Source of the DNA: a virus
IMG/VR virus record: IMGVR_UViG_3300008954_000029
Location: 1-64,000 of that record
Length of the DNA: 64,000 bases
Reading direction: 5' to 3' (one strand)
Shown here: positions 1 to 64,000 of the stretch, one piece after another
Layout: each line of letters starts with the position of its first letter
How positions within the stretch are numbered: position 1 is the stretch's first letter
Made by a program: the position numbers and the translations under genes
Notes under the pieces: generated by a model
What the model was told of the DNA's origin: nothing
What the model saw: the letters and a program-made list of their open reading frames with translations, nothing else
Databases searched by the model: none

Positions 1-138
1 GCGGGGCCTCGTCCGGCGTGGCCCGGGCCAATCACAACAATCTTTGTTCTCACACAAGTAAGAGCGCAACACAATCGCAGTCTCCCACAAGGGGCCATTG
101 TAGTTCTTGAAGCGAAGCAGGGAACCTATTGAAATCAT
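1..138 (-). CDS. small SH3/KOW-like family protein, runs off window edge
   Basis: Manual translation MISIGSLLRFKNYNG...; ATG overlaps the stop of 138..359. Confidence 0.55.
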   Translation of the reverse strand, partial: MISIGSLLRFKNYNGPLWETAIVLRSYLCENKDCCDWPGPRRTRPR

Positions 139-359
139 TATGCAATCGCCTCAAACGTAGCGGGATGGTCAAGGTGACGGTGGACAGTCTGCCCATCAAC
201 GGTTAGGACGACATCAACCCAAACATCACGCACACCGGCCCGGTTCTTCTGTGCGGACTCGCGGACGGCGACAACGACGCCCGTGTGACCGGGCGCAACG
301 TGATTGCCGCAGGGCCGCGGGATGGCGTAGCGGTTGCGAACGAGGGTACCGACTTTCAT
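138..359 (-). CDS. small MKVGDLV-family (SH3/KOW-like) protein
   Basis: MKVGTLVR...GVVVAV; SD-like GAGGAAGG and sigma-70 promoter upstream. Confidence 0.7.
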   Translation of the reverse strand: MKVGTLVRNRYAIPRPCGNHVAPGHTGVVVAVRESAQKNRAGVRDVWVDVVLTVDGQTVHRHLDHPATFEAIA

Positions 360-387
360 TGTTGCCCTTCCTCAACTTTCTATAACC

Positions 388-415
388 AGTATAACAGGTT
401 TGACGTAGAAGTCAA
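388..415 (-). promoter_or_regulatory. sigma-70-type early promoter (repeated element)
   Basis: TTGACT-N16-TATACT with extended -10 TG and upstream T-tract. Confidence 0.75.
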
Positions 416-449
416 GAAAAAAAAGAAACTATTTTCTAAACCCCGGACA

Positions 450-680
450 TCATTCAACTTTTTCCAAGTTCTTCATTTCGACGATGACCTCGCGGCCGTT
501 GACCAGCACCTTACAGCGCCATGCGCCGTTGAATGTATGGCGGTTGGGGTAAGGGTCTGAAACTACTAGGTAAATGTCGTCGCGATTCAGTCCCAGACGA
601 TGCCCCGCGCCTGGACGTGACGAGTCCCGGGTTGCAGCGAACGGGTTGATGTAGCGAGCCAGCGAGCCCTTTGTAATCAT
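450..680 (-). CDS. small SH3/KOW-like protein
   Basis: MITKGSLARY; overlaps neighbour by 4 nt. Confidence 0.65.
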   Translation of the reverse strand: MITKGSLARYINPFAATRDSSRPGAGHRLGLNRDDIYLVVSDPYPNRHTFNGAWRCKVLVNGREVIVEMKNLEKVE

Positions 681-877
681 TGGGAAATTACCTCAACGTG
701 ACGAACCAGGCGAGTGAAGATGCGGCCCGCGGCGTATAGGCGCACCACTGGTGTTCCGTCGCGCAGGCCGACATAAGAATCTTCAACAGCAACAGCGGTC
801 GCCCAAGTCTCGCGGGCGAATTCAGGCAGACTGCGAACCAGTGCGCCCTTCTTGATTGCGACCGGGCCGGCTACCAT
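677..877 (-). CDS. small SH3/KOW-like protein
   Basis: IKKGALVR...EVISQ; coupled to neighbours. Confidence 0.65.
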   Translation of the reverse strand: MVAGPVAIKKGALVRSLPEFARETWATAVAVEDSYVGLRDGTPVVRLYAAGRIFTRLVRHVEVISQ

Positions 878-1026
878 CGTGAAACGTAGCCATCGGCAAC
901 CCGCGCGGGGTCAACAACTTCGGCCAGCGTGGCGAAGAAGGCCGCGGTTCGGTCGCAATCGTGGCGTGCGAAATGGCAGCCGGCATCGTCAAAGAAATCA
1001 CCCACGCACTTTCTCATCGCGTTCAT
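871..1026 (-). CDS. 51-aa hypothetical protein (not in ORF track)
   Basis: MNAMRKCVGDFF...VSRW*, SD GAGGAG, promoter upstream. Confidence 0.55.
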   Translation of the reverse strand: MNAMRKCVGDFFDDAGCHFARHDCDRTAAFFATLAEVVDPARVADGYVSRW

Positions 1027-1049
1027 CGCTCTCCTCATTTCCTACAACC

Positions 1050-1077
1050 AGTATAACAGGTTGGCTGTGAAAGTCAA
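1050..1077 (-). promoter_or_regulatory. sigma-70-type early promoter, near-copy of 388-415
   Basis: TTGACT-N16-TATACT; flanks shared with the 388 copy. Confidence 0.75.
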
Positions 1078-1096
1078 GAAAAAAATAAACTATTTT

Positions 1097-1294
1097 CTAA
1101 CCCTCTGAAATTACAGCGAAAACGTAGGCTGCGATGGCTTGGCGTCCGGTGGGGAGCAGGACTTCCACCATTTCGACGCCGGCTTCGATGTAACTATCTG
1201 ATAATGCTACGAAAAACTCGCCCCCGGTTTCTTTGGATGACCAACCGGGTCCGTGAACCATCCCCGTATGAAGGAGCGAACCCCTTGTAATCAT
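1097..1294 (-). CDS. small SH3/KOW-like protein
   Basis: MITRGSLL...VISEG. Confidence 0.65.
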   Translation of the reverse strand: MITRGSLLHTGMVHGPGWSSKETGGEFFVALSDSYIEAGVEMVEVLLPTGRQAIAAYVFAVISEG

Positions 1295-1578
1295 TGGGCT
1301 TTTACCCCTTCAATGTGGCGGCACTTGCGACGCCAGCCATAACCAGGGCAAGAGCAAGAATACGAATCATTACGGTAGGTTACGGTGTAATGCTTGTCGC
1401 CCTTACTGGATACCACTTGCCAAACATTCTTTTTTGGCTCTGGTTTAGGCTTGGGAACAAACTTCTTTACAGGGTAAAGTTCTTTTGCTTCGTCAAGCGT
1501 GATGCCTTCCCACGCCTCATGTAGCGCACCGTTGGCAACGTAGGTCTTACCAGCGAGCCGGATGATACTAGGATTCAT
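1291..1578 (-). CDS. SWIM-type zinc finger protein
   Basis: C-terminal CSCPGYGWRRKCRH (CxC..CxH); start reassigned to MNPSII. Confidence 0.7.
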   Translation of the reverse strand: MNPSIIRLAGKTYVANGALHEAWEGITLDEAKELYPVKKFVPKPKPEPKKNVWQVVSSKGDKHYTVTYRNDSYSCSCPGYGWRRKCRHIEGVKAQ

Positions 1579-1744
1579 GTTCGATTTTCTCAATAAATTC
1601 GGGGAGTTCCACGGTGAAGCGACTATGTATTCGACCACACCACTGAACGTCAAAGCCTTCGCCATTGGTGGCGATAACCAAGCCGACAAAACCTTCGTAC
1701 CCCTTGAAAGTATCTTTGTATTTTACCAAGTCACCGACTTTCAT
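1568..1744 (-). CDS. 58-aa MKVGDLV-family protein (not in ORF track)
   Basis: MKVGDLVKYKDTFKGYEGFVGLVIAT...HES*. Confidence 0.7.
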   Translation of the reverse strand: MKVGDLVKYKDTFKGYEGFVGLVIATNGEGFDVQWCGRIHSRFTVELPEFIEKIEHES

Positions 1745-1953
1745 CCGCTGATGACCTCCAAGTCCGCGCCGAGTCGCCTCACTTCGCGCAATCCTTGCCG
1801 GGCCCCGATAATGCTAACGCTGTAAATTCCGAAAGTTTCTTCCGAGTGAAGAACTTTTGTAATCAGACCGATGGAGCCGGCCGGCGCGCCGATGCTAGCG
1901 CGCTTGATTCTCACCAACTGGCCCGCCTTCACGGTTGGACCTTCTTGCGACAC
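1741..1953 (-). CDS. small SH3/KOW-like protein (true start probably GTG near 1932)
   Basis: VKAGQLVRIK...IGLITKV...LEVISG. Confidence 0.65.
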   Translation of the reverse strand: MSQEGPTVKAGQLVRIKRASIGAPAGSIGLITKVLHSEETFGIYSVSIIGARQGLREVRRLGADLEVISG

Positions 1954-2066
1954 GCGCGCTTGTTGGCACGCTTCTTGCGGTTGGGATGCTTCCCCGCCTT
2001 GGCGGCTCGGAGGAGCATCGCCAGGGCTACGGGGTCACGCTTCTTGTCTCGTCGCTTGCGCTTCAT
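1929..2066 (-). CDS. 45-aa highly basic peptide (not in ORF track)
   Basis: MKRKRRDKKRDPVALAMLLRAAKAGKHPNRKKRANKRACRKKVQP*, SD GAGGGA, promoter upstream. Confidence 0.65.
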   Translation of the reverse strand: MKRKRRDKKRDPVALAMLLRAAKAGKHPNRKKRANKRACRKKVQP

Positions 2067-2148
2067 CGTTTCCCTCACTCTCTACAACCATAATAGCAAA
2101 GGTTTGGGGTCAGGTCAAGGAAAAAATGAAGGTTTGAGGATTTATTTT

Positions 2149-2361
2149 CTAACTCGTTGAAATTACTTGCAAGTTGTCTACCTTACAGGTGACGAGTTGA
2201 TGGGGGTTGTCGGCAAAGCGCACCTCGGCCCAGAAGGGGGCACCCTCCAGCTTCGGCCCGGGGTGAATCGGTCGTAAGCCGACGACCATCGCGGTCCTCT
2301 CCCCCTTGTCAAAGGCGTTGCGGTGGTATTGTACCAAGTCGCCCACTTGAACTTGCATCAC
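2149..2361 (-). CDS. small SH3/KOW-like protein
   Basis: VQVGDLVQY...LQVIS. Confidence 0.7.
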   Translation of the reverse strand: MMQVQVGDLVQYHRNAFDKGERTAMVVGLRPIHPGPKLEGAPFWAEVRFADNPHQLVTCKVDNLQVISTS

Positions 2362-2939
2362 GCAGCCGCCTGCTTCGCCTTCTCAATCTCAACGAGACGC
2401 GTGAACCCGGCCTGCTTCACCTTCTCCATTTCGCTCGTAGAGGCTCGGAGAGCCATTTCAAGCGGCGCGTTGGGGTGGCTCACGCACTCAAGGAGGGTGC
2501 GCTCTGCGCCGTATCCAGCGCGCCCGGTGGCGATTGTGGAGAGGGTCGTATCGTAGATGTCCTGCAACACCTTCGTCGGCGTGTTCGGGACGTCACCGCA
2601 GCCGCTCCAATAGGAGCCCCGGGTAAACCACGACATGCACCACCAGGCGATGCCTCGGCGGCGCGCTGTGTAATAGACATCCGCAATCTTATCGGGCGCA
2701 TCGTTGAGGTGGCCGGCGACCATCAAATTGACCTTGACGCTATTCGCCTTCCCGGCTAGAAGAATGTCGCGGGCCTTGGCGCAAAGGTTCGGATTGAGCG
2801 CGAGATACTTGCGACAAAGTAGGTATCGGTCTTGCGCGAGGCGAATTTGCGTCGCCTTGTCCGTGAATCGCAACTTGGCGACGGAGTTCTTCTCCGCGTT
2901 GGTCATTTCGTGAATGTGGTTGGCGAGTTCAACAGCCAT
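2358..2939 (-). CDS. hypothetical helical-repeat (LRV-like) protein
   Basis: LALNPNL / PNTP / HPNAP repeats; SD and promoter upstream. Confidence 0.6.
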   Translation of the reverse strand: MAVELANHIHEMTNAEKNSVAKLRFTDKATQIRLAQDRYLLCRKYLALNPNLCAKARDILLAGKANSVKVNLMVAGHLNDAPDKIADVYYTARRRGIAWWCMSWFTRGSYWSGCGDVPNTPTKVLQDIYDTTLSTIATGRAGYGAERTLLECVSHPNAPLEMALRASTSEMEKVKQAGFTRLVEIEKAKQAAA

Positions 2940-2995
2940 TTGTTTGTTCCTTTTTCAACCTTGTATACCCATCATAGCAGAGGCGAGAGGGGTTG

Positions 2996-3172
2996 TCAAG
3001 AGTTTTTTTGTATTACTTCAAGATATTTTGTGGCGATGTAGGTTTGGGGGCTACCATCGGCCCATAGCACATCGGCTGTGGACGTGTGGGGGGTGCGGCG
3101 TATGCTGGCCACAAGCCCCACCATCCCCGCGATAGGGCCGCTCGTCGCCTTCACCAAATCTCCGACTTTCAT
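2996..3172 (-). CDS. 58-aa MKVGDLV-family protein, leaderless (not in ORF track)
   Basis: MKVGDLVKATSGPIAGMVGLV...LEVIQKNS*; ATG 6 nt after TATGAT. Confidence 0.7.
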   Translation of the reverse strand: MKVGDLVKATSGPIAGMVGLVASIRRTPHTSTADVLWADGSPQTYIATKYLEVIQKNS

Positions 3173-3245
3173 ACGCCCATCATAGCAGAGGTGCAGTGGA
3201 AAGTCAAGAAGAAAGCGGCCGCGGCCAAAAGAAAAATGCGAACCC

Positions 3246-3434
3246 TCATCGGTTGCTGATTTCTTCTAGGTGCTGGGCGTCATAGCGCACCGGACTCGCG
3301 GGGCCGTGCTTCGCGAGCGTCACGACGCAGACGGGACCCCCGGGTTTATCCTCCACAGCCACAACAAGGCCGATGGAGTCCCTGGGGACGTCCCAGAACG
3401 GGAGCTTGGTTCGCACTAGGCTACCCGGGCGCAC
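3246..3434 (-). CDS. small SH3/KOW-like protein
   Basis: MRPGSLVR...IGLVVAV. Confidence 0.65.
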   Translation of the reverse strand: MRPGSLVRTKLPFWDVPRDSIGLVVAVEDKPGGPVCVVTLAKHGPASPVRYDAQHLEEISNR

Positions 3435-3814
3435 TAGAATTCAATGCTCCGCGAGACGTAAATGTCCCAGAACCCGCTACCGTGCTGCTCGATGTCCTCG
3501 GTTTCGTCTCCGATGCGAACAAACTTGTAGCAATCGTAAATGTCCGGGTCGCCTTCAAGGGGCTCGTCGGGCAAGAACTGCTCGGGGTTATCAACGAACG
3601 CCTGGATGGCGTCAATCTCGGGATAGCCATCGCCGTACCACTTGATACCGCTCCAACGCACAAGGATATTCCCGTCGCCCTGGTAGTCCTTCACCATGTC
3701 ATCGTGCTCCTTGAACACGAAGGATGCGGCCGACGGGCAGCGGGACAGCGCGGTCATAAAGGCAGGCATCGCCTCCTTACCAATTGCGAGAACGACGTCA
3801 GAACGATAACCCAT
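3434..3814 (-). CDS. phage hypothetical protein (MGYRSDV type)
   Basis: MGYRSDV...IKWY...FVRIGDE..D.E..G; SD AGGA; promoter at about 3853-3881. Confidence 0.7.
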   Translation of the reverse strand: MGYRSDVVLAIGKEAMPAFMTALSRCPSAASFVFKEHDDMVKDYQGDGNILVRWSGIKWYGDGYPEIDAIQAFVDNPEQFLPDEPLEGDPDIYDCYKFVRIGDETEDIEQHGSGFWDIYVSRSIEF

Positions 3815-3904
3815 TTTGTTTTCCTTTCGTTTCTTCCCTAACTTCTAAAACCAGTATAGCAAGGTTGAACCCCCCGGTCAAGAAAAAAATGAAGTTTTAG
3901 GAAT

Positions 3905-4102
3905 TTATTTTGTAAGTGGTTGTTTTTGTTTAGGTTCTTCTGGGCAGATGATTCGGGTCCAGCCATCGGCATCCAGCCGATTATAGCAGCTGTGCTCCAC
4001 CTGATAGGCGCTCACGATGCGCGCATCAACCCGATGATAACCCGATGGGACGTAGCACCCCGTCAGCATCAGCGACAGTGTTAGCAAGCAAAGACGCATC
4101 AC
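3905..4102 (-). CDS. small putative lipoprotein
   Basis: Hydrophobic N-terminus with LTGC lipobox. Confidence 0.55.
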   Translation of the reverse strand: MMRLCLLTLSLMLTGCYVPSGYHRVDARIVSAYQVEHSCYNRLDADGWTRIICPEEPKQKQPLTK

Positions 4103-4449
4103 CTCTTCTTACTTCGCGAAATAAACTTCAAGTGGCCCCGCCGATGTTGAGTAGGCGATAGGGGCTTGGGGTTTGCCTGCCAAGAAACGTGGTAATGGGT
4201 GTTAGTGGGCGTCTCATAACGGTTCGTCTGATAGTTCCAGCGAGTCCGACCAGACCGCTCCGATATCCTCGTGATTAGGCCGACGATTGTATTCTTCCCC
4301 TCCCAATAAGCCTTGAACCTTTCCGCATCATCACCGCGAAGATGCCAATGACTGCTTTCGGGACCCCTAAAAAACCGCTTATGGCGCATTTCAACGTCCT
4401 GAATCTTTCGGGCCGCGGCCGACAGTGTAACCAAGTCACCAACTTTCAT
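4099..4449 (-). CDS. MKVGDLV-family protein with insertion
   Basis: MKVGDLVTLS...VGLITRI. Confidence 0.7.
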   Translation of the reverse strand: MKVGDLVTLSAAARKIQDVEMRHKRFFRGPESSHWHLRGDDAERFKAYWEGKNTIVGLITRISERSGRTRWNYQTNRYETPTNTHYHVSWQANPKPLSPTQHRRGHLKFISRSKKR

Positions 4450-4697
4450 TTATTTACTGGTTCCGCTGTCTGTGTGTTATTATCGATAGCCCGGAGCCAG
4501 CAAGCAAGCACGACACCTTCCCTTCCAGCATCGTCCCCTGTCTGCCAAAGCACCCGCGCCATTGGCGTGTAGTATTTTTCGTGGCTATGATTGCACGGTT
4601 CATACCCACAGCACGCAGTTGGCGGGTCAAGCGATATGACAACGCCCACAGAATCGTGCCCCGTATGCCGGGCTAAATCGCCTCTTTCCAGCTTCAC
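4446..4697 (-). CDS. SH3/KOW-like protein, leaderless GTG start
   Basis: KLERGDLAR...VGVVI; GTG 6 nt after TATTCT. Confidence 0.6.
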   Translation of the reverse strand: MKLERGDLARHTGHDSVGVVISLDPPTACCGYEPCNHSHEKYYTPMARVLWQTGDDAGREGVVLACWLRAIDNNTQTAEPVNK

Positions 4698-4728
4698 ATT
4701 CATAGAATAGCAAATTATTTTTTGTTTG

Positions 4729-4920
4729 TCAAGAACTTTTTTCAGGCGCAAGCAGGCGAAGGTCGCTAGCATAGAAAATGGCCTTGTGGCCTGTTCTTTG
4801 CGAAATGACCGCATACGATGGCGGTTCGTCCATCGCTCCTGCCCAACATTTGACGACAATTCCGCGGACGACGCCGCGTCCCGAGACGCCAACCAACTCC
4901 ACAAGGGACCCAATCGTCAA
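4729..4920 (-). CDS. small SH3/KOW-like protein
   Basis: MTIGSLVE; paralog of 4917..5129 (TG.KAIFYA). Confidence 0.7.
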   Translation of the reverse strand: MTIGSLVELVGVSGRGVVRGIVVKCWAGAMDEPPSYAVISQRTGHKAIFYASDLRLLAPEKSS

Positions 4921-5129
4921 GAGGTCCCCTCCTGTTCAACAAGCCGGATTTCGTTTGCGTAAAAAATGGCCTTCTCCCCCGTCGTTTGGAGGGCCACCGT
5001 GTAGGAGCGTGTGTCATACACGGTGGGGGTCCAACTCTCAATAATAACCCCACGCACGCCACGAACACCCGCGCAGTCGTGGGTCGTCTCAACGAGGCTC
5101 CCGATGGGGTAGCCATTACGATCATTCAT
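4917..5129 (-). CDS. small SH3/KOW-like protein, leaderless
   Basis: PIGSLVE...TGEKAIFYA; ATG 6 nt after TATACT. Confidence 0.7.
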   Translation of the reverse strand: MNDRNGYPIGSLVETTHDCAGVRGVRGVIIESWTPTVYDTRSYTVALQTTGEKAIFYANEIRLVEQEGTS

Positions 5130-5141
5130 ACAAGCAGTATA

Positions 5142-5447
5142 TCAGGGGGTGGTAACTTTGTCAAGAACTTTTTGGCACGTCACGACGAAATTGTTGTCGC
5201 CGTCAAAGACGATGGGGATGGCCTGGCCCTCGGTAAAGACGCACCCGGTCCCCTCCGTGTCCGCGTGAATGATGCTCACGCCGCCCGTGTGAGGGTTGGG
5301 GACTTCAACGGCGATAAGGCTCTCGTCAACGACGTCCACGATGCCAAAGAGGGCACCGGCTAGGATGAGCGTGGTGAGGTTCATCGGCGCGTGATCCTTG
5401 CGATTGCGGGGGCAAGACCGATGCCCGTTGCGTACACACCGAGCCAC
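5142..5447 (-). CDS. small secreted/membrane protein (probable start MNLTT)
   Basis: Hydrophobic MNLTTLILAGALFG segment. Confidence 0.5.
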   Translation of the reverse strand: MARCVRNGHRSCPRNRKDHAPMNLTTLILAGALFGIVDVVDESLIAVEVPNPHTGGVSIIHADTEGTGCVFTEGQAIPIVFDGDNNFVVTCQKVLDKVTTP

Positions 5448-5640
5448 ATAGCCAGAGGTAGATATTCCATTTCGATTGATTCCTTTTGTGAAAGCGAACG
5501 ACCATAATACCCCAAACGACCCCCTTTGTAAAGAGTTTTTTTCGTTAGCGATTACGGGGATTTACGGGCCGTCGCAATTCAAGTATATAGAATTATTGGA
5601 AAAATTTGCCGCAAAAAAGTGCGCCGATGAGAAAAAAATC

Positions 5641-5656
5641 TGGCACGCTTTTTGCT
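5641..5656 (+). promoter_or_regulatory. sigma-54 (-24/-12) promoter consensus
   Basis: TGGCACG-CTTT-TTGCT in the intergenic divergence region. Confidence 0.5.
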
Positions 5657-5712
5657 ACGTGCGCGCGTCATCCTACGTACACGTATTCGCCTGCGGAGGT
5701 GAAAAAAAACTC

Positions 5713-5832
5713 TTGACATCCTCTCCCGGGGGTGGTATAGTGGTGGTACGAAAATCAAGGATTACCCCGCAACATAAAAATCTCCGGGTCAAGAAGATTT
5801 CTCTTGACAACGGCGCAAACCTTTGATACGAT
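5713..5832 (+). promoter_or_regulatory. two tandem sigma-70 promoters for the rightward early cluster
   Basis: TTGACA..TATAGT (5713-5741) and TTGACA..TACGAT (5804-5832). Confidence 0.7.
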
Positions 5833-5861
5833 GGTAAAAGAACATCGGGGAAAGCAAAGCA

Positions 5862-6161
5862 ATGAATTTCTACAAACAGGTCGTCTGTGCTGACGGCTTC
5901 ACGATGAGCGTTCAAGCGGGCGGGGGCCACTATTGTAGGCCGCGCATTGACGATGCTGAACGCTACGAGGCCGTGGAGGTTGGATACCCCAACGAGGAAG
6001 AACCCCTCCTGATGCCTTACGTAGAAAGCGCGGAGCGGCCCTGCGATACTGTCTACCCCTACGTCCCTTCGGACAAGGTTTCTTTGGTCATCGCAAAGCA
6101 CGGCGGTATCGTTAGTGGCGAACTTCCGCCAGGGATTCCTTATCTTCGGGCGACGTCGTGA
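5862..6161 (+). CDS. phage hypothetical protein (paralog 1)
   Basis: VVCADGFTMSVQA...HYC.P...VIAKHGG. Confidence 0.75.
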   Translation: MNFYKQVVCADGFTMSVQAGGGHYCRPRIDDAERYEAVEVGYPNEEEPLLMPYVESAERPCDTVYPYVPSDKVSLVIAKHGGIVSGELPPGIPYLRATS

Positions 6162-6488
6162 AGGTCACGACAGATGACAATGAGCAAATCGTGTGTGCCG
6201 ACGGCTTTACCCTGAATGTCCAAGCATCGTCGCGTCATTACTGTGAGCCCCACGTTGACAACGCTACACGGTACCGAACGGTCGAAGTCAGGTGTCAAAA
6301 AAAAGAAGCATTACTGGCACCATACTGCGCATGCGGCAAAGGCGATATGGAATACCCCATACAGTGTCACACAGTCTATACCTTTGTTCCAGTGGACAGG
6401 GTTACTCTGGTCATCGCAAAACACGGTGGAATCGTTAGTGGCGAACTTCCGCCAGGGATTCCTTATCTTCGGGCGACGTCGTGAAGGT
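6108..6488 (+). repeat. 58-bp exact direct repeat (6108-6165 and 6431-6488)
   Basis: atcgttagtggcg...cgacgtcgtgaaggt occurs twice. Confidence 0.9.
6158..6484 (+). CDS. phage hypothetical protein (paralog 2)
   Basis: IVCADGFTLNVQA...; C-terminus identical to paralog 1. Confidence 0.75.
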   Translation: MKVTTDDNEQIVCADGFTLNVQASSRHYCEPHVDNATRYRTVEVRCQKKEALLAPYCACGKGDMEYPIQCHTVYTFVPVDRVTLVIAKHGGIVSGELPPGIPYLRATS

Positions 6489-6696
6489 AGGTGATTTAGT
6501 TTTGTGTACGTGGCAACCTACCATCAGAGAGGTCCTCCACGACGTTGCGGAGCCTCTCAAGCACCGAATCAAGGGGCGAATGGGCATCATTCTTGACCAC
6601 GAATTGCACCGCTACGCAATCGCCTTCCCCGCTCTTGGTGGGTATGTTCACTGGCTCTCGAAAAATGCCTTTGAGGTTATCAATGAAAGTCGGTGA
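6481..6696 (+). CDS. MKVGDLV-family protein
   Basis: MKVGDLVL...EVINESR. Confidence 0.75.
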   Translation: MKVGDLVLCTWQPTIREVLHDVAEPLKHRIKGRMGIILDHELHRYAIAFPALGGYVHWLSKNAFEVINESR

Positions 6697-6877
6697 TTTG
6701 ATTAGGTACGTCGGCGGCAACAGTCCGCGGAGAGGCGACCCCATCGAAGGTGATGGGGGGCCGACCGGACTCATAACAAAAATCGAAGGTGGCCACATTT
6801 GGTATTTTTGTTTCCGTCTTGGGCGAGAAACTTGGTCATCCACGTTGAATATGGAAGTCATCAGTGAAAGTCGGTGA
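6683..6877 (+). CDS. MKVGDLV-family protein
   Basis: MKVGDLIR...EVISESR (internal start of track ORF 6545). Confidence 0.75.
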   Translation: MKVGDLIRYVGGNSPRRGDPIEGDGGPTGLITKIEGGHIWYFCFRLGRETWSSTLNMEVISESR

Positions 6878-7079
6878 TTTGGTCATAGTTGACTACCTCT
6901 CGGGAGAAGAAAAGGCTCTCGTACTATCTGAACCACGACTGTCCGAAGATTGCTCCCACGATGAGGTGCTGCACGGCACGGCCTACGAGGTTGTAGAAGT
7001 GCTCTTGCCTTGGGGTCGTGATTTAGTTACTACCGACGAAGTGTTAGAGGTTATCAGTGAAAGTCGGGGACCTAGTTGA
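6864..7079 (+). CDS. MKVGDLV-family protein
   Basis: MKVGDLVI...EVISESR. Confidence 0.75.
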   Translation: MKVGDLVIVDYLSGEEKALVLSEPRLSEDCSHDEVLHGTAYEVVEVLLPWGRDLVTTDEVLEVISESRGPS

Positions 7080-7239
7080 AGGCAGGTTTACGGAAGAAAC
7101 ATCTTTGGGGATAGTGCTCAATTCCTGCGCCGACTATGTTTACGTAAAGTGGTTGGACATGGACCGAGAAATTAGATACTGCCGCAAAGGCCCAGTGATG
7201 ACAACAGGGTCGATGAGGGTTATCAGTGAAAGCAGGTGA
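7057..7239 (+). CDS. MKVGDLV-family protein
   Basis: MKVGDLVE...VISESR. Confidence 0.75.
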   Translation: MKVGDLVEGRFTEETSLGIVLNSCADYVYVKWLDMDREIRYCRKGPVMTTGSMRVISESR

Positions 7240-7408
7240 TTTGGCGAGGCTTCGTGGCCCGGGAGGTCGGCGGCCAATGCTCATACTACGAGAATTGATG
7301 ACGCAGGGGTATCCAGAATTTGAGTGTCTCCACAAAGGTCAAGTCGTAAGGTATTGGGCCGAAATGTTGGAGCCTGTAAATGAAAAAAAAATCCTTGACT
7401 TCTCCTGA
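7226..7408 (+). CDS. MKVGDLV-family protein
   Basis: MKAGDLAR. Confidence 0.7.
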   Translation: MKAGDLARLRGPGGRRPMLILRELMTQGYPEFECLHKGQVVRYWAEMLEPVNEKKILDFS

Positions 7409-7423
7409 ACTTTCTGGTATGAT
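7395..7423 (+). promoter_or_regulatory. sigma-70 promoter, leaderless transcript
   Basis: TTGACT-N17-TATGAT-N6-ATG. Confidence 0.75.
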
Positions 7424-7429
7424 TTAGAA

Positions 7430-7708
7430 ATGCTCGGTAGCAAAGAACGCACCGCCGAAGTCGGTGATTTGATTATTCAACACGTCGGTAACGGTGACGA
7501 GTCCCCGACCTATGGAGGCGCGCGAGTGAAAAGCTATACAGGCGTCGTTCATAAGATCACCCGAAACAAGTGGAACCACGAAACTGTGTTCGTCACTTGG
7601 TCGAACGGAAGGCCCCCTCGTTATTATGAGGAGCATGGCTATCCTTCAATGAACATTCACAACTTGCGTAAAGATTTTGACATTATCAAAGGAAAAAAGG
7701 ATGGCTAA
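7430..7708 (+). CDS. SH3/KOW-like protein
   Basis: EVGDLII...GVVHKI. Confidence 0.65.
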   Translation: MLGSKERTAEVGDLIIQHVGNGDESPTYGGARVKSYTGVVHKITRNKWNHETVFVTWSNGRPPRYYEEHGYPSMNIHNLRKDFDIIKGKKDG

Positions 7709-7910
7709 CCCTTCACAAAAATCGCCTGAAATGGTCAAGTTTCTCGACCGGTACTCGGGTCGGACGCGAGCAATCGGTACCGATGTATGTATTGATCCCC
7801 CCTTCGGGTGTGGGGCCAAGGCAACCGATTTTAGAGACGAAGTATCGCGAAAGGAATACACAATCAGCGGTCTTTGCCAATCGTGCCAAGACCTTGTTTT
7901 TGGAGAATGA
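7701..7910 (+). CDS. small Zn-binding phage protein
   Basis: C..PPFGC...FRDEVSRKEYTISGLCQSCQD. Confidence 0.65.
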   Translation: MANPSQKSPEMVKFLDRYSGRTRAIGTDVCIDPPFGCGAKATDFRDEVSRKEYTISGLCQSCQDLVFGE

Positions 7911-7916
7911 AAAAAA

Positions 7917-8222
7917 ATGAACATTGGTGATGTTATCGTGGCCCTCGACAACACAGACGAGGGATTCAAGGAAGGCCAGGTGTGTCTCATCGAACGAGTT
8001 GATGAGGATGACAACTATGGCGACTGTTATGATGTGATGACTCTCAAGGCGTGGACTGAAACTCACGCTTACTTTGGGAAGCCCACTCACTACTGGTCGG
8101 CCACTCGCATTGAGGAACCCGCCAACTTTCAGATCATCGGAAGGGCAGCAAAGCTCGGCAAGCTCGGAGTTGTTCCGATGTCGAAGCAGGTGCGGGAGGC
8201 GATCTTTGACTCTCGGGAGTAA
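7917..8222 (+). CDS. SH3/KOW-like protein
   Basis: MNIGDVIV; SD GGAG. Confidence 0.65.
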   Translation: MNIGDVIVALDNTDEGFKEGQVCLIERVDEDDNYGDCYDVMTLKAWTETHAYFGKPTHYWSATRIEEPANFQIIGRAAKLGKLGVVPMSKQVREAIFDSRE

Positions 8223-8391
8223 AGTAAGACTCACCCGTAATGGAAAATTTCTCCGCAAGGGTGACAAGGGTGTCATCGTGGGTATAACAAAGAGCCTGCC
8301 AGGTGGCACTGTTGATTTTCAAGTCTCGTTTGACAATGATCGCGTAGAAACAATCCACAGCGCGGACCTTGAAGCCGTTGTGCGCGACTGA
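8206..8391 (+). CDS. SH3/KOW-like protein (TTG start)
   Basis: TLGSKVR...GDKGVIVG; SD GGGAGG. Confidence 0.6.
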   Translation: MTLGSKVRLTRNGKFLRKGDKGVIVGITKSLPGGTVDFQVSFDNDRVETIHSADLEAVVRD

Positions 8392-8593
8392 CCATTACAC
8401 CTTTTTTCAGCCTGGGGACTTGGTTTGTTACGAAGGGGAGTTCTGCGGCCTCGTTCTGTCTTGTAAACAAAATGAGTATTTTATTGTCAAATGGTTTGAC
8501 AATAGCGAAGAAACCGTGTATACTTATGACAGCGTGCAGTGGAAGCACATGCGAAATGCTTTCGTACTTGTGAGTTCCGCCCCCACGGAATGA
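8369..8593 (+). CDS. SH3/KOW-like protein
   Basis: FQPGDLV...GLVL...VKW. Confidence 0.6.
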   Translation: MKPLCATDHYTFFQPGDLVCYEGEFCGLVLSCKQNEYFIVKWFDNSEETVYTYDSVQWKHMRNAFVLVSSAPTE

Positions 8594-8677
8594 AATGATT
8601 TATTTTTTGTGTAACGTAATTTGCTTCGTCTTGGTTATGGCCGGGTGCTTTGAGCATGACGATTGGGATGATGCGTT

Positions 8678-8935
8678 ATGAAAAAAAAATCTATTCGCTT
8701 TGAGTCGGGGGATCTCCTTATACATTCCCGGAAGGAAAGCCAGGATCAAGACATCTACATCATTCTCGATAGGTTTTCAATTCCAGTAGAGAATGAGAAA
8801 ATTCTTCGTCACTTCTGGCATCTTTTTGATACCACGCAACAAAAGCGTGTCTCGATGTATGAAAAAAAAATGAGACACGAAGTGAAAAAAAACCCTGACC
8901 AGTGGAGGTTAGTGAAAAAAAGTAGGGTCCCTTAG
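8678..8935 (+). CDS. SH3/KOW-like protein
   Basis: FESGDLLI; 3' end overlaps tRNA-Thr. Confidence 0.55.
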   Translation: MKKKSIRFESGDLLIHSRKESQDQDIYIILDRFSIPVENEKILRHFWHLFDTTQQKRVSMYEKKMRHEVKKNPDQWRLVKKSRVP

Positions 8936-9001
8936 CTCACTTGGCAGAGCATTTCACTTGTAATGAAAAGGCACTCGGTTCGACCCCGAGAGGGACCTCC
9001 A
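8926..9001 (+). tRNA. tRNA-Thr(UGU)
   Basis: Acceptor GGTCCCT/AGGGACC, anticodon arm TTTCA-CTTGTAA-TGAAA, TTCGA T-loop, encoded CCA. Confidence 0.9.
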
Positions 9002-9014
9002 GGAGACAAAGAGC

Positions 9015-9566
9015 ATGCACAAAATCGATATTACAAAAAGAATAGCTGACAGCATTCCCGACAACAGGCAGGCGTGGGAAGGCTCTAAACACGAAAAATG
9101 GTTCTCGCTAGCTAGCGCCAGCAAGGGAAAGATTGGCACCCTGGCATACGCAGACCTCTTGCGATCAAAGGGTCTTGAGGTAAAGATCATCAGCAACGAG
9201 GGCGACCTAGAATATAAGGAAGCCGGGGCGCAGAAAAAAACGAAAGTTGAAGTGAAAACTTCCAAAGCCGATGTCTCAAAGTTGAAAAACGGGGAGCATA
9301 GGTTTGACCTCTGGTTCAACCAAATTCGCCCTAAACAAAAAGGGTGGAAAGAAATTGTCCTAGTAGGAGTGTTTCCCAACCACGTTAGAATCTGGCAGAA
9401 ATCGCGCAAGGAGTGGGACTCAACGTTCTCTGCCCTAGAATCGGTCAGCATCGGCCATAGGGGGTCAGAAGACCTAATGGAGGTGAGGCTGAGGAAGAAC
9501 ACTAACACAAACAACCTCAACGAATGGAAAGAAATCTACAATGACCAAGAAGGAAAAGCCCTGTAA
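9015..9566 (+). CDS. PD-(D/E)xK nuclease, putative restriction endonuclease
   Basis: KGKIG...GDL...KVEVKTS...FNQIR; overlaps downstream methyltransferase. Confidence 0.6.
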   Translation: MHKIDITKRIADSIPDNRQAWEGSKHEKWFSLASASKGKIGTLAYADLLRSKGLEVKIISNEGDLEYKEAGAQKKTKVEVKTSKADVSKLKNGEHRFDLWFNQIRPKQKGWKEIVLVGVFPNHVRIWQKSRKEWDSTFSALESVSIGHRGSEDLMEVRLRKNTNTNNLNEWKEIYNDQEGKAL

Positions 9567-10467
9567 TAGGAACAATGTAAAACAGGGGCACAGGACAAAG
9601 CAGTCCTACGCCAACACCCGCACGACAGGCAAAGAACAGTACTATACAAACCCCGATGTGGTCGATCTCTGCATTCGTGAAGTGCAAAAACACATTGACA
9701 TCAAAAACCACGTCATCTTGGAGCCCTGCGGAGGCACGGGAGAATTTATCGAAGGGCTCCGCAGAGCAGGTGTCTCGGACGATAAAATAGTATCTTTTGA
9801 CATCGAACCCAAGCACCCCATGGTGCAGGCTGGGGACTATCTAGAGACGGCCTTTGCAAGTGAAAATCTGATTTCGATTACGAATCCCCCCTTCGGCAGA
9901 GCTTCCAGCCTGGCTAAAAAGTTCTTCAACCATGCGGCTGGCCATTGTGAATTCATTTGTTATCTGGTGCCAAAAAGTTGGCGCAAGTGGACTGTCCACA
10001 ACTCTCTTGACAAAAGTTTCCACCTGATTGCCGATATTGAAATGCCGAAGAACTGTTTTTATCTCTCATCCGGCGAAAAGAAGGAAAAGGATGTATTGAA
10101 TACAGTTTTTCAGATCTGGGAGCGGAGGGACTACCAACGACAGAAAATCCAAGTCCCTGACCACAAGCTAATCAAAAAGGTGTTGCCAAAAAAGAACGAG
10201 CAGGGCCAAAAAATCGTGAGCGATGCAAACTACTCAATAATCACCTTTGGTCATAGCTGTGGCAAGACAGCCGAAATCCAAGGCGATGTTCCGTACAAAA
10301 CCACAACAATGTACCTCAAAATCGACAAGGACGAAGTAAAGGAGGCGCTGCAACAAGTCAACTTATCAAAGTATTACAACAATGTGTCTTATGTTCAGGC
10401 CCTCTCCATACAGGAAATCAACTATGAACTAAACGAGTGGTTTGGCCTACAAAACTACACGTTCTAA
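9541..10467 (+). CDS. N6-adenine (amino) DNA methyltransferase
   Basis: QYYT, LEPCGGTGEF (motif I), NPPFG (motif IV). Confidence 0.85.
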   Translation: MTKKEKPCNRNNVKQGHRTKQSYANTRTTGKEQYYTNPDVVDLCIREVQKHIDIKNHVILEPCGGTGEFIEGLRRAGVSDDKIVSFDIEPKHPMVQAGDYLETAFASENLISITNPPFGRASSLAKKFFNHAAGHCEFICYLVPKSWRKWTVHNSLDKSFHLIADIEMPKNCFYLSSGEKKEKDVLNTVFQIWERRDYQRQKIQVPDHKLIKKVLPKKNEQGQKIVSDANYSIITFGHSCGKTAEIQGDVPYKTTTMYLKIDKDEVKEALQQVNLSKYYNNVSYVQALSIQEINYELNEWFGLQNYTF

Positions 10468-10484
10468 CTCCAGCAAATACTTAT

Positions 10485-10560
<76 letters not shown>

Positions 10561-10561
10561 C

Positions 10562-10768
10562 TTGAGAGACAAAATGGGAATAGGTGATCTAGTACAAATG
10601 CGCCAATTGCGCGCTCCGTTCGACGATATGTACGGAATAGGGGTAATCATTGACATCTACACCGATGTGTGTCTTATGGAGTACAAAGTGCAATTTAGAC
10701 ACGAAGCCTTGTGGGTGGAGGAGCCTGACCTAATACTGGTTAGCCGAATGCGAAAGAGGGAGATATAA
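10562..10768 (+). CDS. SH3/KOW-like protein
   Basis: MGIGDLVQ...IGVIID. Confidence 0.65.
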   Translation: MRDKMGIGDLVQMRQLRAPFDDMYGIGVIIDIYTDVCLMEYKVQFRHEALWVEEPDLILVSRMRKREI

Positions 10769-11113
10769 ATGAGTAGAATTGTAGAGAAGCCCTGGGGTCA
10801 CGAACTTATTTGGGCCGAGACCGATAAATATGTTGGGAAGTATCTTTACATCGAATCGGGAAAGCGCCTTTCTAGGCAGTACCACGAAGTAAAAGATGAA
10901 ACCATCCTAGTAATCAGTGGGAACCTCACTCTCCAAATTGGAGAAGGCGACGACATGGAAACAATCGAACTCGGCAGCTATGATAGCTTTCACATCACGC
11001 CCGGTACAATCCATCGCTTTTGTGCGGCGAAGGGGTCCGTTCACCTGATCGAAGCATCCACTCCCGAACTGGATGATGTCGTAAGAATCCAAGATGACTT
11101 CGGACGGGACTGA
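10769..11113 (+). CDS. cupin protein (mannose-6-phosphate isomerase type II-like)
   Basis: KPWG...LSRQYH..KDET...PGTIHRF...DDVVR. Confidence 0.8.
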   Translation: MSRIVEKPWGHELIWAETDKYVGKYLYIESGKRLSRQYHEVKDETILVISGNLTLQIGEGDDMETIELGSYDSFHITPGTIHRFCAAKGSVHLIEASTPELDDVVRIQDDFGRD

Positions 11114-11297
11114 ACTTCTCGGAATTGGCGCGCTGGTGCGCATCAAGGACGGGGTGGAGGATAGGGATATCCCCGTCAATCGGTTGGGCCTCATCGTGAG
11201 AATAGACGGGAAAGAAGAGACCTACTTTGTCCTCCTTTCCAACGGCAAGCAGCTTTGCTTCAACTCTTACTGGTTAATACCAGTCGAGACGGGATAA
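11094..11297 (+). CDS. SH3/KOW-like protein
   Basis: GIGALVRI...LGLIV. Confidence 0.6.
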   Translation: MTSDGTELLGIGALVRIKDGVEDRDIPVNRLGLIVRIDGKEETYFVLLSNGKQLCFNSYWLIPVETG

Positions 11298-11311
11298 CTC
11301 TGTTCTTCTGA

Positions 11312-11319
11312 ACTATTTA
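11312..11319 (+). promoter_or_regulatory. ACTATTTA motif (putative late promoter)
   Basis: AACTATTTATAGCG-ATG; this plus-strand copy fixes the motif orientation. Confidence 0.65.
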
Positions 11320-11324
11320 TAGCG

Positions 11325-11543
11325 ATGAAGAAAGAGATGAACCTAAAAGTTGGAGACCTCCTTCACAACGAAGAGACACAAGTCTCTTTCATTCTCGTAG
11401 AGTATTATAAGAAGGCTGGTCCTCCACGTTACTTCTGGAAGATGCTGTCTCTCAAGTCGGGCACACTCGTTCACATTCAAGCGGCCGAACTAAATAAAGA
11501 AATCTTAAAACAAAATGCGAGCTGGGTCGTTATAGAGGGTTAG
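11325..11543 (+). CDS. SH3/KOW-like protein
   Basis: LKVGDLL. Confidence 0.6.
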   Translation: MKKEMNLKVGDLLHNEETQVSFILVEYYKKAGPPRYFWKMLSLKSGTLVHIQAAELNKEILKQNASWVVIEG

Positions 11544-11544
11544 A

Positions 11545-12180
11545 CTACTTCTTCTCGCAATTAATTGTTGCCTGATACACAACGTCCTCAAAGATAACAC
11601 CCTGGCCGCGGCAATTGCCACACGGGTTAGGAACAACCCTCCCTCTACCACTACAATGGGCGCACGCTTGAACCGTGCTCATAACCATCCCGCCCATTCG
11701 TTGAGTGTGCTCAACCTGCCCCTCGCCGTCGCACACGCTACACTCCACAATCTCGTCTCCACCAACACCCCCACATGGGGCACACAACTTTTCTTCACGA
11801 ATCTTGAACTTCTGTTTTATTGGTCCCGCCTTGATGTCCTTGAGGGGGATAGTGAATCGCACAGTAGGTTCGTGCTTGACCCTTTGACGTTGACTTGGGC
11901 GGGGGCGCTGGTGGCCGAAGATGTCATGGAAGATTGACTCAAACCCCTCAAAGGGATTACCAGGATGGGGGCGACGGCCACGATTGTCGTACTGTTGACG
12001 AAGCGAGTCATCACTCAAAGTTGAGTACGCGGCGCTGATCTCCTTGAACTTATCTTCTGCTTCTGGATTGTCGGGGTTCTTATCTGGATGGTACTTCTGC
12101 GCTAACTTGCGGTATGCTTTCTTTATTTCGCTCTTTGTGGCATTCTTCTTAAGGCCTAGAGCCTTATAGAAATCAGTCAT
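11545..12180 (-). CDS. dnaJ: DnaJ chaperone (J domain and Zn finger, short C-terminus)
   Basis: [21 protein letters not shown]; four CxxCxGxG repeats. Confidence 0.9.
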
Positions 12181-12586
12181 GTATCTCCACTTCCGCTGTA
12201 TACTGCGCACGTTCCACGATACAAGTCGCGTCGTTACAGAGAGAATAACTTAATCTTATCTTCACTTCTTCAACCCCCGCTTCCAAAGGAACAAACGGAA
12301 TTACGACTACAATGTAATCCTTCTCAACTAGGAAATGTTCTTTCTCGTAGAGTCCGTAAGTTTTAAGTTTGGTGGGCTTCTTTGCTATGCGAGCAGTGGA
12401 AGGATAATCCTTATTGTATTTGAGATTGTCGTGAGGCTGAATAACTATTAAAAGTTGATTTGCTAGACCAGTCTGGTATTCGTTGGTCATCAAGAAGATG
12501 TCGCTATGACGTGGCTCTGCCGAAGTTGACACGGGGATCACCAACATAGTCAGCAACACCAAAATTGAAGCAATTTTTCTTATCAT
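12173..12586 (-). CDS. secreted protein, DsbD N-domain-like
   Basis: Signal peptide; C-terminal YSLCNDATC. Confidence 0.55.
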
Positions 12587-12597
12587 ACTGTTAGTAA

Positions 12598-13200
12598 CTA
12601 GGCCTCTGGTTCGTTTTCTATCTCCTCTACAAACTCATCCAAGTCTTGTAGGTCGTACAAGACATAAACTTTCTGACGGATTCCGGGGAGGGAAAGAACT
12701 CTGTTGAAGTTCTCGTTCTCCATTTCTCGCTTCATCAAAGCGACACGATCCGGTGTTCCTCTTGCGTGGTGACGGCGCTCATACTCTTCGGCGTCATCAA
12801 TGGCGCAGTGCATAAACCGAATGTCCCTTCCGTTCTGTTCGGCAAAACGATTCAATTTGCTCACGCTGGAAATGTCTGTTATGATTACCGCCTTCCCTGG
12901 TTGATGGAAGTCGTTAATGTTCGTTCCATAGTAGTGTCCGTCATAACGATTTGTATTGATCATCAGTCCGCGGTTGAATAAGTCATTGAATTCTTTTGGA
13001 GAAACAAAATGGTATTCCTTTTCCTCAAAAGTGCGCGGAGGTCGTGTCGTGAAAGACTTTATGTGACGCCAACCTTTTCCCGTGAGGTGATTCTTGTAAG
13101 TTGTCTTTCCACAACCGGTTGGGCCAAAGATGGCGATGATAGGATCTCGGCTGCGGGACTCACTCATACGGTATTTCCATTCTTCAATTAGTTTCTTCAT
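12598..13200 (-). CDS. guanylate kinase-like P-loop kinase with divergent shared leader
   Basis: GPTGCGKT, SFTTRPPR..E..YHF, YYGT; leader MKKLIEEWKYRMSE. Confidence 0.8.
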   Translation of the reverse strand: MKKLIEEWKYRMSESRSRDPIIAIFGPTGCGKTTYKNHLTGKGWRHIKSFTTRPPRTFEEKEYHFVSPKEFNDLFNRGLMINTNRYDGHYYGTNINDFHQPGKAVIITDISSVSKLNRFAEQNGRDIRFMHCAIDDAEEYERRHHARGTPDRVALMKREMENENFNRVLSLPGIRQKVYVLYDLQDLDEFVEEIENEPEA

Positions 13201-13913
13201 CTGCTCACCTCTTCATCGGTATCGTCTATTATACCCTCTTTCAGGTTCTCTAGTTTAGCAATAGTTGCGTCAGTGGTGCCGTGCTTGTGAAGTATTCCTA
13301 TTCCGCCGGCTTCCTTCCAAGCATTAATCTTTTTGGGTGTGTCGTCAATAAGAATGTTCGGCTTGCCGTCCTCGTTGACCGCATACTTATGTTTGTTTCT
13401 TTCCACGATCGTGCGATGATCTTCAATTCCCAAGTTTCTATTGACCCAGGCGCGCTTGCCCTGGTGGTCTCCACCCTCGGGATCACTTCTCATAGGAGCA
13501 GTGAGGATAAAAGGAGCAGGCGTTAGTTCTTCAAGGTAGTTCCACAGGTCCAGACCGTCAGGCCTCTGCCAGCCCAGATTAGTCCAGAAGTCCAAGTTGT
13601 TTTGGAGGCGAGGATACATATAGTTGCGCACGGCCTGGATTCTAATCTCTTTGTGGAGACTGAAATCATCAGGAGTAACTTGGAATGGCTCTGACCTTCC
13701 AAGTTCTCGCAACTTCTCGATCATTTTATCGTAACGTTTTCTTTGTTCCTCGGGGACGCGGCTAGGGTCTGCTAAATCCTCATTTATTAATTTAGCAGCT
13801 CCCTCTTCGAAGCCTACGAGAACGCCGTCCAGGTCGCAATAAATCTGGAATGGGTAGATTTCTTCTTCGGATTCAGTCAAATAGGTTCTCCAATTTTCAA
13901 GTATGAGTTTCAT
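13197..13913 (-). CDS. HAD 5'(3')-nucleotidase-like with shared leader
   Basis: YCDLDGVL, ILTAP, GK..W, ILIDD; leader MKLILENWRTYLTE. Confidence 0.85.
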   Translation of the reverse strand: MKLILENWRTYLTESEEEIYPFQIYCDLDGVLVGFEEGAAKLINEDLADPSRVPEEQRKRYDKMIEKLRELGRSEPFQVTPDDFSLHKEIRIQAVRNYMYPRLQNNLDFWTNLGWQRPDGLDLWNYLEELTPAPFILTAPMRSDPEGGDHQGKRAWVNRNLGIEDHRTIVERNKHKYAVNEDGKPNILIDDTPKKINAWKEAGGIGILHKHGTTDATIAKLENLKEGIIDDTDEEVSR

Positions 13914-14275
13914 AACTGTACCCTTTGCACTGGTACTTTTTCCACACCGAGCCTCTTTGCGGCTTCAAGTCGATGGTGGCCATCCACAACATACCAAAAG
14001 GGTTCATCTTGGCCACTCTTCGGTGTCGGTTCGTAGTCCTCCTGCCCTTGCAACTTTGCTGTAACAACGGGCTTTTGGCTGCAAACGCTTATCGGCTCAA
14101 AGTCTCCATTTTCAATCTGGTACATTTTATTTTGTACCTGCTGCTCGCACTCTTGACTAGGACAGTCGTGGTCCTTGCCGTGACCCAACTCTTCTGTTGG
14201 GATTAGTTCCTCTATCCTAACGTGGAAAACTCCTTCGTTTAAATACTTCTTCCAATTTTCAAGTATGAGTTTCAT
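13910..14275 (-). CDS. ParB/Srx-like domain protein with shared leader
   Basis: PISV...VVDGHHRLEAAKRLG..KVPV; leader MKLILENWKKYLNE. Confidence 0.8.
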   Translation of the reverse strand: MKLILENWKKYLNEGVFHVRIEELIPTEELGHGKDHDCPSQECEQQVQNKMYQIENGDFEPISVCSQKPVVTAKLQGQEDYEPTPKSGQDEPFWYVVDGHHRLEAAKRLGVEKVPVQRVQL

Positions 14276-15223
14276 TTATTCTTCGACCTCCGGCAACTCT
14301 GGTTGCCCCTCTATAGTAGAATAACCCACATCAATAATCGCAACCTGACCGTTCTTCTCCATAATGTTTGAGGTTTTCAGGTCATCAAAAGTAATTCCGT
14401 TCTCTTTCAAGAAAGTCAATGCGGAAGCGAGTTGGTGAAAGTAATCCAGTCTGGGGTCATCAAGAAACTTGTTTGCGTATTCTTCTGCTGCCTCAACCGA
14501 ATTGAAGTATTGGTTGTAGGCACCTCCCAGCAAGATCCACAGCACCTCAAACAACTTATGTTCGGCAGGACCCCAACCCATTGCGGCTGCTATTTGCTTG
14601 ATTTTAGGGCGAACATCGGCGGCTGTCTCACTTGGCTCTCCAAGTATCGCCGGATTGTTGTTGGCTGCTTCTAAAAACTGGGCCACTAATTCTTTTCCTT
14701 TTTCAAGGTTGGCGTCATCCCAGTTATAAAATAACTCTTTGTCTTTCCTGCGAATCATAAAGTAAAGCATCTCCGCAGCATCAGCCATGTTATTCGTCGG
14801 GTAGTCCAAGAATTCATAGACGATGACATAGGGGGCCGTGCGATGCGTTCCTCCGCTGTTGTCCATGTTCTCCCTGGCTCTGCGACCAGCAGCAACGATG
14901 TCATAAACATTTGGATGAGACTTTCCTACCAAGAGGGCAGCACCTTCTGTCTCGCGACGGTCGTTCGTAAATTTGAGAACCTTGTCTCCAAACCTGTACG
15001 CCTTTCCTCGCGAGCCCTGACCCAAGAAGGACGGTTCGCCTTCCAAACCTCCCCATTCCTTGATGGCTGCTAGTTCTTCCTCGGGGATCTGAATGGTGTT
15101 ATCACTCTCACCCACCTCTTTCAAGAGGTCAAGGACAAAACGTTTTCCGGTATCGGGATCAAGAGTATTGATTCTCTCATTTAAGCGGTTGTACTCTCGC
15201 CAATTTTCAAGTAGGAGTTTCAT
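14276..15223 (-). CDS. protein kinase-like enzyme with shared leader
   Basis: LGQGSRGKAY, VLKFT, HPNV, DLKTSNI, IIDVG; leader MKLLLENWREYNRLNE. Confidence 0.8.
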   Translation of the reverse strand: MKLLLENWREYNRLNERINTLDPDTGKRFVLDLLKEVGESDNTIQIPEEELAAIKEWGGLEGEPSFLGQGSRGKAYRFGDKVLKFTNDRRETEGAALLVGKSHPNVYDIVAAGRRARENMDNSGGTHRTAPYVIVYEFLDYPTNNMADAAEMLYFMIRRKDKELFYNWDDANLEKGKELVAQFLEAANNNPAILGEPSETAADVRPKIKQIAAAMGWGPAEHKLFEVLWILLGGAYNQYFNSVEAAEEYANKFLDDPRLDYFHQLASALTFLKENGITFDDLKTSNIMEKNGQVAIIDVGYSTIEGQPELPEVEE

Positions 15224-15663
15224 TGTGGAACTTCCTCGACAACACCCCTCAACATAATGCCCGACAAGGGCTCGAAGTTTTCCTCCGGTATCTTGTTGGA
15301 ATGGAAGGGCTTACCTCCCCCTTCGCGATTGACGGCAACAGTAACGTGCGGAAAGGAAATCTTCTTACTGATTTCGCTTGGGGCCTCAACCTTTACAGCC
15401 ATAGCTCTCTCATCTTGCCCGACAGCCACAACGGGCAGTTCCACCTCTGAACCCGCAGGATAAGTCTGTGAGAAGTCGTGCTTACCTTTCTTGTGTACCA
15501 AAGATCCTAATGTGATAGTCATGTGGTGAGCAACGGGTTCCCACCCTTCTGGAATTGGAAGGCTCAAAAGCGCTTCCTTCGAGGCGTCGTCCAAAACTAT
15601 TCCAGAGTACGCTATGTTCTGTTCTGTTAAGAACTCTCGCCAATTTTCAAGTAGGAGTTTCAT
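15220..15663 (-). CDS. 2H phosphoesterase with shared leader
   Basis: Two HxT motifs (HMT, HVT); leader MKLLLENWREFLTE. Confidence 0.8.
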   Translation of the reverse strand: MKLLLENWREFLTEQNIAYSGIVLDDASKEALLSLPIPEGWEPVAHHMTITLGSLVHKKGKHDFSQTYPAGSEVELPVVAVGQDERAMAVKVEAPSEISKKISFPHVTVAVNREGGGKPFHSNKIPEENFEPLSGIMLRGVVEEVPQ

Positions 15664-16169
15664 TTACTTATTACACCCCCATGTTTCTCATAAAATTCTA
15701 AATCCTCTGGGGTTGCTTCCCTGACTAGATGTGAGTAATCATCTACATTCACCTCTTCGACGTCACACACTTGCGCATCAACCTCTGAAACCCATTCCGG
15801 TTTATCTCTCGGCACGCCAGTATTTCTAAAGGTATCTTTTGGCAATTTGTACAAAAAAACCTTCTCCCCATGACGTATCTTCCCTTTAACAACTACTAAT
15901 TGAAGTGGCTTTGCGCTAACGTTGGTGAAAACATCAGGCCACGACCCATCGGAATCTCTTCCCACTAAACCAGCCATAATTGCCTGATTCCTGTCCTCAG
16001 TTGCGTATACTGCTTTAAGGTTTTGTTCTGGAGCGCCGCCGATATCCTCGGCTTGTCGAGCTTGCACTGGACCTTCAAATTTTACAGCAGAGCCATGCCA
16101 CACGAACTCGTCGCAAGGTTTCTTCTCTTCATTCAAATACTTTCGCCAATTTTCAAGTAGGAGTTTCAT
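15660..16169 (-). CDS. ADP-ribosyltransferase-like (H-Y-E/Arr type) with shared leader
   Basis: VWHGS...VYAT...LY...EWVS; leader MKLLLENWRKYLNE. Confidence 0.65.
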   Translation of the reverse strand: MKLLLENWRKYLNEEKKPCDEFVWHGSAVKFEGPVQARQAEDIGGAPEQNLKAVYATEDRNQAIMAGLVGRDSDGSWPDVFTNVSAKPLQLVVVKGKIRHGEKVFLYKLPKDTFRNTGVPRDKPEWVSEVDAQVCDVEEVNVDDYSHLVREATPEDLEFYEKHGGVISK

Positions 16170-17074
16170 ATATCAATCACCACAAATTCATCTGGGCTTT
16201 CTATGCTCATTCCGAGATTACCAGGATGAACGTCTTGGAGGACGTGCGTTGTCCTGAGACGCACAGCGAGTCTGGTAAGTGTTTTAATCAAATTCATTGT
16301 TAGGTCGGGAGTGAGTACGCCCATCTCCATATCAAGTATATCTTCTTCTTCCGCAAAAGGCAAGCTCTTTCTGTTGCGCCACCAGTGTTGAACCAGTTCC
16401 ACTTTCTCATCCACGCTCCGATTGGGGTCCTTTAAGAGAGCCCCGTGATAAAGTGCGGCCTCCACAAACTGCGCCAGTTGGTGAATGTCAAAGTCAAGAC
16501 GCATCAAATCAAACTCGGGCAGTTTTCCCAGGCTGTGCGGGGCAGCATCAGACAACGGTATAATTCCACTCATTTCAACGTATTTTAGGTCACGGCCTGA
16601 TTGATCAGGGAAAGGAACTTCCCCATAGTCGTGAATTGCCGGCTCGTCCGTTGAGGACTCTCCCTTAAACTGTCTGTCTTGAATACCAGCATACCAATCT
16701 AGATCATCATACTCTCCACCGCCGTATCCACTCCGAAATAGACTAAAAATGTGATCGTTGTCCAGCCGGTAGGCAATCTTCTTGGTGCCGCTCCCGATGA
16801 CTTTAAGAATCTTATTTGTCCGCAGAGGCGGTATACTTCCCACTAATTGAATCAATTCTTCCTCGTCAAGATCCCAAAGAGCGAACTTCTCCATCGCGTC
16901 AGGACCTTGCGTCGTGGGGGTAATCTTTAACATTTTCCGATTGTGATGAACGATCGGGTCATCAGCGAGCGGAACTTGTTCCGTCTCTCTTTCTCCGTCA
17001 TCACCAAGGTCGGGATCGTCGTCAAGGACGCGCTCATTCAAATACTTCCGCCAATTTTCGAATAGAAGTTTCAT
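16166..17074 (-). CDS. protein kinase-like enzyme with shared leader
   Basis: IGSGTKKIAY, PAIHDYG, DVHPGN, VVID; leader MKLLFENWRKYLNE. Confidence 0.7.
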   Translation of the reverse strand: MKLLFENWRKYLNERVLDDDPDLGDDGERETEQVPLADDPIVHHNRKMLKITPTTQGPDAMEKFALWDLDEEELIQLVGSIPPLRTNKILKVIGSGTKKIAYRLDNDHIFSLFRSGYGGGEYDDLDWYAGIQDRQFKGESSTDEPAIHDYGEVPFPDQSGRDLKYVEMSGIIPLSDAAPHSLGKLPEFDLMRLDFDIHQLAQFVEAALYHGALLKDPNRSVDEKVELVQHWWRNRKSLPFAEEEDILDMEMGVLTPDLTMNLIKTLTRLAVRLRTTHVLQDVHPGNLGMSIESPDEFVVIDI

Positions 17075-17077
17075 ATC

Positions 17078-17577
17078 TTATAAATAGTTTCTTCTCTTCG
17101 TTTCATCCCGGTAATACTTCTCGGTGCCGTAGTACTTAACGCGTGTCCCAAACAGCCAATCAGCGAAGGGAAGTAGAACTCCCCAGTTAGCCTCCTTCGG
17201 TCCTAGATGGTGGTCATAATGCCACGGAAGCCAACACTTGGCCCACTCCACATCCATATGTGATTTGGTGTGAGCCCAGTAATATAATAACATATATGTG
17301 TATAATGTCAAGACAAAAGTTGGAGAAACATAAAAGAGAGGAGCGTGCGAGAGAATGAGGACGATACCAACAAAGATTTCTTTTCCGTAGAAGTTACCAT
17401 CTTTATAAGTGTTATCGTGCCCTCGGGATTTTGTTACGCGTTTGTGATGATCGTGGAAATGAAAAGACCAATAAGATCCCTTATTCTTGCCAAGCGTGTG
17501 TAACAAGAACTTATGAATAAATACTTCGGCGATGTTTGCGTATGCTATCGCCCCTAAAACAACAACTACTACCCCAC
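17078..17577 (-). CDS. fatty acid hydroxylase/sterol desaturase-like membrane protein, 5' end uncertain
   Basis: His boxes IHKFLLH, HFHDHH, HTKSH, HYDHH and NWGV; the first box begins upstream of the TTG at 17506. Confidence 0.7.
17081..17088 (-). promoter_or_regulatory. ACTATTTA motif heading the leader-peptide operon
   Basis: AACTATTTATAAGAT-ATG. Confidence 0.65.
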
Positions 17578-17922
17578 TTACTTTTTTCCTCCTTTCTTCG
17601 GTCCTCCGTTACTGGGAAGAACCTTTTCTACCCTGAGGCCGTAAAGGCCCGTATTGGGAACAATTAATTTTCTGTCTGTTTCTAATAAATGAAAAACTGT
17701 TTTGGTGGGAGTCTGGCGGACGATTCTTGCTTTCTTTACTCCTCCGATATAAACTATGTCATCGGGGTTAAAATCACTCCCAATCATAAACAATGTGCCA
17801 GCAAGAACGTTGGCCACCAAATCCTTAACCAAAAGAGAAACGAAGGCAGCAACAAAGAACCACCCGTAGTTGCCAAAGAGAGTAACAAGTAGTGATTCTA
17901 TTTCTTTAATGTCCAGAAACAT
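17578..17922 (-). CDS. small membrane protein, MscS-like beta domain
   Basis: TM helix, KDLVANVLAG, F..DD.V.I, IVPN. Confidence 0.55.
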   Translation of the reverse strand: MFLDIKEIESLLVTLFGNYGWFFVAAFVSLLVKDLVANVLAGTLFMIGSDFNPDDIVYIGGVKKARIVRQTPTKTVFHLLETDRKLIVPNTGLYGLRVEKVLPSNGGPKKGGKK

Positions 17923-17928
17923 ATAAGG

Positions 17929-19527
17929 TTATTCCCCCGAACCATCCGCCACATGCCCCAGGCCAAAGGGCGGCGGGCGACGAGGTGGTCTGCTAACCAG
18001 TGGCGCGCCGGTGTGGTCTTTGCCTGCTTTGGCCAGCTCTATCCAATTCTTGAAGGTTTCTTTGTATTCGTCAAGCATAGCATTCATCTGTCGGTACTTT
18101 CCACTCATAACTTCACGGGCAGAAGCTTGACCTACCTCTATCCCCCTCTTCAATACTGGTGACATTCCGTAGTTGCGAAACTTATCATCTATTTTTTCTT
18201 TTACCTCGCGAAAGTAATCGTGCGCCGGGTGGCGATTGGCGTCGCGATGCGGAAGAAGATCCTTCCATTCAAAATAAGCCTCTCTCATTTCGTGCCCAAT
18301 GTGTGCAAGGTAGCGATGAACGAGGTATTCTATTATGAGTACCTCGCCCTCGCCCTTCAACAATTCAAGTGTTTTGGCGAAATCAGTTTCTTCATTTCCA
18401 GGATTAAACATCCAGTCATCACCTTTGAGGCCCACAAAAGTTATCAAACCATCAATAAAGTCCTGAGTCACTCGTAATTGTGGATGTGTAGGGTCTGGGC
18501 TGATGTCTGCGACCAACTCCCGAACCAACTCTCGCATTTCTCGCGCACCGCCGATCTTGGCGCGCCTCTTAATCTTTTCTGGTGTGTGGGTGTTGGGAAG
18601 GACCTCCACTAATTCTAAATTTCGCTCGGGATCAGCCATGGTAAAGAAGACGGCTTGCAGGGGCTCGTTAGGGTGAATAAAACCTACGCCGGCGTCGTCC
18701 ACAACACCGGCAATGCCCAGCTTACGCATTATGGCGTTCCAGCGCATCGGGTCTTCTTGAGCAGCATTGCGCGCCAGACCCCACAAATGGGCTGCCTTGC
18801 TCTCCTCGGGTGGGAAAGGCAGCGCGGTGCCCATGTGAAACTTGAGATACCGGTTGGTAGCATCTTCGGATCTCGTCACGGCAGTGTCGCCCGGGCCAGT
18901 CGAGGTGGAGGGGTCCCTTGCCAGGCGCAACCAGTCAAGCGGGGGATCATAAGGTTGGCCCGTCGATGGGGCCCATCCGCGGCGCAGCGCGCGCGCGCGG
19001 CGGGCATACCTTGTTTTCCTTTCGGAATCCATCATTTCGTCTGAAAGGAGTGCTTCGACGTACTCATCGTACTCATCCAGCGGAATGTCCTCGGCGGTAT
19101 AGATTACGGGCACACCTTCCGCTACCTTAAACAACATAATAAAAGGCTGGCCCTGGGCAAATGGGAGAGTGCCGTCAAGAAACTGATCAAAAATAGTTTG
19201 ATTGAGGGGATAAGAATAAATTCCGATCGGAGTACTGAATCGTGTGGTTGGGTTTACTCCAAACTTAAATTGGGGGCCTTGTTTGGATCGGTCCCACTCG
19301 CGCTCTGCTTCAATCTTCCCAAAGTGAATGAAGTGAGTGGGCTTTTCGCCAGTAGGAACAACGTACTGACGTAGAACGTCGTCCGTTCCTCCCATTTCGC
19401 CAGATTCTAGGCGGTAGGGGCCTTTCGCCCCTAACTTGCCCAACTCTGTCTTCCAACGGGTGGCCATTTCGTCCATTCGCGACTCTTTTACAAGCCTTCG
19501 CCACTTTGCTTCGTTATGTCTCTTCAT
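17929..19527 (-). CDS. large putative virion protein, possible divergent ART fold
   Basis: Leader-like KWRRLVKE; TPIGIYSYP and GIAGVVD..IHPNEP.QAVFF. Confidence 0.6.
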   Translation of the reverse strand: MKRHNEAKWRRLVKESRMDEMATRWKTELGKLGAKGPYRLESGEMGGTDDVLRQYVVPTGEKPTHFIHFGKIEAEREWDRSKQGPQFKFGVNPTTRFSTPIGIYSYPLNQTIFDQFLDGTLPFAQGQPFIMLFKVAEGVPVIYTAEDIPLDEYDEYVEALLSDEMMDSERKTRYARRARALRRGWAPSTGQPYDPPLDWLRLARDPSTSTGPGDTAVTRSEDATNRYLKFHMGTALPFPPEESKAAHLWGLARNAAQEDPMRWNAIMRKLGIAGVVDDAGVGFIHPNEPLQAVFFTMADPERNLELVEVLPNTHTPEKIKRRAKIGGAREMRELVRELVADISPDPTHPQLRVTQDFIDGLITFVGLKGDDWMFNPGNEETDFAKTLELLKGEGEVLIIEYLVHRYLAHIGHEMREAYFEWKDLLPHRDANRHPAHDYFREVKEKIDDKFRNYGMSPVLKRGIEVGQASAREVMSGKYRQMNAMLDEYKETFKNWIELAKAGKDHTGAPLVSRPPRRPPPFGLGHVADGSGE

Positions 19528-19681
19528 TCCTCTTATTTTCCTCAACCATCTTATCTATTAACTTCTGTTTAACTATTTTCTTGTGTTCCTCGTCCAAACC
19601 TTCTCGCATTTCTCTGAAATTTCGCCATGCCTCGTTAAACGTAAGACGCTCCCTGTCCATCTCTACACAAATTAAGCACAT
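19514..19681 (-). CDS. 55-aa phage protein (not in ORF track)
   Basis: MCLICVEMDRERLTFNEAWRNFREM...; downstream of ACTATTTA at 19715-19722. Confidence 0.6.
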   Translation of the reverse strand: MCLICVEMDRERLTFNEAWRNFREMREGLDEEHKKIVKQKLIDKMVEENKRNEET

Positions 19682-19721
19682 ACATCGTCATCCCCTTCAT
19701 TTTCATAGCATCAATAAATAG

Positions 19722-20579
19722 TTAGTAACAGGACAAATACCGTTCGCCGCGGTCGCATAGGATAGTCAGCACGATGTTTCCATTCAGACTTCTTTTAGCA
19801 GCCCACCGTTCAGATGCTAATACGTTTGCGCCTGAACTTATTCCAACGAGCAACCCATCTTCACGGGCTAGCCTGTTGGCTCTTTCTATTGCGTCTTTCG
19901 TACTCACCTTTATAACTTCGTTGACTATCTTGGGATCTAACAAAAAGTCTTTTCCATCGTTGATCCCTTGAATACCGTGAGAAAGATTATCTTCCTCGGG
20001 GCACACCTGAACTACACGTAGATCAGAAAACCTCCTGATCAATCTCTTATGAAGTCCCATTATAGTTCCACCGGTGCCTGATCCCAACACAATAGCGGAG
20101 GGGCGTCGGTACGCAGGAAGTTGGTCAAGGATTTCTCGTGCCGTGGTCTTGACGTGGCAGGCGATGTTGTCTGGATTAGAGAACTGTCTTGGATTATAAA
20201 ACCCCTTACCACCCTCGGCGCACATCTTTTCTTTCAACTCAATAGCGTCAAGAAAAGCGTTGTCGCCCACTTCAATTATCTTTGCGCCATAAGCCCGAAT
20301 CATCTGCTTGCGTTCTTCGCTCATATTCCTCGGCATTATGATAATGACTTCATACCCTCTGGACGCTCCAATCATCGCCATTGAGATCCCAGTGTTACCG
20401 CTAGTGGCTTCCACAATTGTGTCGCCCGGTTCAAGTTCTCCTCGGCCCTCGGCTTCCTTGATGATGTACAAAGCCATCCGGTCTTTAATTGAGCCAGAGG
20501 GATTATAAGTTTCTAATTTGGCGTACAACGAGGGTCCCAACTTAACCAGGGGTGTGTCTCCGACAATCCTTTCAATCAT
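19722..20579 (-). CDS. cysK: cysteine synthase (PLP-dependent)
   Basis: KLETYNPSGSIKDR, EATSGNTG, GSGTGGT, GISSGAN. Confidence 0.92.
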   Translation of the reverse strand: MIERIVGDTPLVKLGPSLYAKLETYNPSGSIKDRMALYIIKEAEGRGELEPGDTIVEATSGNTGISMAMIGASRGYEVIIIMPRNMSEERKQMIRAYGAKIIEVGDNAFLDAIELKEKMCAEGGKGFYNPRQFSNPDNIACHVKTTAREILDQLPAYRRPSAIVLGSGTGGTIMGLHKRLIRRFSDLRVVQVCPEEDNLSHGIQGINDGKDFLLDPKIVNEVIKVSTKDAIERANRLAREDGLLVGISSGANVLASERWAAKRSLNGNIVLTILCDRGERYLSCY

Positions 20580-21060
20580 CTTTCTTTCTCACCTTTGAGT
20601 GTCTATCTGCGACAGATGCTGCCGCAAAGGCTTCGGGCTTTATTTTACAGTCAAAACCATTCCCAGTGACGTACCCGACTATCATACTGGCTAGGTTACT
20701 GGTTGGTGTCTCCTTGTCTGTATTGCTCACGTCAACGTGTAGTTCTATCTTCAAACCTGGAAACAATGTGGCGATGTCCTGAGCAATACGAATAGTTCTA
20801 TCGGCTTCGGCCAAGATGCGAGTAGCGAGAACGGTCATCTCGCGAGAAGATAAAACCTCGCGAGTTATAAAGTATTTTCCACCTCGCTGATTGTAGGCTC
20901 CGTGAAGCACGATAGCCGAAGACATTATACAACCGCCATTATGGGGCTGTGTGTCTGATCCGATGTATACGGTACCATCAGCAAGATGATGCTGCTCAAT
21001 CGCGTCTACTATCTGGGCATAATCAACAACGCGACCGTCTCCGGCGAACCAACTATACAT
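20572..21060 (-). CDS. RNase H-like YkuK (DUF458) family protein
   Basis: YIGSDTQ, RILAEA, ELHVDV, IKPEAFAAASVAD. Confidence 0.8.
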   Translation of the reverse strand: MYSWFAGDGRVVDYAQIVDAIEQHHLADGTVYIGSDTQPHNGGCIMSSAIVLHGAYNQRGGKYFITREVLSSREMTVLATRILAEADRTIRIAQDIATLFPGLKIELHVDVSNTDKETPTSNLASMIVGYVTGNGFDCKIKPEAFAAASVADRHSKVRKKDD

Positions 21061-21081
21061 TGGCTAGCCACAAAGAGACGA

Positions 21082-22134
21082 TCACTTCACAAGCCACTCC
21101 CACCTTTCACTCCAATAGTTCAAAGGAGATTCTACCACATTCTCTTGAAGTTGTTCAACTTCTCCGATGGGAGGTGCGCTCTTTCCACGCTGCTTTGAGG
21201 GGTTGACCGTGAAGGGAACGCTCTTGCGTTTCTTGCCTTTGGTGGTAAGGCGGTTCTTTGAGTGTTTACGTTTGACTGCGCGCTGGAACTTGCCGCGGTC
21301 TTGCGGCGGCTCGGCCTGCTCCGTATACCGGTCAACATTGCCGTAAAACTGATTTCCCTCTGGTGGACGTTGTTTGTCCTGGACACTCATCACAGCATCA
21401 TAAGAATCAACCTTCAAGCGCATTAGGTCTTTTAGTGATTCATTGCGGCGCAACACTTTGAAGACAAGGTTTTCAACCGAAAACTCGCCCTCGGGAGAGT
21501 CCAGGCCTGCTCTGCGATAGTTCTTTATTCTGTCGCTCAAGTAGCGTGTTGTCGCTAGTGCCTCCTCGTAGTTGGCCTCGCTGTAAAGAAGCTTGGCGCG
21601 ATCAATCTGATCCATAAAGGAGGCTGCCTTGCCTTTGACGGAATGCCAATCTACCTGGGGCTCTTGGGGTTGTGGTTCTACGACCCAGTTATTATTTAAG
21701 ATAGAATAAACACCTGAGGAATGGTGCGTCTCGTCCTCGTTCTCAACATAAATCTCCACCTCAAAGCCGAAGATCTTTATGTCGTGTCGCTTGTTCCAAA
21801 GGGCCTTTTGGGCATTGAACATGTCCCGAACAATGTCCTCGTTCTCATCCACATCAGCGAAGTTGACGACGATGTGTAAATCCACGTCAGAGTAGTTGGA
21901 CCAATTATAGTTGGCCAAGGACCCAGTAAATCTTATGTCTTTAATCTGGACGTTAGGAAGGTCCAAATTCTCAAAAAACTGGGAGGCAATTTTTAGGAGC
22001 CGTTGAGAAATGACGGGATCAAGCTTTTTGACGGGGGACCAGAACTTTGTGTTCAGTTCGTCGTGGAATTTGAAGCTGGACACGTCAACGTTTTCGGCGT
22101 CCATATATTCTTCAAGGGAAACAATCTTCTTCAT
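21082..22134 (-). CDS. phage nucleotidyltransferase (Pol beta superfamily)
   Basis: TGSLANYNWSNYSDVDLH, VEIYV, GEFSVENLVFKVLRR. Confidence 0.8.
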   Translation of the reverse strand: MKKIVSLEEYMDAENVDVSSFKFHDELNTKFWSPVKKLDPVISQRLLKIASQFFENLDLPNVQIKDIRFTGSLANYNWSNYSDVDLHIVVNFADVDENEDIVRDMFNAQKALWNKRHDIKIFGFEVEIYVENEDETHHSSGVYSILNNNWVVEPQPQEPQVDWHSVKGKAASFMDQIDRAKLLYSEANYEEALATTRYLSDRIKNYRRAGLDSPEGEFSVENLVFKVLRRNESLKDLMRLKVDSYDAVMSVQDKQRPPEGNQFYGNVDRYTEQAEPPQDRGKFQRAVKRKHSKNRLTTKGKKRKSVPFTVNPSKQRGKSAPPIGEVEQLQENVVESPLNYWSERWEWLVK

Positions 22135-22503
22135 TTAGGCAACTCTCCGCACTCGGCCCACCACCTTCAACACCCGGATGCCCTTAATGTTGTTCACTGC
22201 GGGACGCAGGATCTTGCTGACGTAGGAGCGAGGAGAAATGCGTACGCTTTGCATACAACAAAACTTAACCCGGATAGTATCATAATAGTTGCTGGCGTCT
22301 TCGGTACCAGACCCCGGCAAGTATGAAACAACAGTCACCCCGGGGATGGAACGGATCTCTCCAATGGTTTCATACTTGTCGCCGCCGATGTCCTTGTTCT
22401 TCTTGATTCGGATGTGTGTCTCAAAGGATTGATACTCGTACCCTGATTTGGGGTCCTTCAACTCAAAAAGAAACTCTTTCCATTTTTGTGTGTAATCGCT
22501 CAT
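22135..22503 (-). CDS. putative virion protein with W-leader
   Basis: QKWKEFLFE leader; IRSIPGVTVV; ACTATTTA at 22532-22539. Confidence 0.65.
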   Translation of the reverse strand: MSDYTQKWKEFLFELKDPKSGYEYQSFETHIRIKKNKDIGGDKYETIGEIRSIPGVTVVSYLPGSGTEDASNYYDTIRVKFCCMQSVRISPRSYVSKILRPAVNNIKGIRVLKVVGRVRRVA

Positions 22504-22561
22504 ACGTATTCCTACATTATACCAGTAGATATAAATAGTTTTAAGCCAGCGAAAGTGCTTA

Positions 22562-23257
22562 TTACTTTATTGATTCAAAGTAGGTATTGATGTGCTCTCG
22601 CAGAAACTCTATGTGCACAGAGATGGACGAGTGAGGATACCGAGAATGAACGGCCGAAATCATTCCAACTATTTCGTGCCTCTCGTTGTACACCGGGCCT
22701 CCTGAGTTCCCTGCGTATGCGGGGATTGATGTCATAAGCACCATCTTTGGGTCTCCACTCAAATCAAGTTCAGTTCCAAGAAAGTCGTGACCAACAACCC
22801 ACCCGCTTGTCTTGGTGGGAAAGGTCCCCGATGGAGCACCTATGGTGTGCACACGATCGCCTGTACGGGGCGCATTGGGCGCCAGCGTGAGAACACTGAA
22901 CGCGTCGATGGCCATAAAAACACGGACTATACAAGCATCTCCGTCCTCCGCTGTATAGACGACTCTGCCACCAAACTCCTCTCTCACACCTTCGTGTGGA
23001 GGGATCGTGGCCACCTTCGCTGGGCGGCCGACTTTCAAACAAATGTGGTCCGCTGTCATCACGAAGACATCATCACCGGCAGACCCTATAACAAAGCCAG
23101 CGCCAGTAGCGACACCTTCATCGTGCTCTAAATAGACTTGAGCCACTCCACGGTATACAGGGTCCGCCGGGGTCGTTGGCGCACTATATACATAAGTTGT
23201 CTCCTGATGAGCACACGAAACTAAAGTAAAAGTTAATAAAAGCGTAAACCACTTCAC
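22562..23257 (-). CDS. trypsin-like serine protease, lipoprotein
   Basis: LVSC lipobox, TADH, D, GNSGGP. Confidence 0.85.
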   Translation of the reverse strand: MKWFTLLLTFTLVSCAHQETTYVYSAPTTPADPVYRGVAQVYLEHDEGVATGAGFVIGSAGDDVFVMTADHICLKVGRPAKVATIPPHEGVREEFGGRVVYTAEDGDACIVRVFMAIDAFSVLTLAPNAPRTGDRVHTIGAPSGTFPTKTSGWVVGHDFLGTELDLSGDPKMVLMTSIPAYAGNSGGPVYNERHEIVGMISAVHSRYPHSSISVHIEFLREHINTYFESIK

Positions 23258-23269
23258 ATTTTATTCCTC

Positions 23270-25483
23270 CTATCGGCAAACGTCGCTAAATATATCGTCT
23301 AAATATCCCCTTATTGTACCTGAACTTATCCCGCTGTATAATCCGTAACACGCTTGCGCTATGTTGGCCGGGGCGCACCACTGCGTGTACGTCCCTTGCG
23401 GCACTATGGCATAAACTTCCAGAGTATCTGCGGCCTCGCAACTCCCAACCGTACAGGGGGTTAGTGCGGCGCGTACATCGGCAGCCATCAGGCGCGGGTC
23501 CCTCAATGATTGCGCGTGCTCGTCTGACATCACAACAACCATCGGCCACGCATCGTCCCTGAAGCTCAAACCAATACTGTTCGTGGCGATGGATTCCACG
23601 GCATCATACTGTGGCTCCTCGTTCCAGAAATCACAAGTCAAAGTATTCAAGGCATTGGCGAAGGCTAGTGAGTCAACGAAATCAATGTGTATGTCTGGTG
23701 TGATTACTGGCTGGCGACCGGGGATGTTTACCAAGGCAAAGCGATGGGGCGTGTTTGCGAACTCCAGCACGTAGGGTCGGATCGCGTCTCGGAGAGCACG
23801 AATCTTACCGCACATTGATCCACTACGGTCAATGGCGAAAATCATGTCAACCGTGTCGTGCGCGTCCAAATCCTCATCTATGTCGCCGTCGCAGTCGTCG
23901 TCGAGATTGTTACAGGTTTCGTCCTCCGGGAGGACTTGTCCAGCACAATAGCCATCTACAAAAACACCATCCAATTCCCCACCCCAGCGTCCCATACTAC
24001 ACGTAGCTTGGCCGGCTGCGCACTCCCCAACATCCTCGGTACCAGGGGGCCCCGTGTAGCAGCGTGCGAGAAGGCCTTCATCTATCTCTTCGTCGCAATC
24101 ATCGTCCCAAGCGTTACAGTCCTCTTCCTGAGGTGCACCACCAGTAACGTCGCACGCCGGATCTCGCGGCTGCTCAAAGGCGCACATAGCCATACACTCG
24201 GTGAATGCTGTGCGGCTACACTCATCATCAACACAGACACACTCCATAAAACCAGAGCCGCACGTTAACATAGGGTTATTCTGACACGGCAACAGCATCC
24301 CCAAGAACTCGGGAGGGCACGTGCACTCCAACCCCTCATCCACAGATCCGTCGCAGTCGTTGTCTTCGGAATCGCAAATCTCTTCCTGAGGCAGCGGGGC
24401 GGAGCACCCTCCCCACCAGCCGACTCGGCAGGTCTCAAAGCCTGAGCCACACTCATTCTCGCAAGGTCGTAGTAGACCCTCGTCAATGGTTCCGTCGCAG
24501 TCGTTGTCGCGACCGTCGCACTGTTCCACCTCTGGGGGTGTATCGCCAATACACATTAAGTCTTGCCCGTTACAAGAGAGAGAACCGTAAGTACAACTTC
24601 CCACATCGGTAAGTCCACATTGGGTACCAGCACCCTGTGGGTTATCATCAACTTGTCCGTCGCAATCATTATCAACGGAATCACAAACTTCCTGAGACGG
24701 TAGCACCTCGTTCATACACCCCGACCAGGCACCATCGGCGCATAGTTCAATTCCTGTTCTACAAGGTGTGTCGGAAGTTTCCGGACTGTTAAACACAAGC
24801 CAGTCTTGTGGGGTACCATCGCGGTCTGAGGGGCCTGACCAACACATCCTCTTCAGTCCCTCGTCCGTGTGGCCATCGCAGTTGTTGTCGAGGCCATCGC
24901 ACAATTCTGTGGCCGGCCCTTGTGCGCCTAGGCAAGCACCCGACACCCACTCATCGTCTTCAGTACCCCCAATACGGTCGTGACCGTCCAGCCACGATCC
25001 CCATTCAGAACCACCCCGGGGAAGTGGTCGGCAAACCTGATCGCCATAAACGCATTGTCCAAGGAGGGCGCCGGTCCGATTTGAGTGGTCCTCAATAGTT
25101 CCTAGTTCTCTACCCTCTTCATCCAGCCAGCACTTTCTTTTGCTTGTAGTAGCCCAGTCAACCGAATACTCCTTCCCCGCGGGCCAGCACTCGCACCCCT
25201 CGTCCACGCCATCGTCCCCGTATCCGCACGGGGTACCGTCCCCATTGGAATCTTGTTCTTCGAAAGGTTTGGAAATACAATCGCAATCATTGTCGAGTCC
25301 ATCACAAAGCTCAGGAATCTCGGGGTCTGCCTCTGCGCTGGTGTTTTCTAGACTACAAGTAGTGTCGGGTGGGAAGGAGTCGGTGGATGTGCCGCCGAGT
25401 AGGTTAAGATCTTCGCACGAACATCCGCTTATGATTGTTAAAGTTAGTAGTAGTGGTAGGCCCTTTAATAATCTATATAACAT
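23270..25483 (-). CDS. Cys/Asp-rich repeat (MopE-like) plus vWA domain lipoprotein
   Basis: ISGC lipobox; about 7 ExCDxxDNDCDG repeats; DRSGS MIDAS motif and SDE. Confidence 0.85.
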   Translation of the reverse strand: MLYRLLKGLPLLLTLTIISGCSCEDLNLLGGTSTDSFPPDTTCSLENTSAEADPEIPELCDGLDNDCDCISKPFEEQDSNGDGTPCGYGDDGVDEGCECWPAGKEYSVDWATTSKRKCWLDEEGRELGTIEDHSNRTGALLGQCVYGDQVCRPLPRGGSEWGSWLDGHDRIGGTEDDEWVSGACLGAQGPATELCDGLDNNCDGHTDEGLKRMCWSGPSDRDGTPQDWLVFNSPETSDTPCRTGIELCADGAWSGCMNEVLPSQEVCDSVDNDCDGQVDDNPQGAGTQCGLTDVGSCTYGSLSCNGQDLMCIGDTPPEVEQCDGRDNDCDGTIDEGLLRPCENECGSGFETCRVGWWGGCSAPLPQEEICDSEDNDCDGSVDEGLECTCPPEFLGMLLPCQNNPMLTCGSGFMECVCVDDECSRTAFTECMAMCAFEQPRDPACDVTGGAPQEEDCNAWDDDCDEEIDEGLLARCYTGPPGTEDVGECAAGQATCSMGRWGGELDGVFVDGYCAGQVLPEDETCNNLDDDCDGDIDEDLDAHDTVDMIFAIDRSGSMCGKIRALRDAIRPYVLEFANTPHRFALVNIPGRQPVITPDIHIDFVDSLAFANALNTLTCDFWNEEPQYDAVESIATNSIGLSFRDDAWPMVVVMSDEHAQSLRDPRLMAADVRAALTPCTVGSCEAADTLEVYAIVPQGTYTQWCAPANIAQACYGLYSGISSGTIRGYLDDIFSDVCR

Positions 25484-26207
25484 CCTTATTTTTAACTAGG
25501 TCATAGTTTTTTAATAGCTCCATTGTTTCTCGCCAATTAGAGACATTGTGCCAAGAAGTATCTTGATATTTCTGCATTTCAACGATCGCCTGATAATCGT
25601 TGCCACCCTCTTCTAACCTGTCTCCAAAATAGATTATGGGCTGGGGAGTCTCGTTTTCTATGATCCAGTTAATTGTTTGCGATTTATCGTTGCCAGAGGG
25701 ATATACATCGATGCTTATCTTGCCGCCAATCGTGAAGTCTAGGTCCTCGAATTGTTCGCCTAGCTCATAAACAATCGCTTCCCTTTCGCGAGCAATCTTG
25801 TCGTGTTCGTAATAGATCTCACGCTGAGTGGCGTCAGCGTTCCTACCTACCACAGAGAAGTTCAGCATCCCAGTGCGCATCTCTATGTGATTACCCAGAC
25901 GCAGTGGAAAGGGGCTAGAATTTAAAACGGCAGTGAGTGCCTCAATCAAATCCTGCGAAGGTGAAAAGTTATTTTCGTAAACTAGGCGACCATCCACATA
26001 GCATTGATTCCCCATGCAGCAAAAGATTGCTGCGGCTGGCGTAAGGAGTACGCGAGGTAACTGTTCTTCGACTTTCTTAAAATCACTCCCTGTAGTGAGG
26101 TAGTATTTCTTATCCTTTCCCCACTCTATGAAGAACTGTACGAACTCATCCGCAGCGGGCTCTCGGTGGGGAGTGAGTGTCCCGTCAATATCAAACACAT
26201 AAAGCAT
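25473..26207 (-). CDS. HAD-IIB eukaryotic-type phosphomannomutase
   Basis: FDIDGTLT, IEMRTGMLNFS, GGKISID, FGD...GGND. Confidence 0.85.
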   Translation of the reverse strand: MLYVFDIDGTLTPHREPAADEFVQFFIEWGKDKKYYLTTGSDFKKVEEQLPRVLLTPAAAIFCCMGNQCYVDGRLVYENNFSPSQDLIEALTAVLNSSPFPLRLGNHIEMRTGMLNFSVVGRNADATQREIYYEHDKIAREREAIVYELGEQFEDLDFTIGGKISIDVYPSGNDKSQTINWIIENETPQPIIYFGDRLEEGGNDYQAIVEMQKYQDTSWHNVSNWRETMELLKNYDLVKNKDVI

Positions 26208-26209
26208 AG

Positions 26210-26554
26210 CTAAATGGCGTAGCCAGCAGCGCGCAGGCCTCGCTGAAGCTCTCCGTCCAAAAGCTCCATGGCTGCTTCAAATTCAAGATCGCTACACTCC
26301 ATGCTCATGTTGAGCCTCAGTAGCCTTCTGTATTCGCCCTCCCCTGTGATGATGGTGGGGTCGTGCAGACTGTATTCATACAAGGTTGTGAGTGCGTTGA
26401 AGGCTGAGTCGAAAAGCTTATAAGCCCTGTCCTCGTCCCACTCTGCCGCCTCAATTAACGCAGTCATCGCAGACATCTGCTTGGCCGCTTCCTTGAATTG
26501 TTCGTCTGTCAAATCAAACTTCACTTTATTCTCCAAAAGTAACCTGCTCACCAT
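26210..26554 (-). CDS. hypothetical protein
   Basis: ORF in co-oriented operon. Confidence 0.55.
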   Translation of the reverse strand: MVSRLLLENKVKFDLTDEQFKEAAKQMSAMTALIEAAEWDEDRAYKLFDSAFNALTTLYEYSLHDPTIITGEGEYRRLLRLNMSMECSDLEFEAAMELLDGELQRGLRAAGYAI

Positions 26555-26885
26555 CCTGATAAGTGATAATTGTCTTGTTATCAGGGTGAGGCTCGATGTG
26601 GACCTTTACAAAATCGGACATGCTGTCAAACACAGCGATGCCTCCACGAGGTGGCGGGTAAAGCCAGTGGACAATGCACTGTCCCGTCGCTAGCACAACG
26701 CCCTCAATAACAATCCCTTCACCAGAGACGCCTGTCTCGTCTGCCTGGCGGCAGACCGTAAAAGCACGGATGCCTTGTGCGGCCAACTTCGGTGGCGACT
26801 TGGGGATCAAATCTTCTGCGCTCGTAGTTTCCTCTGGTGCCTCTACCTTCTCTTTCTTCTTTTTGGATGTGGTGGTTTTAGTCAT
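26526..26885 (-). CDS. phage hypothetical protein
   Basis: R..DETGVSGEGIVIEGV...G...VHW motif. Confidence 0.65.
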   Translation of the reverse strand: MTKTTTSKKKKEKVEAPEETTSAEDLIPKSPPKLAAQGIRAFTVCRQADETGVSGEGIVIEGVVLATGQCIVHWLYPPPRGGIAVFDSMSDFVKVHIEPHPDNKTIITYQDGEQVTFGE

Positions 26886-26886
26886 T

Positions 26887-27288
26887 TTATTGCTCAGACA
26901 TGTCTAGGAAATACCAGTACTTCACTTCCAGACCAGTCTCCTCATCAATAGCGTGCTTTATAAAAACATACCCCAACTGGTTATTTTCATTGTTCTCGTT
27001 ATGAAGCCGAAGGTATTCAAGCATCAAAATGTCGGACAACTTATCTTCAAGTTCCGGGTGCTCAACCCCCTTCCAGGCGACGGCGAACATGTCAACAACG
27101 CCTAGGCATTCAGTATACCGAAAGGCCATAAAGTTCTCGCGGAATACTTGGAGTACATAATTCTCCTTCGCCGTACACTCCTCCAAAACTGCGTCGATGG
27201 AGACATTGTACTTTGCCTTTGCCCAGCGAACCTGATTGGCGCACCCTGTGGACAGCAGCAGCGCCAATACTAATAATAATTTCTTCAT
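26887..27288 (-). CDS. putative lipoprotein
   Basis: MKKLLLVLALLLSTGC. Confidence 0.7.
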   Translation of the reverse strand: MKKLLLVLALLLSTGCANQVRWAKAKYNVSIDAVLEECTAKENYVLQVFRENFMAFRYTECLGVVDMFAVAWKGVEHPELEDKLSDILMLEYLRLHNENNENNQLGYVFIKHAIDEETGLEVKYWYFLDMSEQ

Positions 27289-27770
27289 TCTTTGTTCTCC
27301 AATTCTTCCATGTTATTGAAATTACCTCTGAACTCTCGATCAAACATAGTCAAGCCATCCAGATGATCAATTTCGTGCTGGACACATATGCATTCTAATA
27401 GACTTTCAAAATCATTTAAATCTTTTGATCCGAACTCTCTTGGGTGTGGGAGATTGTCAGCCTCAACTAAAATTTTAGACGAACGAAGCGTGCGAACAGT
27501 TTGGCCCGGGAAAGAAAGACAACCCTCATCAAACATGATCTTCCCAAAAGCTCCTATTATTTTTGGGTTAACAAGAGCAATTGGCTCACGCACGTTCACC
27601 ACGCAGACCCGCTTTGCTATGCCAATCTGATTGGCTGCTAGGCCGATACCACTATCAGAAGCCGACAATGTTAGGAAGAGCTTTTCAACAACATCCTTCG
27701 ACTCTCCAGGTGCGCACGGTTCACAAACATTTTTGAGAATTTGTATGTCCTCAATGATCTTGCTTGTCAT
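27285..27770 (-). CDS. def: peptide deformylase
   Basis: GIGLAANQ, EGCLS, QHEIDHLDG. Confidence 0.95.
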   Translation of the reverse strand: MTSKIIEDIQILKNVCEPCAPGESKDVVEKLFLTLSASDSGIGLAANQIGIAKRVCVVNVREPIALVNPKIIGAFGKIMFDEGCLSFPGQTVRTLRSSKILVEADNLPHPREFGSKDLNDFESLLECICVQHEIDHLDGLTMFDREFRGNFNNMEELENKE

Positions 27771-27807
27771 AATAATAAATTACCACAAATTCGCCCAGTT
27801 GTTAAAT

Positions 27808-28419
27808 CTATATCTCTCCCCTCAGAATAGCCTCAAAATACTGCTTCATCATAGAGGCCTTGGCTGACTTATCTTTCAACTCGCCGTATCCCCACCCAAT
27901 CCTGCTTGCGATGCCACTCAGTTGAGACGAGGTCTTCGCAATCTGTCCCTCCACTATACCTATGTGCCCTTCTGACGGAGGATCTATCTGAATGCCAAGC
28001 TCTATTGCGATTCTTTCTAATGCAACAAGATTCTCATCCTCATAATGTTCATAAGCCTTCTGAAACAGTGCCTTCTTCTCTTCTTGTACCTCTTTGGAGC
28101 GCAGAGCGAACTTATCGGGGTGTATTTGCTTTGCTATTTCCTTATAGATTTTCTTTAATTCTTGCCTTTGTGTTTTTGGTTCTGGCTCATTTTTGGATTC
28201 GCATCGTTTTGTAGACAGTTCTTCGTCCTTCCTCTTCTGGGCGTCGTCTACTGCCTGCTTCTGCTCATCGCTCAACAGTTTATAGAATTCCTCAAAATCC
28301 TTTTCAAACTCTTGTGCCCTAGTCCCAAACTCCTCCTCCATCTCCTCCAACTCTAACGTCAAGTATTCGTATTTATGTTTAAGCTTGCGGTATGAGGTAG
28401 AGAGCTTTTTATTCGCCAT
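27808..28419 (-). CDS. coiled-coil J-domain protein
   Basis: LKKIYKEIAKQIHPDK. Confidence 0.8.
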   Translation of the reverse strand: MANKKLSTSYRKLKHKYEYLTLELEEMEEEFGTRAQEFEKDFEEFYKLLSDEQKQAVDDAQKRKDEELSTKRCESKNEPEPKTQRQELKKIYKEIAKQIHPDKFALRSKEVQEEKKALFQKAYEHYEDENLVALERIAIELGIQIDPPSEGHIGIVEGQIAKTSSQLSGIASRIGWGYGELKDKSAKASMMKQYFEAILRGEI

Positions 28420-28436
28420 AGCAAAGAATTATTGCA

Positions 28437-30845
28437 TCACCCTCCTTCACTAAAGACTTCCCTCATCAGAGCCTCAGCCTTTTCCTTATAAGTATCGTGC
28501 TGTGCCTCATAAGAGGGATTTAATAGTTTGTGGATCTCCTGAATCTGTCGCTCTTGAACATCGGCTACGCCCAACTGGTATTGTGGATCGGACAATTCTG
28601 GATAGTCAATGTTGTTGAGAGCTTTTGTGATCGTAACTTGCAGAAGTTGCTGTATCTTGTTAAAGACCTCTTGTTGATCAAGATACTTGGCGAAGTTCAT
28701 AACGATTTGTGCGTCTTCCTCGGTGGCCTTGAAACCTTCTTGGTGCTCCATGTCCATAATCAGATCAATTGTTATGTACCATTTGGGCACTACATACTTC
28801 TTTCCGCCCTCTTCCTCAACGTGCGCACCTCGGAAGCCGGCTGAATCGGCGCGGGGAAGCACTAGCACACTCACATTATCGTCGCGGCCAAACCCCAATT
28901 CCTCTGCGGCCTTTTGCCAGGTCTCTTCTTCCCGTTTCTCAGCAGCCTCCTCATCACCGCCAAAGGGAAGTTCCATCTGCCTAGTGAGGTCGTCCAAGGT
29001 TTGGCTCAAAGTATCTTCAAGAACGCCAACAACACGATCACCGATCAACTTCTTTGTATGACCGTGGCGCTCCAAGAAGGTGAAGACGTCGCTCAGAACT
29101 GCTTGTGGATTGGGTGCGTCAAGTATCCACTGGGGGATTTCAATACGGGGACGCAGTTGGGCGGAAAAAGAGACTTCTTCGTTATCGTATTCAACTTCAA
29201 AGTTGTCTAACTCAAGATCTTCAAATACCTTTACATACTTCTGTACGTCCGGGGACCAGATCGCACCGTGCTCAACGAAAGCATTCCTCAATGCCTTTTC
29301 GTCTCGCATTATGTCTTCCAGCTTCCGATCATAGTCGGCCATCCTGTCCAGGAAGTTTTCGTAACCTTCTAGGCCTGAGGCCTCCCTGTAATCGTCGGGC
29401 CTAAACTCAATTCGCACGGCCTCGTCGTACCTATCCCACTCTGCCCCATCGACATAGATCCCTTCTTCATCGAGAATCTTCTCAATCGCCGTGACGAACT
29501 TTTCTTCGTCTAAAACACTCTCCTCTGCCACATCCGGTTCAAAGCTCCACCCACCTTCCCAGCTCGAATAGCCTTCGTCGAGGTGGTGCTGGACCCACAA
29601 ATGGGCGAAATCATACTCGCGCAGCTTTCTATTAAAGTCTTCCGGGTCGGGCCCGCCGGGGTTGTCCTGGTGGTGTTGTGCCGTTAAACCTATGATGTCG
29701 CCGGATTGTTCGTCCACCAGTTCTTCGACCAGAGACGCCAACTCAGTGAGGTCGTCCAAACTTATCTCTGTTAGATCAAGCCCATAACCTTCGGCCCACA
29801 ATCTCCAAAACTCGATGCCGCCTTGACCCTCACTCAGACCCTCTAATGCCTCTTGGGCGAAGTCGTATCCCGCGTCTTCGGCAAACTGCTCAGGATTTTT
29901 CTTTTTGAGCTTTTTATAAGAGTCTATACCATTCAGTCCCTTGTAAAAGACGTTAAGCCTGGCGGCATTATGGATGCCGCCGGAGCCAATCTCATCGTCA
30001 GCGCGATCCCAAACTGTGTCTGGCTCTCCATAACTGTTGGGGTCGTAGACCAGGGCCAACTTCCTATCATCAAAATCTTGCGGAATGTGTTTGAAGGTGA
30101 CGAAATAAAACGCGGCGCCCTTATCCCGATAGTCGTTAAAGTGATTATAAGCTTCGGTGTATGCGATACACCACTTCGTTCCTTGGCCGAAATAACAAGC
30201 AGCCTCTTCGCTCTCTGGGCGTAGAATTCCATAGTCATCGGTGTCCTCTATGTATTCTGTGGTGCTTCTGGCCTCTTCACGCATACGCTCCATCTGATCA
30301 CGCCTGGTCTCTTCCCGTTCGGCCTCGTATACTGCGGTCTGTATTTCATAGGTATCTTCAAATTCATCAATAGATTTCTTAATCAGGCCTCGTTCCGAGT
30401 ATTTGTGGAATTTCGGAAGGGCCCGGACAAGGCGATCGCCGTGTTCTCTTATGTAGCGCCCAAGAGAAGTAGCGTCCTCTGTATCAAGCAACTCGTTGCC
30501 GGCTTCAAGCGTTGCCTGGGCTTTGGCACTTAGGCGTGGAGAGAGATGTCTGAAAGTCTCTTTTGTCCAGTCTTTAAGATACTTCGCGAACCAAGGAAGG
30601 TATTTATTTTTACCACTAGGATCAGCCTCCGACGCCGCTTTAAGCGCCGATGTGACGGCGTCGGTCACAATTTCCAACGCCTCTGGCTTAATGTGAGGCA
30701 TAACGTCTCTGTCGATAATCTTCTTCCAGTTCGTAGCAGAAGCCACCGCATCAGTGTAGCGACTCTCAATTAATAATTGTTCGTCAATAGTGATAGGGTT
30801 GGCCGAAAAAGAACGCCAACTATCAAAGACACTTTTCATTCCCAT
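28437..30845 (-). CDS. large acidic putative virion protein
   Basis: FDSWRSF..LLIE leader, GTKWC motif, ACTATTTA at 30869-30876. Confidence 0.65.
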   Translation of the reverse strand: MGMKSVFDSWRSFSANPITIDEQLLIESRYTDAVASATNWKKIIDRDVMPHIKPEALEIVTDAVTSALKAASEADPSGKNKYLPWFAKYLKDWTKETFRHLSPRLSAKAQATLEAGNELLDTEDATSLGRYIREHGDRLVRALPKFHKYSERGLIKKSIDEFEDTYEIQTAVYEAEREETRRDQMERMREEARSTTEYIEDTDDYGILRPESEEAACYFGQGTKWCIAYTEAYNHFNDYRDKGAAFYFVTFKHIPQDFDDRKLALVYDPNSYGEPDTVWDRADDEIGSGGIHNAARLNVFYKGLNGIDSYKKLKKKNPEQFAEDAGYDFAQEALEGLSEGQGGIEFWRLWAEGYGLDLTEISLDDLTELASLVEELVDEQSGDIIGLTAQHHQDNPGGPDPEDFNRKLREYDFAHLWVQHHLDEGYSSWEGGWSFEPDVAEESVLDEEKFVTAIEKILDEEGIYVDGAEWDRYDEAVRIEFRPDDYREASGLEGYENFLDRMADYDRKLEDIMRDEKALRNAFVEHGAIWSPDVQKYVKVFEDLELDNFEVEYDNEEVSFSAQLRPRIEIPQWILDAPNPQAVLSDVFTFLERHGHTKKLIGDRVVGVLEDTLSQTLDDLTRQMELPFGGDEEAAEKREEETWQKAAEELGFGRDDNVSVLVLPRADSAGFRGAHVEEEGGKKYVVPKWYITIDLIMDMEHQEGFKATEEDAQIVMNFAKYLDQQEVFNKIQQLLQVTITKALNNIDYPELSDPQYQLGVADVQERQIQEIHKLLNPSYEAQHDTYKEKAEALMREVFSEGG

Positions 30846-30896
30846 TTTTATATTATACTCCCGTCCTATAAATAGTTTAAAACATTACTATAACAT

Positions 30897-30925
30897 AAAA
30901 AAAGAGCCCCCCGAATGGGGGGCTC
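30897..30925 (-). terminator. rho-independent terminator after hsp20
   Basis: GAGCCCCCC-ATTC-GGGGGGCTC followed by T7 on the minus strand. Confidence 0.9.
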
Positions 30926-30956
30926 AAAGAGGACTAATGTCTTGTTACTGTCGTTT

Positions 30957-31352
30957 TTAACTAACTGGAATGCTAGTAGTCGTGGTGTCAACCTCAGGTC
31001 GCGCAATCGTGACCATCAGAATGCCGTTCTCGTAAGTCGCCGTGATGTCATCGGGCGTCGCTCCCTCGGCAACACGCCAAGAGCGAGTGTAAGAACTCTT
31101 CGTGAAGTAAGTATCATCATCCTCAGCGGCCGCGTAGCCGATGGTGATGGTATTGTTGGACAGATCAACGTTGAAGCTGGACTGTGCTACCCCTGGTGCG
31201 GCAACACTAATCTCTGTACGATTGTCGAAATGCTCAACACGCACTTGACGATTGGTGAAGGTGGGTGTGCGTGTAATAGTGGTGGGACGGAAAAAATCTT
31301 CAAAGATTCCGAAGAGTGGGTCGGCATTGGCGTATCGAACTAGGTTATTCAT
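30957..31352 (-). CDS. small heat shock protein Hsp20
   Basis: APGV, YTRSW, ITATYENGILMVTI; SD GGAGG; TTGACA-N17-TATATT upstream. Confidence 0.9.
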   Translation of the reverse strand: MNNLVRYANADPLFGIFEDFFRPTTITRTPTFTNRQVRVEHFDNRTEISVAAPGVAQSSFNVDLSNNTITIGYAAAEDDDTYFTKSSYTRSWRVAEGATPDDITATYENGILMVTIARPEVDTTTTSIPVS

Positions 31353-31452
31353 TTGTTTGGTTCCTCCTGTTTTACAGTTCGTTTTAGTCCTCTCGGGACA
31401 CTTATAATATAAGCACCGTCAAAAAGGATGTCAAGAGGTTTTTTAAAAAAAG

Positions 31453-31779
31453 TCACTGTTCGATCAAAGAGACGTTATAATCCCTTCTCAGCAGGCGTAC
31501 GCCAGATGCCATTGCCCGGGTAAAAGAGGTGATAGGGTTTAGATCCTCTTTTGTAAGATACACCTCATCGCCCGGTTCAATTCCGTACATGTACTCATCA
31601 ATGACAAAATTCAAGTTTCCAGCGACAGCGTAAATCTCCATCAAATACGTGAGATAAAGATCATCGGTTCGAAACGGAGCCTCTAGGAGCGCACAGATGC
31701 GCTCCTGGTATCGAAGAGAAGATTCTCGTATCTCCTCCAAGGAAGAGCGGGAAGGGATCGCCAGAGGCTCTCCTGTCAT
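31453..31779 (-). CDS. hypothetical protein
   Basis: Coupled ORF. Confidence 0.55.
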   Translation of the reverse strand: MTGEPLAIPSRSSLEEIRESSLRYQERICALLEAPFRTDDLYLTYLMEIYAVAGNLNFVIDEYMYGIEPGDEVYLTKEDLNPITSFTRAMASGVRLLRRDYNVSLIEQ

Positions 31780-32222
31780 CTTTTGAGAGCAGTTCCGGAA
31801 AAAGCCTTAACCTTTCTGTTGTCCGTCAAGGCTACGATTGCCAAATACTTGCCGTCTTCATCTTCCCGGATGTGTACTCTCCCTTCTTCCGTAATCCGCT
31901 TACGGCCCTTGGGGCGCTCCCAACTGGGGATCTTACTGAAGTATAGTCGGAGATTGCCGTAGGGAGGGCTCTTCTTTCGGCGGCCGCGCTTTGGCTGTTT
32001 AATAATGTTCAGAAACTCGACACAACCCAAGGCAATCTCTTGTGGCTCTCGCTCTTGTGACAGAAGCTCTTCAAGGTTCTCTACCTCAATGCGAAGCCCC
32101 ACAGGGAAAGTCTTACTTCCAATACCAGGGGCGTTATTGTACCATGTCCTCAGATAATGGCCAACCTTAGGCTTGCCATTCTTTTCCGAAAGAACTTTCA
32201 ACTTACATTCAATCGGTTCCAT
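31776..32222 (-). CDS. hypothetical basic protein
   Basis: Coupled ORF. Confidence 0.6.
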   Translation of the reverse strand: MEPIECKLKVLSEKNGKPKVGHYLRTWYNNAPGIGSKTFPVGLRIEVENLEELLSQEREPQEIALGCVEFLNIIKQPKRGRRKKSPPYGNLRLYFSKIPSWERPKGRKRITEEGRVHIREDEDGKYLAIVALTDNRKVKAFSGTALKR

Positions 32223-32226
32223 AACT

Positions 32227-32562
32227 CTACCCCTTCAAAAGTCGGCTTCGGGTCTTGAAGATCTTCTCTTCCACAACATCAGGCGAGCCCACAACTACCA
32301 CGTCCAACCCGGAGTTGCCCCGGTTCATATGGATGCGTGTGAAACTCTGCCCTTGATCCAAGTCAGGCATCCTTCCCTCACGCAAATGTTGCTTCACAGC
32401 CTCGTCGGCGCGCAAACACACCACTTGGTCTGAATTTACAAAAACTTCTCTCAAAGAATAACTTACCTCAGGCAGAGTACCAAGTGTTTGGGCCTCCTTC
32501 TTCGGCACTACCTCAATCAGTTTGACTATCATTTTCCTCTGTTGTCGTAGGGTTAATAACAT
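32227..32562 (-). CDS. phage hypothetical protein (probable start MIVKL)
   Basis: LREVFVN..QVV.LR...FTRI..VVG. Confidence 0.6.
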   Translation of the reverse strand: MLLTLRQQRKMIVKLIEVVPKKEAQTLGTLPEVSYSLREVFVNSDQVVCLRADEAVKQHLREGRMPDLDQGQSFTRIHMNRGNSGLDVVVVGSPDVVEEKIFKTRSRLLKG

Positions 32563-32818
32563 TGTTGTATCCAGACAAGATCATCTGGATATCCTCCAAC
32601 TTCACATCTATGTTGAAGAGTTGTTGACGCAACATAGCCACGTTCTGCTGGGCTGTGTCAAGGTTCTCTCCGGTGTCTGACGCACTGGTGACCGTTGCGG
32701 TAACAGGGTCACACAGAGTCAAACTATCAACCACCTGATTCTTGATGGTTTCCATCATCTGTTGAAGGTGAGTCGATAGTTCGGCGACGTCAATGGTTTC
32801 TGCGATTTTGATTTTCAC
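32513..32818 (-). CDS. coiled-coil hypothetical protein
   Basis: SD AGGAG; TTGACT-N17-TATACT upstream. Confidence 0.6.
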   Translation of the reverse strand: MKIKIAETIDVAELSTHLQQMMETIKNQVVDSLTLCDPVTATVTSASDTGENLDTAQQNVAMLRQQLFNIDVKLEDIQMILSGYNNVINPTTTEENDSQTD

Positions 32819-32873
32819 GATTTTCTCCTAAATCTAGAATCAGTATACCAAGAAAATGTACACTAGTCAAGTA

Positions 32874-33167
32874 TTAATTTACAATTTGTTTCTGAAAGAC
32901 AGCGAATGCTAATGTGACGCAACCTACGATAATCATCCACATTATTTTAGTTGTGTTTGACCTGAACGATTCAAGTCCTTTGATGCGCGCATCCAACTCT
33001 CGGAGGCGAGCATAGAGTCCCACGTCAGGGTGGTAGACTGCCTCCTTGATTCTGGAAACATCCTCACCCAACGCAATTTGCTTCTCTTTGATGGTATCAA
33101 TACCATCAATAATGTGCTGAATTTGGCCCTTAATCTCAATTAGGGTAACACTTTGATGATCATCCAT
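32874..33167 (-). CDS. coiled-coil protein with C-terminal TM helix (holin/XhlA-like architecture)
   Basis: Heptad pattern then IMWMIIVGCVTLAF; ACTATTTA at 33176-33183. Confidence 0.55.
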   Translation of the reverse strand: MDDHQSVTLIEIKGQIQHIIDGIDTIKEKQIALGEDVSRIKEAVYHPDVGLYARLRELDARIKGLESFRSNTTKIMWMIIVGCVTLAFAVFQKQIVN

Positions 33168-33183
33168 AGCACTTTTAAATAGT

Positions 33184-34752
33184 CTAATCTTCTATAATAG
33201 CATAGTTGGTTGTGATTAATGTTCCTGCTACGGAGGCGGCGTTTTGCAACGCGCACCTTGTCACCTTTGTTGGATCAACAACGCCATGCTTAATCATGTC
33301 GGCAATCTCCCCACTCTGATAATCGTACCCTAGTGGCCCCTCTTCTGCCTCAACCAAAGAGACAACCAAGTCAGGCGAATGGCCCGCGTTCAATGCCATC
33401 TGGCGCAGAGGAGCCTTCACAGCGTCCAGCACGATGTCTACGCCAAGGCGCTGCGATTCGGTCTCAGTCTCCACGCTAAGGTCCTTAATGGCCCGCAGGA
33501 GGGCCACCCCTCCCCCTGGTACAATACCTTCCTGCTGAGCGGATCTGACGGCCTCCAAGGCATCCTCAATGCGGTGCCTCTTCTCAATCATTTCAATCTC
33601 CGTAGGAGCACCAACCTTGATGATAGCAACGCCACTGAGGAGGCGTGTGATGCGCTCTTGGATTCTCTCGCATTCTTTGAGATTGTCTGTCTCTTGTAGA
33701 GCCACCTTGAGAGTCTCAATCCTCTCGTCAATCGCCTCAAAGTCTCCCTTCGCATCAACAACGGTTGTTAAATTCTTTCCAACCTCAATTGACTTAGCTG
33801 TGCCAAGATGTTCTAGCTTCACCTCCGCAAGATCTATTCGGGATTGCTTAGTGATAAAGGTTGCTCCTGTCGCCACTGCTAAGTCAGCCAGGATGCTTCT
33901 ACGCTCCTCGCCATAGCGAGGTGCCTTCACGGCAGCAACCTTCATAGTGCCTCTCACCGCATTCATAATCAGAGCAGCGAGGGCTTGGCCCTCAACCTCT
34001 TCTGCGACGATGATGAAAGGGCGGCCCTCCCGGGCTACGATCTCCAACAGCGGGAGGATCTCTTCCACAGTTTCTATCTTGCTGTCGCACACCAAGATGA
34101 GGGGATCCTCGTATTGTACGACACCCCTGCGCTCGTTGTTGACGAAAGCACCAGCGGCATAGCCAGAGTCAAAGCGGAAACCCTCAACGATGTCCAGGGA
34201 GGTATCAACGGACTTGGCTTCCTCAATGGTGACTGAGCCGTCCTTGCCCGCTTGGTCAATGGCCATTGCGACGAGGTTGCCGATTGATGTATCACCATTA
34301 GCAGAAATGGTCGCGACGTGCTCAATGTCGTTCTTGCTGGTGATAGGCTGGGAAAGGTTCTCCAACCGAAGGGAGATCTCCTTCACGGCCTTATCAATTC
34401 CCCGCTTCAACTCAACGGGCGACGAGCCAGCCAAAAGATACTTTTGAGCGTTGATGTAGATGGCTCGGGCTAACACGGTGGCCGTAGTGGTCCCATCGCC
34501 AGCATCAATGTTCGTCTTTTCTGACGCCTGTTTAATAATCTGTGCGCCAGCATTCTCAAAGGGATCTGAAAGATCAACAAACTTTGCGACTGTTACGCCG
34601 TCCTTGGTGATTATTGGGTTCTTGCCCTTCTGATGAAGGATTACATTGCGACCCAACGGCCCAAGCGTTGACGCAACATTGTTTGTGAGCTTATTGACTC
34701 CCTCTAAAATCTTGTTCTGTAATTCTTGGTTAGAACTATACTCTCTGGACAC
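33184..34752 (-). CDS. groL: chaperonin GroEL
   Basis: TLGP.GRNV, ITKDGVTVAK, GDGTTT, GIVPGGG. Confidence 0.97.
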   Translation of the reverse strand: MSREYSSNQELQNKILEGVNKLTNNVASTLGPLGRNVILHQKGKNPIITKDGVTVAKFVDLSDPFENAGAQIIKQASEKTNIDAGDGTTTATVLARAIYINAQKYLLAGSSPVELKRGIDKAVKEISLRLENLSQPITSKNDIEHVATISANGDTSIGNLVAMAIDQAGKDGSVTIEEAKSVDTSLDIVEGFRFDSGYAAGAFVNNERRGVVQYEDPLILVCDSKIETVEEILPLLEIVAREGRPFIIVAEEVEGQALAALIMNAVRGTMKVAAVKAPRYGEERRSILADLAVATGATFITKQSRIDLAEVKLEHLGTAKSIEVGKNLTTVVDAKGDFEAIDERIETLKVALQETDNLKECERIQERITRLLSGVAIIKVGAPTEIEMIEKRHRIEDALEAVRSAQQEGIVPGGGVALLRAIKDLSVETETESQRLGVDIVLDAVKAPLRQMALNAGHSPDLVVSLVEAEEGPLGYDYQSGEIADMIKHGVVDPTKVTRCALQNAASVAGTLITTNYAIIED

Positions 34753-34807
34753 ACTTCCTCCTGTGGTAAGTTTATAGTAACACGAGTTATTAGGAATTTA
34801 AATGGAT

Positions 34808-36400
34808 TTATATTTCTTTGACGCCCTTTTCTGGGTCGGTAATCAAATCATTCAACTCTTCGGAGGCTCGCACCGCAGTCTGCCCATAAGCAAACCGATT
34901 GCCTCCTTGCGGGGTAAGGTAGTAGCCCGTGATCCCCTGGGTGAGCGTGTCTAGGGCTGCGAAAATCGAGACAACAGTATCTTTTAATGAATCGGTGTAT
35001 TCCTCAGCCAGCCTTAGGGCGTTCTCTCTATCAATCTGTAAATAACCGAGTCTCACCTTCTTATACACATCGGGCAGAGCTTTCTTGAGGACATCGCTTG
35101 AGTTTATCTCAAACTGCGACACTTTGGATTCTGTTAGCAAATCTTCTGAGGTCGGATTAGTGGACTCCATTCTGATGCCGCGGCGGGCGGCCAACTGCCG
35201 GCCCCACTCCCGAGGATCCTCCGCATACAACTCTCTGAAGTATTCGATGTCCTGTGTGGCTGTATCACTCACCTCTGCTTCGCTCTCACCCCTGAAATCT
35301 CCCAACTCATGGTCCGCTGGGAAATCCATAGTCTTGAAGAACTTTCTCCGCCTTGCGACGACGGCGCCCAACTCATCCAGAGACATTTCGTTCATCTGCT
35401 GGTCTGTCAGATCAAACTCCGCAGGGGCCTTGTACCCGAAATCCTGTGCTGCCTTCTTAATCATTCGCACACCCTTCTTGGCCTCAGCGGATAGCAGCTT
35501 CGCCAACATCTTTGGACCTATGCGCTGTTGAAAGGCTATGGCCGCTTTAACAAATTCTCGGGCGGCGGCCTGCTTTTTCATGATCTTTTCTACCTTGCTT
35601 CCAGCTATGTCTCGGCGGTGCGTCAAGCGAGGATCGGCGGCTTCCGACAATTGAATCTGAAAGTCCAACTCGTTGGCCAGCCAATAATAAATGTTTTCTG
35701 GGTCGATAATGAAAGAATAAAAAGAAACCCCTTTTGTATCGTCTTTTCCGAATTTATACACACAAAGATACTCGATGCCTTCCCGACCATCCGGACCAGA
35801 AAGGAACCCAATTAAGTTCTTGATACTGCCCTTTACAGGTGTTGTCGGTACAAGCAGTTTAAGTGAGATGGGCTTCCCCTCGGCATCCCTCAAATCGTCA
35901 ATCTGAAGCTCGCCGTCAGCCTTTTCTACCTGCTGTGTTCCCCTAAGCAGTCCCGCAAGAAACGCTTCAAACAAGAAGCCGGCGCCGGAGGGGGAGAAGT
36001 TATTAACAACTGTCGACAAGAGATCCAAAAACATCAAGTTAGAAAGGATCTCGTGTGTTTCGTACTTTTCCGGGCGAACCCTTTCAGTGAAAAGGTTGAG
36101 GTATCTCAGCTTATCCTCAATGGTCGACCCAGGGATGTTGTTCATGTAAGCTTCGAACTGTTGGCGGGCATCTGTGTCCTTTTGCCCCCAGGCTTCACTT
36201 ATCTCAAACTTTGGCAGCATGTCCAAGAACGACTTAGACATGTCCTCTATTTTGGTCGACATGGTTGACTGTGCGTGAGCGGCGTCCTCGCTCATGGCCT
36301 GCTCAACCATTTCTAGGAGCGTGGCCATGTTAAGGAGAGTCTTCTTTCTTGGCTTGAAATATTCTTCTACAAGAAGATCGAGGTCTTTGCTACTTTCCAT
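34808..36400 (-). CDS. putative virion protein with possible PD-(D/E)xK-like core
   Basis: GFLFEAFLAGL...IDD...ISLK; LxE sites; ACTATTTA at 36406-36413. Confidence 0.55.
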   Translation of the reverse strand: MESSKDLDLLVEEYFKPRKKTLLNMATLLEMVEQAMSEDAAHAQSTMSTKIEDMSKSFLDMLPKFEISEAWGQKDTDARQQFEAYMNNIPGSTIEDKLRYLNLFTERVRPEKYETHEILSNLMFLDLLSTVVNNFSPSGAGFLFEAFLAGLLRGTQQVEKADGELQIDDLRDAEGKPISLKLLVPTTPVKGSIKNLIGFLSGPDGREGIEYLCVYKFGKDDTKGVSFYSFIIDPENIYYWLANELDFQIQLSEAADPRLTHRRDIAGSKVEKIMKKQAAAREFVKAAIAFQQRIGPKMLAKLLSAEAKKGVRMIKKAAQDFGYKAPAEFDLTDQQMNEMSLDELGAVVARRRKFFKTMDFPADHELGDFRGESEAEVSDTATQDIEYFRELYAEDPREWGRQLAARRGIRMESTNPTSEDLLTESKVSQFEINSSDVLKKALPDVYKKVRLGYLQIDRENALRLAEEYTDSLKDTVVSIFAALDTLTQGITGYYLTPQGGNRFAYGQTAVRASEELNDLITDPEKGVKEI

Positions 36401-36414
36401 GCTACTAAATAGTT

Positions 36415-37356
36415 TTATTCTTCGTTAAGTTCTTTAATAATTTCGCCGAGTTTCAGGCCTGCGCAGTCAATCTTCTTCTTGGAAAGATTGAAGTGACAAA
36501 CCACTCCTTTGAAGAGGCCCTTCGCCGAATCTACGTGGTATCGCGTAATGTAGTCGCCCTTGGAATCTCGCGGACAAGCAACGGGAATGTTGTAATGCGC
36601 GCATAAAACACGCAATAACTCTTGATACGCCTCCAATTGCTTTGGGTAGTACCCTAGGTGCGGAGGGTGCTTGCGTCCGTGGGTGTAGGACTCATCAAGG
36701 ATGGGTCGTCGCCCAAAGCCCTTTCTGGTATACCACTTCTGGTACTTCGCATAATAGGCGTTGCTGAAATCTATCCCAATACTGATGTTATTGGCTCCGC
36801 GGGCGTGCCACGCAATGTCGTTGGTGTCCATCATCTGGTAGATGGTGCCGTCATTATCAATCACAAAGTGGGAAGAGATTTCTCTCTTCTTCAAAATCTT
36901 AAAACAAGAATGTGCTGATAACGCAGCATCCCAATGGGTTACAATCATCGTCGGTGTGCGGCCGGCGGGAGCCTGTTTGTAACACGCCTCGGGGAGCACA
37001 AGAGCACCCTCCTCGGTCATCGTCACAACATTACAGTTGATGGGGACTTGGACGCCATCACAAACGATGTGATCAACAGTCACCGTCTCTGGGGCAGGTG
37101 TCTCCACCACCTCAATGTCTTCTGATTCGCGCTTGGTCATAGCCCTTCTGTATGTAGTTGGGCCTACCAAACCATCCACAGCCAACTTGTGCTGATTCTG
37201 GAAAATCTTAACCTGTCGCACTAGTTCAGAGTCAAAAGTGTCGGCCCCGAACCAGGACGGATCCCAGCCGTTCTTCTCCGCTGATTCTTGGTTATATTTA
37301 ATAATATCTACGAACTTCATTTTTAAACAACTAAATAATTTCGTCCACAATCCCAT
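36415..37356 (-). CDS. endolysin: peptidoglycan-binding domain plus N-acetylmuramoyl-L-alanine amidase
   Basis: FQ.QHKLAVDGLVGPTT; IVTHW, SSHFVIDNDGTIYQ, AWHA, N.SIGI, H...K.DC. Confidence 0.88.
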   Translation of the reverse strand: MGLWTKLFSCLKMKFVDIIKYNQESAEKNGWDPSWFGADTFDSELVRQVKIFQNQHKLAVDGLVGPTTYRRAMTKRESEDIEVVETPAPETVTVDHIVCDGVQVPINCNVVTMTEEGALVLPEACYKQAPAGRTPTMIVTHWDAALSAHSCFKILKKREISSHFVIDNDGTIYQMMDTNDIAWHARGANNISIGIDFSNAYYAKYQKWYTRKGFGRRPILDESYTHGRKHPPHLGYYPKQLEAYQELLRVLCAHYNIPVACPRDSKGDYITRYHVDSAKGLFKGVVCHFNLSKKKIDCAGLKLGEIIKELNEE

Positions 37357-37975
37357 ACTTTAAAGCCTGCTCAGCGTCAAAATAGACGTTCATCTTCTGG
37401 TCTAGAATCTTCTTTATCTGCCTCTTCTTCAACTTGCTCTCTCTCGCCAGGGCTGCGAAGTATCTATCCTGCATCCATTTGAACTCATCAAACTCATTCT
37501 CCAAACTATAAATGGAGCCGTGATGACCTGCTGAGACGCTGTGGAGCATCAGACGACAATTGGCGCCGATGCGCCGGCGTCCCTTAGTTCCGGAAGCCAG
37601 AAGTAGCACGCCGGCAGACATCACCTCGCCTAGGCCGAGAGTGCCGATTTCACAGTCCTCTCTGACCACGCGCATTGAGTCGTAGATCGCGAACATATCG
37701 GCCGCAGATCCACCACCTGTGCAGATGATGAATTCAATCGGTTCAATGAACTCCTCTTCGGTCTCCGGATCAATTTCTCTGCCGGTCTCTCTCATCGCAA
37801 AAAGAGAATAGACCGTCTCCATACCCTTTTCAGGACCAATGTCTCCATAGAGGCCGATAGTGCGGATCTGTGGAGGTCCCGGGGGGATGATGATAGGAGG
37901 AAGCGAAAAGTCCTCCTCTGGATCGGGCTCTGCGCAGTGATGGCAGTGGCCCGAGACACATTTTCTGGATTTCAT
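37331..37975 (-). CDS. clpP: ClpP protease subunit
   Basis: GGS, VMSAG, LMLHS, YFDAEQALKYGIVDEI. Confidence 0.9.
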   Translation of the reverse strand: MKSRKCVSGHCHHCAEPDPEEDFSLPPIIIPPGPPQIRTIGLYGDIGPEKGMETVYSLFAMRETGREIDPETEEEFIEPIEFIICTGGGSAADMFAIYDSMRVVREDCEIGTLGLGEVMSAGVLLLASGTKGRRRIGANCRLMLHSVSAGHHGSIYSLENEFDEFKWMQDRYFAALARESKLKKRQIKKILDQKMNVYFDAEQALKYGIVDEII

Positions 37976-38299
37976 TTAGTTTCCTTTCTTGATTAGACGA
38001 AAAGTGCCGTTCTTCTTCAACTGATAGAACGTATGAGGGAACTCTCTTACCCACGCATTCCACTCTCTTTCAGAACCGAACTCCTTGCGGTAGCCGAGAA
38101 TAACTCTCTTATTCTTCGGGGAGCCTCCCTCGACAAACTGCTTCCAATCCTGAAACAACTTGATGATCTTGTTTTGTTTTCTCTTTGGGATGCCAATCAG
38201 TTCCAATTGAACCTTGTAGGCTGATTCCTCTTCTTCTCGCGAATCCTTCCAGGCGTATGCTTCAATCATTTTATCACCTATACTCTTATATAGTATCAT
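37976..38299 (-). CDS. hypothetical protein
   Basis: Coupled ORF. Confidence 0.55.
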   Translation of the reverse strand: MILYKSIGDKMIEAYAWKDSREEEESAYKVQLELIGIPKRKQNKIIKLFQDWKQFVEGGSPKNKRVILGYRKEFGSEREWNAWVREFPHTFYQLKKNGTFRLIKKGN

Positions 38300-38697
38300 T
38301 ATTGCCTATTCTCCTCGTCGAACGATCCAAGCACGTATCTCTGAGCACTTGCCCAATCGCTAAACGGCAAAAGGCCGTGCATTTGTCGCGGATAGGAGGC
38401 AAAGAATTGCCGGATTACATTTTGTCGCCAGGTATGTAGCGTGCGATCATCGACCGACCTTACGAAATCAATCTCCTTCTTGGTCATTCCAGCTTCTTCA
38501 AGATATTCATACTTCTTCTTGCAAAGAAACTCGATATCAGTGTTCATGCTATAAGCGAGCGTAATGATGCGCTTATTTAGTTCATCAAACACGATGTTCA
38601 TTTGACCAAAATTAATCAGATTGTGTAGGAATTTGTAAGTGACTGCGCCCCCTACGAACCATAGAAGGCTATGAACAAGTTGTGTGCTAATCTCCAT
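38299..38697 (-). CDS. membrane-anchored hypothetical protein, leaderless
   Basis: N-terminal TM; TTGACG-N17-TATTCT-N7-ATG. Confidence 0.6.
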   Translation of the reverse strand: MEISTQLVHSLLWFVGGAVTYKFLHNLINFGQMNIVFDELNKRIITLAYSMNTDIEFLCKKKYEYLEEAGMTKKEIDFVRSVDDRTLHTWRQNVIRQFFASYPRQMHGLLPFSDWASAQRYVLGSFDEENRQ

Positions 38698-38751
38698 GTT
38701 CTAAAGAATAACACAGAGAGGGTGGGTCGTCAAGTAAAAAATGAAATTATC

Positions 38752-39288
38752 TTACTTTTTTGCTTCGCGGACAAGACGGGCAGCGACGCGACGAGTCAGT
38801 TCCTCGACGAGATCTGCGGGGATCTGGCGACCTTCCTCTAGGTCGTCGTCCTCTTGCTTGGCGGCATAATCGCCCTCTTCCAACTCGTCGGCCCCTTCGA
38901 GAGGCTCAACATCAGAGCCAAGCTCAGCCTCAAGTTCGGCGCCGGCGTCCATTGGAACTTCCTCGGCGGGGGGCTCGCCGCCCTCAACACTGACATCTAC
39001 GCCAGTCACATCACCGATAGCATCGGCAATGGCGCCGACGAGCGCCTCGACGGTCTCAGGATCTACATCAACAGCAGGACCCTCGACTTCCAGGGGAGCA
39101 ACGTCACCGGTGGCTTCGAGATCGTCGACTTCCGGGGCTTCATCAGCGAGAGCCGCTAGGGGGTCAACCTCTTCCTCTTCTTCATCCAGAGTATCAACAA
39201 AATTCTCCGTGAGGTTATCCAGGGTAGCGAGCTTCATAAAGCGTCGAACGGTGCCCTCGGAAAGTAGTGGTGATTTGCGGCTGCTCAT
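38752..39288 (-). CDS. highly acidic protein, putative prohead core/scaffold-type
   Basis: LLSE.TVRRFMKLA, many LxE sites, RRVAARLVRE; ACTACTTA variant at 39328-39335. Confidence 0.55.
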   Translation of the reverse strand: MSSRKSPLLSEGTVRRFMKLATLDNLTENFVDTLDEEEEEVDPLAALADEAPEVDDLEATGDVAPLEVEGPAVDVDPETVEALVGAIADAIGDVTGVDVSVEGGEPPAEEVPMDAGAELEAELGSDVEPLEGADELEEGDYAAKQEDDDLEEGRQIPADLVEELTRRVAARLVREAKK

Positions 39289-39340
39289 GTGTTATTTCTC
39301 CTTAAAACAATAGCAAGTTGTCATTTATAAGTAGTCTAAG

Positions 39341-39601
39341 TTAGTCTAAACGGCCGTTATTTATTATGCCCTGATTCTTCAATCTCTTCCTCATCTTAAC
39401 CTTCAAAGAATCCTCAATCTGCTTGACGCGGACAAAACTTATGCCTAGTCTTTCCGAAACTTGTCGCAATGTCATTCGGCCGTGTTTCGCGACGGCAATG
39501 TCGGTACAATTTAAATCTTCCTCAAACTCTATCCATAAACGACACTCTTCGTTCGGACAACTAACTTCGTGCTTTACGCACGTCTTTGCGCATTCTCTCA
39601 A
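39341..39601 (-). CDS. stand-alone sigma-70 region 4 HTH with Cys-rich N-terminus
   Basis: MTLRQVSERLGISFVRVKQIE; five Cys. Confidence 0.75.
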   Translation of the reverse strand: MRECAKTCVKHEVSCPNEECRLWIEFEEDLNCTDIAVAKHGRMTLRQVSERLGISFVRVKQIEDSLKVKMRKRLKNQGIINNGRLD

Positions 39602-39927
39602 AATGTATCTTCTCCTGATTCTATTAAATCAAATATATTTTCTAATTCATCGTCGGAAAAGGCGAATTTATGAGCCTCTTCCTTTCCTTTTTCAATTAAC
39701 TTTAATGTCTTCTCTCTCTTAATACGACTCTGAATCTTATTCTTCTCTTTATAATCTTTGATGTATTGAAGAATTAAATCATTGTTCTCTAAATACCCAT
39801 CGACCATCGCCTTAAAAAACTTAACCTGCGAAAGATCATCGTGCCGAAGACGGATACGAAGATCTACGTGCTTCTTCTCTTCAATTACGAAGGTTAAATT
39901 CTTATGGTCCTCAGGGTATCTATTCAC
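39598..39927 (-). CDS. hypothetical protein (possibly ribbon-helix-helix-like)
   Basis: Coupled ORF. Confidence 0.55.
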   Translation of the reverse strand: MNRYPEDHKNLTFVIEEKKHVDLRIRLRHDDLSQVKFFKAMVDGYLENNDLILQYIKDYKEKNKIQSRIKREKTLKLIEKGKEEAHKFAFSDDELENIFDLIESGEDTF

Positions 39928-40979
39928 CGTCTATCCAAGATGTGCGTTGAACTCTCAAACTGGCCAGCGGCCGTCTGACGGATCAGTTCCGACTTCATCC
40001 ACAATTGCTGAATTGTAGCCGCCCCACTGTAAGAGAAGCCCGACAGAATGCCGGCTCGGAGACCCTCCAAAATACCAGAAGCCGCACCTACGCACGGGAC
40101 TGTTGTTGAGACACCCTCAGCAAAAGTACAACTTCCCCGCCATTCAGTCTGAGCCTCAGAGGAAGCCATCCCACGATACACCTTTTGTTGGTGCCCATTC
40201 ACCCTAACATACTCGCCAGGCGCCTCCTCTGTACCAGCCAGCAGCGAACCAACCATAGCAAAGTCGGCACCAGCAGCCAAGGCCTTAACAATGTCGCCTG
40301 AGTTCTTGATCCCTCCATCGGCTATGATGGGGACATCGTATTCCAGTGCGGCACACTCAGCAATGGCTGTGATGTTGGGAACGCCGTGCCCTGTTTGGAG
40401 GCGCGTAGAACAGATGCTACCTCCACCGATTCCGACACGAACACTATCGGCACCCCACTCACTAAGAGCCCGATAAGCATCTACCGTGGCCACGTTGCCG
40501 GCCATCAGATGTACGTTTCCTTGAAACTCTTTCTTCAAGGACTCAATAGCGTCACGCACCATCACGTGATGGCCGTGCGCTACATCAATACAAATGACTT
40601 CGGCTCCTGCCTCCACCAAGGCCTTGGCTCGTAGAATGTAATCCCCTGTAACACCGACCGCTGCCCCAATGTGGAAAGGGGCAGTAGCATTTTCCCTAGC
40701 ATTCTTGACTAACTCTGCCTGTTCCTGTACGGTATTGTATCGGTGTATGATACCTAGGCCACCAGCATCCGACATAGCAGTCGCCATTCTGGAACCACAT
40801 ACCGTATCCATCGGGCTAGCGATAATAGGCAGGCTCAGACGAATAAAGTCGTCCAAATCATTCCCAATGTTTATCTCTGTGCGACTCTTAATCTCGCTGT
40901 ACTTTGGGACGAGCAAAACATCGTCATAAGTGAGTGCTGGTATGGTCATTGTTGTTCCTCCGGGCCGTGTTCGGGGCAT
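39924..40979 (-). CDS. guaB: IMP dehydrogenase / GuaB family, no CBS domain
   Basis: [40 protein letters not shown]. Confidence 0.92.
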
Positions 40980-41182
40980 AGGAGGCGAATGTTTCCAGTC
41001 TCAAAATCACACTCCACTCTCCAACTATTAACTGTCTCGCGAGTTCGCTCAAAGGGAGCGTCACAAACCGTACAATTGGAGGGCATGTTCTGCATGTGTT
41101 CCAACTGTTTAGACATTCTTTTAATAGCGTCCTTCTCCTGCTCTCTAGCCTTCCGGCGTCTTATCCTTCTTCCTAAGTTCAT
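40946..41182 (-). CDS. small Zn-finger protein
   Basis: CTVC...LCPEH. Confidence 0.6.
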   Translation of the reverse strand: MNLGRRIRRRKAREQEKDAIKRMSKQLEHMQNMPSNCTVCDAPFERTRETVNSWRVECDFETGNIRLLCPEHGPEEQQ

Positions 41183-41628
41183 CGTAATCCCGTTGACCCA
41201 AAGCCGCCGTCCCCTCTTTCAGTCTTCTGGTTCAAACAATCCTCCGTCACCTCTTCGATCTCGCAGGTGATGATCGGAACTAAAACAGCCTGGGCGACTT
41301 TCTGGTTTATCTCGACTCGGCGGCAGGTCGTTCCAATATTGTGCAAATTGACGAACACTTCTCCGTCATACCCGGCATCGACCACGCATGCACCAACCAC
41401 AAGCTGCTGCCTAAAGGCAATGCCTGACTTGTTCTTGACCTCTAGCATGTGGTTGTCTGGCACCTCCACTTTAATTCCTGTCGGGACTAACCTCGTCTCA
41501 CCGGGGTGGATGGTGATACCACGATCCGTCTCCTTCCCATCTGGACAGTAAAACAAGTCCATCCCCGCATCAGTCGGGTGGGCTCGGTGTGGTAGTCTTG
41601 CGTTTTCTCTAATCCTATAAACTCTCAT
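41179..41628 (-). CDS. dut: trimeric dUTPase
   Basis: DAGMDL, KSG, VDAGYDGE, RGDGGFGSTG. Confidence 0.95.
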   Translation of the reverse strand: MRVYRIRENARLPHRAHPTDAGMDLFYCPDGKETDRGITIHPGETRLVPTGIKVEVPDNHMLEVKNKSGIAFRQQLVVGACVVDAGYDGEVFVNLHNIGTTCRRVEINQKVAQAVLVPIITCEIEEVTEDCLNQKTERGDGGFGSTGLR

Positions 41629-42329
41629 TACAATGTTCTCCTATGAAGGTCCAAAAACAAATCTTTTTGTTGTGTTTCTACAATCTGCGCAGCAATCTCA
41701 TTTACTGCGTCCTTTCTTGCCTCGGTCGTTCCTCGGTCAGCATCCCACGGAACGTGAATGGTGTGTACCCCTTGTCCAGTTAGCACACCAACCATGTGAT
41801 TAATTTCTCGATCTAACTCTCGCAAGTAATTGATGTCAATAACATTCTCACACTTGCGGCCGGTCTGCGACTCCATCCTGCGACGGATCCTCTCCGCTGC
41901 GACCTCTGGGCTCACCACGAGACGCACACATACGCTAGGTAGCAGGACGCTCGCAGTCATAGCGTGATAGATACTACGGTAAGTCTCAAACTCATTCTCA
42001 CTCATCGCACCAGTCTTGACTTGTAGGCGCGCAAACGAGGTATCGCCAAAGTAACTTCGGTCAAGAACGGCGTGACCTTGTTTGTTCATCGCATACCACT
42101 GAGCCTGTAAGTGCATCATATAGCGTGCTTGAAGCAAATGAACTTGCATTGTGAACGCCCACCTCTCCTGGTTCTGATAGAAGGAGGCGAGGTAAGGATT
42201 AGCATTGTCCTTCTCATCCGGCTCCATCAGGGTGAGGGTGTTTTCGCCAAGAGCCTCACCAAGTTCCCTCGAAAGAGAACTCTTGCCGGCCCCAATCAAA
42301 CCTTCTACGATTACTACCTTGTTGTTCAT
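41628..42329 (-). CDS. deoxynucleoside kinase
   Basis: EGLIGAGKSS, EP, DRS..GD..F, RI..R. Confidence 0.88.
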   Translation of the reverse strand: MNNKVVIVEGLIGAGKSSLSRELGEALGENTLTLMEPDEKDNANPYLASFYQNQERWAFTMQVHLLQARYMMHLQAQWYAMNKQGHAVLDRSYFGDTSFARLQVKTGAMSENEFETYRSIYHAMTASVLLPSVCVRLVVSPEVAAERIRRRMESQTGRKCENVIDINYLRELDREINHMVGVLTGQGVHTIHVPWDADRGTTEARKDAVNEIAAQIVETQQKDLFLDLHRRTL

Positions 42330-43318
42330 CCCAACATCCTAAATGTGTGTCTAATAGATCGCGTACTAAATCCCCATTGGTCGCTGTAATCCAGCTTAGC
42401 CATGTAGGGGTGGTTCAAAATAATCTTATCTCTCGCCAAATTGGCGTTCCAGCACTTGATAGTCTCAGCGCTACTCGTTGAATCAATAGTCTTGATAATC
42501 AAGAAGTTCTTTCCATTCCTCGTCTTCTTCTGAATCACCTCTCTCGGGATAAACCAGGCAACCCCCAAGTTATCGTCCCACTCGCCAAGCGGAGGAACCA
42601 TGTGTTCTTCCAACTTGCGGAGAATGTGTTCGTCCATCACCAACTCAAAGGGAAAAACCCCAGTCAAATCAACAAGATACTGGATCTTCTCCTCGTCTGT
42701 AAACTCTCCTTCGCTCGCATACTTCTTGATGTTTTCAGTGAGGTTCTTTTCCTTTCTTGGACGATCAACCGCTACGGCAGTCCAAAAATGCTTCGCCCCA
42801 CTAAACCTCTCGTCGATGAGAGAGGACAAGGCGCCTGCTCTCGTCAATGCGTCCAAAGCCTTCTTATTCAGTTTACTATAAACAATACCCTCATTAAAGA
42901 TAAATTCTTCAACAGTGTTGAAAGGCCTATTCGCAATGATTTGATCAATTGCGGCATCACCCAAGCCCTTGATTGAAGTGAGAGGCTGAATGAGCGTCTT
43001 GTTGTCGGACGCAATCTCCCAAACTCTTCCTGAGGAATTGACGTCAAGCGGTTGTAGCTCAAACCCGTACTTCCGCGCCAAGTTAATGGCCTTCTCCTTC
43101 CTTCCCTCAGGCTCCTTATCCAAGAAAGCCGCCATCCATTCAGCAGGATAAGAGTTAAACAACCAAGCACACTGGAACGACAGCATTGAATAAGAAATGG
43201 CGTGACTATTGCTCGTCAGCATCCCATTCGCCAAGTAAAATTGGTGGTCTTTGTGTGCGACTTCTAGATCGCAAACATCCATTTCCCCTACTTCTTCAAA
43301 GGCAATTATCTTCGCCAT
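42326..43318 (-). CDS. dnaE: DNA polymerase III alpha, C-terminal part with split intein C
   Basis: 37-aa IntC ending LANGMLTSN, then SHAISY; IKGLG HhH. Confidence 0.93.
   Translation of the reverse strand: MAKIIAFEEVGEMDVCDLEVAHKDHQFYLANGMLTSNSHAISYSMLSFQCAWLFNSYPAEWMAAFLDKEPEGRKEKAINLARKYGFELQPLDVNSSGRVWEIASDNKTLIQPLTSIKGLGDAAIDQIIANRPFNTVEEFIFNEGIVYSKLNKKALDALTRAGALSSLIDERFSGAKHFWTAVAVDRPRKEKNLTENIKKYASEGEFTDEEKIQYLVDLTGVFPFELVMDEHILRKLEEHMVPPLGEWDDNLGVAWFIPREVIQKKTRNGKNFLIIKTIDSTSSAETIKCWNANLARDKIILNHPYMAKLDYSDQWGFSTRSIRHTFRMLG
43208..43318 (-). mobile_element. split intein, C fragment
   Basis: Blocks F/G: VCDLEV...HQFYLANGMLTSN|S. Confidence 0.9.
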
Positions 43319-44303
43319 AACATTCTCCCAATTTGAATACGCCAGTTTGTTTATTATCTACTATTTCTCTAATTTTGTCAAGAACTTCCTGCCTAATTCT
43401 GCCAGTCGAATTAGCCCAGCACACGTATCCGACTCTTATCAAACACTTGTTTTTACCAACAACAATCTGCTCAACAAGTTTATCGCGACTGCGCGTTCTT
43501 GCAATGCTTTCTTCAATCCTAATGCTGCCTACTTTTTCTTCTCTTCCCAGGTTCTCAAAATGGAAGGGTCCATCTACTTCAATGTAGATAAGGCGATCTT
43601 TGGAGCGAAAATCAATTTGTTTCCTGTCGCTGTGGCCGGCCTCTTCAAATCGAACGGAGCGCAACATCTTTCCCCACTCAAAAACACCTGAATACTCTTC
43701 TTCCAGCCATTCTAACAAGAACTTTTCCGGCTTTGTCTTCTTCCATTGTTTTGGCGCCGCCAGCATCCTTTCGGTGCATCGTTTTCGGAATTTCCCAGGG
43801 TTCTCCCTCCTCCATTTGGCCAGTTGTTCGGCGCGCTGCTCTTGTATGTCCTTTCTTGCAGAAGTCTTAATCGCTGTTCGCGATGCTCTCTCCCTAAATC
43901 CCTTGGTCTTGTTTAATTCTCCAAGCAAGCGCGCACGGCGCTGGCGCTCTTCCGGAGAAGCCATAATGCTTGCGGAAACGGCGCGTCGCTGTCGCCTCTT
44001 GTAATTCAGAGAGCACGCCTCAATCCCCAATTCCTTTGCTCTCCGTTTGTTGATTTGGTGAAGTTTGTTTAAATGACTGTAAAGAGAAGCCGATGCATAC
44101 TCGCAGTAGGGGCACTTTACAAAATCACCAATCTCCAAGGCTTTCGAGGAACATTTCTCGCAGTTTCTCCGATGGAGGTGAAAAGAGGCCATTGACGGAG
44201 GTTCATAGCCACATACTATACAATCTCTAACTCTCTCTCCAAGATCTCCTTGATCGGCAGCATCTGACCGCACTTCGTCCTGAACTTGTGGTCCATCGTG
44301 CAT
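43296..44303 (-). CDS. free-standing Vsr/DUF559-like homing endonuclease with Zn fingers
   Basis: CIVC..H, CPYC..H..H, TKPE, IDF...IEVDGPFH, RD, LIR. Confidence 0.8.
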   Translation of the reverse strand: MHDGPQVQDEVRSDAADQGDLGERVRDCIVCGYEPPSMASFHLHRRNCEKCSSKALEIGDFVKCPYCEYASASLYSHLNKLHQINKRRAKELGIEACSLNYKRRQRRAVSASIMASPEERQRRARLLGELNKTKGFRERASRTAIKTSARKDIQEQRAEQLAKWRRENPGKFRKRCTERMLAAPKQWKKTKPEKFLLEWLEEEYSGVFEWGKMLRSVRFEEAGHSDRKQIDFRSKDRLIYIEVDGPFHFENLGREEKVGSIRIEESIARTRSRDKLVEQIVVGKNKCLIRVGYVCWANSTGRIRQEVLDKIREIVDNKQTGVFKLGECYGEDNCL

Positions 44304-47041
44304 CTTACTTTTCTCCCATCATCAAGGGTAAATTCGAAAACCTTTTTCACTCCGTTGTGATGAACTTGCTCGACCGGAATGAAGATGTCTTCACCGGTGT
44401 CTTCGTCTCGGGAGCGGACAATGTCTCCTACTACAACGTCGCCAATTTGCTTATCAGCAACCTTTCCCTTGTCTTTATTATAAATAGTAACCTTTTCAGA
44501 AAAAGACAAACATTTGTTGAAGCCGTAGCCAGAGAAGTATTCAAACAGGTCCCAAATCTGTTGGGATGTTGCGTAATCAATCTTCTTTTGTTCGCAACCG
44601 TCAATGAACTTCTTCTTAATCTTATTCTTTTCCTTCTCCACCTCCGCAACACCCTTCTTGGTCAGCAACTTGCGAAGTTTGTTGCCCTCGTCCAAAGAAA
44701 TGTTGCGACCCAACTTGTGGGCCAACTCAGCAATCTGCTCTTGGAAGATCAAGAAGCCAGCAGTGTCTTTGGTTATGTCCTTAAAGACTTGATGGGGGTA
44801 TTCAACACTATCAGGGTCGCGACGGGCTTCCACATAACTCTTATCTACGCCCGCACTCAACGGCCCAGGTCGGTAGATGGAGGTGATAGCAGCCAAATCA
44901 ACCAAGTTCGTCGGCATTACCCGTTGGCATAGTTTTTGCGCACCACTTTCGGTGAATTGAAAGATTCCAGCCCAACTTCCATCGTGAAAGATGTTTTCAT
45001 AGACATCTTGATCGTTAAAGTCAATCACCTCCGGGTGGAGATTCTTATTATAAAACTCACGCACATCGTCAAATGTGGGATCTGCGATGCCTTCGTGGCG
45101 CTTCAAAATGTGACGGATTGCTCCCTCCATCATACGAAGTGATGCGAGGCCAAGAATGTCAAACTTAATAAAGCCCATTGGCTCCAAATGCCTGACGTTT
45201 TGACCCTCCGTCCAAGGAGTTTGCCTAACACCCTTGCTGTTAATGAGCGGCATACGGGTATCAAGATCCTCGCCAATCACCACCCCACCAGCGTGCCTAG
45301 AACAAGACCGAATCTGTCCGTAAAGAACATTAATGTGAGTCTTGACTTGCGGATACTTCCTGAGGAAGTCTTGAAGCGACTTACTATACAACATCACTTC
45401 TTCAAAAGTAGGCGTATAGACACCAGCCTTGATGCCGTGTGCCTTCTTGGCCTCCGGTGTTGCCTCATAGAGCATTCGGCCAGTTACGAAATTGACCTCC
45501 GTAAAGGGAATGTCGTAGAACTTTGAAATGTCCTTAATAAGGCTGCGAAGTTGAAGAGTATTCCAGTTAGAAATGGGAACAACAGTCGTGTCGCCCCACT
45601 CCTGAATCAGATCCTCCTTCAAAGACATCGGGTCGCTTACGTCGTAGTCAATATCCGGGTATCCCGCACCTTCTTCCGTCAGGAATCGCGAAAATTGAAG
45701 CTTATACTTCAAAGGATCAACTTGCGTAATCCCCATGACATACGAAATCAGCGAACCAGCAGCGCTTCCACGCCCAGCCCCAACAAGTTGGTCCTGAACG
45801 GCCCTATCAGCAATCGCCTTCATTGTTAGGAAATACTTGGAGAACCCACGCTTCTGGATTACCTTGATTTCGCCCTTCAAGCGATCAACATACTCCTTGT
45901 TGTCTTCCAGGCCATTGGCTTTCAGGCCATCAACACAATACTGGACAAGCGCTTGGTCAGCACTCACGCCATCCGGCACAACAAAGTCAGGAAGGCGAAC
46001 CTCCGTGTCGGGGAAGAACGATTCCACCCGATCGTGGGCGATTTGGTGTGTGCGAACAATAGAATCCATCACCAAGTCATCGTTATAAGAGACATTCAAC
46101 TCGCTGGCGAACCTCTTGTAGGACTCCCACATAGCATCGCCATTCTTTGGGTAGAGTTCGTAGTCCATGTCATCAAGAGACGCGGGGAGGTCAATGTCGA
46201 GCCACTCGGGCCGACGAGCCTTCCCAATCCAACCAAGCCGACGATAAAGTTCGCGGTCCTTGAACGTGTCTTGCGACGGGAAATGGCTATCGGCCGTCGA
46301 AATGAGATCGACGCCCATTTTTTGACACGTCTTAATGATGTATTGGTTTAGTTCGTGCTGCTCGGGGATGCGATTCCATTGAATCTCGCCGTACCAACGA
46401 TCGCCGAAGACCTCCTGCATTTGCTGTGTGGTCTTATACATCGCTTGCATAACGGCATCGGGGCCGTCGTCGCGATTTCTCCAATAATCTTGAGCGTATA
46501 CGCCGCCAAGACAGGCACTACTCGCAATGATGCCTTCACCATACTCTTTAAGAAGGCGATAATCCATACGCGGATAGCGATAGAAGTTACCTTCCTTGAA
46601 ACTTTCCGAAACCAACTTAAAAAGATTATTAAGCCCGGTTTGGTTTTGGGCCAAGAGAATCAAGTGGCTACGACGGCGTAGCAAGTCCTTCTTCTCGCCG
46701 CGAGTTTCCTCTTCAACGAAAGTCCCGATCTCCTCGTTACGCTTCTCCTTTAGAGCCTCAACCTCCTGCTTCCACTTTGAAATGGAGGGAAGGAAGTAGG
46801 CTTCGCAACCGAAGATCGGCTTAAAGTCCTTGCCGTCCTTCTGCATCTTCTTGGCGTGCTGGGCTTGATAGACTAGCCCGTTGGCGTTTCCGTGGTCCGT
46901 GAGTGCCAAAGCATCCTGACCGGTCTCCCAAGCATAATCCATGTGCTCACCGGGATAACCGAGGCCGTCGAAAATGCTCGCATTCGAGTGGGCATGCAGG
47001 CCCACGAACTTGACGTGTGATTTAATTCTCTTCTTGCTCAT
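44216..47041 (-). CDS. dnaE: DNA polymerase III alpha, N-terminal part with split intein N
   Basis: PHP domain HAHS..S..DG, TDHG; GRGSAAGSL, PDIDYD, KFDILGL, GYGFNK. Confidence 0.95.
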   Translation of the reverse strand: MSKKRIKSHVKFVGLHAHSNASIFDGLGYPGEHMDYAWETGQDALALTDHGNANGLVYQAQHAKKMQKDGKDFKPIFGCEAYFLPSISKWKQEVEALKEKRNEEIGTFVEEETRGEKKDLLRRRSHLILLAQNQTGLNNLFKLVSESFKEGNFYRYPRMDYRLLKEYGEGIIASSACLGGVYAQDYWRNRDDGPDAVMQAMYKTTQQMQEVFGDRWYGEIQWNRIPEQHELNQYIIKTCQKMGVDLISTADSHFPSQDTFKDRELYRRLGWIGKARRPEWLDIDLPASLDDMDYELYPKNGDAMWESYKRFASELNVSYNDDLVMDSIVRTHQIAHDRVESFFPDTEVRLPDFVVPDGVSADQALVQYCVDGLKANGLEDNKEYVDRLKGEIKVIQKRGFSKYFLTMKAIADRAVQDQLVGAGRGSAAGSLISYVMGITQVDPLKYKLQFSRFLTEEGAGYPDIDYDVSDPMSLKEDLIQEWGDTTVVPISNWNTLQLRSLIKDISKFYDIPFTEVNFVTGRMLYEATPEAKKAHGIKAGVYTPTFEEVMLYSKSLQDFLRKYPQVKTHINVLYGQIRSCSRHAGGVVIGEDLDTRMPLINSKGVRQTPWTEGQNVRHLEPMGFIKFDILGLASLRMMEGAIRHILKRHEGIADPTFDDVREFYNKNLHPEVIDFNDQDVYENIFHDGSWAGIFQFTESGAQKLCQRVMPTNLVDLAAITSIYRPGPLSAGVDKSYVEARRDPDSVEYPHQVFKDITKDTAGFLIFQEQIAELAHKLGRNISLDEGNKLRKLLTKKGVAEVEKEKNKIKKKFIDGCEQKKIDYATSQQIWDLFEYFSGYGFNKCLSFSEKVTIYNKDKGKVADKQIGDVVVGDIVRSRDEDTGEDIFIPVEQVHHNGVKKVFEFTLDDGRKVRCTMDHKFRTKCGQMLPIKEILERELEIV
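44219..44512 (-). mobile_element. split intein, N fragment (98 aa)
   Basis: K|CLSFSE block A, CTMDHKF block B. Confidence 0.9.
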
Positions 47042-47049
47042 TCCAATAC

Positions 47050-47499
47050 TTACCTTTTAAGCCTTCGCGACTTAGTTACACCTTCGCGACTTAGGATGCG
47101 GCTCACCTTGGTAATGCTCCACTTCTCTCCGGGAAACATCGTTTCCATTCTCTCCACGATTTCACGCAGCTTCCAACCAGAGTTGCGATAATCCACGACG
47201 GTTGAAGCCATAAACCACTTATCCCCCTTCGCCAGCTTCCCGTTTTCAACCTTGTAGCCAAACGGAGCACCTCCCACCCACTCTCCACGAGCCTGCTTTT
47301 GCGCCAAGGCCTGCTTTGTCAATTTCCTGATCGACGGTCCTGAACCTTTGCTATGTACCGCCCAATGGCAATCTTGACAGAGGGAGACTGTCCTTTTACC
47401 TCCTAAGCTTCGGGGCACCACATGATGATCATGCAAGTCATCGCGCGAACCGCACTCAAAGCACGATGTGCGCGCATTTGATTTATTCTTCTTCGTCAT
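47050..47499 (-). CDS. HNH endonuclease with C-terminal HTH
   Basis: CFEC...HHVVPRSLGG...LCQDCH..VH; G.WVGGAPFGY. Confidence 0.8.
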   Translation of the reverse strand: MTKKNKSNARTSCFECGSRDDLHDHHVVPRSLGGKRTVSLCQDCHWAVHSKGSGPSIRKLTKQALAQKQARGEWVGGAPFGYKVENGKLAKGDKWFMASTVVDYRNSGWKLREIVERMETMFPGEKWSITKVSRILSREGVTKSRRLKR

Positions 47500-48373
47500 C
47501 GATTCCTATTGGGTTAAGTTCTCTATAGTATAGCATCTTTTTAGATGGCCGCGCAAGTAAATTCGCCTCTTCCGAGCCTAAAAAGTTGGTCAAGTTGTCC
47601 CAACTGTCTATTCGGTAATACCACGGCAATTCCACCTCTTTTGCTCCATCCATTATAACAGATTCATAGACCTTGTCAAGAGAAAATTTTCGGGCTGAAT
47701 TTCTTTCTTCTAATGGGAGCTTGTCGTAATTTTCATTATAAACATACGTCTCCGGGTCAAACGTGCCGGTGCCACTTTTCATTGTTCTGAGGATTGTTTT
47801 GTATTCTTCCTCACGGAAAGAAAAACCAAGGTATTCTCCGTCCTTAAAAGTCTTTCCTTCATAGGACAAGCAAAATAAGTCCTTGCCTGAAATGTCCCTG
47901 CGATGGGGGCGCAGAATCTTGGGGTCATACACGCCATAAGGGTAAGAAACATAGTATTTCTTGGGGACGGCCCACTTGCTTATACGATGAGCAACCCACC
48001 ACGCCATAAGGGCGCCTTGCATCACGCTCCACCCGTAACAATCTATCTTATCACGATACTTTGGGTGGATGGGGACATAGTAAATGGGGATCGACCTTTG
48101 GTTCTCAAAAGCGTTTCTATCAAATGCCCTATAGAGCCACACAGGATCCTGGACGTAGTCACCGATCCGATGTCGGATGAGGGGCTGCATGTCATCATTA
48201 CAAACAATCCAAATTGTATCCGCTCCCGCAAAGGCACACTCCACCACAGACCTCTCAATGGCGAGATAGTTCTGCGCTATTGGTTGTAGGCAGTCGTGCC
48301 AAGGAAAACCAAAGTCCCCCTCAAAGCCAGCGACAGGAATGACGCCTACTAGATGGTCGTGTCCCTTACCCAT
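47483..48373 (-). CDS. divergent sugar-nucleotidyltransferase-like (GT-A) protein
   Basis: GVIPVAG...LQPI...ECAFAGADTIWIV. Confidence 0.55.
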   Translation of the reverse strand: MGKGHDHLVGVIPVAGFEGDFGFPWHDCLQPIAQNYLAIERSVVECAFAGADTIWIVCNDDMQPLIRHRIGDYVQDPVWLYRAFDRNAFENQRSIPIYYVPIHPKYRDKIDCYGWSVMQGALMAWWVAHRISKWAVPKKYYVSYPYGVYDPKILRPHRRDISGKDLFCLSYEGKTFKDGEYLGFSFREEEYKTILRTMKSGTGTFDPETYVYNENYDKLPLEERNSARKFSLDKVYESVIMDGAKEVELPWYYRIDSWDNLTNFLGSEEANLLARPSKKMLYYRELNPIGIDDEEE

Positions 48374-49166
48374 ACGGATTTATGATTATATCATCGTATT
48401 CATCAGGAATCAAGTCCTTTGTTTCAATAATCTCTCTTCGGTCGTATGCTAGTTTTATTGAAATACGGTAATGTTCGCCTGTTTCCTTATTTATGCCGTT
48501 CTTGCGACCCTGAATACCAGCCTCTTTCATCATGTCCAACACCTTGTACCGGACATAGATCTCTAACGCTTCGTTTTCTTTAATTCCCTCGGGACCAAAG
48601 TAGGAAATGGCCACTAAATTACGATCTTTTAGGTACTCTTCGTCATTAATAAAATGAACTTCTCTCACAAAGTCTTCATCTGAGGTAAGTTTCTTTATAT
48701 CGTGTGGAGCGCAAGACGGTATGTCATACCAGTCTAACACCTTGTAGCCCAAAGTATCTTTTTGATAGGAAGCCTGTATTCCTTCAACGTTTTGGTCATC
48801 AAAGACATACAACTTGTCGTATTGTACCCGGAACACGCGAGAGTTCTGCGTCACAACTTTAACCAAATTATCTTCTTCAATACGAACGTTGGAAACCTTA
48901 TCAGCGAACATACTGAGTCCTCGCAAGCTCAAGTCTGCTAGTAGTTTGTCTCGCAGGGCTGTGGAATTCTGGTGGCCTTCAACCAAATCAAACGGACGAG
49001 ACTTCTCCAAATGGTTTAAAATAAGGGGATACTTGTTCTCGTAACTGTACCGTACAGCGTCCGTATTGCCCCCTATAACAACGCCTTCAAACTTATAAAT
49101 GTGGTTATTCAATATACTTCTAGATGGCCTCTTTATTCGAACTAAAAACGACCTCCACCTCATCAT
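48366..49166 (-). CDS. hypothetical protein with Rossmann-like N-terminus (start uncertain)
   Basis: VVIGG motif. Confidence 0.5.
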   Translation of the reverse strand: MMRWRSFLVRIKRPSRSILNNHIYKFEGVVIGGNTDAVRYSYENKYPLILNHLEKSRPFDLVEGHQNSTALRDKLLADLSLRGLSMFADKVSNVRIEEDNLVKVVTQNSRVFRVQYDKLYVFDDQNVEGIQASYQKDTLGYKVLDWYDIPSCAPHDIKKLTSDEDFVREVHFINDEEYLKDRNLVAISYFGPEGIKENEALEIYVRYKVLDMMKEAGIQGRKNGINKETGEHYRISIKLAYDRREIIETKDLIPDEYDDIIINPYG

Positions 49167-50112
49167 TAATGTTTTGAGTAATAAATTCCTTCATTTCGTT
49201 TGAATTATCAAAATCAAGAATTTGCTGATCTAGGATTAAGCGGTATTCACCAACCTCTTCCAGGACATCAACCTTGTTGATGATCAGGTTTGTTACTCCA
49301 TTGATGTTAGAGGCCTTTTGGAGGAGATTTAAATCCATCCAATTACATTGCCTTGGACGACCGGTAGTAGCACCGTATTCTTCGCCTGCGTCACGAATAG
49401 CATTGAAAATAGCGTCCTTAGGTTGGAACTTCTTGGCCCCGACGTAGGTTTCGTACATCTTCGCTACGCCATAGACGTTTCTTAAAGAACGTGGGGGTAC
49501 TCCGTTAAGAAATGCTGAAGCAGTCGTGCAGTGAGATGAAGTAACAAAAGGATAATCACCCCAATCAACGTCCAGTCCAAATCCCTGGGCGCCCTCAAAA
49601 AGTATCCGCACGTCTTCGCCACTTTCATGAAGTTCTTCGTAAAGATCGACAATAAATTCTTGAAGTACTTCAACGTTTTCGGCTCTTACTCCCTTTCTTG
49701 CGTACTTATCGCGATAGGCGGGCCCATTTCCTCGTTTCGTTGTTCCGATAGCAGTGTCCCTTCCATCTTCACGGAGGTGGTCTCGTGTGATGACATGTGT
49801 ATTGCGTGCAATACGTACAAATCGTCTAGCGGGTATTCCTGCTTCTTCGAGTTCCTTGATTTCAGCGAAAAACTGATCAGGATAAACAACGCACCCAGGC
49901 CCAATAATAGACTTGACGCCGTGCAAAACTCCGCAAGGTATGTGGTGAGTGACGAGCTTTTGTCCATTATGGTAAATAGTGTGGCCAGCGTTTTGACCAC
50001 CATTGTACCTTATGACATGTGTGTAGTCCCCGTTCTTACACAAATGGTTTGTTACTTTACCCTTTCCACAGTCTCCATACTGTAAATCCACCACCACATC
50101 TGCGATCATCAT
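49120..50112 (-). CDS. purA: adenylosuccinate synthetase (short type)
   Basis: QYGDCGKG, GGQNAGHT, GTT.RG.GPAY, EGAQG, GATTGRPR. Confidence 0.93.
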   Translation of the reverse strand: MMIADVVVDLQYGDCGKGKVTNHLCKNGDYTHVIRYNGGQNAGHTIYHNGQKLVTHHIPCGVLHGVKSIIGPGCVVYPDQFFAEIKELEEAGIPARRFVRIARNTHVITRDHLREDGRDTAIGTTKRGNGPAYRDKYARKGVRAENVEVLQEFIVDLYEELHESGEDVRILFEGAQGFGLDVDWGDYPFVTSSHCTTASAFLNGVPPRSLRNVYGVAKMYETYVGAKKFQPKDAIFNAIRDAGEEYGATTGRPRQCNWMDLNLLQKASNINGVTNLIINKVDVLEEVGEYRLILDQQILDFDNSNEMKEFITQNINDEVEVVFSSNKEAI

Positions 50113-50122
50113 TTCTCCTTTG

Positions 50123-50596
50123 TTAATTTATTAGCTTGTGATATTCTTTAATTGACTTAATTTTATTTTCTATTCTTTTCGCCAATTTAAGGACTCTATT
50201 GGCGTACCTCTTGGAAGACTTCAATTTCTTACATCTGTATCCACCATTGTACCCGCACAAGCCCCTCTTATACCTTCCCTTACCATAATCATACACCCAA
50301 AACGCCAGCGTCTTTGCCCCCACCTCTATTGACTTCCTGGGGTCCTTCAACTGGTTACAGGTTACTTTCGGTCTTGTGTACTTGGGCAGTACCTGTGTTA
50401 GTCCACAAGCACCACTTCTACTGACTGCTTCTGGCTTCCACCTGCTCTCCTCATTTATCAGGGCCACCAAAACTCTCGACCTTACCTTGTTCTTCTGTGC
50501 CTGTTCCACAAGATAATCCATGTGTTCACACGCAACTGCCGAATTTGGAAGTTGGATGGAAATCACAGACATACATAATAGTTGTGCCAGAGTCAT
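50123..50596 (-). CDS. lytic transglycosylase (SLT domain)
   Basis: ESRW.P.AVSRSGACGLTQV, YNGG. Confidence 0.85.
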   Translation of the reverse strand: MTLAQLLCMSVISIQLPNSAVACEHMDYLVEQAQKNKVRSRVLVALINEESRWKPEAVSRSGACGLTQVLPKYTRPKVTCNQLKDPRKSIEVGAKTLAFWVYDYGKGRYKRGLCGYNGGYRCKKLKSSKRYANRVLKLAKRIENKIKSIKEYHKLIN

Positions 50597-51306
50597 ACGT
50601 GCCCTCGCAACTCTCTATACGCAGAGACGGTCGTTGGCCACAGTTCTGTGGCGATGTCCAGGCAGGCTTGCGCAACTCTTTGAATTTCCCACTGTGCGTG
50701 AGCGTCTAAACGTAGGTCAATGAATTTGAGAAGATTAGACAAGTTGGCTGTTCCGTAATATTCCGTGTAGAGATTCTGCGGAAGGACTCCACGGGCTTGT
50801 TCGCGACACACACCGGCAGCAAGCAACTCTTCATACACAGATACAGAAGTCGCGTGATGGGCTTTTACCTTCTCGCTAGCCAAAAGATAATAATACTCGG
50901 GCAGCTCGGGATTTATCAATTCTTCCTCATTTGAAGCCTGCCTGTTAGACTTGTGTTGTGTCCTAAAAGCCTCTGGCTCGTAGAATTGAAGGTTCTCATC
51001 AGTGTACCTGCGGGAAACCTCATTGTAGGACCAAGTTCGGTGCCTATGGTGCTGACTCCTGATGAACAACGGTACGACAAACTTGAATGTCGCCCCACAA
51101 TGCTCCAGAGTGGATGTGTGGCGATTCTTAATAAGATACTTTATTAATTTCTTATCTTTTTCATCCAACTCTTCCTTATACTTGCCGAAACTTACACGGG
51201 CAGAGTTGACCACCATCTTGTCGTCACCATAATGCTGGATTAATTGAACCTTTCCAATGTCGTCACCGTAAAGATCAACTGAAATCTCCTTTGATTCGTC
51301 ATTCAT
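50593..51306 (-). CDS. thyX: FAD-dependent thymidylate synthase
   Basis: RHRTWSYNEVSRRY, EQARGVLP, HAQWEI. Confidence 0.95.
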   Translation of the reverse strand: MNDESKEISVDLYGDDIGKVQLIQHYGDDKMVVNSARVSFGKYKEELDEKDKKLIKYLIKNRHTSTLEHCGATFKFVVPLFIRSQHHRHRTWSYNEVSRRYTDENLQFYEPEAFRTQHKSNRQASNEEELINPELPEYYYLLASEKVKAHHATSVSVYEELLAAGVCREQARGVLPQNLYTEYYGTANLSNLLKFIDLRLDAHAQWEIQRVAQACLDIATELWPTTVSAYRELRGHV

Positions 51307-51589
51307 TTACAATGCCAACAACGTGGTTCTCAAGGATCAGGTGTACTTCTTCGTCCAAGATCCTGACCTTCTCTATCATTGGTGCATTGACCGCAATTAG
51401 CGTCTTTTTAACAAAATGCTTAGCACAGTCATCAGCGACGGCCACCACCCGGCAAAGCTTGTATTGCTCGCTTCGTGGATTATAATTCTCCGGAAGTAAA
51501 ACGCTTGATTTACTCTTATCCTTCGGAAGTTGAATAAGCTCAACTTGAAGGTGTCGGTTAACAGGCTTGAAATTCACCATTTTCTCCAA
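51299..51589 (-). CDS. groS: GroES-like co-chaperonin (divergent)
   Basis: FKPVNRHL, VLLP, VVAV, ILE..VVGIV. Confidence 0.7.
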   Translation of the reverse strand: MEKMVNFKPVNRHLQVELIQLPKDKSKSSVLLPENYNPRSEQYKLCRVVAVADDCAKHFVKKTLIAVNAPMIEKVRILDEEVHLILENHVVGIVNE

Positions 51590-51671
51590 TAATGTGATTC
51601 AAAAACGATATGGTCTAATTGTAACGCCAAACGAGGTATTTGTTAATCACGCAATTGGCAATTATGCAATT

Positions 51672-52517
51672 TTATTCGTCCTCGCACTCATCGTCATCGG
51701 CGATATCGACGTCCTCGGGTACCTCTTCGCCACGAAGGCGCGCGCACTCTTCGAATGTCATGTTATTGTCGAAAATAAAGTGATAATCGTTGTCCCTGAG
51801 CAGGTTGTAAACCCTCTCGATGGGAATGAAGTAACCCATGTGCGTGATGGGGTCGCTGCTGAAGCCCATGGGTTGTACTGTGATCCTGGAAGGGATTCCA
51901 ATGTATTCGTATTTCTTCCTCTCGTCCGAGTAACGATAGAGGGCTCCTCCGGAGTTTCCAAAAATAGTCTGGGCAGTCGACATCCAATAGCGGTAATGGC
52001 TGATCTCATCATCCATGTAACAAATGTGACCGCTTGTGGCGATTGGGGCGTGGCCTAAGGACGCACCGACAGCATAGCAGGGATCAAAAATGTGAATGTT
52101 TTCGATGTCGCTCTCTGGGAACAGATTTGCGACATAAGGAGCACGGGTCTCCTTGTCGCGGACACGCAGGAGGGCCCAGTCCTGGCCGCCTTCCACCTCT
52201 GAATAGGCGACGATGTCCGCCTCAATAGCAAAACTACCAATACAGTGTGAATAATTGTTGTATTTAAAATATTCCACGTATACTGTATCAAGGATCTCGG
52301 TATCCATCTTCTTTTTCTTTACTGGATTCCATCTTTTCTCAACCTTAATACACTTTGCGACTACGTGGTGGTTGGTAATGACATAGGTGTGAAACTCGTC
52401 TCCGTGCTTCTCTGAATAGACAACGGTACCCGAACCACCAGAGCCCTTTGCTCTAACGCGGACGGTAGGGTAGAACATCTCTTCGTGCTTTTTAATAATT
52501 TTTGGTGATACAGGCAT
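51672..52517 (-). CDS. trypsin-like serine protease, no signal peptide
   Basis: TNHHV, DWALL, GNSGGAL; ACTATTTA at 52558-52565. Confidence 0.85.
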   Translation of the reverse strand: MPVSPKIIKKHEEMFYPTVRVRAKGSGGSGTVVYSEKHGDEFHTYVITNHHVVAKCIKVEKRWNPVKKKKMDTEILDTVYVEYFKYNNYSHCIGSFAIEADIVAYSEVEGGQDWALLRVRDKETRAPYVANLFPESDIENIHIFDPCYAVGASLGHAPIATSGHICYMDDEISHYRYWMSTAQTIFGNSGGALYRYSDERKKYEYIGIPSRITVQPMGFSSDPITHMGYFIPIERVYNLLRDNDYHFIFDNNMTFEECARLRGEEVPEDVDIADDDECEDE

Positions 52518-52566
52518 AATCGTCTCCTAAGTTAGTGCGCTGGGCGCAGCCTTACATTAAATAGTC

Positions 52567-54981
52567 TCATCCACACTTAGCGTACCCACAAGAAGTACAA
52601 GTTATGCACCCATCTTGATAAAGAAGCGCTTCCGCGTTACACTCTGTACAGACCCGGTCGCTGGGCTCTTCCCCGTCTTCAATGTAGTTTTTCAGGATTC
52701 TCGCGATACAACGAGCGAAACTGAACATGTCAGAGTCCTTGTCCTTTTGAAGTTGCTCCACCATAAACTTTACTTTGGCGCCGTGACGAAGGCCAAGCGA
52801 AATCATTCGAGTAAACGCAGAATTGTTAGGATTATCAAAGACTTTGACTACATCCTTGATGTGGATAGTATCTCCATTATAGCCAAATGAAAGGTCATAA
52901 CGGTTATTTTTCGTCTTGAAGCAATGCTTGGCCAACTTCCCCTTGTCGTACTTCTTGGGAATCTCAATCAAACTCGCTTCACCACCTAGAACCTCGTATG
53001 GCTTGCCGTCCAAAAGTCCGACCAAAACAACCCACTTTTCACCCTTAATTGTGGTGTGGTGGATGTCGCAGTCTAGTTCTTGGGGACGCTTTGGAGCGCA
53101 ACTCTGGGGAAATTCCTCGGTCTGTTCCTCAGATGTCTCATTCGTCACCAGGACGCCAGTGCGCGACCCGTCAACGTAGACAGTGATGCCCTTCAAGCCC
53201 TTCTTCCATCCCTCCAAGTATAGCTCTCCTACCAAGGAGGGCAGAGTACCCTTAGGCAGATTAATCGTTGAAGAAATGGAGTGGTCAATGTGCTGCTGAA
53301 TTGCGGCCTGGATCTCCACTCGCTTCGCCCAATCAATTTGGTCAGAGGTTGTGAAAAAGTTTGGAACTTTCTTCTTTCCCTGAGTATCCAAAAATTCTTG
53401 TACGTTGTGATGGAAGACTTCATACTCCATCCAGCGATCTCCAAGATCATCTACAAAATCAGCCTTAATGTGCTGCTCGTTATGCGACAACTTACGACGG
53501 CGAATGTAAGAGTTCCTAAATACAGGCTCAATACCGGTGCTCGTCTGTGAAAGAAGCGATACAGAACCAGTAGGAGCATTCGTTAGGATAGAAATGTTCC
53601 TTCTGCCGTGAGCGCGAATCTTCGCTTGTAGAACTTGTGGGAGATCCTTGATAAAAGAATTGTCCTTCTCAACCTCCCAGTCAAACACGGGAAATGCGCC
53701 TCGCTCTTGGGCCATCTTGACGCTCTCCTCGTAAGCGCTGACCTTCATAATACGATAAATGTCGTCAACAATAGCGATGGCGACGTCGCTGTCGTAAGAG
53801 AGGTCCAGGCGAGCAATCGCGTCGGCTAGTCCGTGGGTGCCTAAGCCCGTGCGTCGGCCATTCATACAGGCGTCAATCATCTTCGTCCAAAGCGCCTTTT
53901 CGTCGTCAGTATCACAAGTTTCCTTGATCCTAAGGAGCTTCTCGTTTTCCAACTCAACAAGGTCGTCAGAAAGCCTAGTCGCAACACGAATTACATCGCT
54001 GAACTTCTTCAGATCAAAGGAAGCCTTCTTGGTAAAGGGGTTCTTGACTAAGTTTTTTAAATTTACCGAAATTAAACGGCACGAGTCATAGGCAGAAAGA
54101 GCAATCTCAGCACAAGGATTCACACAGATAGTCTTAAATCCATCGTATTCGTTTGCGGGCAGACGGCTCGTAATGTTGTCCCACATCAGAAGACCCGGCT
54201 CAGCAGTTTGAGTAGCAGATTCTACAATTTGAGTCCATAACTCGGTTGCTTCAATTTCACGGGTGTGCGTGGGTTCATCAGAATCAATTGGGAACTGTAA
54301 AGTGAACGTTTCCTCGTTCTCAACAGCCCTCATAAAGTCGTCGCTTATCTTGACGGAAACATTCGCCCCTGTTACCTTCGTTAGATCGTGCTTCATCGTC
54401 ACAAATTTATCAATGTCCGGATGGCGAACATCCATAGAAATCATAAGTGCGCCACGACGGCCATTTTGGCCAATCATACGACAAACGTATGAATAAAAGT
54501 CTGCGAAACTCCAAGCACCGGTGGTGGTGCGGGCAGCATTGTTTACAGGGGCATTTTCTGGCCGTAAGTTACTAATATCCAAGCCAACACCGCAGCGGCG
54601 CTTGAATAGATTAGCCAATTCCTTGCCACTGTCAATAATTGAAGAAACATTGTCAGCAGGAGAATCAACGACAACACAATTAGAGAGAGAGACATTGACA
54701 TAATCGTTTCCTATTCCATACATAGGCGAGCCCTGAGGAACGATGCTCTCAAAGCCCTTCAAAAAGTTATAAATTTCATCTTCACCAAGAGGGTTGGAAA
54801 ACTTATCTTCAACACGAGCAAATTCTCTGGCCAATCTACGATGCATGTCATCGGGGGTCAATTCCATAAAATTGCCCTCCTGATCTTTTAGGCAGTACTT
54901 GGTCATCCACACATTGGTGGCCAATTCATCACCGTCAAAGTATTTTAGAGTCGCGGCCCTAACTTCTTGTTCGTTGTGCAT
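52567..54981 (-). CDS. nrdJ: class II (B12-dependent) ribonucleotide reductase
   Basis: LSNC, GQNGRRGA, NPCAE, APTGSVS, GITVY; C-terminal Zn ribbon. Confidence 0.93.
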   Translation of the reverse strand: MHNEQEVRAATLKYFDGDELATNVWMTKYCLKDQEGNFMELTPDDMHRRLAREFARVEDKFSNPLGEDEIYNFLKGFESIVPQGSPMYGIGNDYVNVSLSNCVVVDSPADNVSSIIDSGKELANLFKRRCGVGLDISNLRPENAPVNNAARTTTGAWSFADFYSYVCRMIGQNGRRGALMISMDVRHPDIDKFVTMKHDLTKVTGANVSVKISDDFMRAVENEETFTLQFPIDSDEPTHTREIEATELWTQIVESATQTAEPGLLMWDNITSRLPANEYDGFKTICVNPCAEIALSAYDSCRLISVNLKNLVKNPFTKKASFDLKKFSDVIRVATRLSDDLVELENEKLLRIKETCDTDDEKALWTKMIDACMNGRRTGLGTHGLADAIARLDLSYDSDVAIAIVDDIYRIMKVSAYEESVKMAQERGAFPVFDWEVEKDNSFIKDLPQVLQAKIRAHGRRNISILTNAPTGSVSLLSQTSTGIEPVFRNSYIRRRKLSHNEQHIKADFVDDLGDRWMEYEVFHHNVQEFLDTQGKKKVPNFFTTSDQIDWAKRVEIQAAIQQHIDHSISSTINLPKGTLPSLVGELYLEGWKKGLKGITVYVDGSRTGVLVTNETSEEQTEEFPQSCAPKRPQELDCDIHHTTIKGEKWVVLVGLLDGKPYEVLGGEASLIEIPKKYDKGKLAKHCFKTKNNRYDLSFGYNGDTIHIKDVVKVFDNPNNSAFTRMISLGLRHGAKVKFMVEQLQKDKDSDMFSFARCIARILKNYIEDGEEPSDRVCTECNAEALLYQDGCITCTSCGYAKCG

Positions 54982-56353
54982 CTTGCTTTCCTTCTTCCTT
55001 CCATGACATGTACTTCTTTTTAATGTTACTCATCTGCTTTTCAGCAGCCTTAACATTAATTTCTTCCACTGTTTCGTTAGTAGGTTCAAAGACTTTTATT
55101 TTTACGTTGCTCGTATCCATAAAAATAGGATATATCATACCATCATACCCTTGTCTGTTTTTAGCAACAAACATTCTTCCGGTATTGGCGGTTTTATCTT
55201 CAATTGTTCTAGAAACGGTGCAGATGAAGTCGGCCACAAAGCACTTGTTGAACGCCTCGCTAATAGCCTCCATCGTAATGACTTCGGCGTTGAGTCCTGA
55301 GCGGTTTGTTTGTGAGGCAGTCCAGAAAAGGCACTTAAACTCTTGCGCAAGGCCGCGCAATTCTTCATACATTGATTCCAATTCGTGCCTCTTTTCCCTC
55401 TCTACACGCTTTGGACGCAAAAGATCGGCATAATCGACGATGACCATGTCAACGTCAATGCCTCGTGTCTTAAGCTTCTCCAGATGCGTCTTAATCGTAT
55501 TCGTACTCGCCGTTTTCGACGGGTACTCTTTAATTATCAGTCTGCCACCGAAATTGGACACTTTTTCGTATACTTCTTCCTTGAAAACTGGAAGATCGTT
55601 GATTGGTACTCCAGTTAAGCAACTGTCATAACGCAGGCCGATGGACATGTCTTGTAGTTCCAGAGTATAGTGGACAACAGTCTTGCCCTCCTTGATCGCC
55701 TGGGCGCCTAAGTGGACCAGGACCATCGACTTCCCTGCGCCAGTTGGGGCGATCACAACGCCAAGCTCGCTGTTGCCTAGACCTCCATTGGTGATGTCGT
55801 CAATAAGCTTCCACCCTGTTGTGACTGGGTGTCGCATCTTTGGAACATAGCGGTCCTCAAAGTCAGCGATGTACTCATACCCAAAATTGTTATCGGATCC
55901 AAGCTTGATTGCGTTGTTGATGATTGTGCTGATTTCATCAAAAGACGAGTGATGGAGGAGGTCAACGGACTGAATCATCGCTTCCTTGAGCTTCTGCTTC
56001 TTACAGAAGTCAAGAGACACGTCCTTAATGTATTCTGCCTCCCTGATTTCCTTTGAGGAGAGGGCCCGGGCCAGGAAGTCGCGGGTTTGCTTACAAACGG
56101 CATCACTCTCATCCTCCATTTGGGAACGGAGGATTGTAGCCATAATTTCGTATGTTGGGTGCGTCTCGTACTTGTCTCTGTACTCAAAGATGCGACGCAC
56201 AAACGCTTGAAGGTATTTTAATTCAAAAAAACTGGTAGAAAGGACCTCTTGCATTTGGTCACAAAAGGCTCTCTCCTGCAGGATAAGGTGGGCCAGTTTC
56301 TCCTGGAAAGACTTACCGAACTTTGAGAAATCTGCTTTTTCGTGTTTCATCAA
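54959..56353 (-). CDS. dnaB: replicative DnaB-family helicase
   Basis: APTGAGKS, TLE, IVDYAD, TASQTNR, KNR. Confidence 0.9.
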   Translation of the reverse strand: MMKHEKADFSKFGKSFQEKLAHLILQERAFCDQMQEVLSTSFFELKYLQAFVRRIFEYRDKYETHPTYEIMATILRSQMEDESDAVCKQTRDFLARALSSKEIREAEYIKDVSLDFCKKQKLKEAMIQSVDLLHHSSFDEISTIINNAIKLGSDNNFGYEYIADFEDRYVPKMRHPVTTGWKLIDDITNGGLGNSELGVVIAPTGAGKSMVLVHLGAQAIKEGKTVVHYTLELQDMSIGLRYDSCLTGVPINDLPVFKEEVYEKVSNFGGRLIIKEYPSKTASTNTIKTHLEKLKTRGIDVDMVIVDYADLLRPKRVEREKRHELESMYEELRGLAQEFKCLFWTASQTNRSGLNAEVITMEAISEAFNKCFVADFICTVSRTIEDKTANTGRMFVAKNRQGYDGMIYPIFMDTSNVKIKVFEPTNETVEEINVKAAEKQMSNIKKKYMSWKEEGKQDAQRTRS

Positions 56354-56459
56354 CCCTCTTTGTCAATACTAGTATTGTACAGGTCTGGACTGTTTTAGTT
56401 TAGATCTTTACTTAGAATAAAGTATCACAAGTTTAAAGATGTGTCAAGGACAAAAAGGG

Positions 56460-56532
56460 TGGAGCCGGAGGGACTTGAACCCACGACATTCACGCTGCCA
56501 GCGTGACGCTCTCCCAACTGAGCTACGGCCCC
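56460..56532 (-). tRNA. tRNA-Ala(GGC)
   Basis: G3:U70 pair, anticodon arm TCACG-CTGGCAG-CGTGA; ACTATTTA just upstream (56543-56550). Confidence 0.9.
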
Positions 56533-56588
56533 TTTTCACCCTTAAATAGTCGGCCCCTTTTAAAGGTTCCTTAATTGTATGATTGCGG

Positions 56589-56676
56589 CAGAGAAGGAGG
56601 GATTCGAACCCTCGGTACGCTTTTGACGCACACACGATTTCCAGTCGTGCACCTTCGGCCTCTCGGTCACTTCTCT
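56589..56676 (-). tRNA. tRNA-Ser(GGA)
   Basis: Long variable arm, loop CTGGAAA, G73. Confidence 0.9.
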
Positions 56677-56704
56677 ATAAGCCAGAATTCATGTTTTTCA
56701 AAAG

Positions 56705-56778
56705 TACGCCCGGTAGGAATCGAACCTACAACCGATGGGTTAAAAGCCCAGTGCTCTGCCTGGTTGAGCTACGAGCGC
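56705..56778 (-). tRNA. tRNA-Lys(UUU)
   Basis: Loop CTTTTAA, T-arm GTAGG-TTCGATT-CCTAC. Confidence 0.9.
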
Positions 56779-56789
56779 TTACTCCCCAA

Positions 56790-57137
56790 CTATCTTGACG
56801 ACATCGCCGTCTTCGTCTTACCTTCCCAGATACTATTCTTGACCTTAATGGTCACATGCCATCGTTTATGAACTTCTGAAGCGATCCTCTCCTTCAGCGG
56901 CACGGCCATTGTGTGCGTCAGCCTGGTGTTGAATGGGGGCTCTTGTTGAATAATGACCAGCTTCACTTCTGCGTCGAGCTCAAGGAACTTGTATTTTACA
57001 CCCTCCTTTTCAAATAGTCTAGCACTTTCCTCTCCGCAAATAACCTCTGCTAGAGCTACCTTTTGTACAAAACTCTTGTGCTTCTCTCTTGCCTTAAGAT
57101 CCGCTCGTGTCGCCATAAAAAGTGTTTCCTTCTCCAT
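56790..57137 (-). CDS. hypothetical protein
   Basis: SD GAGG; lies between tRNA genes. Confidence 0.55.
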   Translation of the reverse strand: MEKETLFMATRADLKAREKHKSFVQKVALAEVICGEESARLFEKEGVKYKFLELDAEVKLVIIQQEPPFNTRLTHTMAVPLKERIASEVHKRWHVTIKVKNSIWEGKTKTAMSSR

Positions 57138-57190
57138 TAACTAGACCTCACCAAGTTCTTTGCGCACCAATTAAATTTTCAACTTCCAAG

Positions 57191-57263
57191 TTGGCCCACC
57201 GGGACTTGAACCCGGAACCGCCCGCTTATAAGACGGGTGCTCTAACCCTTGAGCTATGGGCCA
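57191..57263 (-). tRNA. tRNA-Ile(UAU)
   Basis: TGGCCCA/TGGGCCA acceptor, CCCGT-CTTATAA-GCGGG, A73. Confidence 0.88.
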
Positions 57264-57367
57264 GTATCGGAAAACGGGGCCGACAACTGTCTCGCTCCCG
57301 ACCCCGTTTATGTTACTAATATATCAAAGTACCTTCTCTAAGTCAAGAGAAAAGTGCACTTTACATA

Positions 57368-57493
57368 TTACTTTCCTTGACCTCGATACTTCTTCCTGTA
57401 GTGCTTGGACTGACCTTTGGGACCGGGGCGGCCCCACTTTGTGAACACACTGCAGCCCTGTCGGACCTTCTTCTTTTGTCCTCGATTCTTCAT
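57368..57493 (-). CDS. 41-aa basic peptide ending KKYRGQGK (not in ORF track)
   Basis: MKNRGQKKKVRQGCSVFTKWGRPGPKGQSKHYRKKYRGQGK*, SD AGGA. Confidence 0.65.
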   Translation of the reverse strand: MKNRGQKKKVRQGCSVFTKWGRPGPKGQSKHYRKKYRGQGK

Positions 57494-57505
57494 TGTTTTC
57501 CTTTT

Positions 57506-58201
57506 TTAGTCTGAATTCTTCTTTAGTTTTGTAAGAAAGGAGTTGAGTACTCCTCTGTGGTGCCAGTAATACTTCGGCGTCTTGTTTTCAACTTGTAACT
57601 TTTCTTCGCGAATGCGAATCTCCCTTACGAGAGCATCTTCTTCGTTGATGTCACCGTTGATAACTGGCTGGTTGGACTCTTCAACGATTTCGTAATCTTC
57701 GTCGAAGAAGGGGATGATGAACTTGCGGCCAGAGGAGTGCCTCTCCTGAGAGTAGAAGTCTTCACGGTCCTGGACGTCAGAACCAACAAGAGCAACGTCC
57801 CTTTCCTGGACCACCTTGTAACCTTCAATGTACTGAAAGCGCATTGATTCATCATCCCTCTTGATCCCCCAGATTACAGACTCTTGTCCGAAGTCCTTGC
57901 CAAGGTTCATAATCTCGGACTTTGTGATGTTGGGAACAAGAAAAGAGTTTTCAAGATTGCCGAACTTTCCCTTGATCCTGATGTAGCCCAGATTCCTCTC
58001 GCGCAGACGTTCTTGGAGAAGCTTGTTACGCTCTTGATTCTCTTGTGGATTCAGTTGGTTGCCGTCAGGGTTCTCTGCGGTGATGAATCCAACTGTATGG
58101 ACGTTAGGGACGGAGCCCATGAGCATGTTGGCGATGCGAGGAAACCCCGACTCTGTAATCAAGGTCTTTCGCCAACTTTCCATAATTTCTCTCATTATCA
58201 T
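57506..58201 (-). CDS. SAM lyase-like (T3 SAMase/DUF3293-like) protein with W-leader
   Basis: ITAEN..N..RN..L...G.F..ENSFLV...FGQESV; leader MREIMESWRKTLITE; ACTATTTA at 58209-58216. Confidence 0.65.
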   Translation of the reverse strand: MIMREIMESWRKTLITESGFPRIANMLMGSVPNVHTVGFITAENPDGNQLNPQENQERNKLLQERLRERNLGYIRIKGKFGNLENSFLVPNITKSEIMNLGKDFGQESVIWGIKRDDESMRFQYIEGYKVVQERDVALVGSDVQDREDFYSQERHSSGRKFIIPFFDEDYEIVEESNQPVINGDINEEDALVREIRIREEKLQVENKTPKYYWHHRGVLNSFLTKLKKNSD

Positions 58202-58331
58202 TGTCCTATAAATAGTTGCTTATTCTTCTTTGCTCTCGTCTTCTTCCTTGGGCAAATAGTTGAGGTTTGCGACCACAAATACTATAATACCACCGATGAT
58301 TGACAAAGTCAAGAACAGATTACGAATTGTC

Positions 58332-58847
58332 TCAAGCAACAATTTGGTATTCTTTATCTCCGCGATACTTGACAAACCAGTCGGGGACCTTACTCTTCGG
58401 GTATCGCATATTACTCTTGTTGGCATAATAACGACGGTATGACTCCACGATGTTGTCGCCTTTGAAATAATCAGGCATTGCCATCTTCAACGGAGTTGAA
58501 AAGTGACAATCAAAGTTGTCGCGGTCATACAAGGAGACGACCTGATCTAGCACGGCATCGCACTTATGTGTCTTACCGAATCTCTCGGTATACTCCTCTA
58601 GCATCGCGGCGCAGTGAACAACAAGCGCCCTAAAGTTTGCTGAAGATTCAGCGGCCCATAAACACGATGGGTGTTTAGGATTAAAAGATTTATAGGGTGC
58701 TTGGATCCCCTGCTCGTTCAAGACCGTGGAAAGGATCTGACAAGACTCCAAAATCATCTTGACGACGCGCAAGTTATCTAGCGACTGTGCAGACTTGACC
58801 CAATCAACGTCGCCATCGTTATTGCTTTCAATGGCGAAAATGTTCAC
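58332..58847 (-). CDS. pyrimidine-dimer DNA glycosylase (DenV)-like family protein
   Basis: NIF..VVKMILESCQILST...HP...W..S..N...EYTERFGKTH. Confidence 0.75.
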   Translation of the reverse strand: MNIFAIESNNDGDVDWVKSAQSLDNLRVVKMILESCQILSTVLNEQGIQAPYKSFNPKHPSCLWAAESSANFRALVVHCAAMLEEYTERFGKTHKCDAVLDQVVSLYDRDNFDCHFSTPLKMAMPDYFKGDNIVESYRRYYANKSNMRYPKSKVPDWFVKYRGDKEYQIVA

Positions 58848-59134
58848 AGGATCATCTTCTTTACTTGGTCGTAAGCGTCGATAAGAGCATCCATGTCCTT
58901 CTCGTTCTTGATCATCCGATAAGCCTTGACGGCGGCCCAAATCTCATCCTTGGTGAGGTACCCCTCCTCAATGTAAGACTTGCGCATGTCGCGCTTGTGC
59001 TCCTTGAAGGGCTCCATAGCGGCCTCGGTTTCCGCTAGGTCCTTCAAATAGTTCTTGACGTGCTCCTCCTTTGAAAGGACAACACCCTCTTCCTCATCAT
59101 CCTGATAAGGCTCAATGTGCACTACGTTACTCAT
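58844..59134 (-). CDS. small helical DNA-binding protein (GapR/T4 DsbA-like)
   Basis: E.EA.MEP.KE.KRD....EEG; amphipathic helices. Confidence 0.45.
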   Translation of the reverse strand: MSNVVHIEPYQDDEEEGVVLSKEEHVKNYLKDLAETEAAMEPFKEHKRDMRKSYIEEGYLTKDEIWAAVKAYRMIKNEKDMDALIDAYDQVKKMIL

Positions 59135-59398
59135 TTATTCTTCTCCTTTACTAATCCAATCGTCAATGGAAATCATCGACAGTGCGAAAGCCCCACCAAC
59201 AAGGTACAGGCCCAAAACGAACTTTGCTGCTGCGGCAGCGTCATCAGTGGCGACCCAAAGACTCGTAAACGATACGAGTACCCACAACAGGTTCGCCACC
59301 ACTCTTCTACTATTTTTTGTCTTAAACATACTAACCTCCTTAGTTATTTTCGTAAGCAGCCAGGAGTTCAAAAGACTCTCGTGACTGCTTTTCCTCAT
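59135..59398 (-). CDS. two-TM membrane protein (probable start MFKTK)
   Basis: Two hydrophobic segments; SD GGAGG before MFKTK. Confidence 0.6.
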   Translation of the reverse strand: MRKSSHESLLNSWLLTKITKEVSMFKTKNSRRVVANLLWVLVSFTSLWVATDDAAAAAKFVLGLYLVGGAFALSMISIDDWISKGEE

Positions 59399-59816
59399 TA
59401 GCCCTAATCTTCTCTAACTCGCCCTGGTAAATTCTTTCTCTTAACTCTGTCGTTGACCAACCGTGGTCTCTACTGTTGAAGTATACCTTAATTGGTAGGT
59501 CGTGTCCAGTAAAATCTTTACCCTTATGGTCGGCGCCTATAATGCGAACTTCCGGATTGATGAACCGGAGGAGTTCGTACAATTCCTCCTCGGTGCTGTA
59601 CTCAACAACCTCATCCACGTGCCTAACTGCTCGCAATTGGATGCGGCGCTCGTCTAGACTCTGAACAGGCTTGTTCTTGGCCGGCCTATCAATGGTCGGA
59701 TCCGTTTGAAGTCCGACAATCAGATAGTCACAAACAGAGCGCGCCTCTTGAAGCATCAGGACGTGGCCTGCGTGAAGCAAGTCAAAGGCGCCGCAAGTAA
59801 ATCCTTTATTCATCAC
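59340..59816 (-). CDS. cytidylyltransferase (TagD/RfaE-II-like)
   Basis: GAFDLLHAGH, LIVGL, VDEV, STT.LR. Confidence 0.88.
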   Translation of the reverse strand: MMNKGFTCGAFDLLHAGHVLMLQEARSVCDYLIVGLQTDPTIDRPAKNKPVQSLDERRIQLRAVRHVDEVVEYSTEEELYELLRFINPEVRIIGADHKGKDFTGHDLPIKVYFNSRDHGWSTTELRERIYQGELEKIRANEEKQSRESFELLAAYENN

Positions 59817-60039
59817 TCCCCTCTCTCAATGAGATAAGCCTGTCTATGTAAAATCGTGCTTTTTTCAAGTCTTCAAGTGGTTTGTCTTTATGCTTGTGCC
59901 TTGTAACATACTTTACTACATTACCCTCATTAAAATCTAAATCCCAAGACTCGATGAAATCAATAACTTCAATCCCCTTGTTGTAGTGCTCTGGGTGGAA
60001 CACCATCTCCCTTTTCTTCGGCACGGTGTCTTCACTCAT
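59806..60039 (-). CDS. DUF3310 protein (T7 gp1.7-like)
   Basis: HPEHY..GIE.ID...GNVVKY..R...EDLKKA.FY. Confidence 0.85.
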   Translation of the reverse strand: MSEDTVPKKREMVFHPEHYNKGIEVIDFIESWDLDFNEGNVVKYVTRHKHKDKPLEDLKKARFYIDRLISLREGSDE

Positions 60040-60053
60040 CGCACACTCCTCGG

Positions 60054-60135
60054 TAGGAAAGGCGGGACTCGAACCCGCAAGCCCGAAGGGCGGGAGATTT
60101 TAAGTCTCCTGTGTATGCCGTTCCACCACTTTCCC
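60054..60135 (-). tRNA. tRNA-Leu(UAA)
   Basis: GGAGA-CTTAAAA-TCTCC, variable arm; TTGACA-N17-TATTAT upstream. Confidence 0.9.
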
Positions 60136-60160
60136 GAACTGTGTGATTATAATACCTCAT

Positions 60161-60427
60161 TTAGGACATCGTGTCAAGAGTTTTCTTCAACATACGGATC
60201 TCTTCTTCCAGTTCTGCGTAGGGCCTCTTACGCTTGCTGAAGCCTTCCCACAAAGATAGCACGATTGCGTTAAGAACCAGCAGACTATACACAGACATTG
60301 ATACGGTCGCCGCTGTGTCGCTGATTGCCATACAAATAGCAGTCATCACAAAGGTGAGTTTTGCCAAGATAAAGCTTACAGCCGCTACCTGTATGCGCAG
60401 CGATCCCTCTAAAAAGGCTTGAAACAT
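60161..60427 (-). CDS. two-TM membrane protein
   Basis: Hydrophobic segments. Confidence 0.55.
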   Translation of the reverse strand: MFQAFLEGSLRIQVAAVSFILAKLTFVMTAICMAISDTAATVSMSVYSLLVLNAIVLSLWEGFSKRKRPYAELEEEIRMLKKTLDTMS

Positions 60428-60431
60428 TTAT

Positions 60432-61301
60432 TTAGCGGCGGCGCAAAAGAGCGGGAAGAGGGGCATCCAGCGGCAGTACTACGTTACATCCCGTCATGGT
60501 CTCGCCAGAGCCCACCATGTCAGTCTTTCCCACCTCTTCCTCACACTCTGAGGTATTGACGAGGCCGGCGGGGCCGTTCGCACAATAATCGTCCGGACTC
60601 CACTCAGATACGTCTGAAATTCCATTGCCATCCATGTCAAAGTCGCACTCGTCCCCTATTCCATCACGATCGGAGTCAATCTGGTGGAAATTATATACGG
60701 CAATACAGTTATCGACGTGGTCGCTGACCCCGTCGCGGTCACGGTCAGTAACACATTGCATGTTTCTGGTATAGTCGCGCCTATGCAGGAGCGGACACTC
60801 ATCCGTGATATCTGGAACGCTATCGTTATCATCATCGGAATCGCAGGCGTCGCCCCAACCATCCCCGTCTGTGTCTATCTGGCTAGGATTACTAACATCG
60901 GAGCAATTATCGTCAGGATTATTTACCGAATCGTTATCCAAGTCCTCGTCACAATAATCACCCAATCCGTCAGCGTCTCTATCAAATTGATTTGGATTCC
61001 AACTGGTTCGACAAGTGTCGCAGGCATCTCCCCACCCATCTGAGTCTATGTCCATCTGATCTGGGTTCGAGGCCCATGGGCAGTTGTCCGAATCATCCTC
61101 CACTCCATCCTCGTCATAGTCATCAGCGTATTGATAAGTGTCGCCCTGGTCGGTATTGGCGATTAGAACGCTTCCTCCGCCTCCTCCACCCCCTCCGGAT
61201 TCCTCAGGGGTCCCACACAGGCCACCGGCACACTCTCCCTCCTCGTCTGCGTGAGCGGTGCTCAGCATCAGTGCGCTAATCATAATCACATTCTTCAACA
61301 T
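60432..61301 (-). CDS. secreted thrombospondin type 3 repeat protein
   Basis: Signal peptide; many DxDxDGxGDxCD repeats; C-terminal GC...LLRRR. Confidence 0.85.
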   Translation of the reverse strand: MLKNVIMISALMLSTAHADEEGECAGGLCGTPEESGGGGGGGGSVLIANTDQGDTYQYADDYDEDGVEDDSDNCPWASNPDQMDIDSDGWGDACDTCRTSWNPNQFDRDADGLGDYCDEDLDNDSVNNPDDNCSDVSNPSQIDTDGDGWGDACDSDDDNDSVPDITDECPLLHRRDYTRNMQCVTDRDRDGVSDHVDNCIAVYNFHQIDSDRDGIGDECDFDMDGNGISDVSEWSPDDYCANGPAGLVNTSECEEEVGKTDMVGSGETMTGCNVVLPLDAPLPALLRRR

Positions 61302-61328
61302 TCTTGACTCCTAGTTTAGTTTTGTTTG

Positions 61329-61550
61329 TCAGACAACTTCGAAACCCTGTGGTCCCTCAGTGAGGGTCTTGACTTCATTCTGGGCGCACAGCATCTTCCA
61401 ATAAGCCGGGCTTGCGATCGTAACATCGTTTTTGAAATAAGCTTTTAACCACTTGTGTCTCGCAATGCCAGAACTAACACTAAGCGGCCTGGGGACGACA
61501 ATGGTACCCAGTTTGGTTACGACAAACTCGCAAGACTTGTTTTTCTGCAC
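61329..61550 (-). CDS. hypothetical protein
   Basis: SD GGAGAGG; TTGACT-N17-TATAGT upstream. Confidence 0.55.
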   Translation of the reverse strand: MQKNKSCEFVVTKLGTIVVPRPLSVSSGIARHKWLKAYFKNDVTIASPAYWKMLCAQNEVKTLTEGPQGFEVV

Positions 61551-61587
61551 CGCTCGGCCTCTCCAAAGTTTGTATTACTACTATACC

Positions 61588-61875
61588 TTAATTTTCTTGT
61601 TTAGTCAAGGTGTTTTTTTTGATCCTCACCCAAACAGCCCAAGTCAAGGGCACCATAATCCCGTGTAAGCACAAAAGCCAACTGATGGGGGTGGCAGTAT
61701 GAAACCAGGGATTAACATTGTTCCCCAGCCAGTAAAAAAGAATTGGAAACCCTATGTCCTCAATAACTTCCCAGATCAAAAAGATAACCAGGAACGCTAA
61801 GCCGTGTTCCTTGAATGTCTTTTTTAAACGTTGTGGAGAAATGTGGTTCCACTTCTTCTTTAACCAGCGAAACAT
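61588..61875 (-). CDS. membrane protein
   Basis: Hydrophobic segments, WEVIED motif. Confidence 0.6.
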   Translation of the reverse strand: MFRWLKKKWNHISPQRLKKTFKEHGLAFLVIFLIWEVIEDIGFPILFYWLGNNVNPWFHTATPISWLLCLHGIMVPLTWAVWVRIKKNTLTKQEN

Positions 61876-61878
61876 CTT

Positions 61879-62220
61879 TCAGTCCAAAAGCCTTATTCTC
61901 ATCCTCTCGTAACCCAACTGGCCCAGATCAACAACAAAATCTAGATTTCCTTCGATGTTGGGCAAATAACATTTATCATCGTAATAAACAACTTTATCCG
62001 AGTTCGTTAATTGATAACAAATTTCTCTAGAGTGACGTTCTGTTTGTGTAGTTACCCACCTGTAAGAGTAGAGGGCGCCCACTTCAAATAACGAAAACAA
62101 CACAACAAAAGCGAGAATACGCTTTTTAAATTTCTTATGTTGCTCAATTAAAAGCTGGTTTATTTCGGCAGTCCTATCTGCTTCCTTCCTATTAGGGCAA
62201 ACTGGGCAACCAACTATCAC
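61879..62220 (-). CDS. single-TM hypothetical protein
   Basis: CPVC plus TM helix; SD GAGG. Confidence 0.55.
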   Translation of the reverse strand: MIVGCPVCPNRKEADRTAEINQLLIEQHKKFKKRILAFVVLFSLFEVGALYSYRWVTTQTERHSREICYQLTNSDKVVYYDDKCYLPNIEGNLDFVVDLGQLGYERMRIRLLD

Positions 62221-62242
62221 TATTATTTTTTACCTCTGAAAA

Positions 62243-62503
62243 TTAAACCCAAGTGGAAATAAAGCCTTTATTATAACTATTCCCAATCTCATAAGATAAC
62301 TCGTATTCTCCAAGAACTTTGATTACAATTTCACGCATCTTTTCTGAAAAGCCAGTAACAATGTGAATCTCTGTTTCGTCACCCCAGTGTGACTCTATGA
62401 ATCGTATGCTGGCGCTTCTAACGTCTTCGTGCCTCATAGAATGTAAATCTAGTTTAGGTATGTCTTGATACGCGTTTCTTTGGAATCGCTTACGCCTTGG
62501 CAT
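62243..62503 (-). CDS. stand-alone Smr domain protein
   Basis: LDLH...HIVTG...N.G. Confidence 0.75.
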   Translation of the reverse strand: MPRRKRFQRNAYQDIPKLDLHSMRHEDVRSASIRFIESHWGDETEIHIVTGFSEKMREIVIKVLGEYELSYEIGNSYNKGFISTWV

Positions 62504-63464
62504 TGAAGTCTGAAATATTCCTCTTAAAGTTCTGGAACAGATCGTTCAAAGAAATTTCCCCGATGCCGTCTTCAATCATCATCTTTCGCACTTGCGTCTT
62601 GTTCAGCATCGGCACAAAACTTCCAAGAACACTGTTAATGTTCTGCTTTTGTTGAATGGAGATTGATGGTGCGTAAAGCTGCATTAACTTGTAGTTCTCA
62701 CGAATAAGACTTTCGCCTTCAATAATGTTCGTGTGCGCACCCACCTTCTTTTCAACGCCCTCACAATACTCAATCACCTCATCAATAGAATAGTCCTTCT
62801 CCTCAGCCAAAAACGAAAGACGCTTGGCTACGGTAGGGATTCCGACGCGGCCAACCCCGGGCAAGTTATCACTGGTGTCGCCGGCGATGGCGCGAGCCAA
62901 AGCAAAGTTGGTGGGGTGAATACCAAACTTCTCAACAACTCGCGTCTTGTTCAACATTTCCTTTTGGATAGGGCGATAAAGGACGGTTTCATCGTCCAGT
63001 AGTTGGATGAAATCCTTATCGGAACTGACGATGACCTTCTGCCAGCCCTTGTGCTCCGGATGGTTGACGACATAAGAAATGATGTCATCTGCCTCTACGT
63101 GATCCGAAACAAACTGAATCATCGGCATTTCATTGAGGTATTCAAACAGCCTCGTCTGTTGCCAGATCTTGTTGGCGATCTCCTCGTTCTCAGAGAGATT
63201 CCTGATGGTGCGATTGAGGCGGATGGGCTTGCGGCCTTCCTTGTAGCCCTTGTTGGTGCTCTTCCTCTTCTGAGAACCACCAGCACCGTCCCAGCAGACA
63301 ACTATTTTGTCTGGCTTAATCTCCCTTACGAGACGGTTGGTAATCTTCAAAAAACCCTTCAAGCCACCAATAGGTTGTCCGTTTGAGGACAGGCTAGGGT
63401 CAACGATGTACGCCCTGATAAACTGATTCACAGCATCAAGAACGAGAAGTCTTTTCGCTTTCAT
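62490..63464 (-). CDS. 5'-3' exonuclease / RNase H (FEN-like)
   Basis: LLVLD, CWD, YK..R, EADD, SSDKD, GDTSDNLPGV..VG. Confidence 0.92.
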   Translation of the reverse strand: MKAKRLLVLDAVNQFIRAYIVDPSLSSNGQPIGGLKGFLKITNRLVREIKPDKIVVCWDGAGGSQKRKSTNKGYKEGRKPIRLNRTIRNLSENEEIANKIWQQTRLFEYLNEMPMIQFVSDHVEADDIISYVVNHPEHKGWQKVIVSSDKDFIQLLDDETVLYRPIQKEMLNKTRVVEKFGIHPTNFALARAIAGDTSDNLPGVGRVGIPTVAKRLSFLAEEKDYSIDEVIEYCEGVEKKVGAHTNIIEGESLIRENYKLMQLYAPSISIQQKQNINSVLGSFVPMLNKTQVRKMMIEDGIGEISLNDLFQNFKRNISDFNAKA

Positions 63465-63485
63465 GTTTCCTTATTATAATGTTTT

Positions 63486-63686
63486 TTATTTTTCTTGTAT
63501 AGAGTTAACTAAGATTAGATCTTCTTCCTCAAGCCACCTGACCGCGGCGTTCTCAAAGAAGTAAACCACGCAAATGTAATGTCCACCCCACTGTTCAACA
63601 TCGACTACAATGCCTAGGCCCTCGATAGGATCGTAAGGTACCTTCAGGAACTCCTCAGCTTTCACAAGGTCGCCGATGTTTAACAA
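63486..63686 (-). CDS. SH3/KOW-like MKVGDLV-family protein
   Basis: LNIGDLVK...LGIVV. Confidence 0.65.
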   Translation of the reverse strand: MLNIGDLVKAEEFLKVPYDPIEGLGIVVDVEQWGGHYICVVYFFENAAVRWLEEEDLILVNSIQEK

Positions 63687-63895
63687 TCATCGTCCCTCTT
63701 CTTCCTTCGGTGTGACTTGGCTTTTTGTAAATGGTTGTCTATCTTGTTGATAAGTTTCTGCTTCCAGGGGGGTAGTTCTTCGTCACCAACGGAGGCGCGT
63801 AGCAACTCCAAAATAAGGCGCAGTTCCCTCTTTGATAGGAAGACTTTCCTTAAAAAAGCGGGAATCTTTCTGGACCCTATATCGTCGTCGCTCAT
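63680..63895 (-). CDS. hypothetical protein
   Basis: CTATTTA variant and SD upstream. Confidence 0.5.
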   Translation of the reverse strand: MSDDDIGSRKIPAFLRKVFLSKRELRLILELLRASVGDEELPPWKQKLINKIDNHLQKAKSHRRKKRDDDC

Positions 63896-64000
63896 TCATA
63901 GAACCTCTCTTCCCCTTAAATAGAGCAGGAATCACAGTTTAATCCTGGAAATCTTCTCTCCACCCTCAGTATATACCACCTTCTTCACTCCACAAAAGCG

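Follow-up and report, generated by a model that had tools for sequence, protein, structure and literature searches.

In phage T4, the capsid-targeting sequence (CTS) carried by IPI, IPII, IPIII and Alt is removed by the gp21 prohead protease (PMC9026906). Examples read from the T4 record NC_000866, MKTYQEFIAE on both IPII and IPIII and MELITELFDE on Alt, were of the same build as the peptide considered here, M-K-L-L-L-E-N-W-R-K-Y-L-N-E (the W-leader), whose 14 residues form a portable module with (L/I/V/M)-x-E at its end. The late promoter of T4 consists of an 8-bp box with its first base at -13 and no -35 element, while that of phage Aeh1 has a/gC at -13/-12 (PMC2988020). The T4 box, TATAAATA at -13 to -6, is recognised by gp55 acting together with gp33 and the gp45 sliding clamp.

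The window analysed comprised the first 64,000 nucleotides of IMGVR_UViG_3300008954_000029, the contig of an uncultured marine T4-type phage that is only 47% complete and within which neither a prohead protease nor gp55 is encoded. Both are presumed for this phage because its complete relatives, with which 36 of 90 genes are common at a median identity of 41%, have them: a T4 gp21-type prohead protease (Peptidase_S77) was present in all five complete leader-bearing genomes, and a gp55-type late sigma factor (phrog_234) in all four complete relatives. The T4 gp22 scaffold (phrog_237) had no match in any relative searched, and leader DNA was found in no cultured phage of the collection searched. 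None of the RNA runs contained the contig. At least 160 ORFs, spread over 120 IMG/VR stretches, proved to carry the W-leader; over 141 distinct contexts its amino-acid entropy did not exceed 1.1 bits at positions 1-9, 11, 12 and 14 but rose to 3.5-4.0 bits from position 15, a contrast partly forced by the search pattern.

Seven abutting W-leader genes on the minus strand (12598..17074), conforming to MKL[LI][LF]ENW[RK].[YF]L.E and the last of them having MKKLIEEWKYRMSE, served as the reference set for variants found elsewhere. The bodies behind these leaders include a guanylate kinase (PF00625, 4.7e-11; phrog_1815, 9.5e-26), a 5'-3' deoxyribonucleotidase (phrog_2643, 2.6e-19), a weakly ParB-like protein (phrog_1033, 8.9e-5), a protein-kinase-like protein (below cut-off) and a weak 2H-phosphoesterase-like match. 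An octamer, ACTATTTA (17081..17088, minus strand), lies upstream of the array head (16166..17074) and 6 nt from its ATG, a gap that leaves no room for a Shine-Dalgarno sequence.

Four dispersed genes with leader variants, reported in a preliminary description of this DNA, were confirmed, all of them on the minus strand and all with the tryptophan at residue 8 or 9 counted from an in-frame ATG, which is also its place in the seven tandem genes (MKLLLENWRKYLNE type). These bring the number of W-leader proteins to 11 in this half-genome, as compared with 9 in the complete relative G001. Early replication genes surround the dispersed tagged genes in this contig.

The gene at 17929..19527 codes for a 532-aa protein starting MKRHNEAKWRRLVKE, with AAGAGGA before ATG 19527, for which no Pfam or PHROG match was recorded even at E values up to 5; ART-PolyVal is a weak lead only (Atlas feature score 0.89). 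The motif that had been placed just upstream of it was indeed present (19715..19722, minus strand, sharing bases with the TAA stop codon of the preceding gene), but proved to lie 187 nt before ATG 19527, the intervening 55-codon ORF (19514..19681, minus strand; ATG 19681 is 33 nt from the motif) containing ..TFNEAWRNFREMRE.. (..NEAWRNFRE..) and overlapping ATG 19527 by 14 nt. The 122-aa basic protein (pI 9.66) at 22135..22503 starts MSDYTQKWKEFLFE and resembles a T4 internal protein in size and charge; ACTATTTA at 22532..22539 (minus strand) lies 28 nt before ATG 22503, with a TGGTATAAT box, extended -10-like, in between. The gene is directly followed by a nucleotidyltransferase-like gene (21082..22134; phrog_36119, 1.7e-41), and relatives of the latter's product themselves have W-type leaders.

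An acidic protein of about 800 aa (28437..30845; pI 4.5) has the degenerate leader MGMKSVFDSWRSF (MKSVFDSWRSF..) followed by a second conserved site, ..EQLLIE-S, whereas its orthologues bear a canonical W-leader and then EQLLIEGR (L005, 686 aa, aligned from residue 1, E 1e-34). Its copy of ACTATTTA (30869..30876, minus strand), 23 nt before ATG 30845, is preceded by a terminator-like hairpin and T-run and followed by GTATAAT. The fourth gene (57506..58201) codes for a protein of about 230 aa that starts MIMREIMESWRKTLITE.. and contains a DUF3293 domain (PF11697, 1.8e-14), together with a weak S-AdoMet-lyase match (PF23780, 1e-4) below its cut-off; here ACTATTTA (58209..58216, minus strand) is 7 nt before ATG 58201 and 13 nt before ATG 58195.

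Two further acidic proteins had been said to carry the motif or a variant of it, and this was upheld in both cases. Exactly 5 nt separate ACTATTTA (36406..36413, minus strand) from ATG 36400, a leaderless configuration, at the head of a 530-aa protein (34808..36400, minus strand; pI 4.98) that starts MESSKDLDLLVEE, has no Pfam or PHROG match, and has homologues in two relatives (L066, L054) starting with W-leaders. The very acidic 178-aa protein at 38752..39288 (minus strand; pI 4.05, 30% D+E), with the conserved N-terminus ..LLSEGTVRRFMKLA.., is preceded at 39 nt from ATG 39288 by the one-mismatch variant ACTACTTA (39328..39335, minus strand), and its orthologue in G001 has the exact ACTATTTA at the same 39-nt spacing.

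Counts of the octamer confirmed that it is a real element: the window held 12 matches, of which 11 were on the coding (minus) strand, whereas 100 shuffles that preserved dinucleotides gave 1.14 on average and never more than 4. One-mismatch variants were not enriched as a class, the most frequent reaching 9 against 3.2 expected and the rest at most 1.6-fold. Over the contig, G001 and 120 related loci, the start of an ORF of at least 60 codons lay within 80 nt downstream at 202 of 251 sites, the corresponding figures for four control 8-mers of the same composition being 29/121, 25/97, 14/91 and 15/81.

The genes preceded by the motif were by no means confined to tagged ones, and the proposal that it defines a regulon of head-internal proteins was contradicted by its positions before tail sheath, tRNA-Ala, baseplate wedge and tail tube genes. 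In this contig ACTATTTA precedes a small SH3-like gene, the tail sheath gene (a 13th copy at 81668-81675, outside the window), the gene of a trypsin-like peptidase without a W-leader (51672..52517; PF13365, 9.1e-13) at a distance of 40 nt (52558..52565, minus strand), and a 97-aa gene (MDDHQSVTLIE.., without a W-leader) with 8 nt to ATG 33167 (33176..33183, minus strand). The only plus-strand copy (11312..11319) is 5 nt before ATG 11325 of a 72-aa plus-strand gene. A further copy (56543..56550, minus strand) is followed after 10 nt by the 5' end of tRNA-Ala (56458..56532), which indicates that the motif acts on transcription rather than translation. In G001 it precedes the baseplate wedge (phrog_219) and tail tube (phrog_4542) genes, a 976-aa ORF giving the best match in that genome to the tail sheath of the contig (41% identity), and the gene immediately upstream of the major capsid gene. 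In the contig ACTAGTTA occurs before the tail tube gene and ACTAATTA before another late-region gene, while its replication genes have TTGAC-N17-TAnACT boxes instead.

ACTATTTA is accordingly best read, from its genomic placement, as a strict 8-bp element that would act as a general late promoter throughout this phage clade. It would represent the clade's version of the T4 late promoter, lacking a -35 partner and read by the gp55-type late sigma factor; if the geometry of T4 applies, the box would occupy -13 to -6, and we infer promoter activity with transcription starting at the sixth base after it. Like the T4 box it is 8 bp long, strictly conserved, AT-rich, without a -35 partner and positioned before virion genes, in phages whose relatives have gp55 homologues. 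It differs in sequence, matching the T4 box at 4 of 8 bases and the Aeh1 form at 6 of 8. It differs too in placement: four T4 late boxes that were read (before genes 22, 24 [two boxes] and alt) are 19-29 nt from the ATG, whereas a large class of ACTATTTA sites lies at 4-8 nt, a spacing that by T4 geometry would make the mRNA leaderless.

The co-occurrence of tag and motif that had been proposed was borne out in this contig, but not beyond it. In a set of 91 ORFs, all on the minus strand, at least 60 aa long and taken from 11.5 kb onwards, ACTATTTA was present within 60 nt upstream of 4 of 11 leader genes and 4 of 80 others (one-sided Fisher P = 0.0066), and within 200 nt of 5 of 11 and 6 of 80 respectively (P = 0.003). 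With the array collapsed to its head, all five leader units had the motif within 200 nt, as against 6/80 others (P = 1.4e-5), a figure resting on only five independent units and on a leader definition set after seeing the data. In G001, however, just one of nine W-leader genes had ACTATTTA within 200 nt upstream, the other eight being 787-9544 nt from the nearest upstream copy, and over the 120 related loci, selected for containing a strict W-leader, the motif lay within 60 nt of 17/206 tagged and 92/1151 untagged genes (odds ratio 1.04, P = 0.89). Tag and motif are both real, as the preliminary description held; ACTATTTA is not specific to tagged genes.

A different association emerged when sites from the contig, G001 and the 120 loci were classified by spacer, which was exactly 5 nt at 22 sites and 4 nt at 7. 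W-type leaders followed 18 of 43 sites with spacers of up to 8 nt and 12 of 159 with longer ones, and leaders of a second type, ..LNRIIKEEL.., followed 10/43 and 13/159 respectively (P = 4e-7 for the W-type alone and 8e-10 for the two types combined; both leader regular expressions, like the 8-nt cut-off, were chosen with the data already in view). Without this contig the W-type counts were 16/37 and 11/155. Leaderless late mRNAs are predicted from the modal 5-nt spacer, since the transcript would begin at or beside the A of the AUG when the box is 4-8 nt (modally 5) from the ATG, and clade-wide this layout would be used preferentially for tagged genes.

The leader, for its part, is most likely a variant of the T4 capsid-targeting sequence, because it is portable, ends in (L/I/V/M)-x-E and occurs in relatives that, in five cases out of five, encode a gp21-type protease. 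In G001 a single small membrane ORF separates the protease gene from the gene of a W-leader acidic protein upstream of it, and ..WRTFLNE.. occurs inside the gene after the protease. Homologous bodies exchange the W-leader for the ..LNRIIKEEL..-type leader, which is also present on scaffold-position genes adjoining the protease. A single enzyme family can have the leader or lack it: among 86 nucleotidase homologues, the first catalytic Asp was at median residue 27 in the 34 with a W-leader and at residue 12 or earlier in 17.

Like the T4 sequence, the W-leader has an M-K start and a hydrophobic-x-Glu end and would be an N-terminal propeptide of 10-19 residues. Both are portable, occurring on unrelated proteins that include small basic ones as well as enzymes, and both are encoded by T4-type myoviruses with a Peptidase_S77 protease; in both phages some of the tagged genes are placed among early ones and have a late promoter, a putative one here, in front. 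Unlike the 10-residue MKTYQEFIAE, the W-leader is 14 residues long, always has Trp at position 8, occurs on many more proteins, mostly enzyme-like, and has an exchangeable second type. The ejection or inner-body proteins of giant phages (SPN3US and the phiKZ group) likewise bear propeptides, in a different phage lineage and with a protease from another family branch. To our knowledge they have no leader sequence in common with the W-leader. In those phages a prohead protease trims many head-packaged proteins at a short Glu-ending motif (PMC5694885, PMC10052503).

On balance it appears somewhat probable that two separate T4-type devices, a late promoter and a capsid-targeting W-leader, meet at these genes. 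By its leader helix the protein would dock on the prohead's scaffolding core, and a gp21-type protease would then cut the leader off after the (L/I/V/M)-x-E end. The body (kinases, nucleotidase, nucleotidyltransferase-like, SAM-lyase-like, small basic and large acidic proteins) would remain within the head until it left together with the DNA; a location inside the head, and with it packaging, cleavage and injection, is what we infer for the tagged proteins. Dispersed among early replication genes, each tagged gene would need its own late promoter to be expressed in time for prohead assembly, which would account for the co-occurrence of tag and motif in this genome.

It is unlikely, by comparison, that the leader is a cassette for recombination and translation starts rather than a capsid address, ACTATTTA still being the late promoter and a conserved 5' coding stretch enabling gene swapping and ribosome starts without a good Shine-Dalgarno sequence, with the peptide as by-product or generic helix. 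Leader codons are conserved across genomes of 33-52% GC (leucine codons CTC 74/141, CTA 85/141 and CTT 86/141; also CGA 68/141), which could reflect RNA-level selection or frequent recombination and not the peptide alone; leader DNA is near-identical between genes of the array, several of which abut the previous stop without a Shine-Dalgarno sequence; and the leaderless layout is enriched for tagged genes. Against this, the peptide pattern (W-[RK], aromatic, hydrophobic-x-E) persists in the dispersed variants although their DNA is quite different, 189 of 206 tagged genes do not adjoin the motif, tagged genes as a group have Shine-Dalgarno-like G-rich positions at -12 to -8, and an RNA role leaves unexplained both the hydrophobic-x-Glu end and the exchange with the leader type of scaffold genes. 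That the N-terminus is instead a recognition site for a modifying enzyme or other partner, or targets somewhere other than the head, seems very improbable: a Radical_SAM domain was found in only one of the four complete relatives with the leader and is absent from this contig, the protease accompanies the tag in all five complete leader-bearing genomes, and no other gene was noticed to do so in an unsystematic look.

The motif could alternatively be an RNA-level signal, an endonuclease processing site or ribosome-loading element, its link with the leader then reflecting common post-transcriptional control. Proximity to start codons is in keeping with this, as are raw counts in the AT-rich relatives (G003 to G005) no higher than those of the reversed control word, but we consider it distinctly improbable in view of the tRNA gene, of a spacer range of 3 to more than 55 nt, the long spacers having ordinary Shine-Dalgarno sequences within them, of gp55 homologues in the relatives, and of a length, strictness and want of a -35 partner that are those of a T4-type late promoter, with resemblance to the Aeh1 form. 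Equally doubtful as the recombination cassette is the suggestion that tag and promoter travel together through gene mobility, as moron-like cassettes with their own late promoter in which the two are functionally uncoupled. The lack of enrichment within 60 nt clade-wide and in G001, the hairpin directly upstream of the 30869 motif and the presence of tagged genes among early genes are all in its favour; it is compatible with the late promoter and capsid-targeting reading rather than opposed to it, yet leaves unexplained the sharp 5-nt spacer class and the enrichment of tagged genes within it.

The contig to which the window belongs (84,662 bp, of which the window is the first 64 kb) was estimated by CheckV to be 47% complete. 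From 11.5 kb onward nearly all of its genes lie on the minus strand, and its content includes seven tRNAs, replication and nucleotide-metabolism genes and a chaperonin-like gene, with T4-type tail genes, among them those for the tail sheath (988 aa) and the tail tube, located beyond the window. Sequencing runs containing contig DNA were labelled as marine and estuary metagenomes. Searches with ribonucleotide reductase and the tail sheath placed the contig loosely among the T4-like phages, the best cultured matches of the sheath being those of Microcystis phage Mel-JY01, Flavobacterium phage immuto and Pelagibacter phage HTVC008M; nothing relevant on virion mass spectrometry of HTVC008M was encountered in the literature searched. 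Megablast of 23 kb of the window, and tblastn of one protein from a tandem gene array at 12598..17074, returned no or only chance matches from the phage collection, none of the deposited phages being closely related to the contig, and a protein-based locus search of viral contigs with one array protein gave no relative. A complete 203-kb IMG/VR genome (G001) proved to be collinear with the contig, 36 of 90 genes matching at a median identity of 41%. Since the last gene of the contig is the counterpart of the G001 gene adjoining the major capsid gene, the head module would lie just beyond the contig end.

The preliminary description had reported four dispersed genes with variants of a tryptophan-containing N-terminal leader (the W-leader), and all four were confirmed, at 17929..19527 (MKRHNEAKWRRLVKE), 22135..22503 (MSDYTQKWKEFLFE), 28437..30845 (MKSVFDSWRSF...EQLLIE) and 57506..58201 (MREIMESWRKTLITE), the last two leaders being numbered from the second ATG. 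The seven abutting minus-strand genes of the array carry MKLLLENWRKYLNE or close variants. In the four dispersed and seven tandem genes alike the tryptophan is residue 8 or 9 from an in-frame ATG, and the leaders end in LNE, LTE, LFE, VKE, ITE or MSE. The bodies behind the leaders are unrelated to one another; they include guanylate kinase, 5'-3' deoxyribonucleotidase, ParB-like, kinase-like and 2H-like bodies (weak matches in all three cases), a DUF3293/SAM-lyase-like protein, a small basic protein and large acidic proteins. No Pfam match was obtained for 17929..19527, 22135..22503 or 28437..30845 even at E values up to 5, and Atlas offered leads only, namely ART-PolyVal at 0.89 for 17929..19527 and unnamed viral clusters for 28437..30845. 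The start of 17929..19527 (minus strand) is uncertain, a second W-type segment (MDEMATRWKTEL) beginning at residue 18 and another database starting the gene at that Met; an upstream AAGAGGA favours the ATG at 19527.

A scan of IMG/VR with a degenerate DNA pattern for the leader matched at least 120 stretches containing at least 160 leader ORFs, often as tandem copies, on contigs whose GC content spans 33-52% and whose length reaches 204 kb, so that, together with the 11 genes of this contig, the same tag is found on unrelated proteins. The peptide is almost invariant over 14 residues, and amino-acid entropy jumps to 3.5-4 bits at residue 15 (141 distinct contexts), a profile in which the positions fixed by the pattern are conserved by construction and the free positions are not. 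In the nucleotidase family, 34 of 86 homologues carry the W-leader, with the first catalytic Asp at a median residue of 27, whereas in 17 of the 86 that Asp lies at residue 12 or earlier; other homologues begin with different short leaders, some close to a T4 tag, and in Melnitz and immuto the homologues start with short leaders other than the W-leader. The family thus shows the leader to be an add-on to the enzyme body, in keeping with a T4-type capsid-targeting propeptide, a short N-terminal extension (10-19 residues) that ends in (L/I)-x-E and is missing from leaderless homologues. Leaders are also swapped between homologous bodies: a relative of the array head gene (16166..17074) in stretch L049 starts with MKITKSKLNRIIKEEL, and relatives of the untagged genes at 21082 and 34808 begin with W-leaders. 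The 45-nt leader DNA had no or only chance blastn matches in the phage collection.

The window contains 12 copies of the 8-bp box ACTATTTA, 1.14 being expected (maximum of 4 in 100 shuffles), 11 of the copies being on the coding strand, and a thirteenth lies upstream of the tail sheath gene. One-mismatch variants were not enriched as a class, indicating that the box is strict. It stands 28, 23 and 7 nt ahead of three of the dispersed leader genes and 6 nt ahead of the array head; from the fourth dispersed gene, 17929..19527, the box is separated by 187 nt and a 55-codon ORF. The acidic genes at 34808 and 38752, said to carry the motif or a variant, do so: an exact copy lies 5 nt before the ATG of the former and ACTACTTA lies 39 nt upstream of the latter, the G001 orthologue of which has the exact motif at the same 39-nt spacing. 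In this contig the box also precedes the tail sheath gene, a trypsin-like peptidase gene (PF13365), a 97-aa gene and a plus-strand 72-aa gene. A further copy stands 10 nt before tRNA-Ala, which argues for a signal acting on transcription rather than translation, and two copies, at 44481 and 49973, are located within genes. The latter (49973-49980, minus strand) lies in an adenylosuccinate-synthase-like gene (49120..50112), and exactly 5 nt beyond it is an ATG (49967), the start of an out-of-frame ORF of 93 codons that includes a hydrophobic stretch (positions 49686-49980 of the window, minus strand); the ORF may be an embedded late gene with a leaderless mRNA, or may have arisen by chance.

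In G001 the box again favours the coding strand (28:2). It lies there before genes for a baseplate wedge (phrog_219) and the tail tube (phrog_4542), before the immediate upstream neighbour of the Gp23-family capsid gene, and before a 976-aa ORF to which the contig tail sheath has its best match in G001 (41% identity). In the contig, ACTAGTTA stands before the tail tube gene and ACTAATTA before a second late-region gene. When the contig, G001 and the 120 listed leader-bearing IMG/VR loci were pooled, an ORF of at least 60 codons was found to start within 80 nt downstream at 202 of 251 sites, compared with 15-26% for four control 8-mers of the same composition. In three AT-richer relatives (G003 to G005) the box did not exceed the reversed control word in raw count, and the case for the motif there consequently rests on position, not abundance.

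According to PMC2988020, the T4 late promoter is an 8-bp box with its first base at -13 and without a -35 element, and the late promoter of phage Aeh1 has a/gC at -13/-12. The box ACTATTTA is likewise a strict, AT-rich 8-bp element without a -35 sequence upstream of virion genes; six of its eight bases are common to the Aeh1 form, whereas only four of eight are identical to the T4 consensus TATAAATA, from which it therefore departs. A gp55-type late sigma factor (phrog_234) was detected in all four complete relatives assessed (E values of 3e-9 to 6e-6) and not on the contig, which is a half-genome; T4 gp55 used as a single-sequence query found nothing, whereas the PHROG profile did match the relatives. 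On the basis of the virion genes that it precedes, its likeness to the T4 and Aeh1 boxes and the occurrence of phrog_234 in relatives, ACTATTTA is read as the putative late promoter of this clade.

Spacing between box and start codon was bimodal, with 29 sites (22 of them at exactly 5 nt) clustered sharply at 4-5 nt and a broad hump at 15-35 nt, the latter class containing visible, ordinary Shine-Dalgarno sequences. With T4 geometry (box at -13 to -6) and five intervening bases, +1 would fall on the A of the ATG and the mRNA would be leaderless; the four T4 late boxes read (genes 22, 24 and alt, gene 24 having two) differ in being 19-29 nt from the ATG. Five sites in the contig belong to the 5-8 nt class, those of the array head, the 34808 gene, the 57506 gene, the 97-aa gene at 32874 and a plus-strand gene at 11325, and four of the five are conserved in relatives. 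These sites led to a MotA-box-like, -35-type reading of ACTATTTA being dropped, since transcription beginning 30 nt further on would start within the gene. An extended junction, GGAAGGACTATTTAAGAT(C/T)ATG, was observed before different genes in five of the listed loci (L011, L014, L058, L062 and L115), two with W-leaders, one with a leader of a second type (..L(K/R)QIIxEE..-like, exchangeable with the W-leader) and one from an unrelated family; it looks like a shared promoter-start cassette.

The proposal that tag and motif jointly define a regulon was upheld in part, by their co-occurrence in the contig and by a link with short spacers. Within the contig the motif lies no more than 60 nt upstream of 4 of 11 leader genes and 4 of 80 others (P = 0.0066) or, with the array collapsed to its head gene and a 200-nt window, of 5 of 5 leader units and 6 of 80 others (P = 1.4e-5), in classes that were set after seeing the data and comprise only five independent leader units. 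The association did not extend further: in G001 eight of nine W-leader genes are 787-9544 nt from the nearest upstream motif, and over the 120 listed loci a motif within 60 nt precedes 17 of 206 tagged and 92 of 1151 untagged genes (odds ratio 1.04, P = 0.89). The motif is not confined to tagged genes, nor is there any clade-wide enrichment at 60 nt. Among the 43 genes with the box directly before the ATG (8 nt or less), 18 are W-tagged and a further 10 have the second leader type, as against 12 and 13, respectively, of 159 genes with longer spacers (P = 4e-7 for the W-leader, 8e-10 for both types; 16 of 37 against 11 of 155 W-tagged when this contig is left out), figures drawn from loci selected for a strict W-leader, with a second-leader expression and an 8-nt cut-off that were chosen post hoc, and from related phages that are not independent samples. 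This difference indicates that structural genes tend to combine a late box with a normal 5' leader, while tagged genes with their own late box tend to have a layout that predicts leaderless mRNAs. Overall, the observation made in the preliminary description is confirmed and its interpretation partly supported.

As regards the function of the leader, PMC9026906 states that T4 internal (IP) proteins are targeted to the core by propeptides of 10-19 residues removed by the gp21 protease, that ten residues suffice, and that the tag can be used to load foreign proteins. As read from its genome, the tags of T4 are MKTYQEFIAE (IPII, IPIII), MELITELFDE (Alt) and MLKEQLIAE (gp22). The W-leader has a build in common with these (M-K, aromatic or hydrophobic positions, E at 6 and a hydrophobic-x-E end), but is four residues, or one helical turn, longer and has an invariant W, the sequences being too short for a statistical test. 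Given the shared build and the T4 precedent, the W-leader is read as a variant capsid-targeting propeptide, the proteins bearing which would be packaged, cleaved and injected. A Peptidase_S77 (T4 gp21) protease is encoded by all five complete leader-bearing genomes tested, and no gp21-type protease was found on the 47% complete contig. The second leader type heads small genes beside the prohead protease, in the scaffold position, in four relatives (G002 to G005) and one further IMG/VR stretch (L059). In G001 a single small membrane ORF separates the protease gene from an upstream gene for a W-leader acidic protein, and the gene after the protease contains ..WRTFLNE... A profile of the T4 gp22 scaffold (phrog_237) was negative in every relative and also in controls, rendering its absence from the relatives uninformative. 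The system would work like T4 cargo loading by capsid-targeting sequence plus gp21 and like gp55 late transcription, and by sequence criteria it appears to be a member of the T4-type family in all but the TATAAATA consensus.

The G001 head module (121120-136003) comprises, in order, the W-leader acidic protein, the small membrane protein, the S77 protease at 123379-123987, the 356-aa ..WRTFLNE.. protein, a 139-aa second-leader protein and, further on, a 392-aa acidic protein behind ACTATTTA followed by the capsid gene; no counterpart of T4 gp22, gp67 or gp68 was recognised in it, the profile used being that of gp22. A family of ~85-95 aa proteins starting ..K(S/A)K(L/I)..LINEELT..DK.(D/E)IKKMI.. 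lies 4-5 nt behind ACTATTTA (L001, L017, L027, L118, G001:7776 and others), its members being candidates for small core or internal proteins of the head that carry the second leader type.

Conservation at the DNA level keeps alive an alternative in which the leader is an RNA-level or recombination-cassette device, since array leader DNA is near-identical and codon choice is conserved (CTC-CTA-CTT); that role would not account for the differing DNA of the dispersed variants, for the site that ends in Glu or for the exchange with a scaffold-type leader. Across L001-L120 the leader Leu codons CTC-CTA-CTT are kept in 74, 85 and 86 of 141 cases and CGA for Arg9 in 68 of 141, in genomes of 33-52% GC, which points to inter-leader recombination or selection on RNA. 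For the box, a role as RNA-processing or ribosome-loading signal fits poorly, being at odds with the tRNA site and the variable spacers. Two further readings of the leader were discarded: that of a tag for a radical-SAM enzyme, such a domain being present in one of four complete relatives, and that of a signal peptide, the leader being charged and amphipathic without a hydrophobic core.

If the leader is indeed a capsid-targeting propeptide, cargo proteins would be made at the time of prohead assembly, and cargo genes situated among early genes would need a late promoter of their own, as T4 alt has; this would be the simplest account of the co-occurrence seen in the contig. A more speculative extension, put forward tentatively and perhaps improbable as a whole, is that an abundant, uncultured marine T4-type clade possesses a plug-in cassette consisting of ACTATTTA, exactly five bases, AUG and a 14-residue head-loading leader, which would give leaderless late mRNAs specifically for capsid-packed proteins. 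One short DNA would then set timing, translation mode and destination, making almost any enzyme (nucleotide kinases, nucleotidases, nucleotidyltransferase-like and SAM-lyase-like proteins) injected cargo. A widespread group of marine phages would in that event deliver with its DNA a large, changeable kit of ready-made enzymes, which would bear on the overcoming of host defences within the first seconds of infection. Leader plus late box would provide a simple sequence rule for predicting virion cargo from metagenomes, the leader a second natural capsid-loading tag for phage engineering, and the box a new specificity for gp55-type late sigma factors together with a leaderless late mRNA class not described for T4. 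In a literature search taking in few subscription journals and no supplements, no paper turned up that dealt with the W-leader, with a phage late promoter of sequence ACTATTTA or with late mRNAs of T4-like phages that are leaderless; searching by leader fragments returned noise only, and the search in the Melnitz paper was for TATAAAT only. The novelty lies in the sequence of the promoter, in its placement for leaderless mRNAs and in the association of this placement with genes that bear leaders.

Other putative regulatory sequences were also recorded. A sigma-70-type element, TTGAC(A/T)-N17-TA(T/C)ACT, precedes replication-type genes at window 32819-32873, 38698-38751 and 56354-56443 (minus strand), and boxes of this type also lie upstream of contig genes 63932..64330 and 66022..66780; they constitute a promoter class distinct from ACTATTTA. 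A TATAAT box (TGGTATAAT, GTATAAT) lies 10-11 nt downstream of ACTATTTA at 22504-22539 and 30846-30876 (minus strand), and the two tagged genes concerned may combine a host-type -10 with the late box and hence have dual timing. Positions 30877-30960 of the window (minus strand), which immediately precede the late box of the 28437 gene within a 607-nt gap in minus-strand coding, contain a terminator-like hairpin and T-run (..CCCCCCATTCGGGGGGCTCTTTTTTT..). Two GC-rich palindromic 8-mers, GCCGCGGC (16 copies against 1.9 expected from base composition) and CGCCGGCG (14 against 1.9), are over-represented in the contig, and each occurs 38 times against 2.1 expected in G001.

Follow-up and report, generated by a model that had tools for sequence, protein, structure and literature searches.

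SAM lyases are early-expressed anti-restriction and anti-BREX enzymes. The SAMase of phage T3, synthesised in the cell as the first of the early gene products, uses its N-terminal tail to bind host MetK, and its E68Q/Q94A double mutant is inactive (bioRxiv paper). Among active SAMases, strict conservation is reported to be limited to Gly56, Glu69 and Gln104 (Svi3-3 numbering); Tyr58 of Svi3-3 packs against the sulfonium, and the Y58F variant is five-fold less active (PMC7877911). A T-loop of 10-12 residues leads from the aromatic residue to the catalytic Glu and contributes to the substrate specificity of both SAM lyases and SAM-AMP lyases (PMC12255297). A different kind of phage effector is represented by the internal proteins of T4, described as injected cargo that counters host defence and bearing leaders that function in targeting and processing (PMC9026906, PMC3012670); (L/I)-x-E is given as the motif at which the gp21-type protease cuts (PMC9026906). 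The published precedent for a packaged SAM lyase is gp6 of the Synechococcus phage S-CREM2 (OR473000), annotated as 'S-adenosyl-L-methionine hydrolase (virion protein)'. Mass spectrometry placed gp6 in the virion proteome with 19 peptides; the authors proposed that gp6 enters the host with the DNA and counters restriction, while cautioning that virion preparations could contain abundant proteins as contaminants (PMC10665884). In our sequence comparison, T4-like tags open gp6, gp13 and gp14, all of which are in the virion proteome list.

Here we describe an ORF, P0001, found in a 64,000-nucleotide window (the whole stretch of DNA that was analysed) from an uncultured marine T4-like phage of a non-cyanophage branch, the contig of which spans 84.7 kb and is about 47% complete. 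P0001 occupies positions 57506..58201 of the minus strand and encodes 231 amino acids plus a stop; its N-terminus reads MIMREIMESWRKTLITES, and the motifs TAENP, KGKFGNLENSFLV and FGQESV lie within it. Seven nucleotides ahead of the first ATG, at 58209-58216 on the same strand, stands the motif ACTATTTA, a candidate late-promoter element. The original prediction had claimed an ORF, a leader and this motif within 57506-58216, and all three were confirmed from the sequence. A second in-frame ATG at 58195, from which translation would begin MREIMESW..., is the start used in P0002, a homologue 97% identical to P0001. Another gene caller chose M26, a start that excludes the leader and that we count against the reading we prefer. 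That reading is that the gene product is the precursor of a T3-type enzyme of the SAM-lyase superfamily, belonging to its DUF3293 branch; taken whole, with packaging and activity included, we advance it tentatively, as somewhat short of probable.

P0001 is a clear member of Pfam DUF3293 (PF11697), scoring 54.5 bits where the cut-off is 25 (E 1.8e-14), with residues 40-109 covering profile positions 1-73 of 73. The domain is present in 88 of 91 homologues according to precomputed hits, and at least 5242 clusters at 50% identity match the DUF3293-family profile. Against S-AdoMet_lyase (PF23780), the Pfam family of the T3 gp0.3 and Svi3-3 SAM lyases, P0001 scores 22.7 bits (E 1e-4; residues 49-134 aligned to positions 9-99 of the 133 in the profile) and is not filed under that family because the score lies under the gathering threshold of 28. 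Direct hhalign comparison with T3 SAMase was not significant, either with the single sequence (E 0.35) or with a family of 19 T3-like sequences (E 0.082), and the link was therefore made through S-CREM2 gp6, which is itself a PF23780 member at 70.1 bits. The profile of the DUF3293 homologue family matches gp6 with 92.5% hhalign probability (E 4.9e-7), and the T3 family profile matches it with 92.3% probability (E 5.4e-7). Searches of NCBIfam and PHROGs with the target gave no informative match, and PDB sequence searches, with the single sequence and with a profile, returned no SAM lyase among their matches. The best PDB sequence matches, a homeobox protein aligned to the C-terminal tail (E 3e-4) and the proteasome subunit Rpn3 (E 0.75), were taken as chance.

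An AF2 model of P0001 (pLDDT 85.4) has the T3-type beta-barrel/ferredoxin-like fold of SAM lyases. In a Foldseek search of the PDB the six best matches were all SAM lyase entries, headed by the T3 SAM lyase 8bb1_E (E 2.1e-4), and BFVD matches included proteins of T7-like phages annotated as SAM hydrolase. Alignment of the model with VIA-align gave Z 14.4 for 8bb1_E (rmsd 2.4 A, 129 of 147 residues) and Z 13.3 for 7ock_A; Svi3-3 (6znb) reached Z 6.9, and rows other than SAM lyases stayed at or below Z 6.5. In this model the core, residues 28-165 (57707..58120, minus strand), forms a monomeric beta-barrel as in T3 gp0.3, and DUF3293 occupies residues 40-109 of it. The remaining 66 residues (166-231; 57509..57706, minus strand) form a C-terminal extension modelled as a low-confidence linker followed by a helical hairpin (helices 190-202 and 209-230), in which R216 is near-invariant in the family. 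The parallel with T3 SAMase had been drawn by eye in the original prediction; it proves to be above chance, as seen from the PF23780 E value and from SAM lyases being the best PDB folds, and the alignment register chosen at that time is exactly that of the profile alignments passing through gp6. A structural comparison with T3 SAMase had been proposed as the check, and it returned a SAM-lyase-like fold at the Z score given above. The description 'SAM-lyase-like' thus stands on the fold match, on a Gly/Glu/Gln triad that is kept, and on homology bridged by S-CREM2 gp6.

The leader itself, MIMREIMESWRKTLITE, comprises residues 1-17 (58151..58201, minus strand), is modelled with low confidence and ends L14-I15-T16-E17, after which comes Ser. 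We searched the contig for a leader pattern consisting of M, 1-7 residues, W[RK], 1-5 residues and [LIMFV]xE, followed by at least 60 open codons. Ten ORFs of the 84.7-kb contig carry it, compared with none in the reversed sequence and a mean of 0.1 (maximum 1) in 30 triplet shuffles. P0001 thus shares its leader pattern with nine other ORFs, and the bodies behind the leader differ (kinase-like, guanylate kinase and others). Seven consecutive leader genes lie at 12598..17088 on the minus strand, their products beginning MKLL[LFI]ENW[RK]xYLxE; enzymes unrelated to one another here carry one type of leader, which shows it to be a modular tag. BLASTP of the leader-bearing kinases of the window against the S-CREM2 virion kinase gp14 gave no match (E 0.5). 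The hydrophobic-x-Glu end resembles the T4 capsid targeting sequence, which in IPII and IPIII reads MKTYQEFIAE, and the gp21-type cleavage motif, and it is widely kept: in a family alignment of 70 sequences, 54 have a hydrophobic residue (L, I, V, M or F) at position 15 and 51 have Glu at position 17. The leader is at least four residues longer than the T4 tag, and its alignment to that tag is without statistical support. This 70-sequence alignment was drawn from 92 (P0001 and 91 hits) by removing by hand 21 near-duplicates or fragments together with the fusion protein P0090.

The genomic setting bears on whether such a leader could serve packaging or something else. The window contains 12 copies of the ACTATTTA motif where 1.14 would be expected, and 0 of 100 shuffles gave as many; 11 of the 12 copies are on the minus strand. 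Written as ACTAnTTA, the motif is found upstream of the contig's sheath, tube and head-tail adaptor-like genes as well. A T4-type prohead protease (Peptidase_S77) is encoded by all five large relatives that carry a homologue. The ten leader-bearing ORFs, the T4-like leader end, the protease of the relatives and the occurrence of gp6 in virions together make packaging plausible, and by analogy with gp6 we predict that P0001 may be packaged and injected. The strongest competing account, which we consider unlikely although worth serious attention, holds that a SAM-lyase-like enzyme acts within the infected cell only and is never packaged, its leader serving instead as a translation-initiation or regulatory region, as a tag for the phage chaperonin or as a signal for some other assembly. 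The phage does encode its own GroEL, and the seven clustered genes are near-identical in DNA over their first 24-40 nt, as would be expected of a regulatory or recombination element; distant homologues, however, keep the peptide pattern although their DNA differs, which argues for selection on the peptide. The same account gains from the complete relative G001, where an RNR gene and a small gene precede the homologue, the late motif is absent and its nearest copy is 3.1 kb upstream, and from the count of zero for prohead protease and capsid genes in a searched contig that is about 47% complete. Against it stand the leader's ending in a T4-protease motif, the presence of that protease in relatives, the detection of the homologue gp6 in virions (PMC10665884), and the presence of the same domain in giant virion proteins. 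As to the latter, DUF3293 lies within giant open frames at 14 of 77 related viral loci and also inside a 3694-aa protein of Flavobacterium podophages labelled 'structural protein'; a literature search on these phages found no paper with virion data.

Whether packaged or not, P0001 retains the residues that hold SAM in a reactive conformation, namely G78, F80, E84 and Q106-E107-S108. The hairpin G78-K-F80-G-N-L-E84 (57950..57970, minus strand) corresponds to G55-x-Y57...E68 of T3, and Q106-E107-S108 (57878..57886, minus strand) to Gln104-Glu105-Ser106 of Svi3-3 and Q94-D95-C96 of T3. All members of the triad are therefore kept, Gly56/Glu69/Gln104 of Svi3-3 being equivalent to G55/E68/Q94 of T3 and to G78/E84/Q106 of P0001. 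Across the 70-sequence alignment, G78 and Q106 are invariant (70/70 each), E84 is found in 69/70, and position 80 is always aromatic (70/70), being Phe in 47 sequences, P0001 among them, and Tyr in 23. The T-loop, in contrast, counts only 3 residues from the aromatic residue to Glu (G81-N82-L83), against 10 in T3 and in S-CREM2 gp6, so that the substrate of P0001 could differ from that of T3. This opens the way to a second alternative, to which we give a little less credence than to the first: that the barrel is kept and the ligand is not SAM but another adenosyl compound or defence signal, SAM-AMP for example, which is bound, cleaved or held as by a sponge. SAM and SAM-AMP lyases are reported to share structurally only Glu and Gln, with T-loop conformation setting specificity (PMC12255297), and in this respect the 3-residue loop, the PF23780 score under its cut-off and the family-invariant T41, N44 and P45 of the TAENP motif, with other residues in T3 at the position aligned to N44, would all fit a changed ligand. 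However, the Svi3-3 contacts to the methionine half (Glu69, Gln104, Glu105 and Ser106; PMC7877911) are identical in P0001, Tyr58 being replaced by F/Y in the family, and by far the closest solved structure is that of a true SAM lyase. That P0001 has no catalytic activity and is an internal head or scaffold-like protein retaining an old fold is very improbable, for although non-enzymes occur among T4 internal proteins and a literature search on DUF3293, PF11697 and PF23780 found no paper, the residues that bind the ligand vary little or not at all among the 70 diverse sequences aligned and in the copies within giant proteins, and a natural deletion variant among the homologues, in which the barrel is missing, fits an accessory effector rather than a structural need.

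Under the reading we prefer, that of a packaged SAM-lyase-superfamily enzyme, P0001 would be transcribed late from the ACTAnTTA element common to the tail genes, and its 17-residue leader would act as a T4 capsid targeting sequence that brings the precursor into the prohead core, where a T4-type (S77) prohead protease may cut the leader off after Glu17. The mature enzyme would be carried in the head and enter the host with the DNA. There it would cleave SAM or a SAM-derived molecule to methylthioadenosine (or a derivative) and homoserine lactone by a unimolecular lyase mechanism, lowering SAM before phage genes are expressed and so blunting type I R-M and BREX. A bolder extension, which we regard as unlikely in its full form, is that DUF3293 constitutes a large branch of the SAM-lyase superfamily that has gone unrecognised, specialised for delivery by virions in two formats and perhaps acting on a substrate other than SAM. 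The two formats may be protease-cleaved leaders in T4-like myoviruses and, in podoviruses, a module within giant proteins that are ejected, and the short T-loop together with the invariant TAENP may adapt the branch to, for example, a SAM-derived defence signal.

A SAM lyase that arrives with the DNA as finished protein would be active ahead of any transcription, leaving SAM-dependent defences no interval in which to strike. Among the matches listed in our literature search, PMC10665884 was the only one with both 'SAM lyase' and 'virion-associated'; its proteomic observation in cyanophage S-CREM2 is the one prior report of a virion-borne SAM lyase among them, and none of those listed combined SAM lyase or SAMase with 'capsid targeting sequence'. 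What our analysis adds is that the uncharacterised DUF3293 is tied to the SAM-lyase fold and active site, that this link appears in a branch of T4-like marine phages other than the cyanophages and with a different type of leader, and that a free-standing protein is connected with the same domain in giant podophage virion proteins. E84, Q106 and cleavage after E17 offer a simple set of tests for a family of thousands of proteins.

Comparison with the described systems places P0001 between several of them. With T3 gp0.3 (8BB1, 7OCK) it shares a monomeric beta-barrel with two outer helices, encoded by a phage accessory gene, and a series of conserved positions in unchanged order (Ala, Asn, Gly, aromatic, Glu, Gln-Asp/Glu); it differs in its shorter T-loop and in Phe for Tyr, adds a cleavable-looking leader and a late-type upstream motif, and carries a C-terminal helical extension for which T3 SAMase has no counterpart. 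With IPI, IPII, IPIII and Alt of T4 it shares a short N-terminal propeptide common to unrelated accessory proteins of one phage and ending in (I/L)-x-E, which in T4 is the cut site of the gp21 protease; its leader, however, is longer with a Trp-Arg/Lys core, and the leader-bearing putative cargo consists of acidic enzymes, unlike the small basic internal proteins of T4. S-CREM2 gp6, from another T4-like marine myovirus, resembles P0001 in an N-terminal half that is homologous, including the region around the leader, and in an N-terminal tag ending L-x-E. Its presence in virions is measured, whereas that of P0001 is predicted by homology. Gp6 also differs in being a true PF23780 member with a T3-length loop, in having a T4-type tag, MKDFDSFLEE, downstream of the TATAAATA motif, and in its long basic C-terminal tail and pI of 9.5 against 5.4 for the acidic P0001; the virion-detected S-CREM2 proteins gp12 and gp14 are acidic like P0001. 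A denV-like gene a few genes upstream is a further likeness to S-CREM2, and in T4 the ip genes follow denV. T4-like synteny (denV, ip genes, tRNAs) was considered and set aside, since, of 77 related loci, only 1 has a denV-like gene near the homologue, and it is given little weight as it may be due to chance. The giant podophage proteins, finally, hold their DUF3293 domain in open frames of roughly 450 to 3700 residues, whereas P0001 is a free-standing protein of 231 amino acids with a leader, yet the two share the TAENP, N, GxF/Y, E and QES motifs.

The ORF under study encodes 231 aa on the minus strand (57506..58201), with the N-terminus MIMREIMESWRKTLITES, and ACTATTTA is located on the same strand at 58209-58216, 7 nt ahead of the first ATG; the ORF, leader and upstream motif of the original prediction were all found in place. 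Pfam scores assign its product to DUF3293 (54.5 bits, cut-off 25) and leave it outside the S-adenosylmethionine (SAM) lyase family by that family's own threshold (22.7 bits, below the cut-off of 28; E 1e-4). Its 91 homologues, mainly from marine metagenomes, carry precomputed matches to DUF3293 in 88 cases and additionally to the SAM-lyase family in 11, and, with E-values no higher than 0.001, a 70-sequence profile matched 5242 cluster representatives, so that the family is large.

The proposed resemblance to T3 SAMase held at the level of predicted structure. The AlphaFold model built on the family alignment was confident (pLDDT 85.4, pTM 0.79), the low-confidence parts being residues 1-20 and a linker near residues 171-180. 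The best six Foldseek matches among solved structures were all SAM lyase entries, and VIA-align superposed model residues 28-165 on T3 SAM lyase (8bb1_E) with Z 14.4 and an rmsd of 2.4 A over 129 of 147 residues; Z was 13.3 for 7ock_A, 6.9 for Svi3-3 and at most 6.5 for non-SAM-lyase rows. Published descriptions give T3 SAMase as a nine-stranded barrel that is monomeric, in contrast to the trimeric Svi3-3, and the modelled barrel is of the T3 type. Matches in a viral structure library included cyanophage proteins, segments of giant 'polyvalent' proteins, and proteins of T7-like phages that are named SAM hydrolase. Further evidence comes from larger proteins: in 14 of 77 related viral loci the domain, its motifs included, is embedded in a giant open frame, and in Flavobacterium podophages it occupies residues 1323-1392 of a 'structural protein' of 3694 aa.

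Direct profile comparison with T3 SAMase and its close relatives was not significant (E 0.35 and 0.082), yet these alignments still reproduced the register originally drawn by eye. The missing link was supplied by Synechococcus phage S-CREM2 gp6, a Pfam SAM-lyase member (70.1 bits) that matches both the T3 family profile (probability 92.3%, E 5.4e-7) and the DUF3293 profile (probability 92.5%, E 4.9e-7), linking the two by homology. Read through gp6, residues A42, N55, G78, F80, E84, Q106 and E107 of the target correspond to A17, N27, G55, Y57, E68, Q94 and D95 of T3 SAMase. The Svi3-3 paper limits strict conservation in active SAMases to Gly56, Glu69 and Gln104 (Svi3-3 numbering), notes conservative replacements at Tyr58 and Glu105, and places all of these residues in contact with SAM (PMC7877911); the T3 double mutant E68Q/Q94A is reported to be inactive (bioRxiv paper). 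Across the 70-sequence alignment G78 and Q106 are kept in every member, E84 and N55 in 69 each, position 80 is always aromatic (F 47, Y 23) and position 107 is E or D in 63. We are confident in assigning the target, with its T3-type barrel and intact ligand-binding core, to the SAM-lyase superfamily, and its description as SAM-lyase-like therefore stands. SAM and SAM-AMP lyases are reported to share structurally only the Glu and the Gln, specificity being set by the T-loop (PMC12255297), so the substrate of the DUF3293 branch is not to be presumed; cleavage of SAM or of a SAM derivative by the target is probable.

The record is 84,662 bp long, the window being its first 64 kb, with a CheckV completeness of about 47%. 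It encodes a tail sheath (Pfam), tail tube, tape-measure-like and head-tail adaptor-like genes (PHROGs), GroEL, a DnaE-type polymerase and seven tRNAs. The nearest cultured relatives of the sheath are from T4-like phages (cyanophages, Pelagibacter phage HTVC008M and a Microcystis phage), which makes this an uncultured, distant T4-like marine myovirus. No prohead protease was found in this roughly 47% complete contig; a Peptidase_S77 gene is present in all five large relatives carrying a target homologue.

The gene strand of the contig carries 16 copies of ACTAnTTA and the other strand one, and 14 of the 16 copies have an ORF start within 70 nt downstream, the sheath, tube and adaptor-like genes among them. 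The bias recurs (32 against 1), again ahead of sheath-like and tube-like ORFs, in G001, a complete 185-kb relative whose target homologue has no ACTAnTTA directly in front. The motif fits a candidate late promoter. In several genes (17088, 33183, 36413, 58216) the gap between ACTATTTA and the ATG is just 5-8 nt, which may yield leaderless or nearly leaderless mRNAs, while others (sheath, tube, 39335) have 29-49 nt with a Shine-Dalgarno-like AGGAG. A further copy (56543-56550) is found shortly upstream of tRNA-Ala (56458-56532, minus), the first in a run of three tRNA genes (Ala, Ser, Lys), so an element of this kind may also drive tRNA transcription. A trypsin-like peptidase gene behind the motif (51672-52517, minus; Trypsin_2, E 9e-13) may encode another virion or cargo protein.

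The N-terminal leader pattern is common to 10 ORFs of the contig (none in the reversed sequence; mean 0.1 in 30 shuffles), seven of them consecutive at 12598-17088, with unrelated bodies (two kinase-like, one guanylate-kinase-like, and others); a separate cluster of six leader-type genes, with different bodies, is present in G001. Target homologues retain the peptide pattern while the sequence drifts: of 70 sequences, 54 have a hydrophobic residue at position 15 and 51 have Glu at position 17, the next residue being mostly Ser, Ala or Gly. Another leader type, MKLTKxQLxxIIKEELxxLLxE, begins several G001 ORFs directly behind ACTAnTTA (about 843, 1158, 2117 and 25602 in L086-L087) and also many target homologues at other viral loci, L056 and L058 for example; at least two N-terminal tag families seem to be in use among these phages. 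Within the seven-gene cluster, a 147-aa protein (15220-15663, minus) with two H-x-T motifs matches a 2H-type phosphodiesterase domain weakly (E 0.009, below cut-off) and may be a cyclic-nucleotide or RNA-end phosphoesterase.

Around the target, a small minus-strand ORF with one hydrophobic segment (58220-58426) lies between it and a denV-like gene, whose ORF end it overlaps. In the metagenomic fusion P0090 (209 aa, 19 member sequences) the denV-like neighbour is joined in frame to about the last 40 target residues (window 58332-58940 and 57506-57630), so a relative has deleted the small ORF and the whole barrel, consistent with a dispensable accessory gene; the fusion also suggests that the denV-like gene starts at an internal VNIFAIE, not at 58940. 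A cytidylyltransferase-like ORF (59340-59816, minus; FTCGAFDLLHAGH motif, judged by eye), 1.1 kb upstream, is without the W-type leader.

We lean towards loading of the target into the head via its leader, followed by injection; the predicted combination of SAM or SAM-derivative cleavage, loading and injection is plausible, a little short of probable. T4 IPII and IPIII begin MKTYQEFIAE; reviews describe this leader as a capsid targeting sequence cut off by the gp21 protease, and T-even internal proteins as a diverse anti-defence set with the tag as sole common feature (PMC9026906, PMC3012670). The target leader resembles it in its start, mid acidic and aromatic residues and hydrophobic-x-Glu end, but is longer, and the likeness carries no statistic. 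In S-CREM2, mass spectrometry of virions detected 52 proteins, among them gp6 (19 peptides and 26% coverage), an APH-like kinase and a non-structural cytidylyltransferase; its authors propose that the SAM hydrolase enters the host at infection and shields DNA from restriction, and caution that abundant proteins might be carried over into the preparation (PMC10665884). The text of that paper (PMC10665884) nowhere contains the stem 'cleav'. In the translated S-CREM2 record gp6, gp13 and gp14, all in the virion proteome, bear T4-like N-terminal tags, and the gp6 gene is preceded by TATAAATA; the target is thus a diverged homologue of a tagged, virion-detected protein.

The idea of a virion-borne SAM lyase has already been published for one cyanophage. 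Compared with T3 SAMase, the target has an aromatic-to-Glu loop of 3 instead of 10 residues, a T41-A-E-N44-P45 motif that is invariant in its family but not in T3, and a C-terminal extension of 66 residues that finishes in a helical hairpin. The novel elements are the connection of DUF3293 with SAM lyases, the different leader type, the shortness of the T-loop and the relation to giant proteins of podophages.
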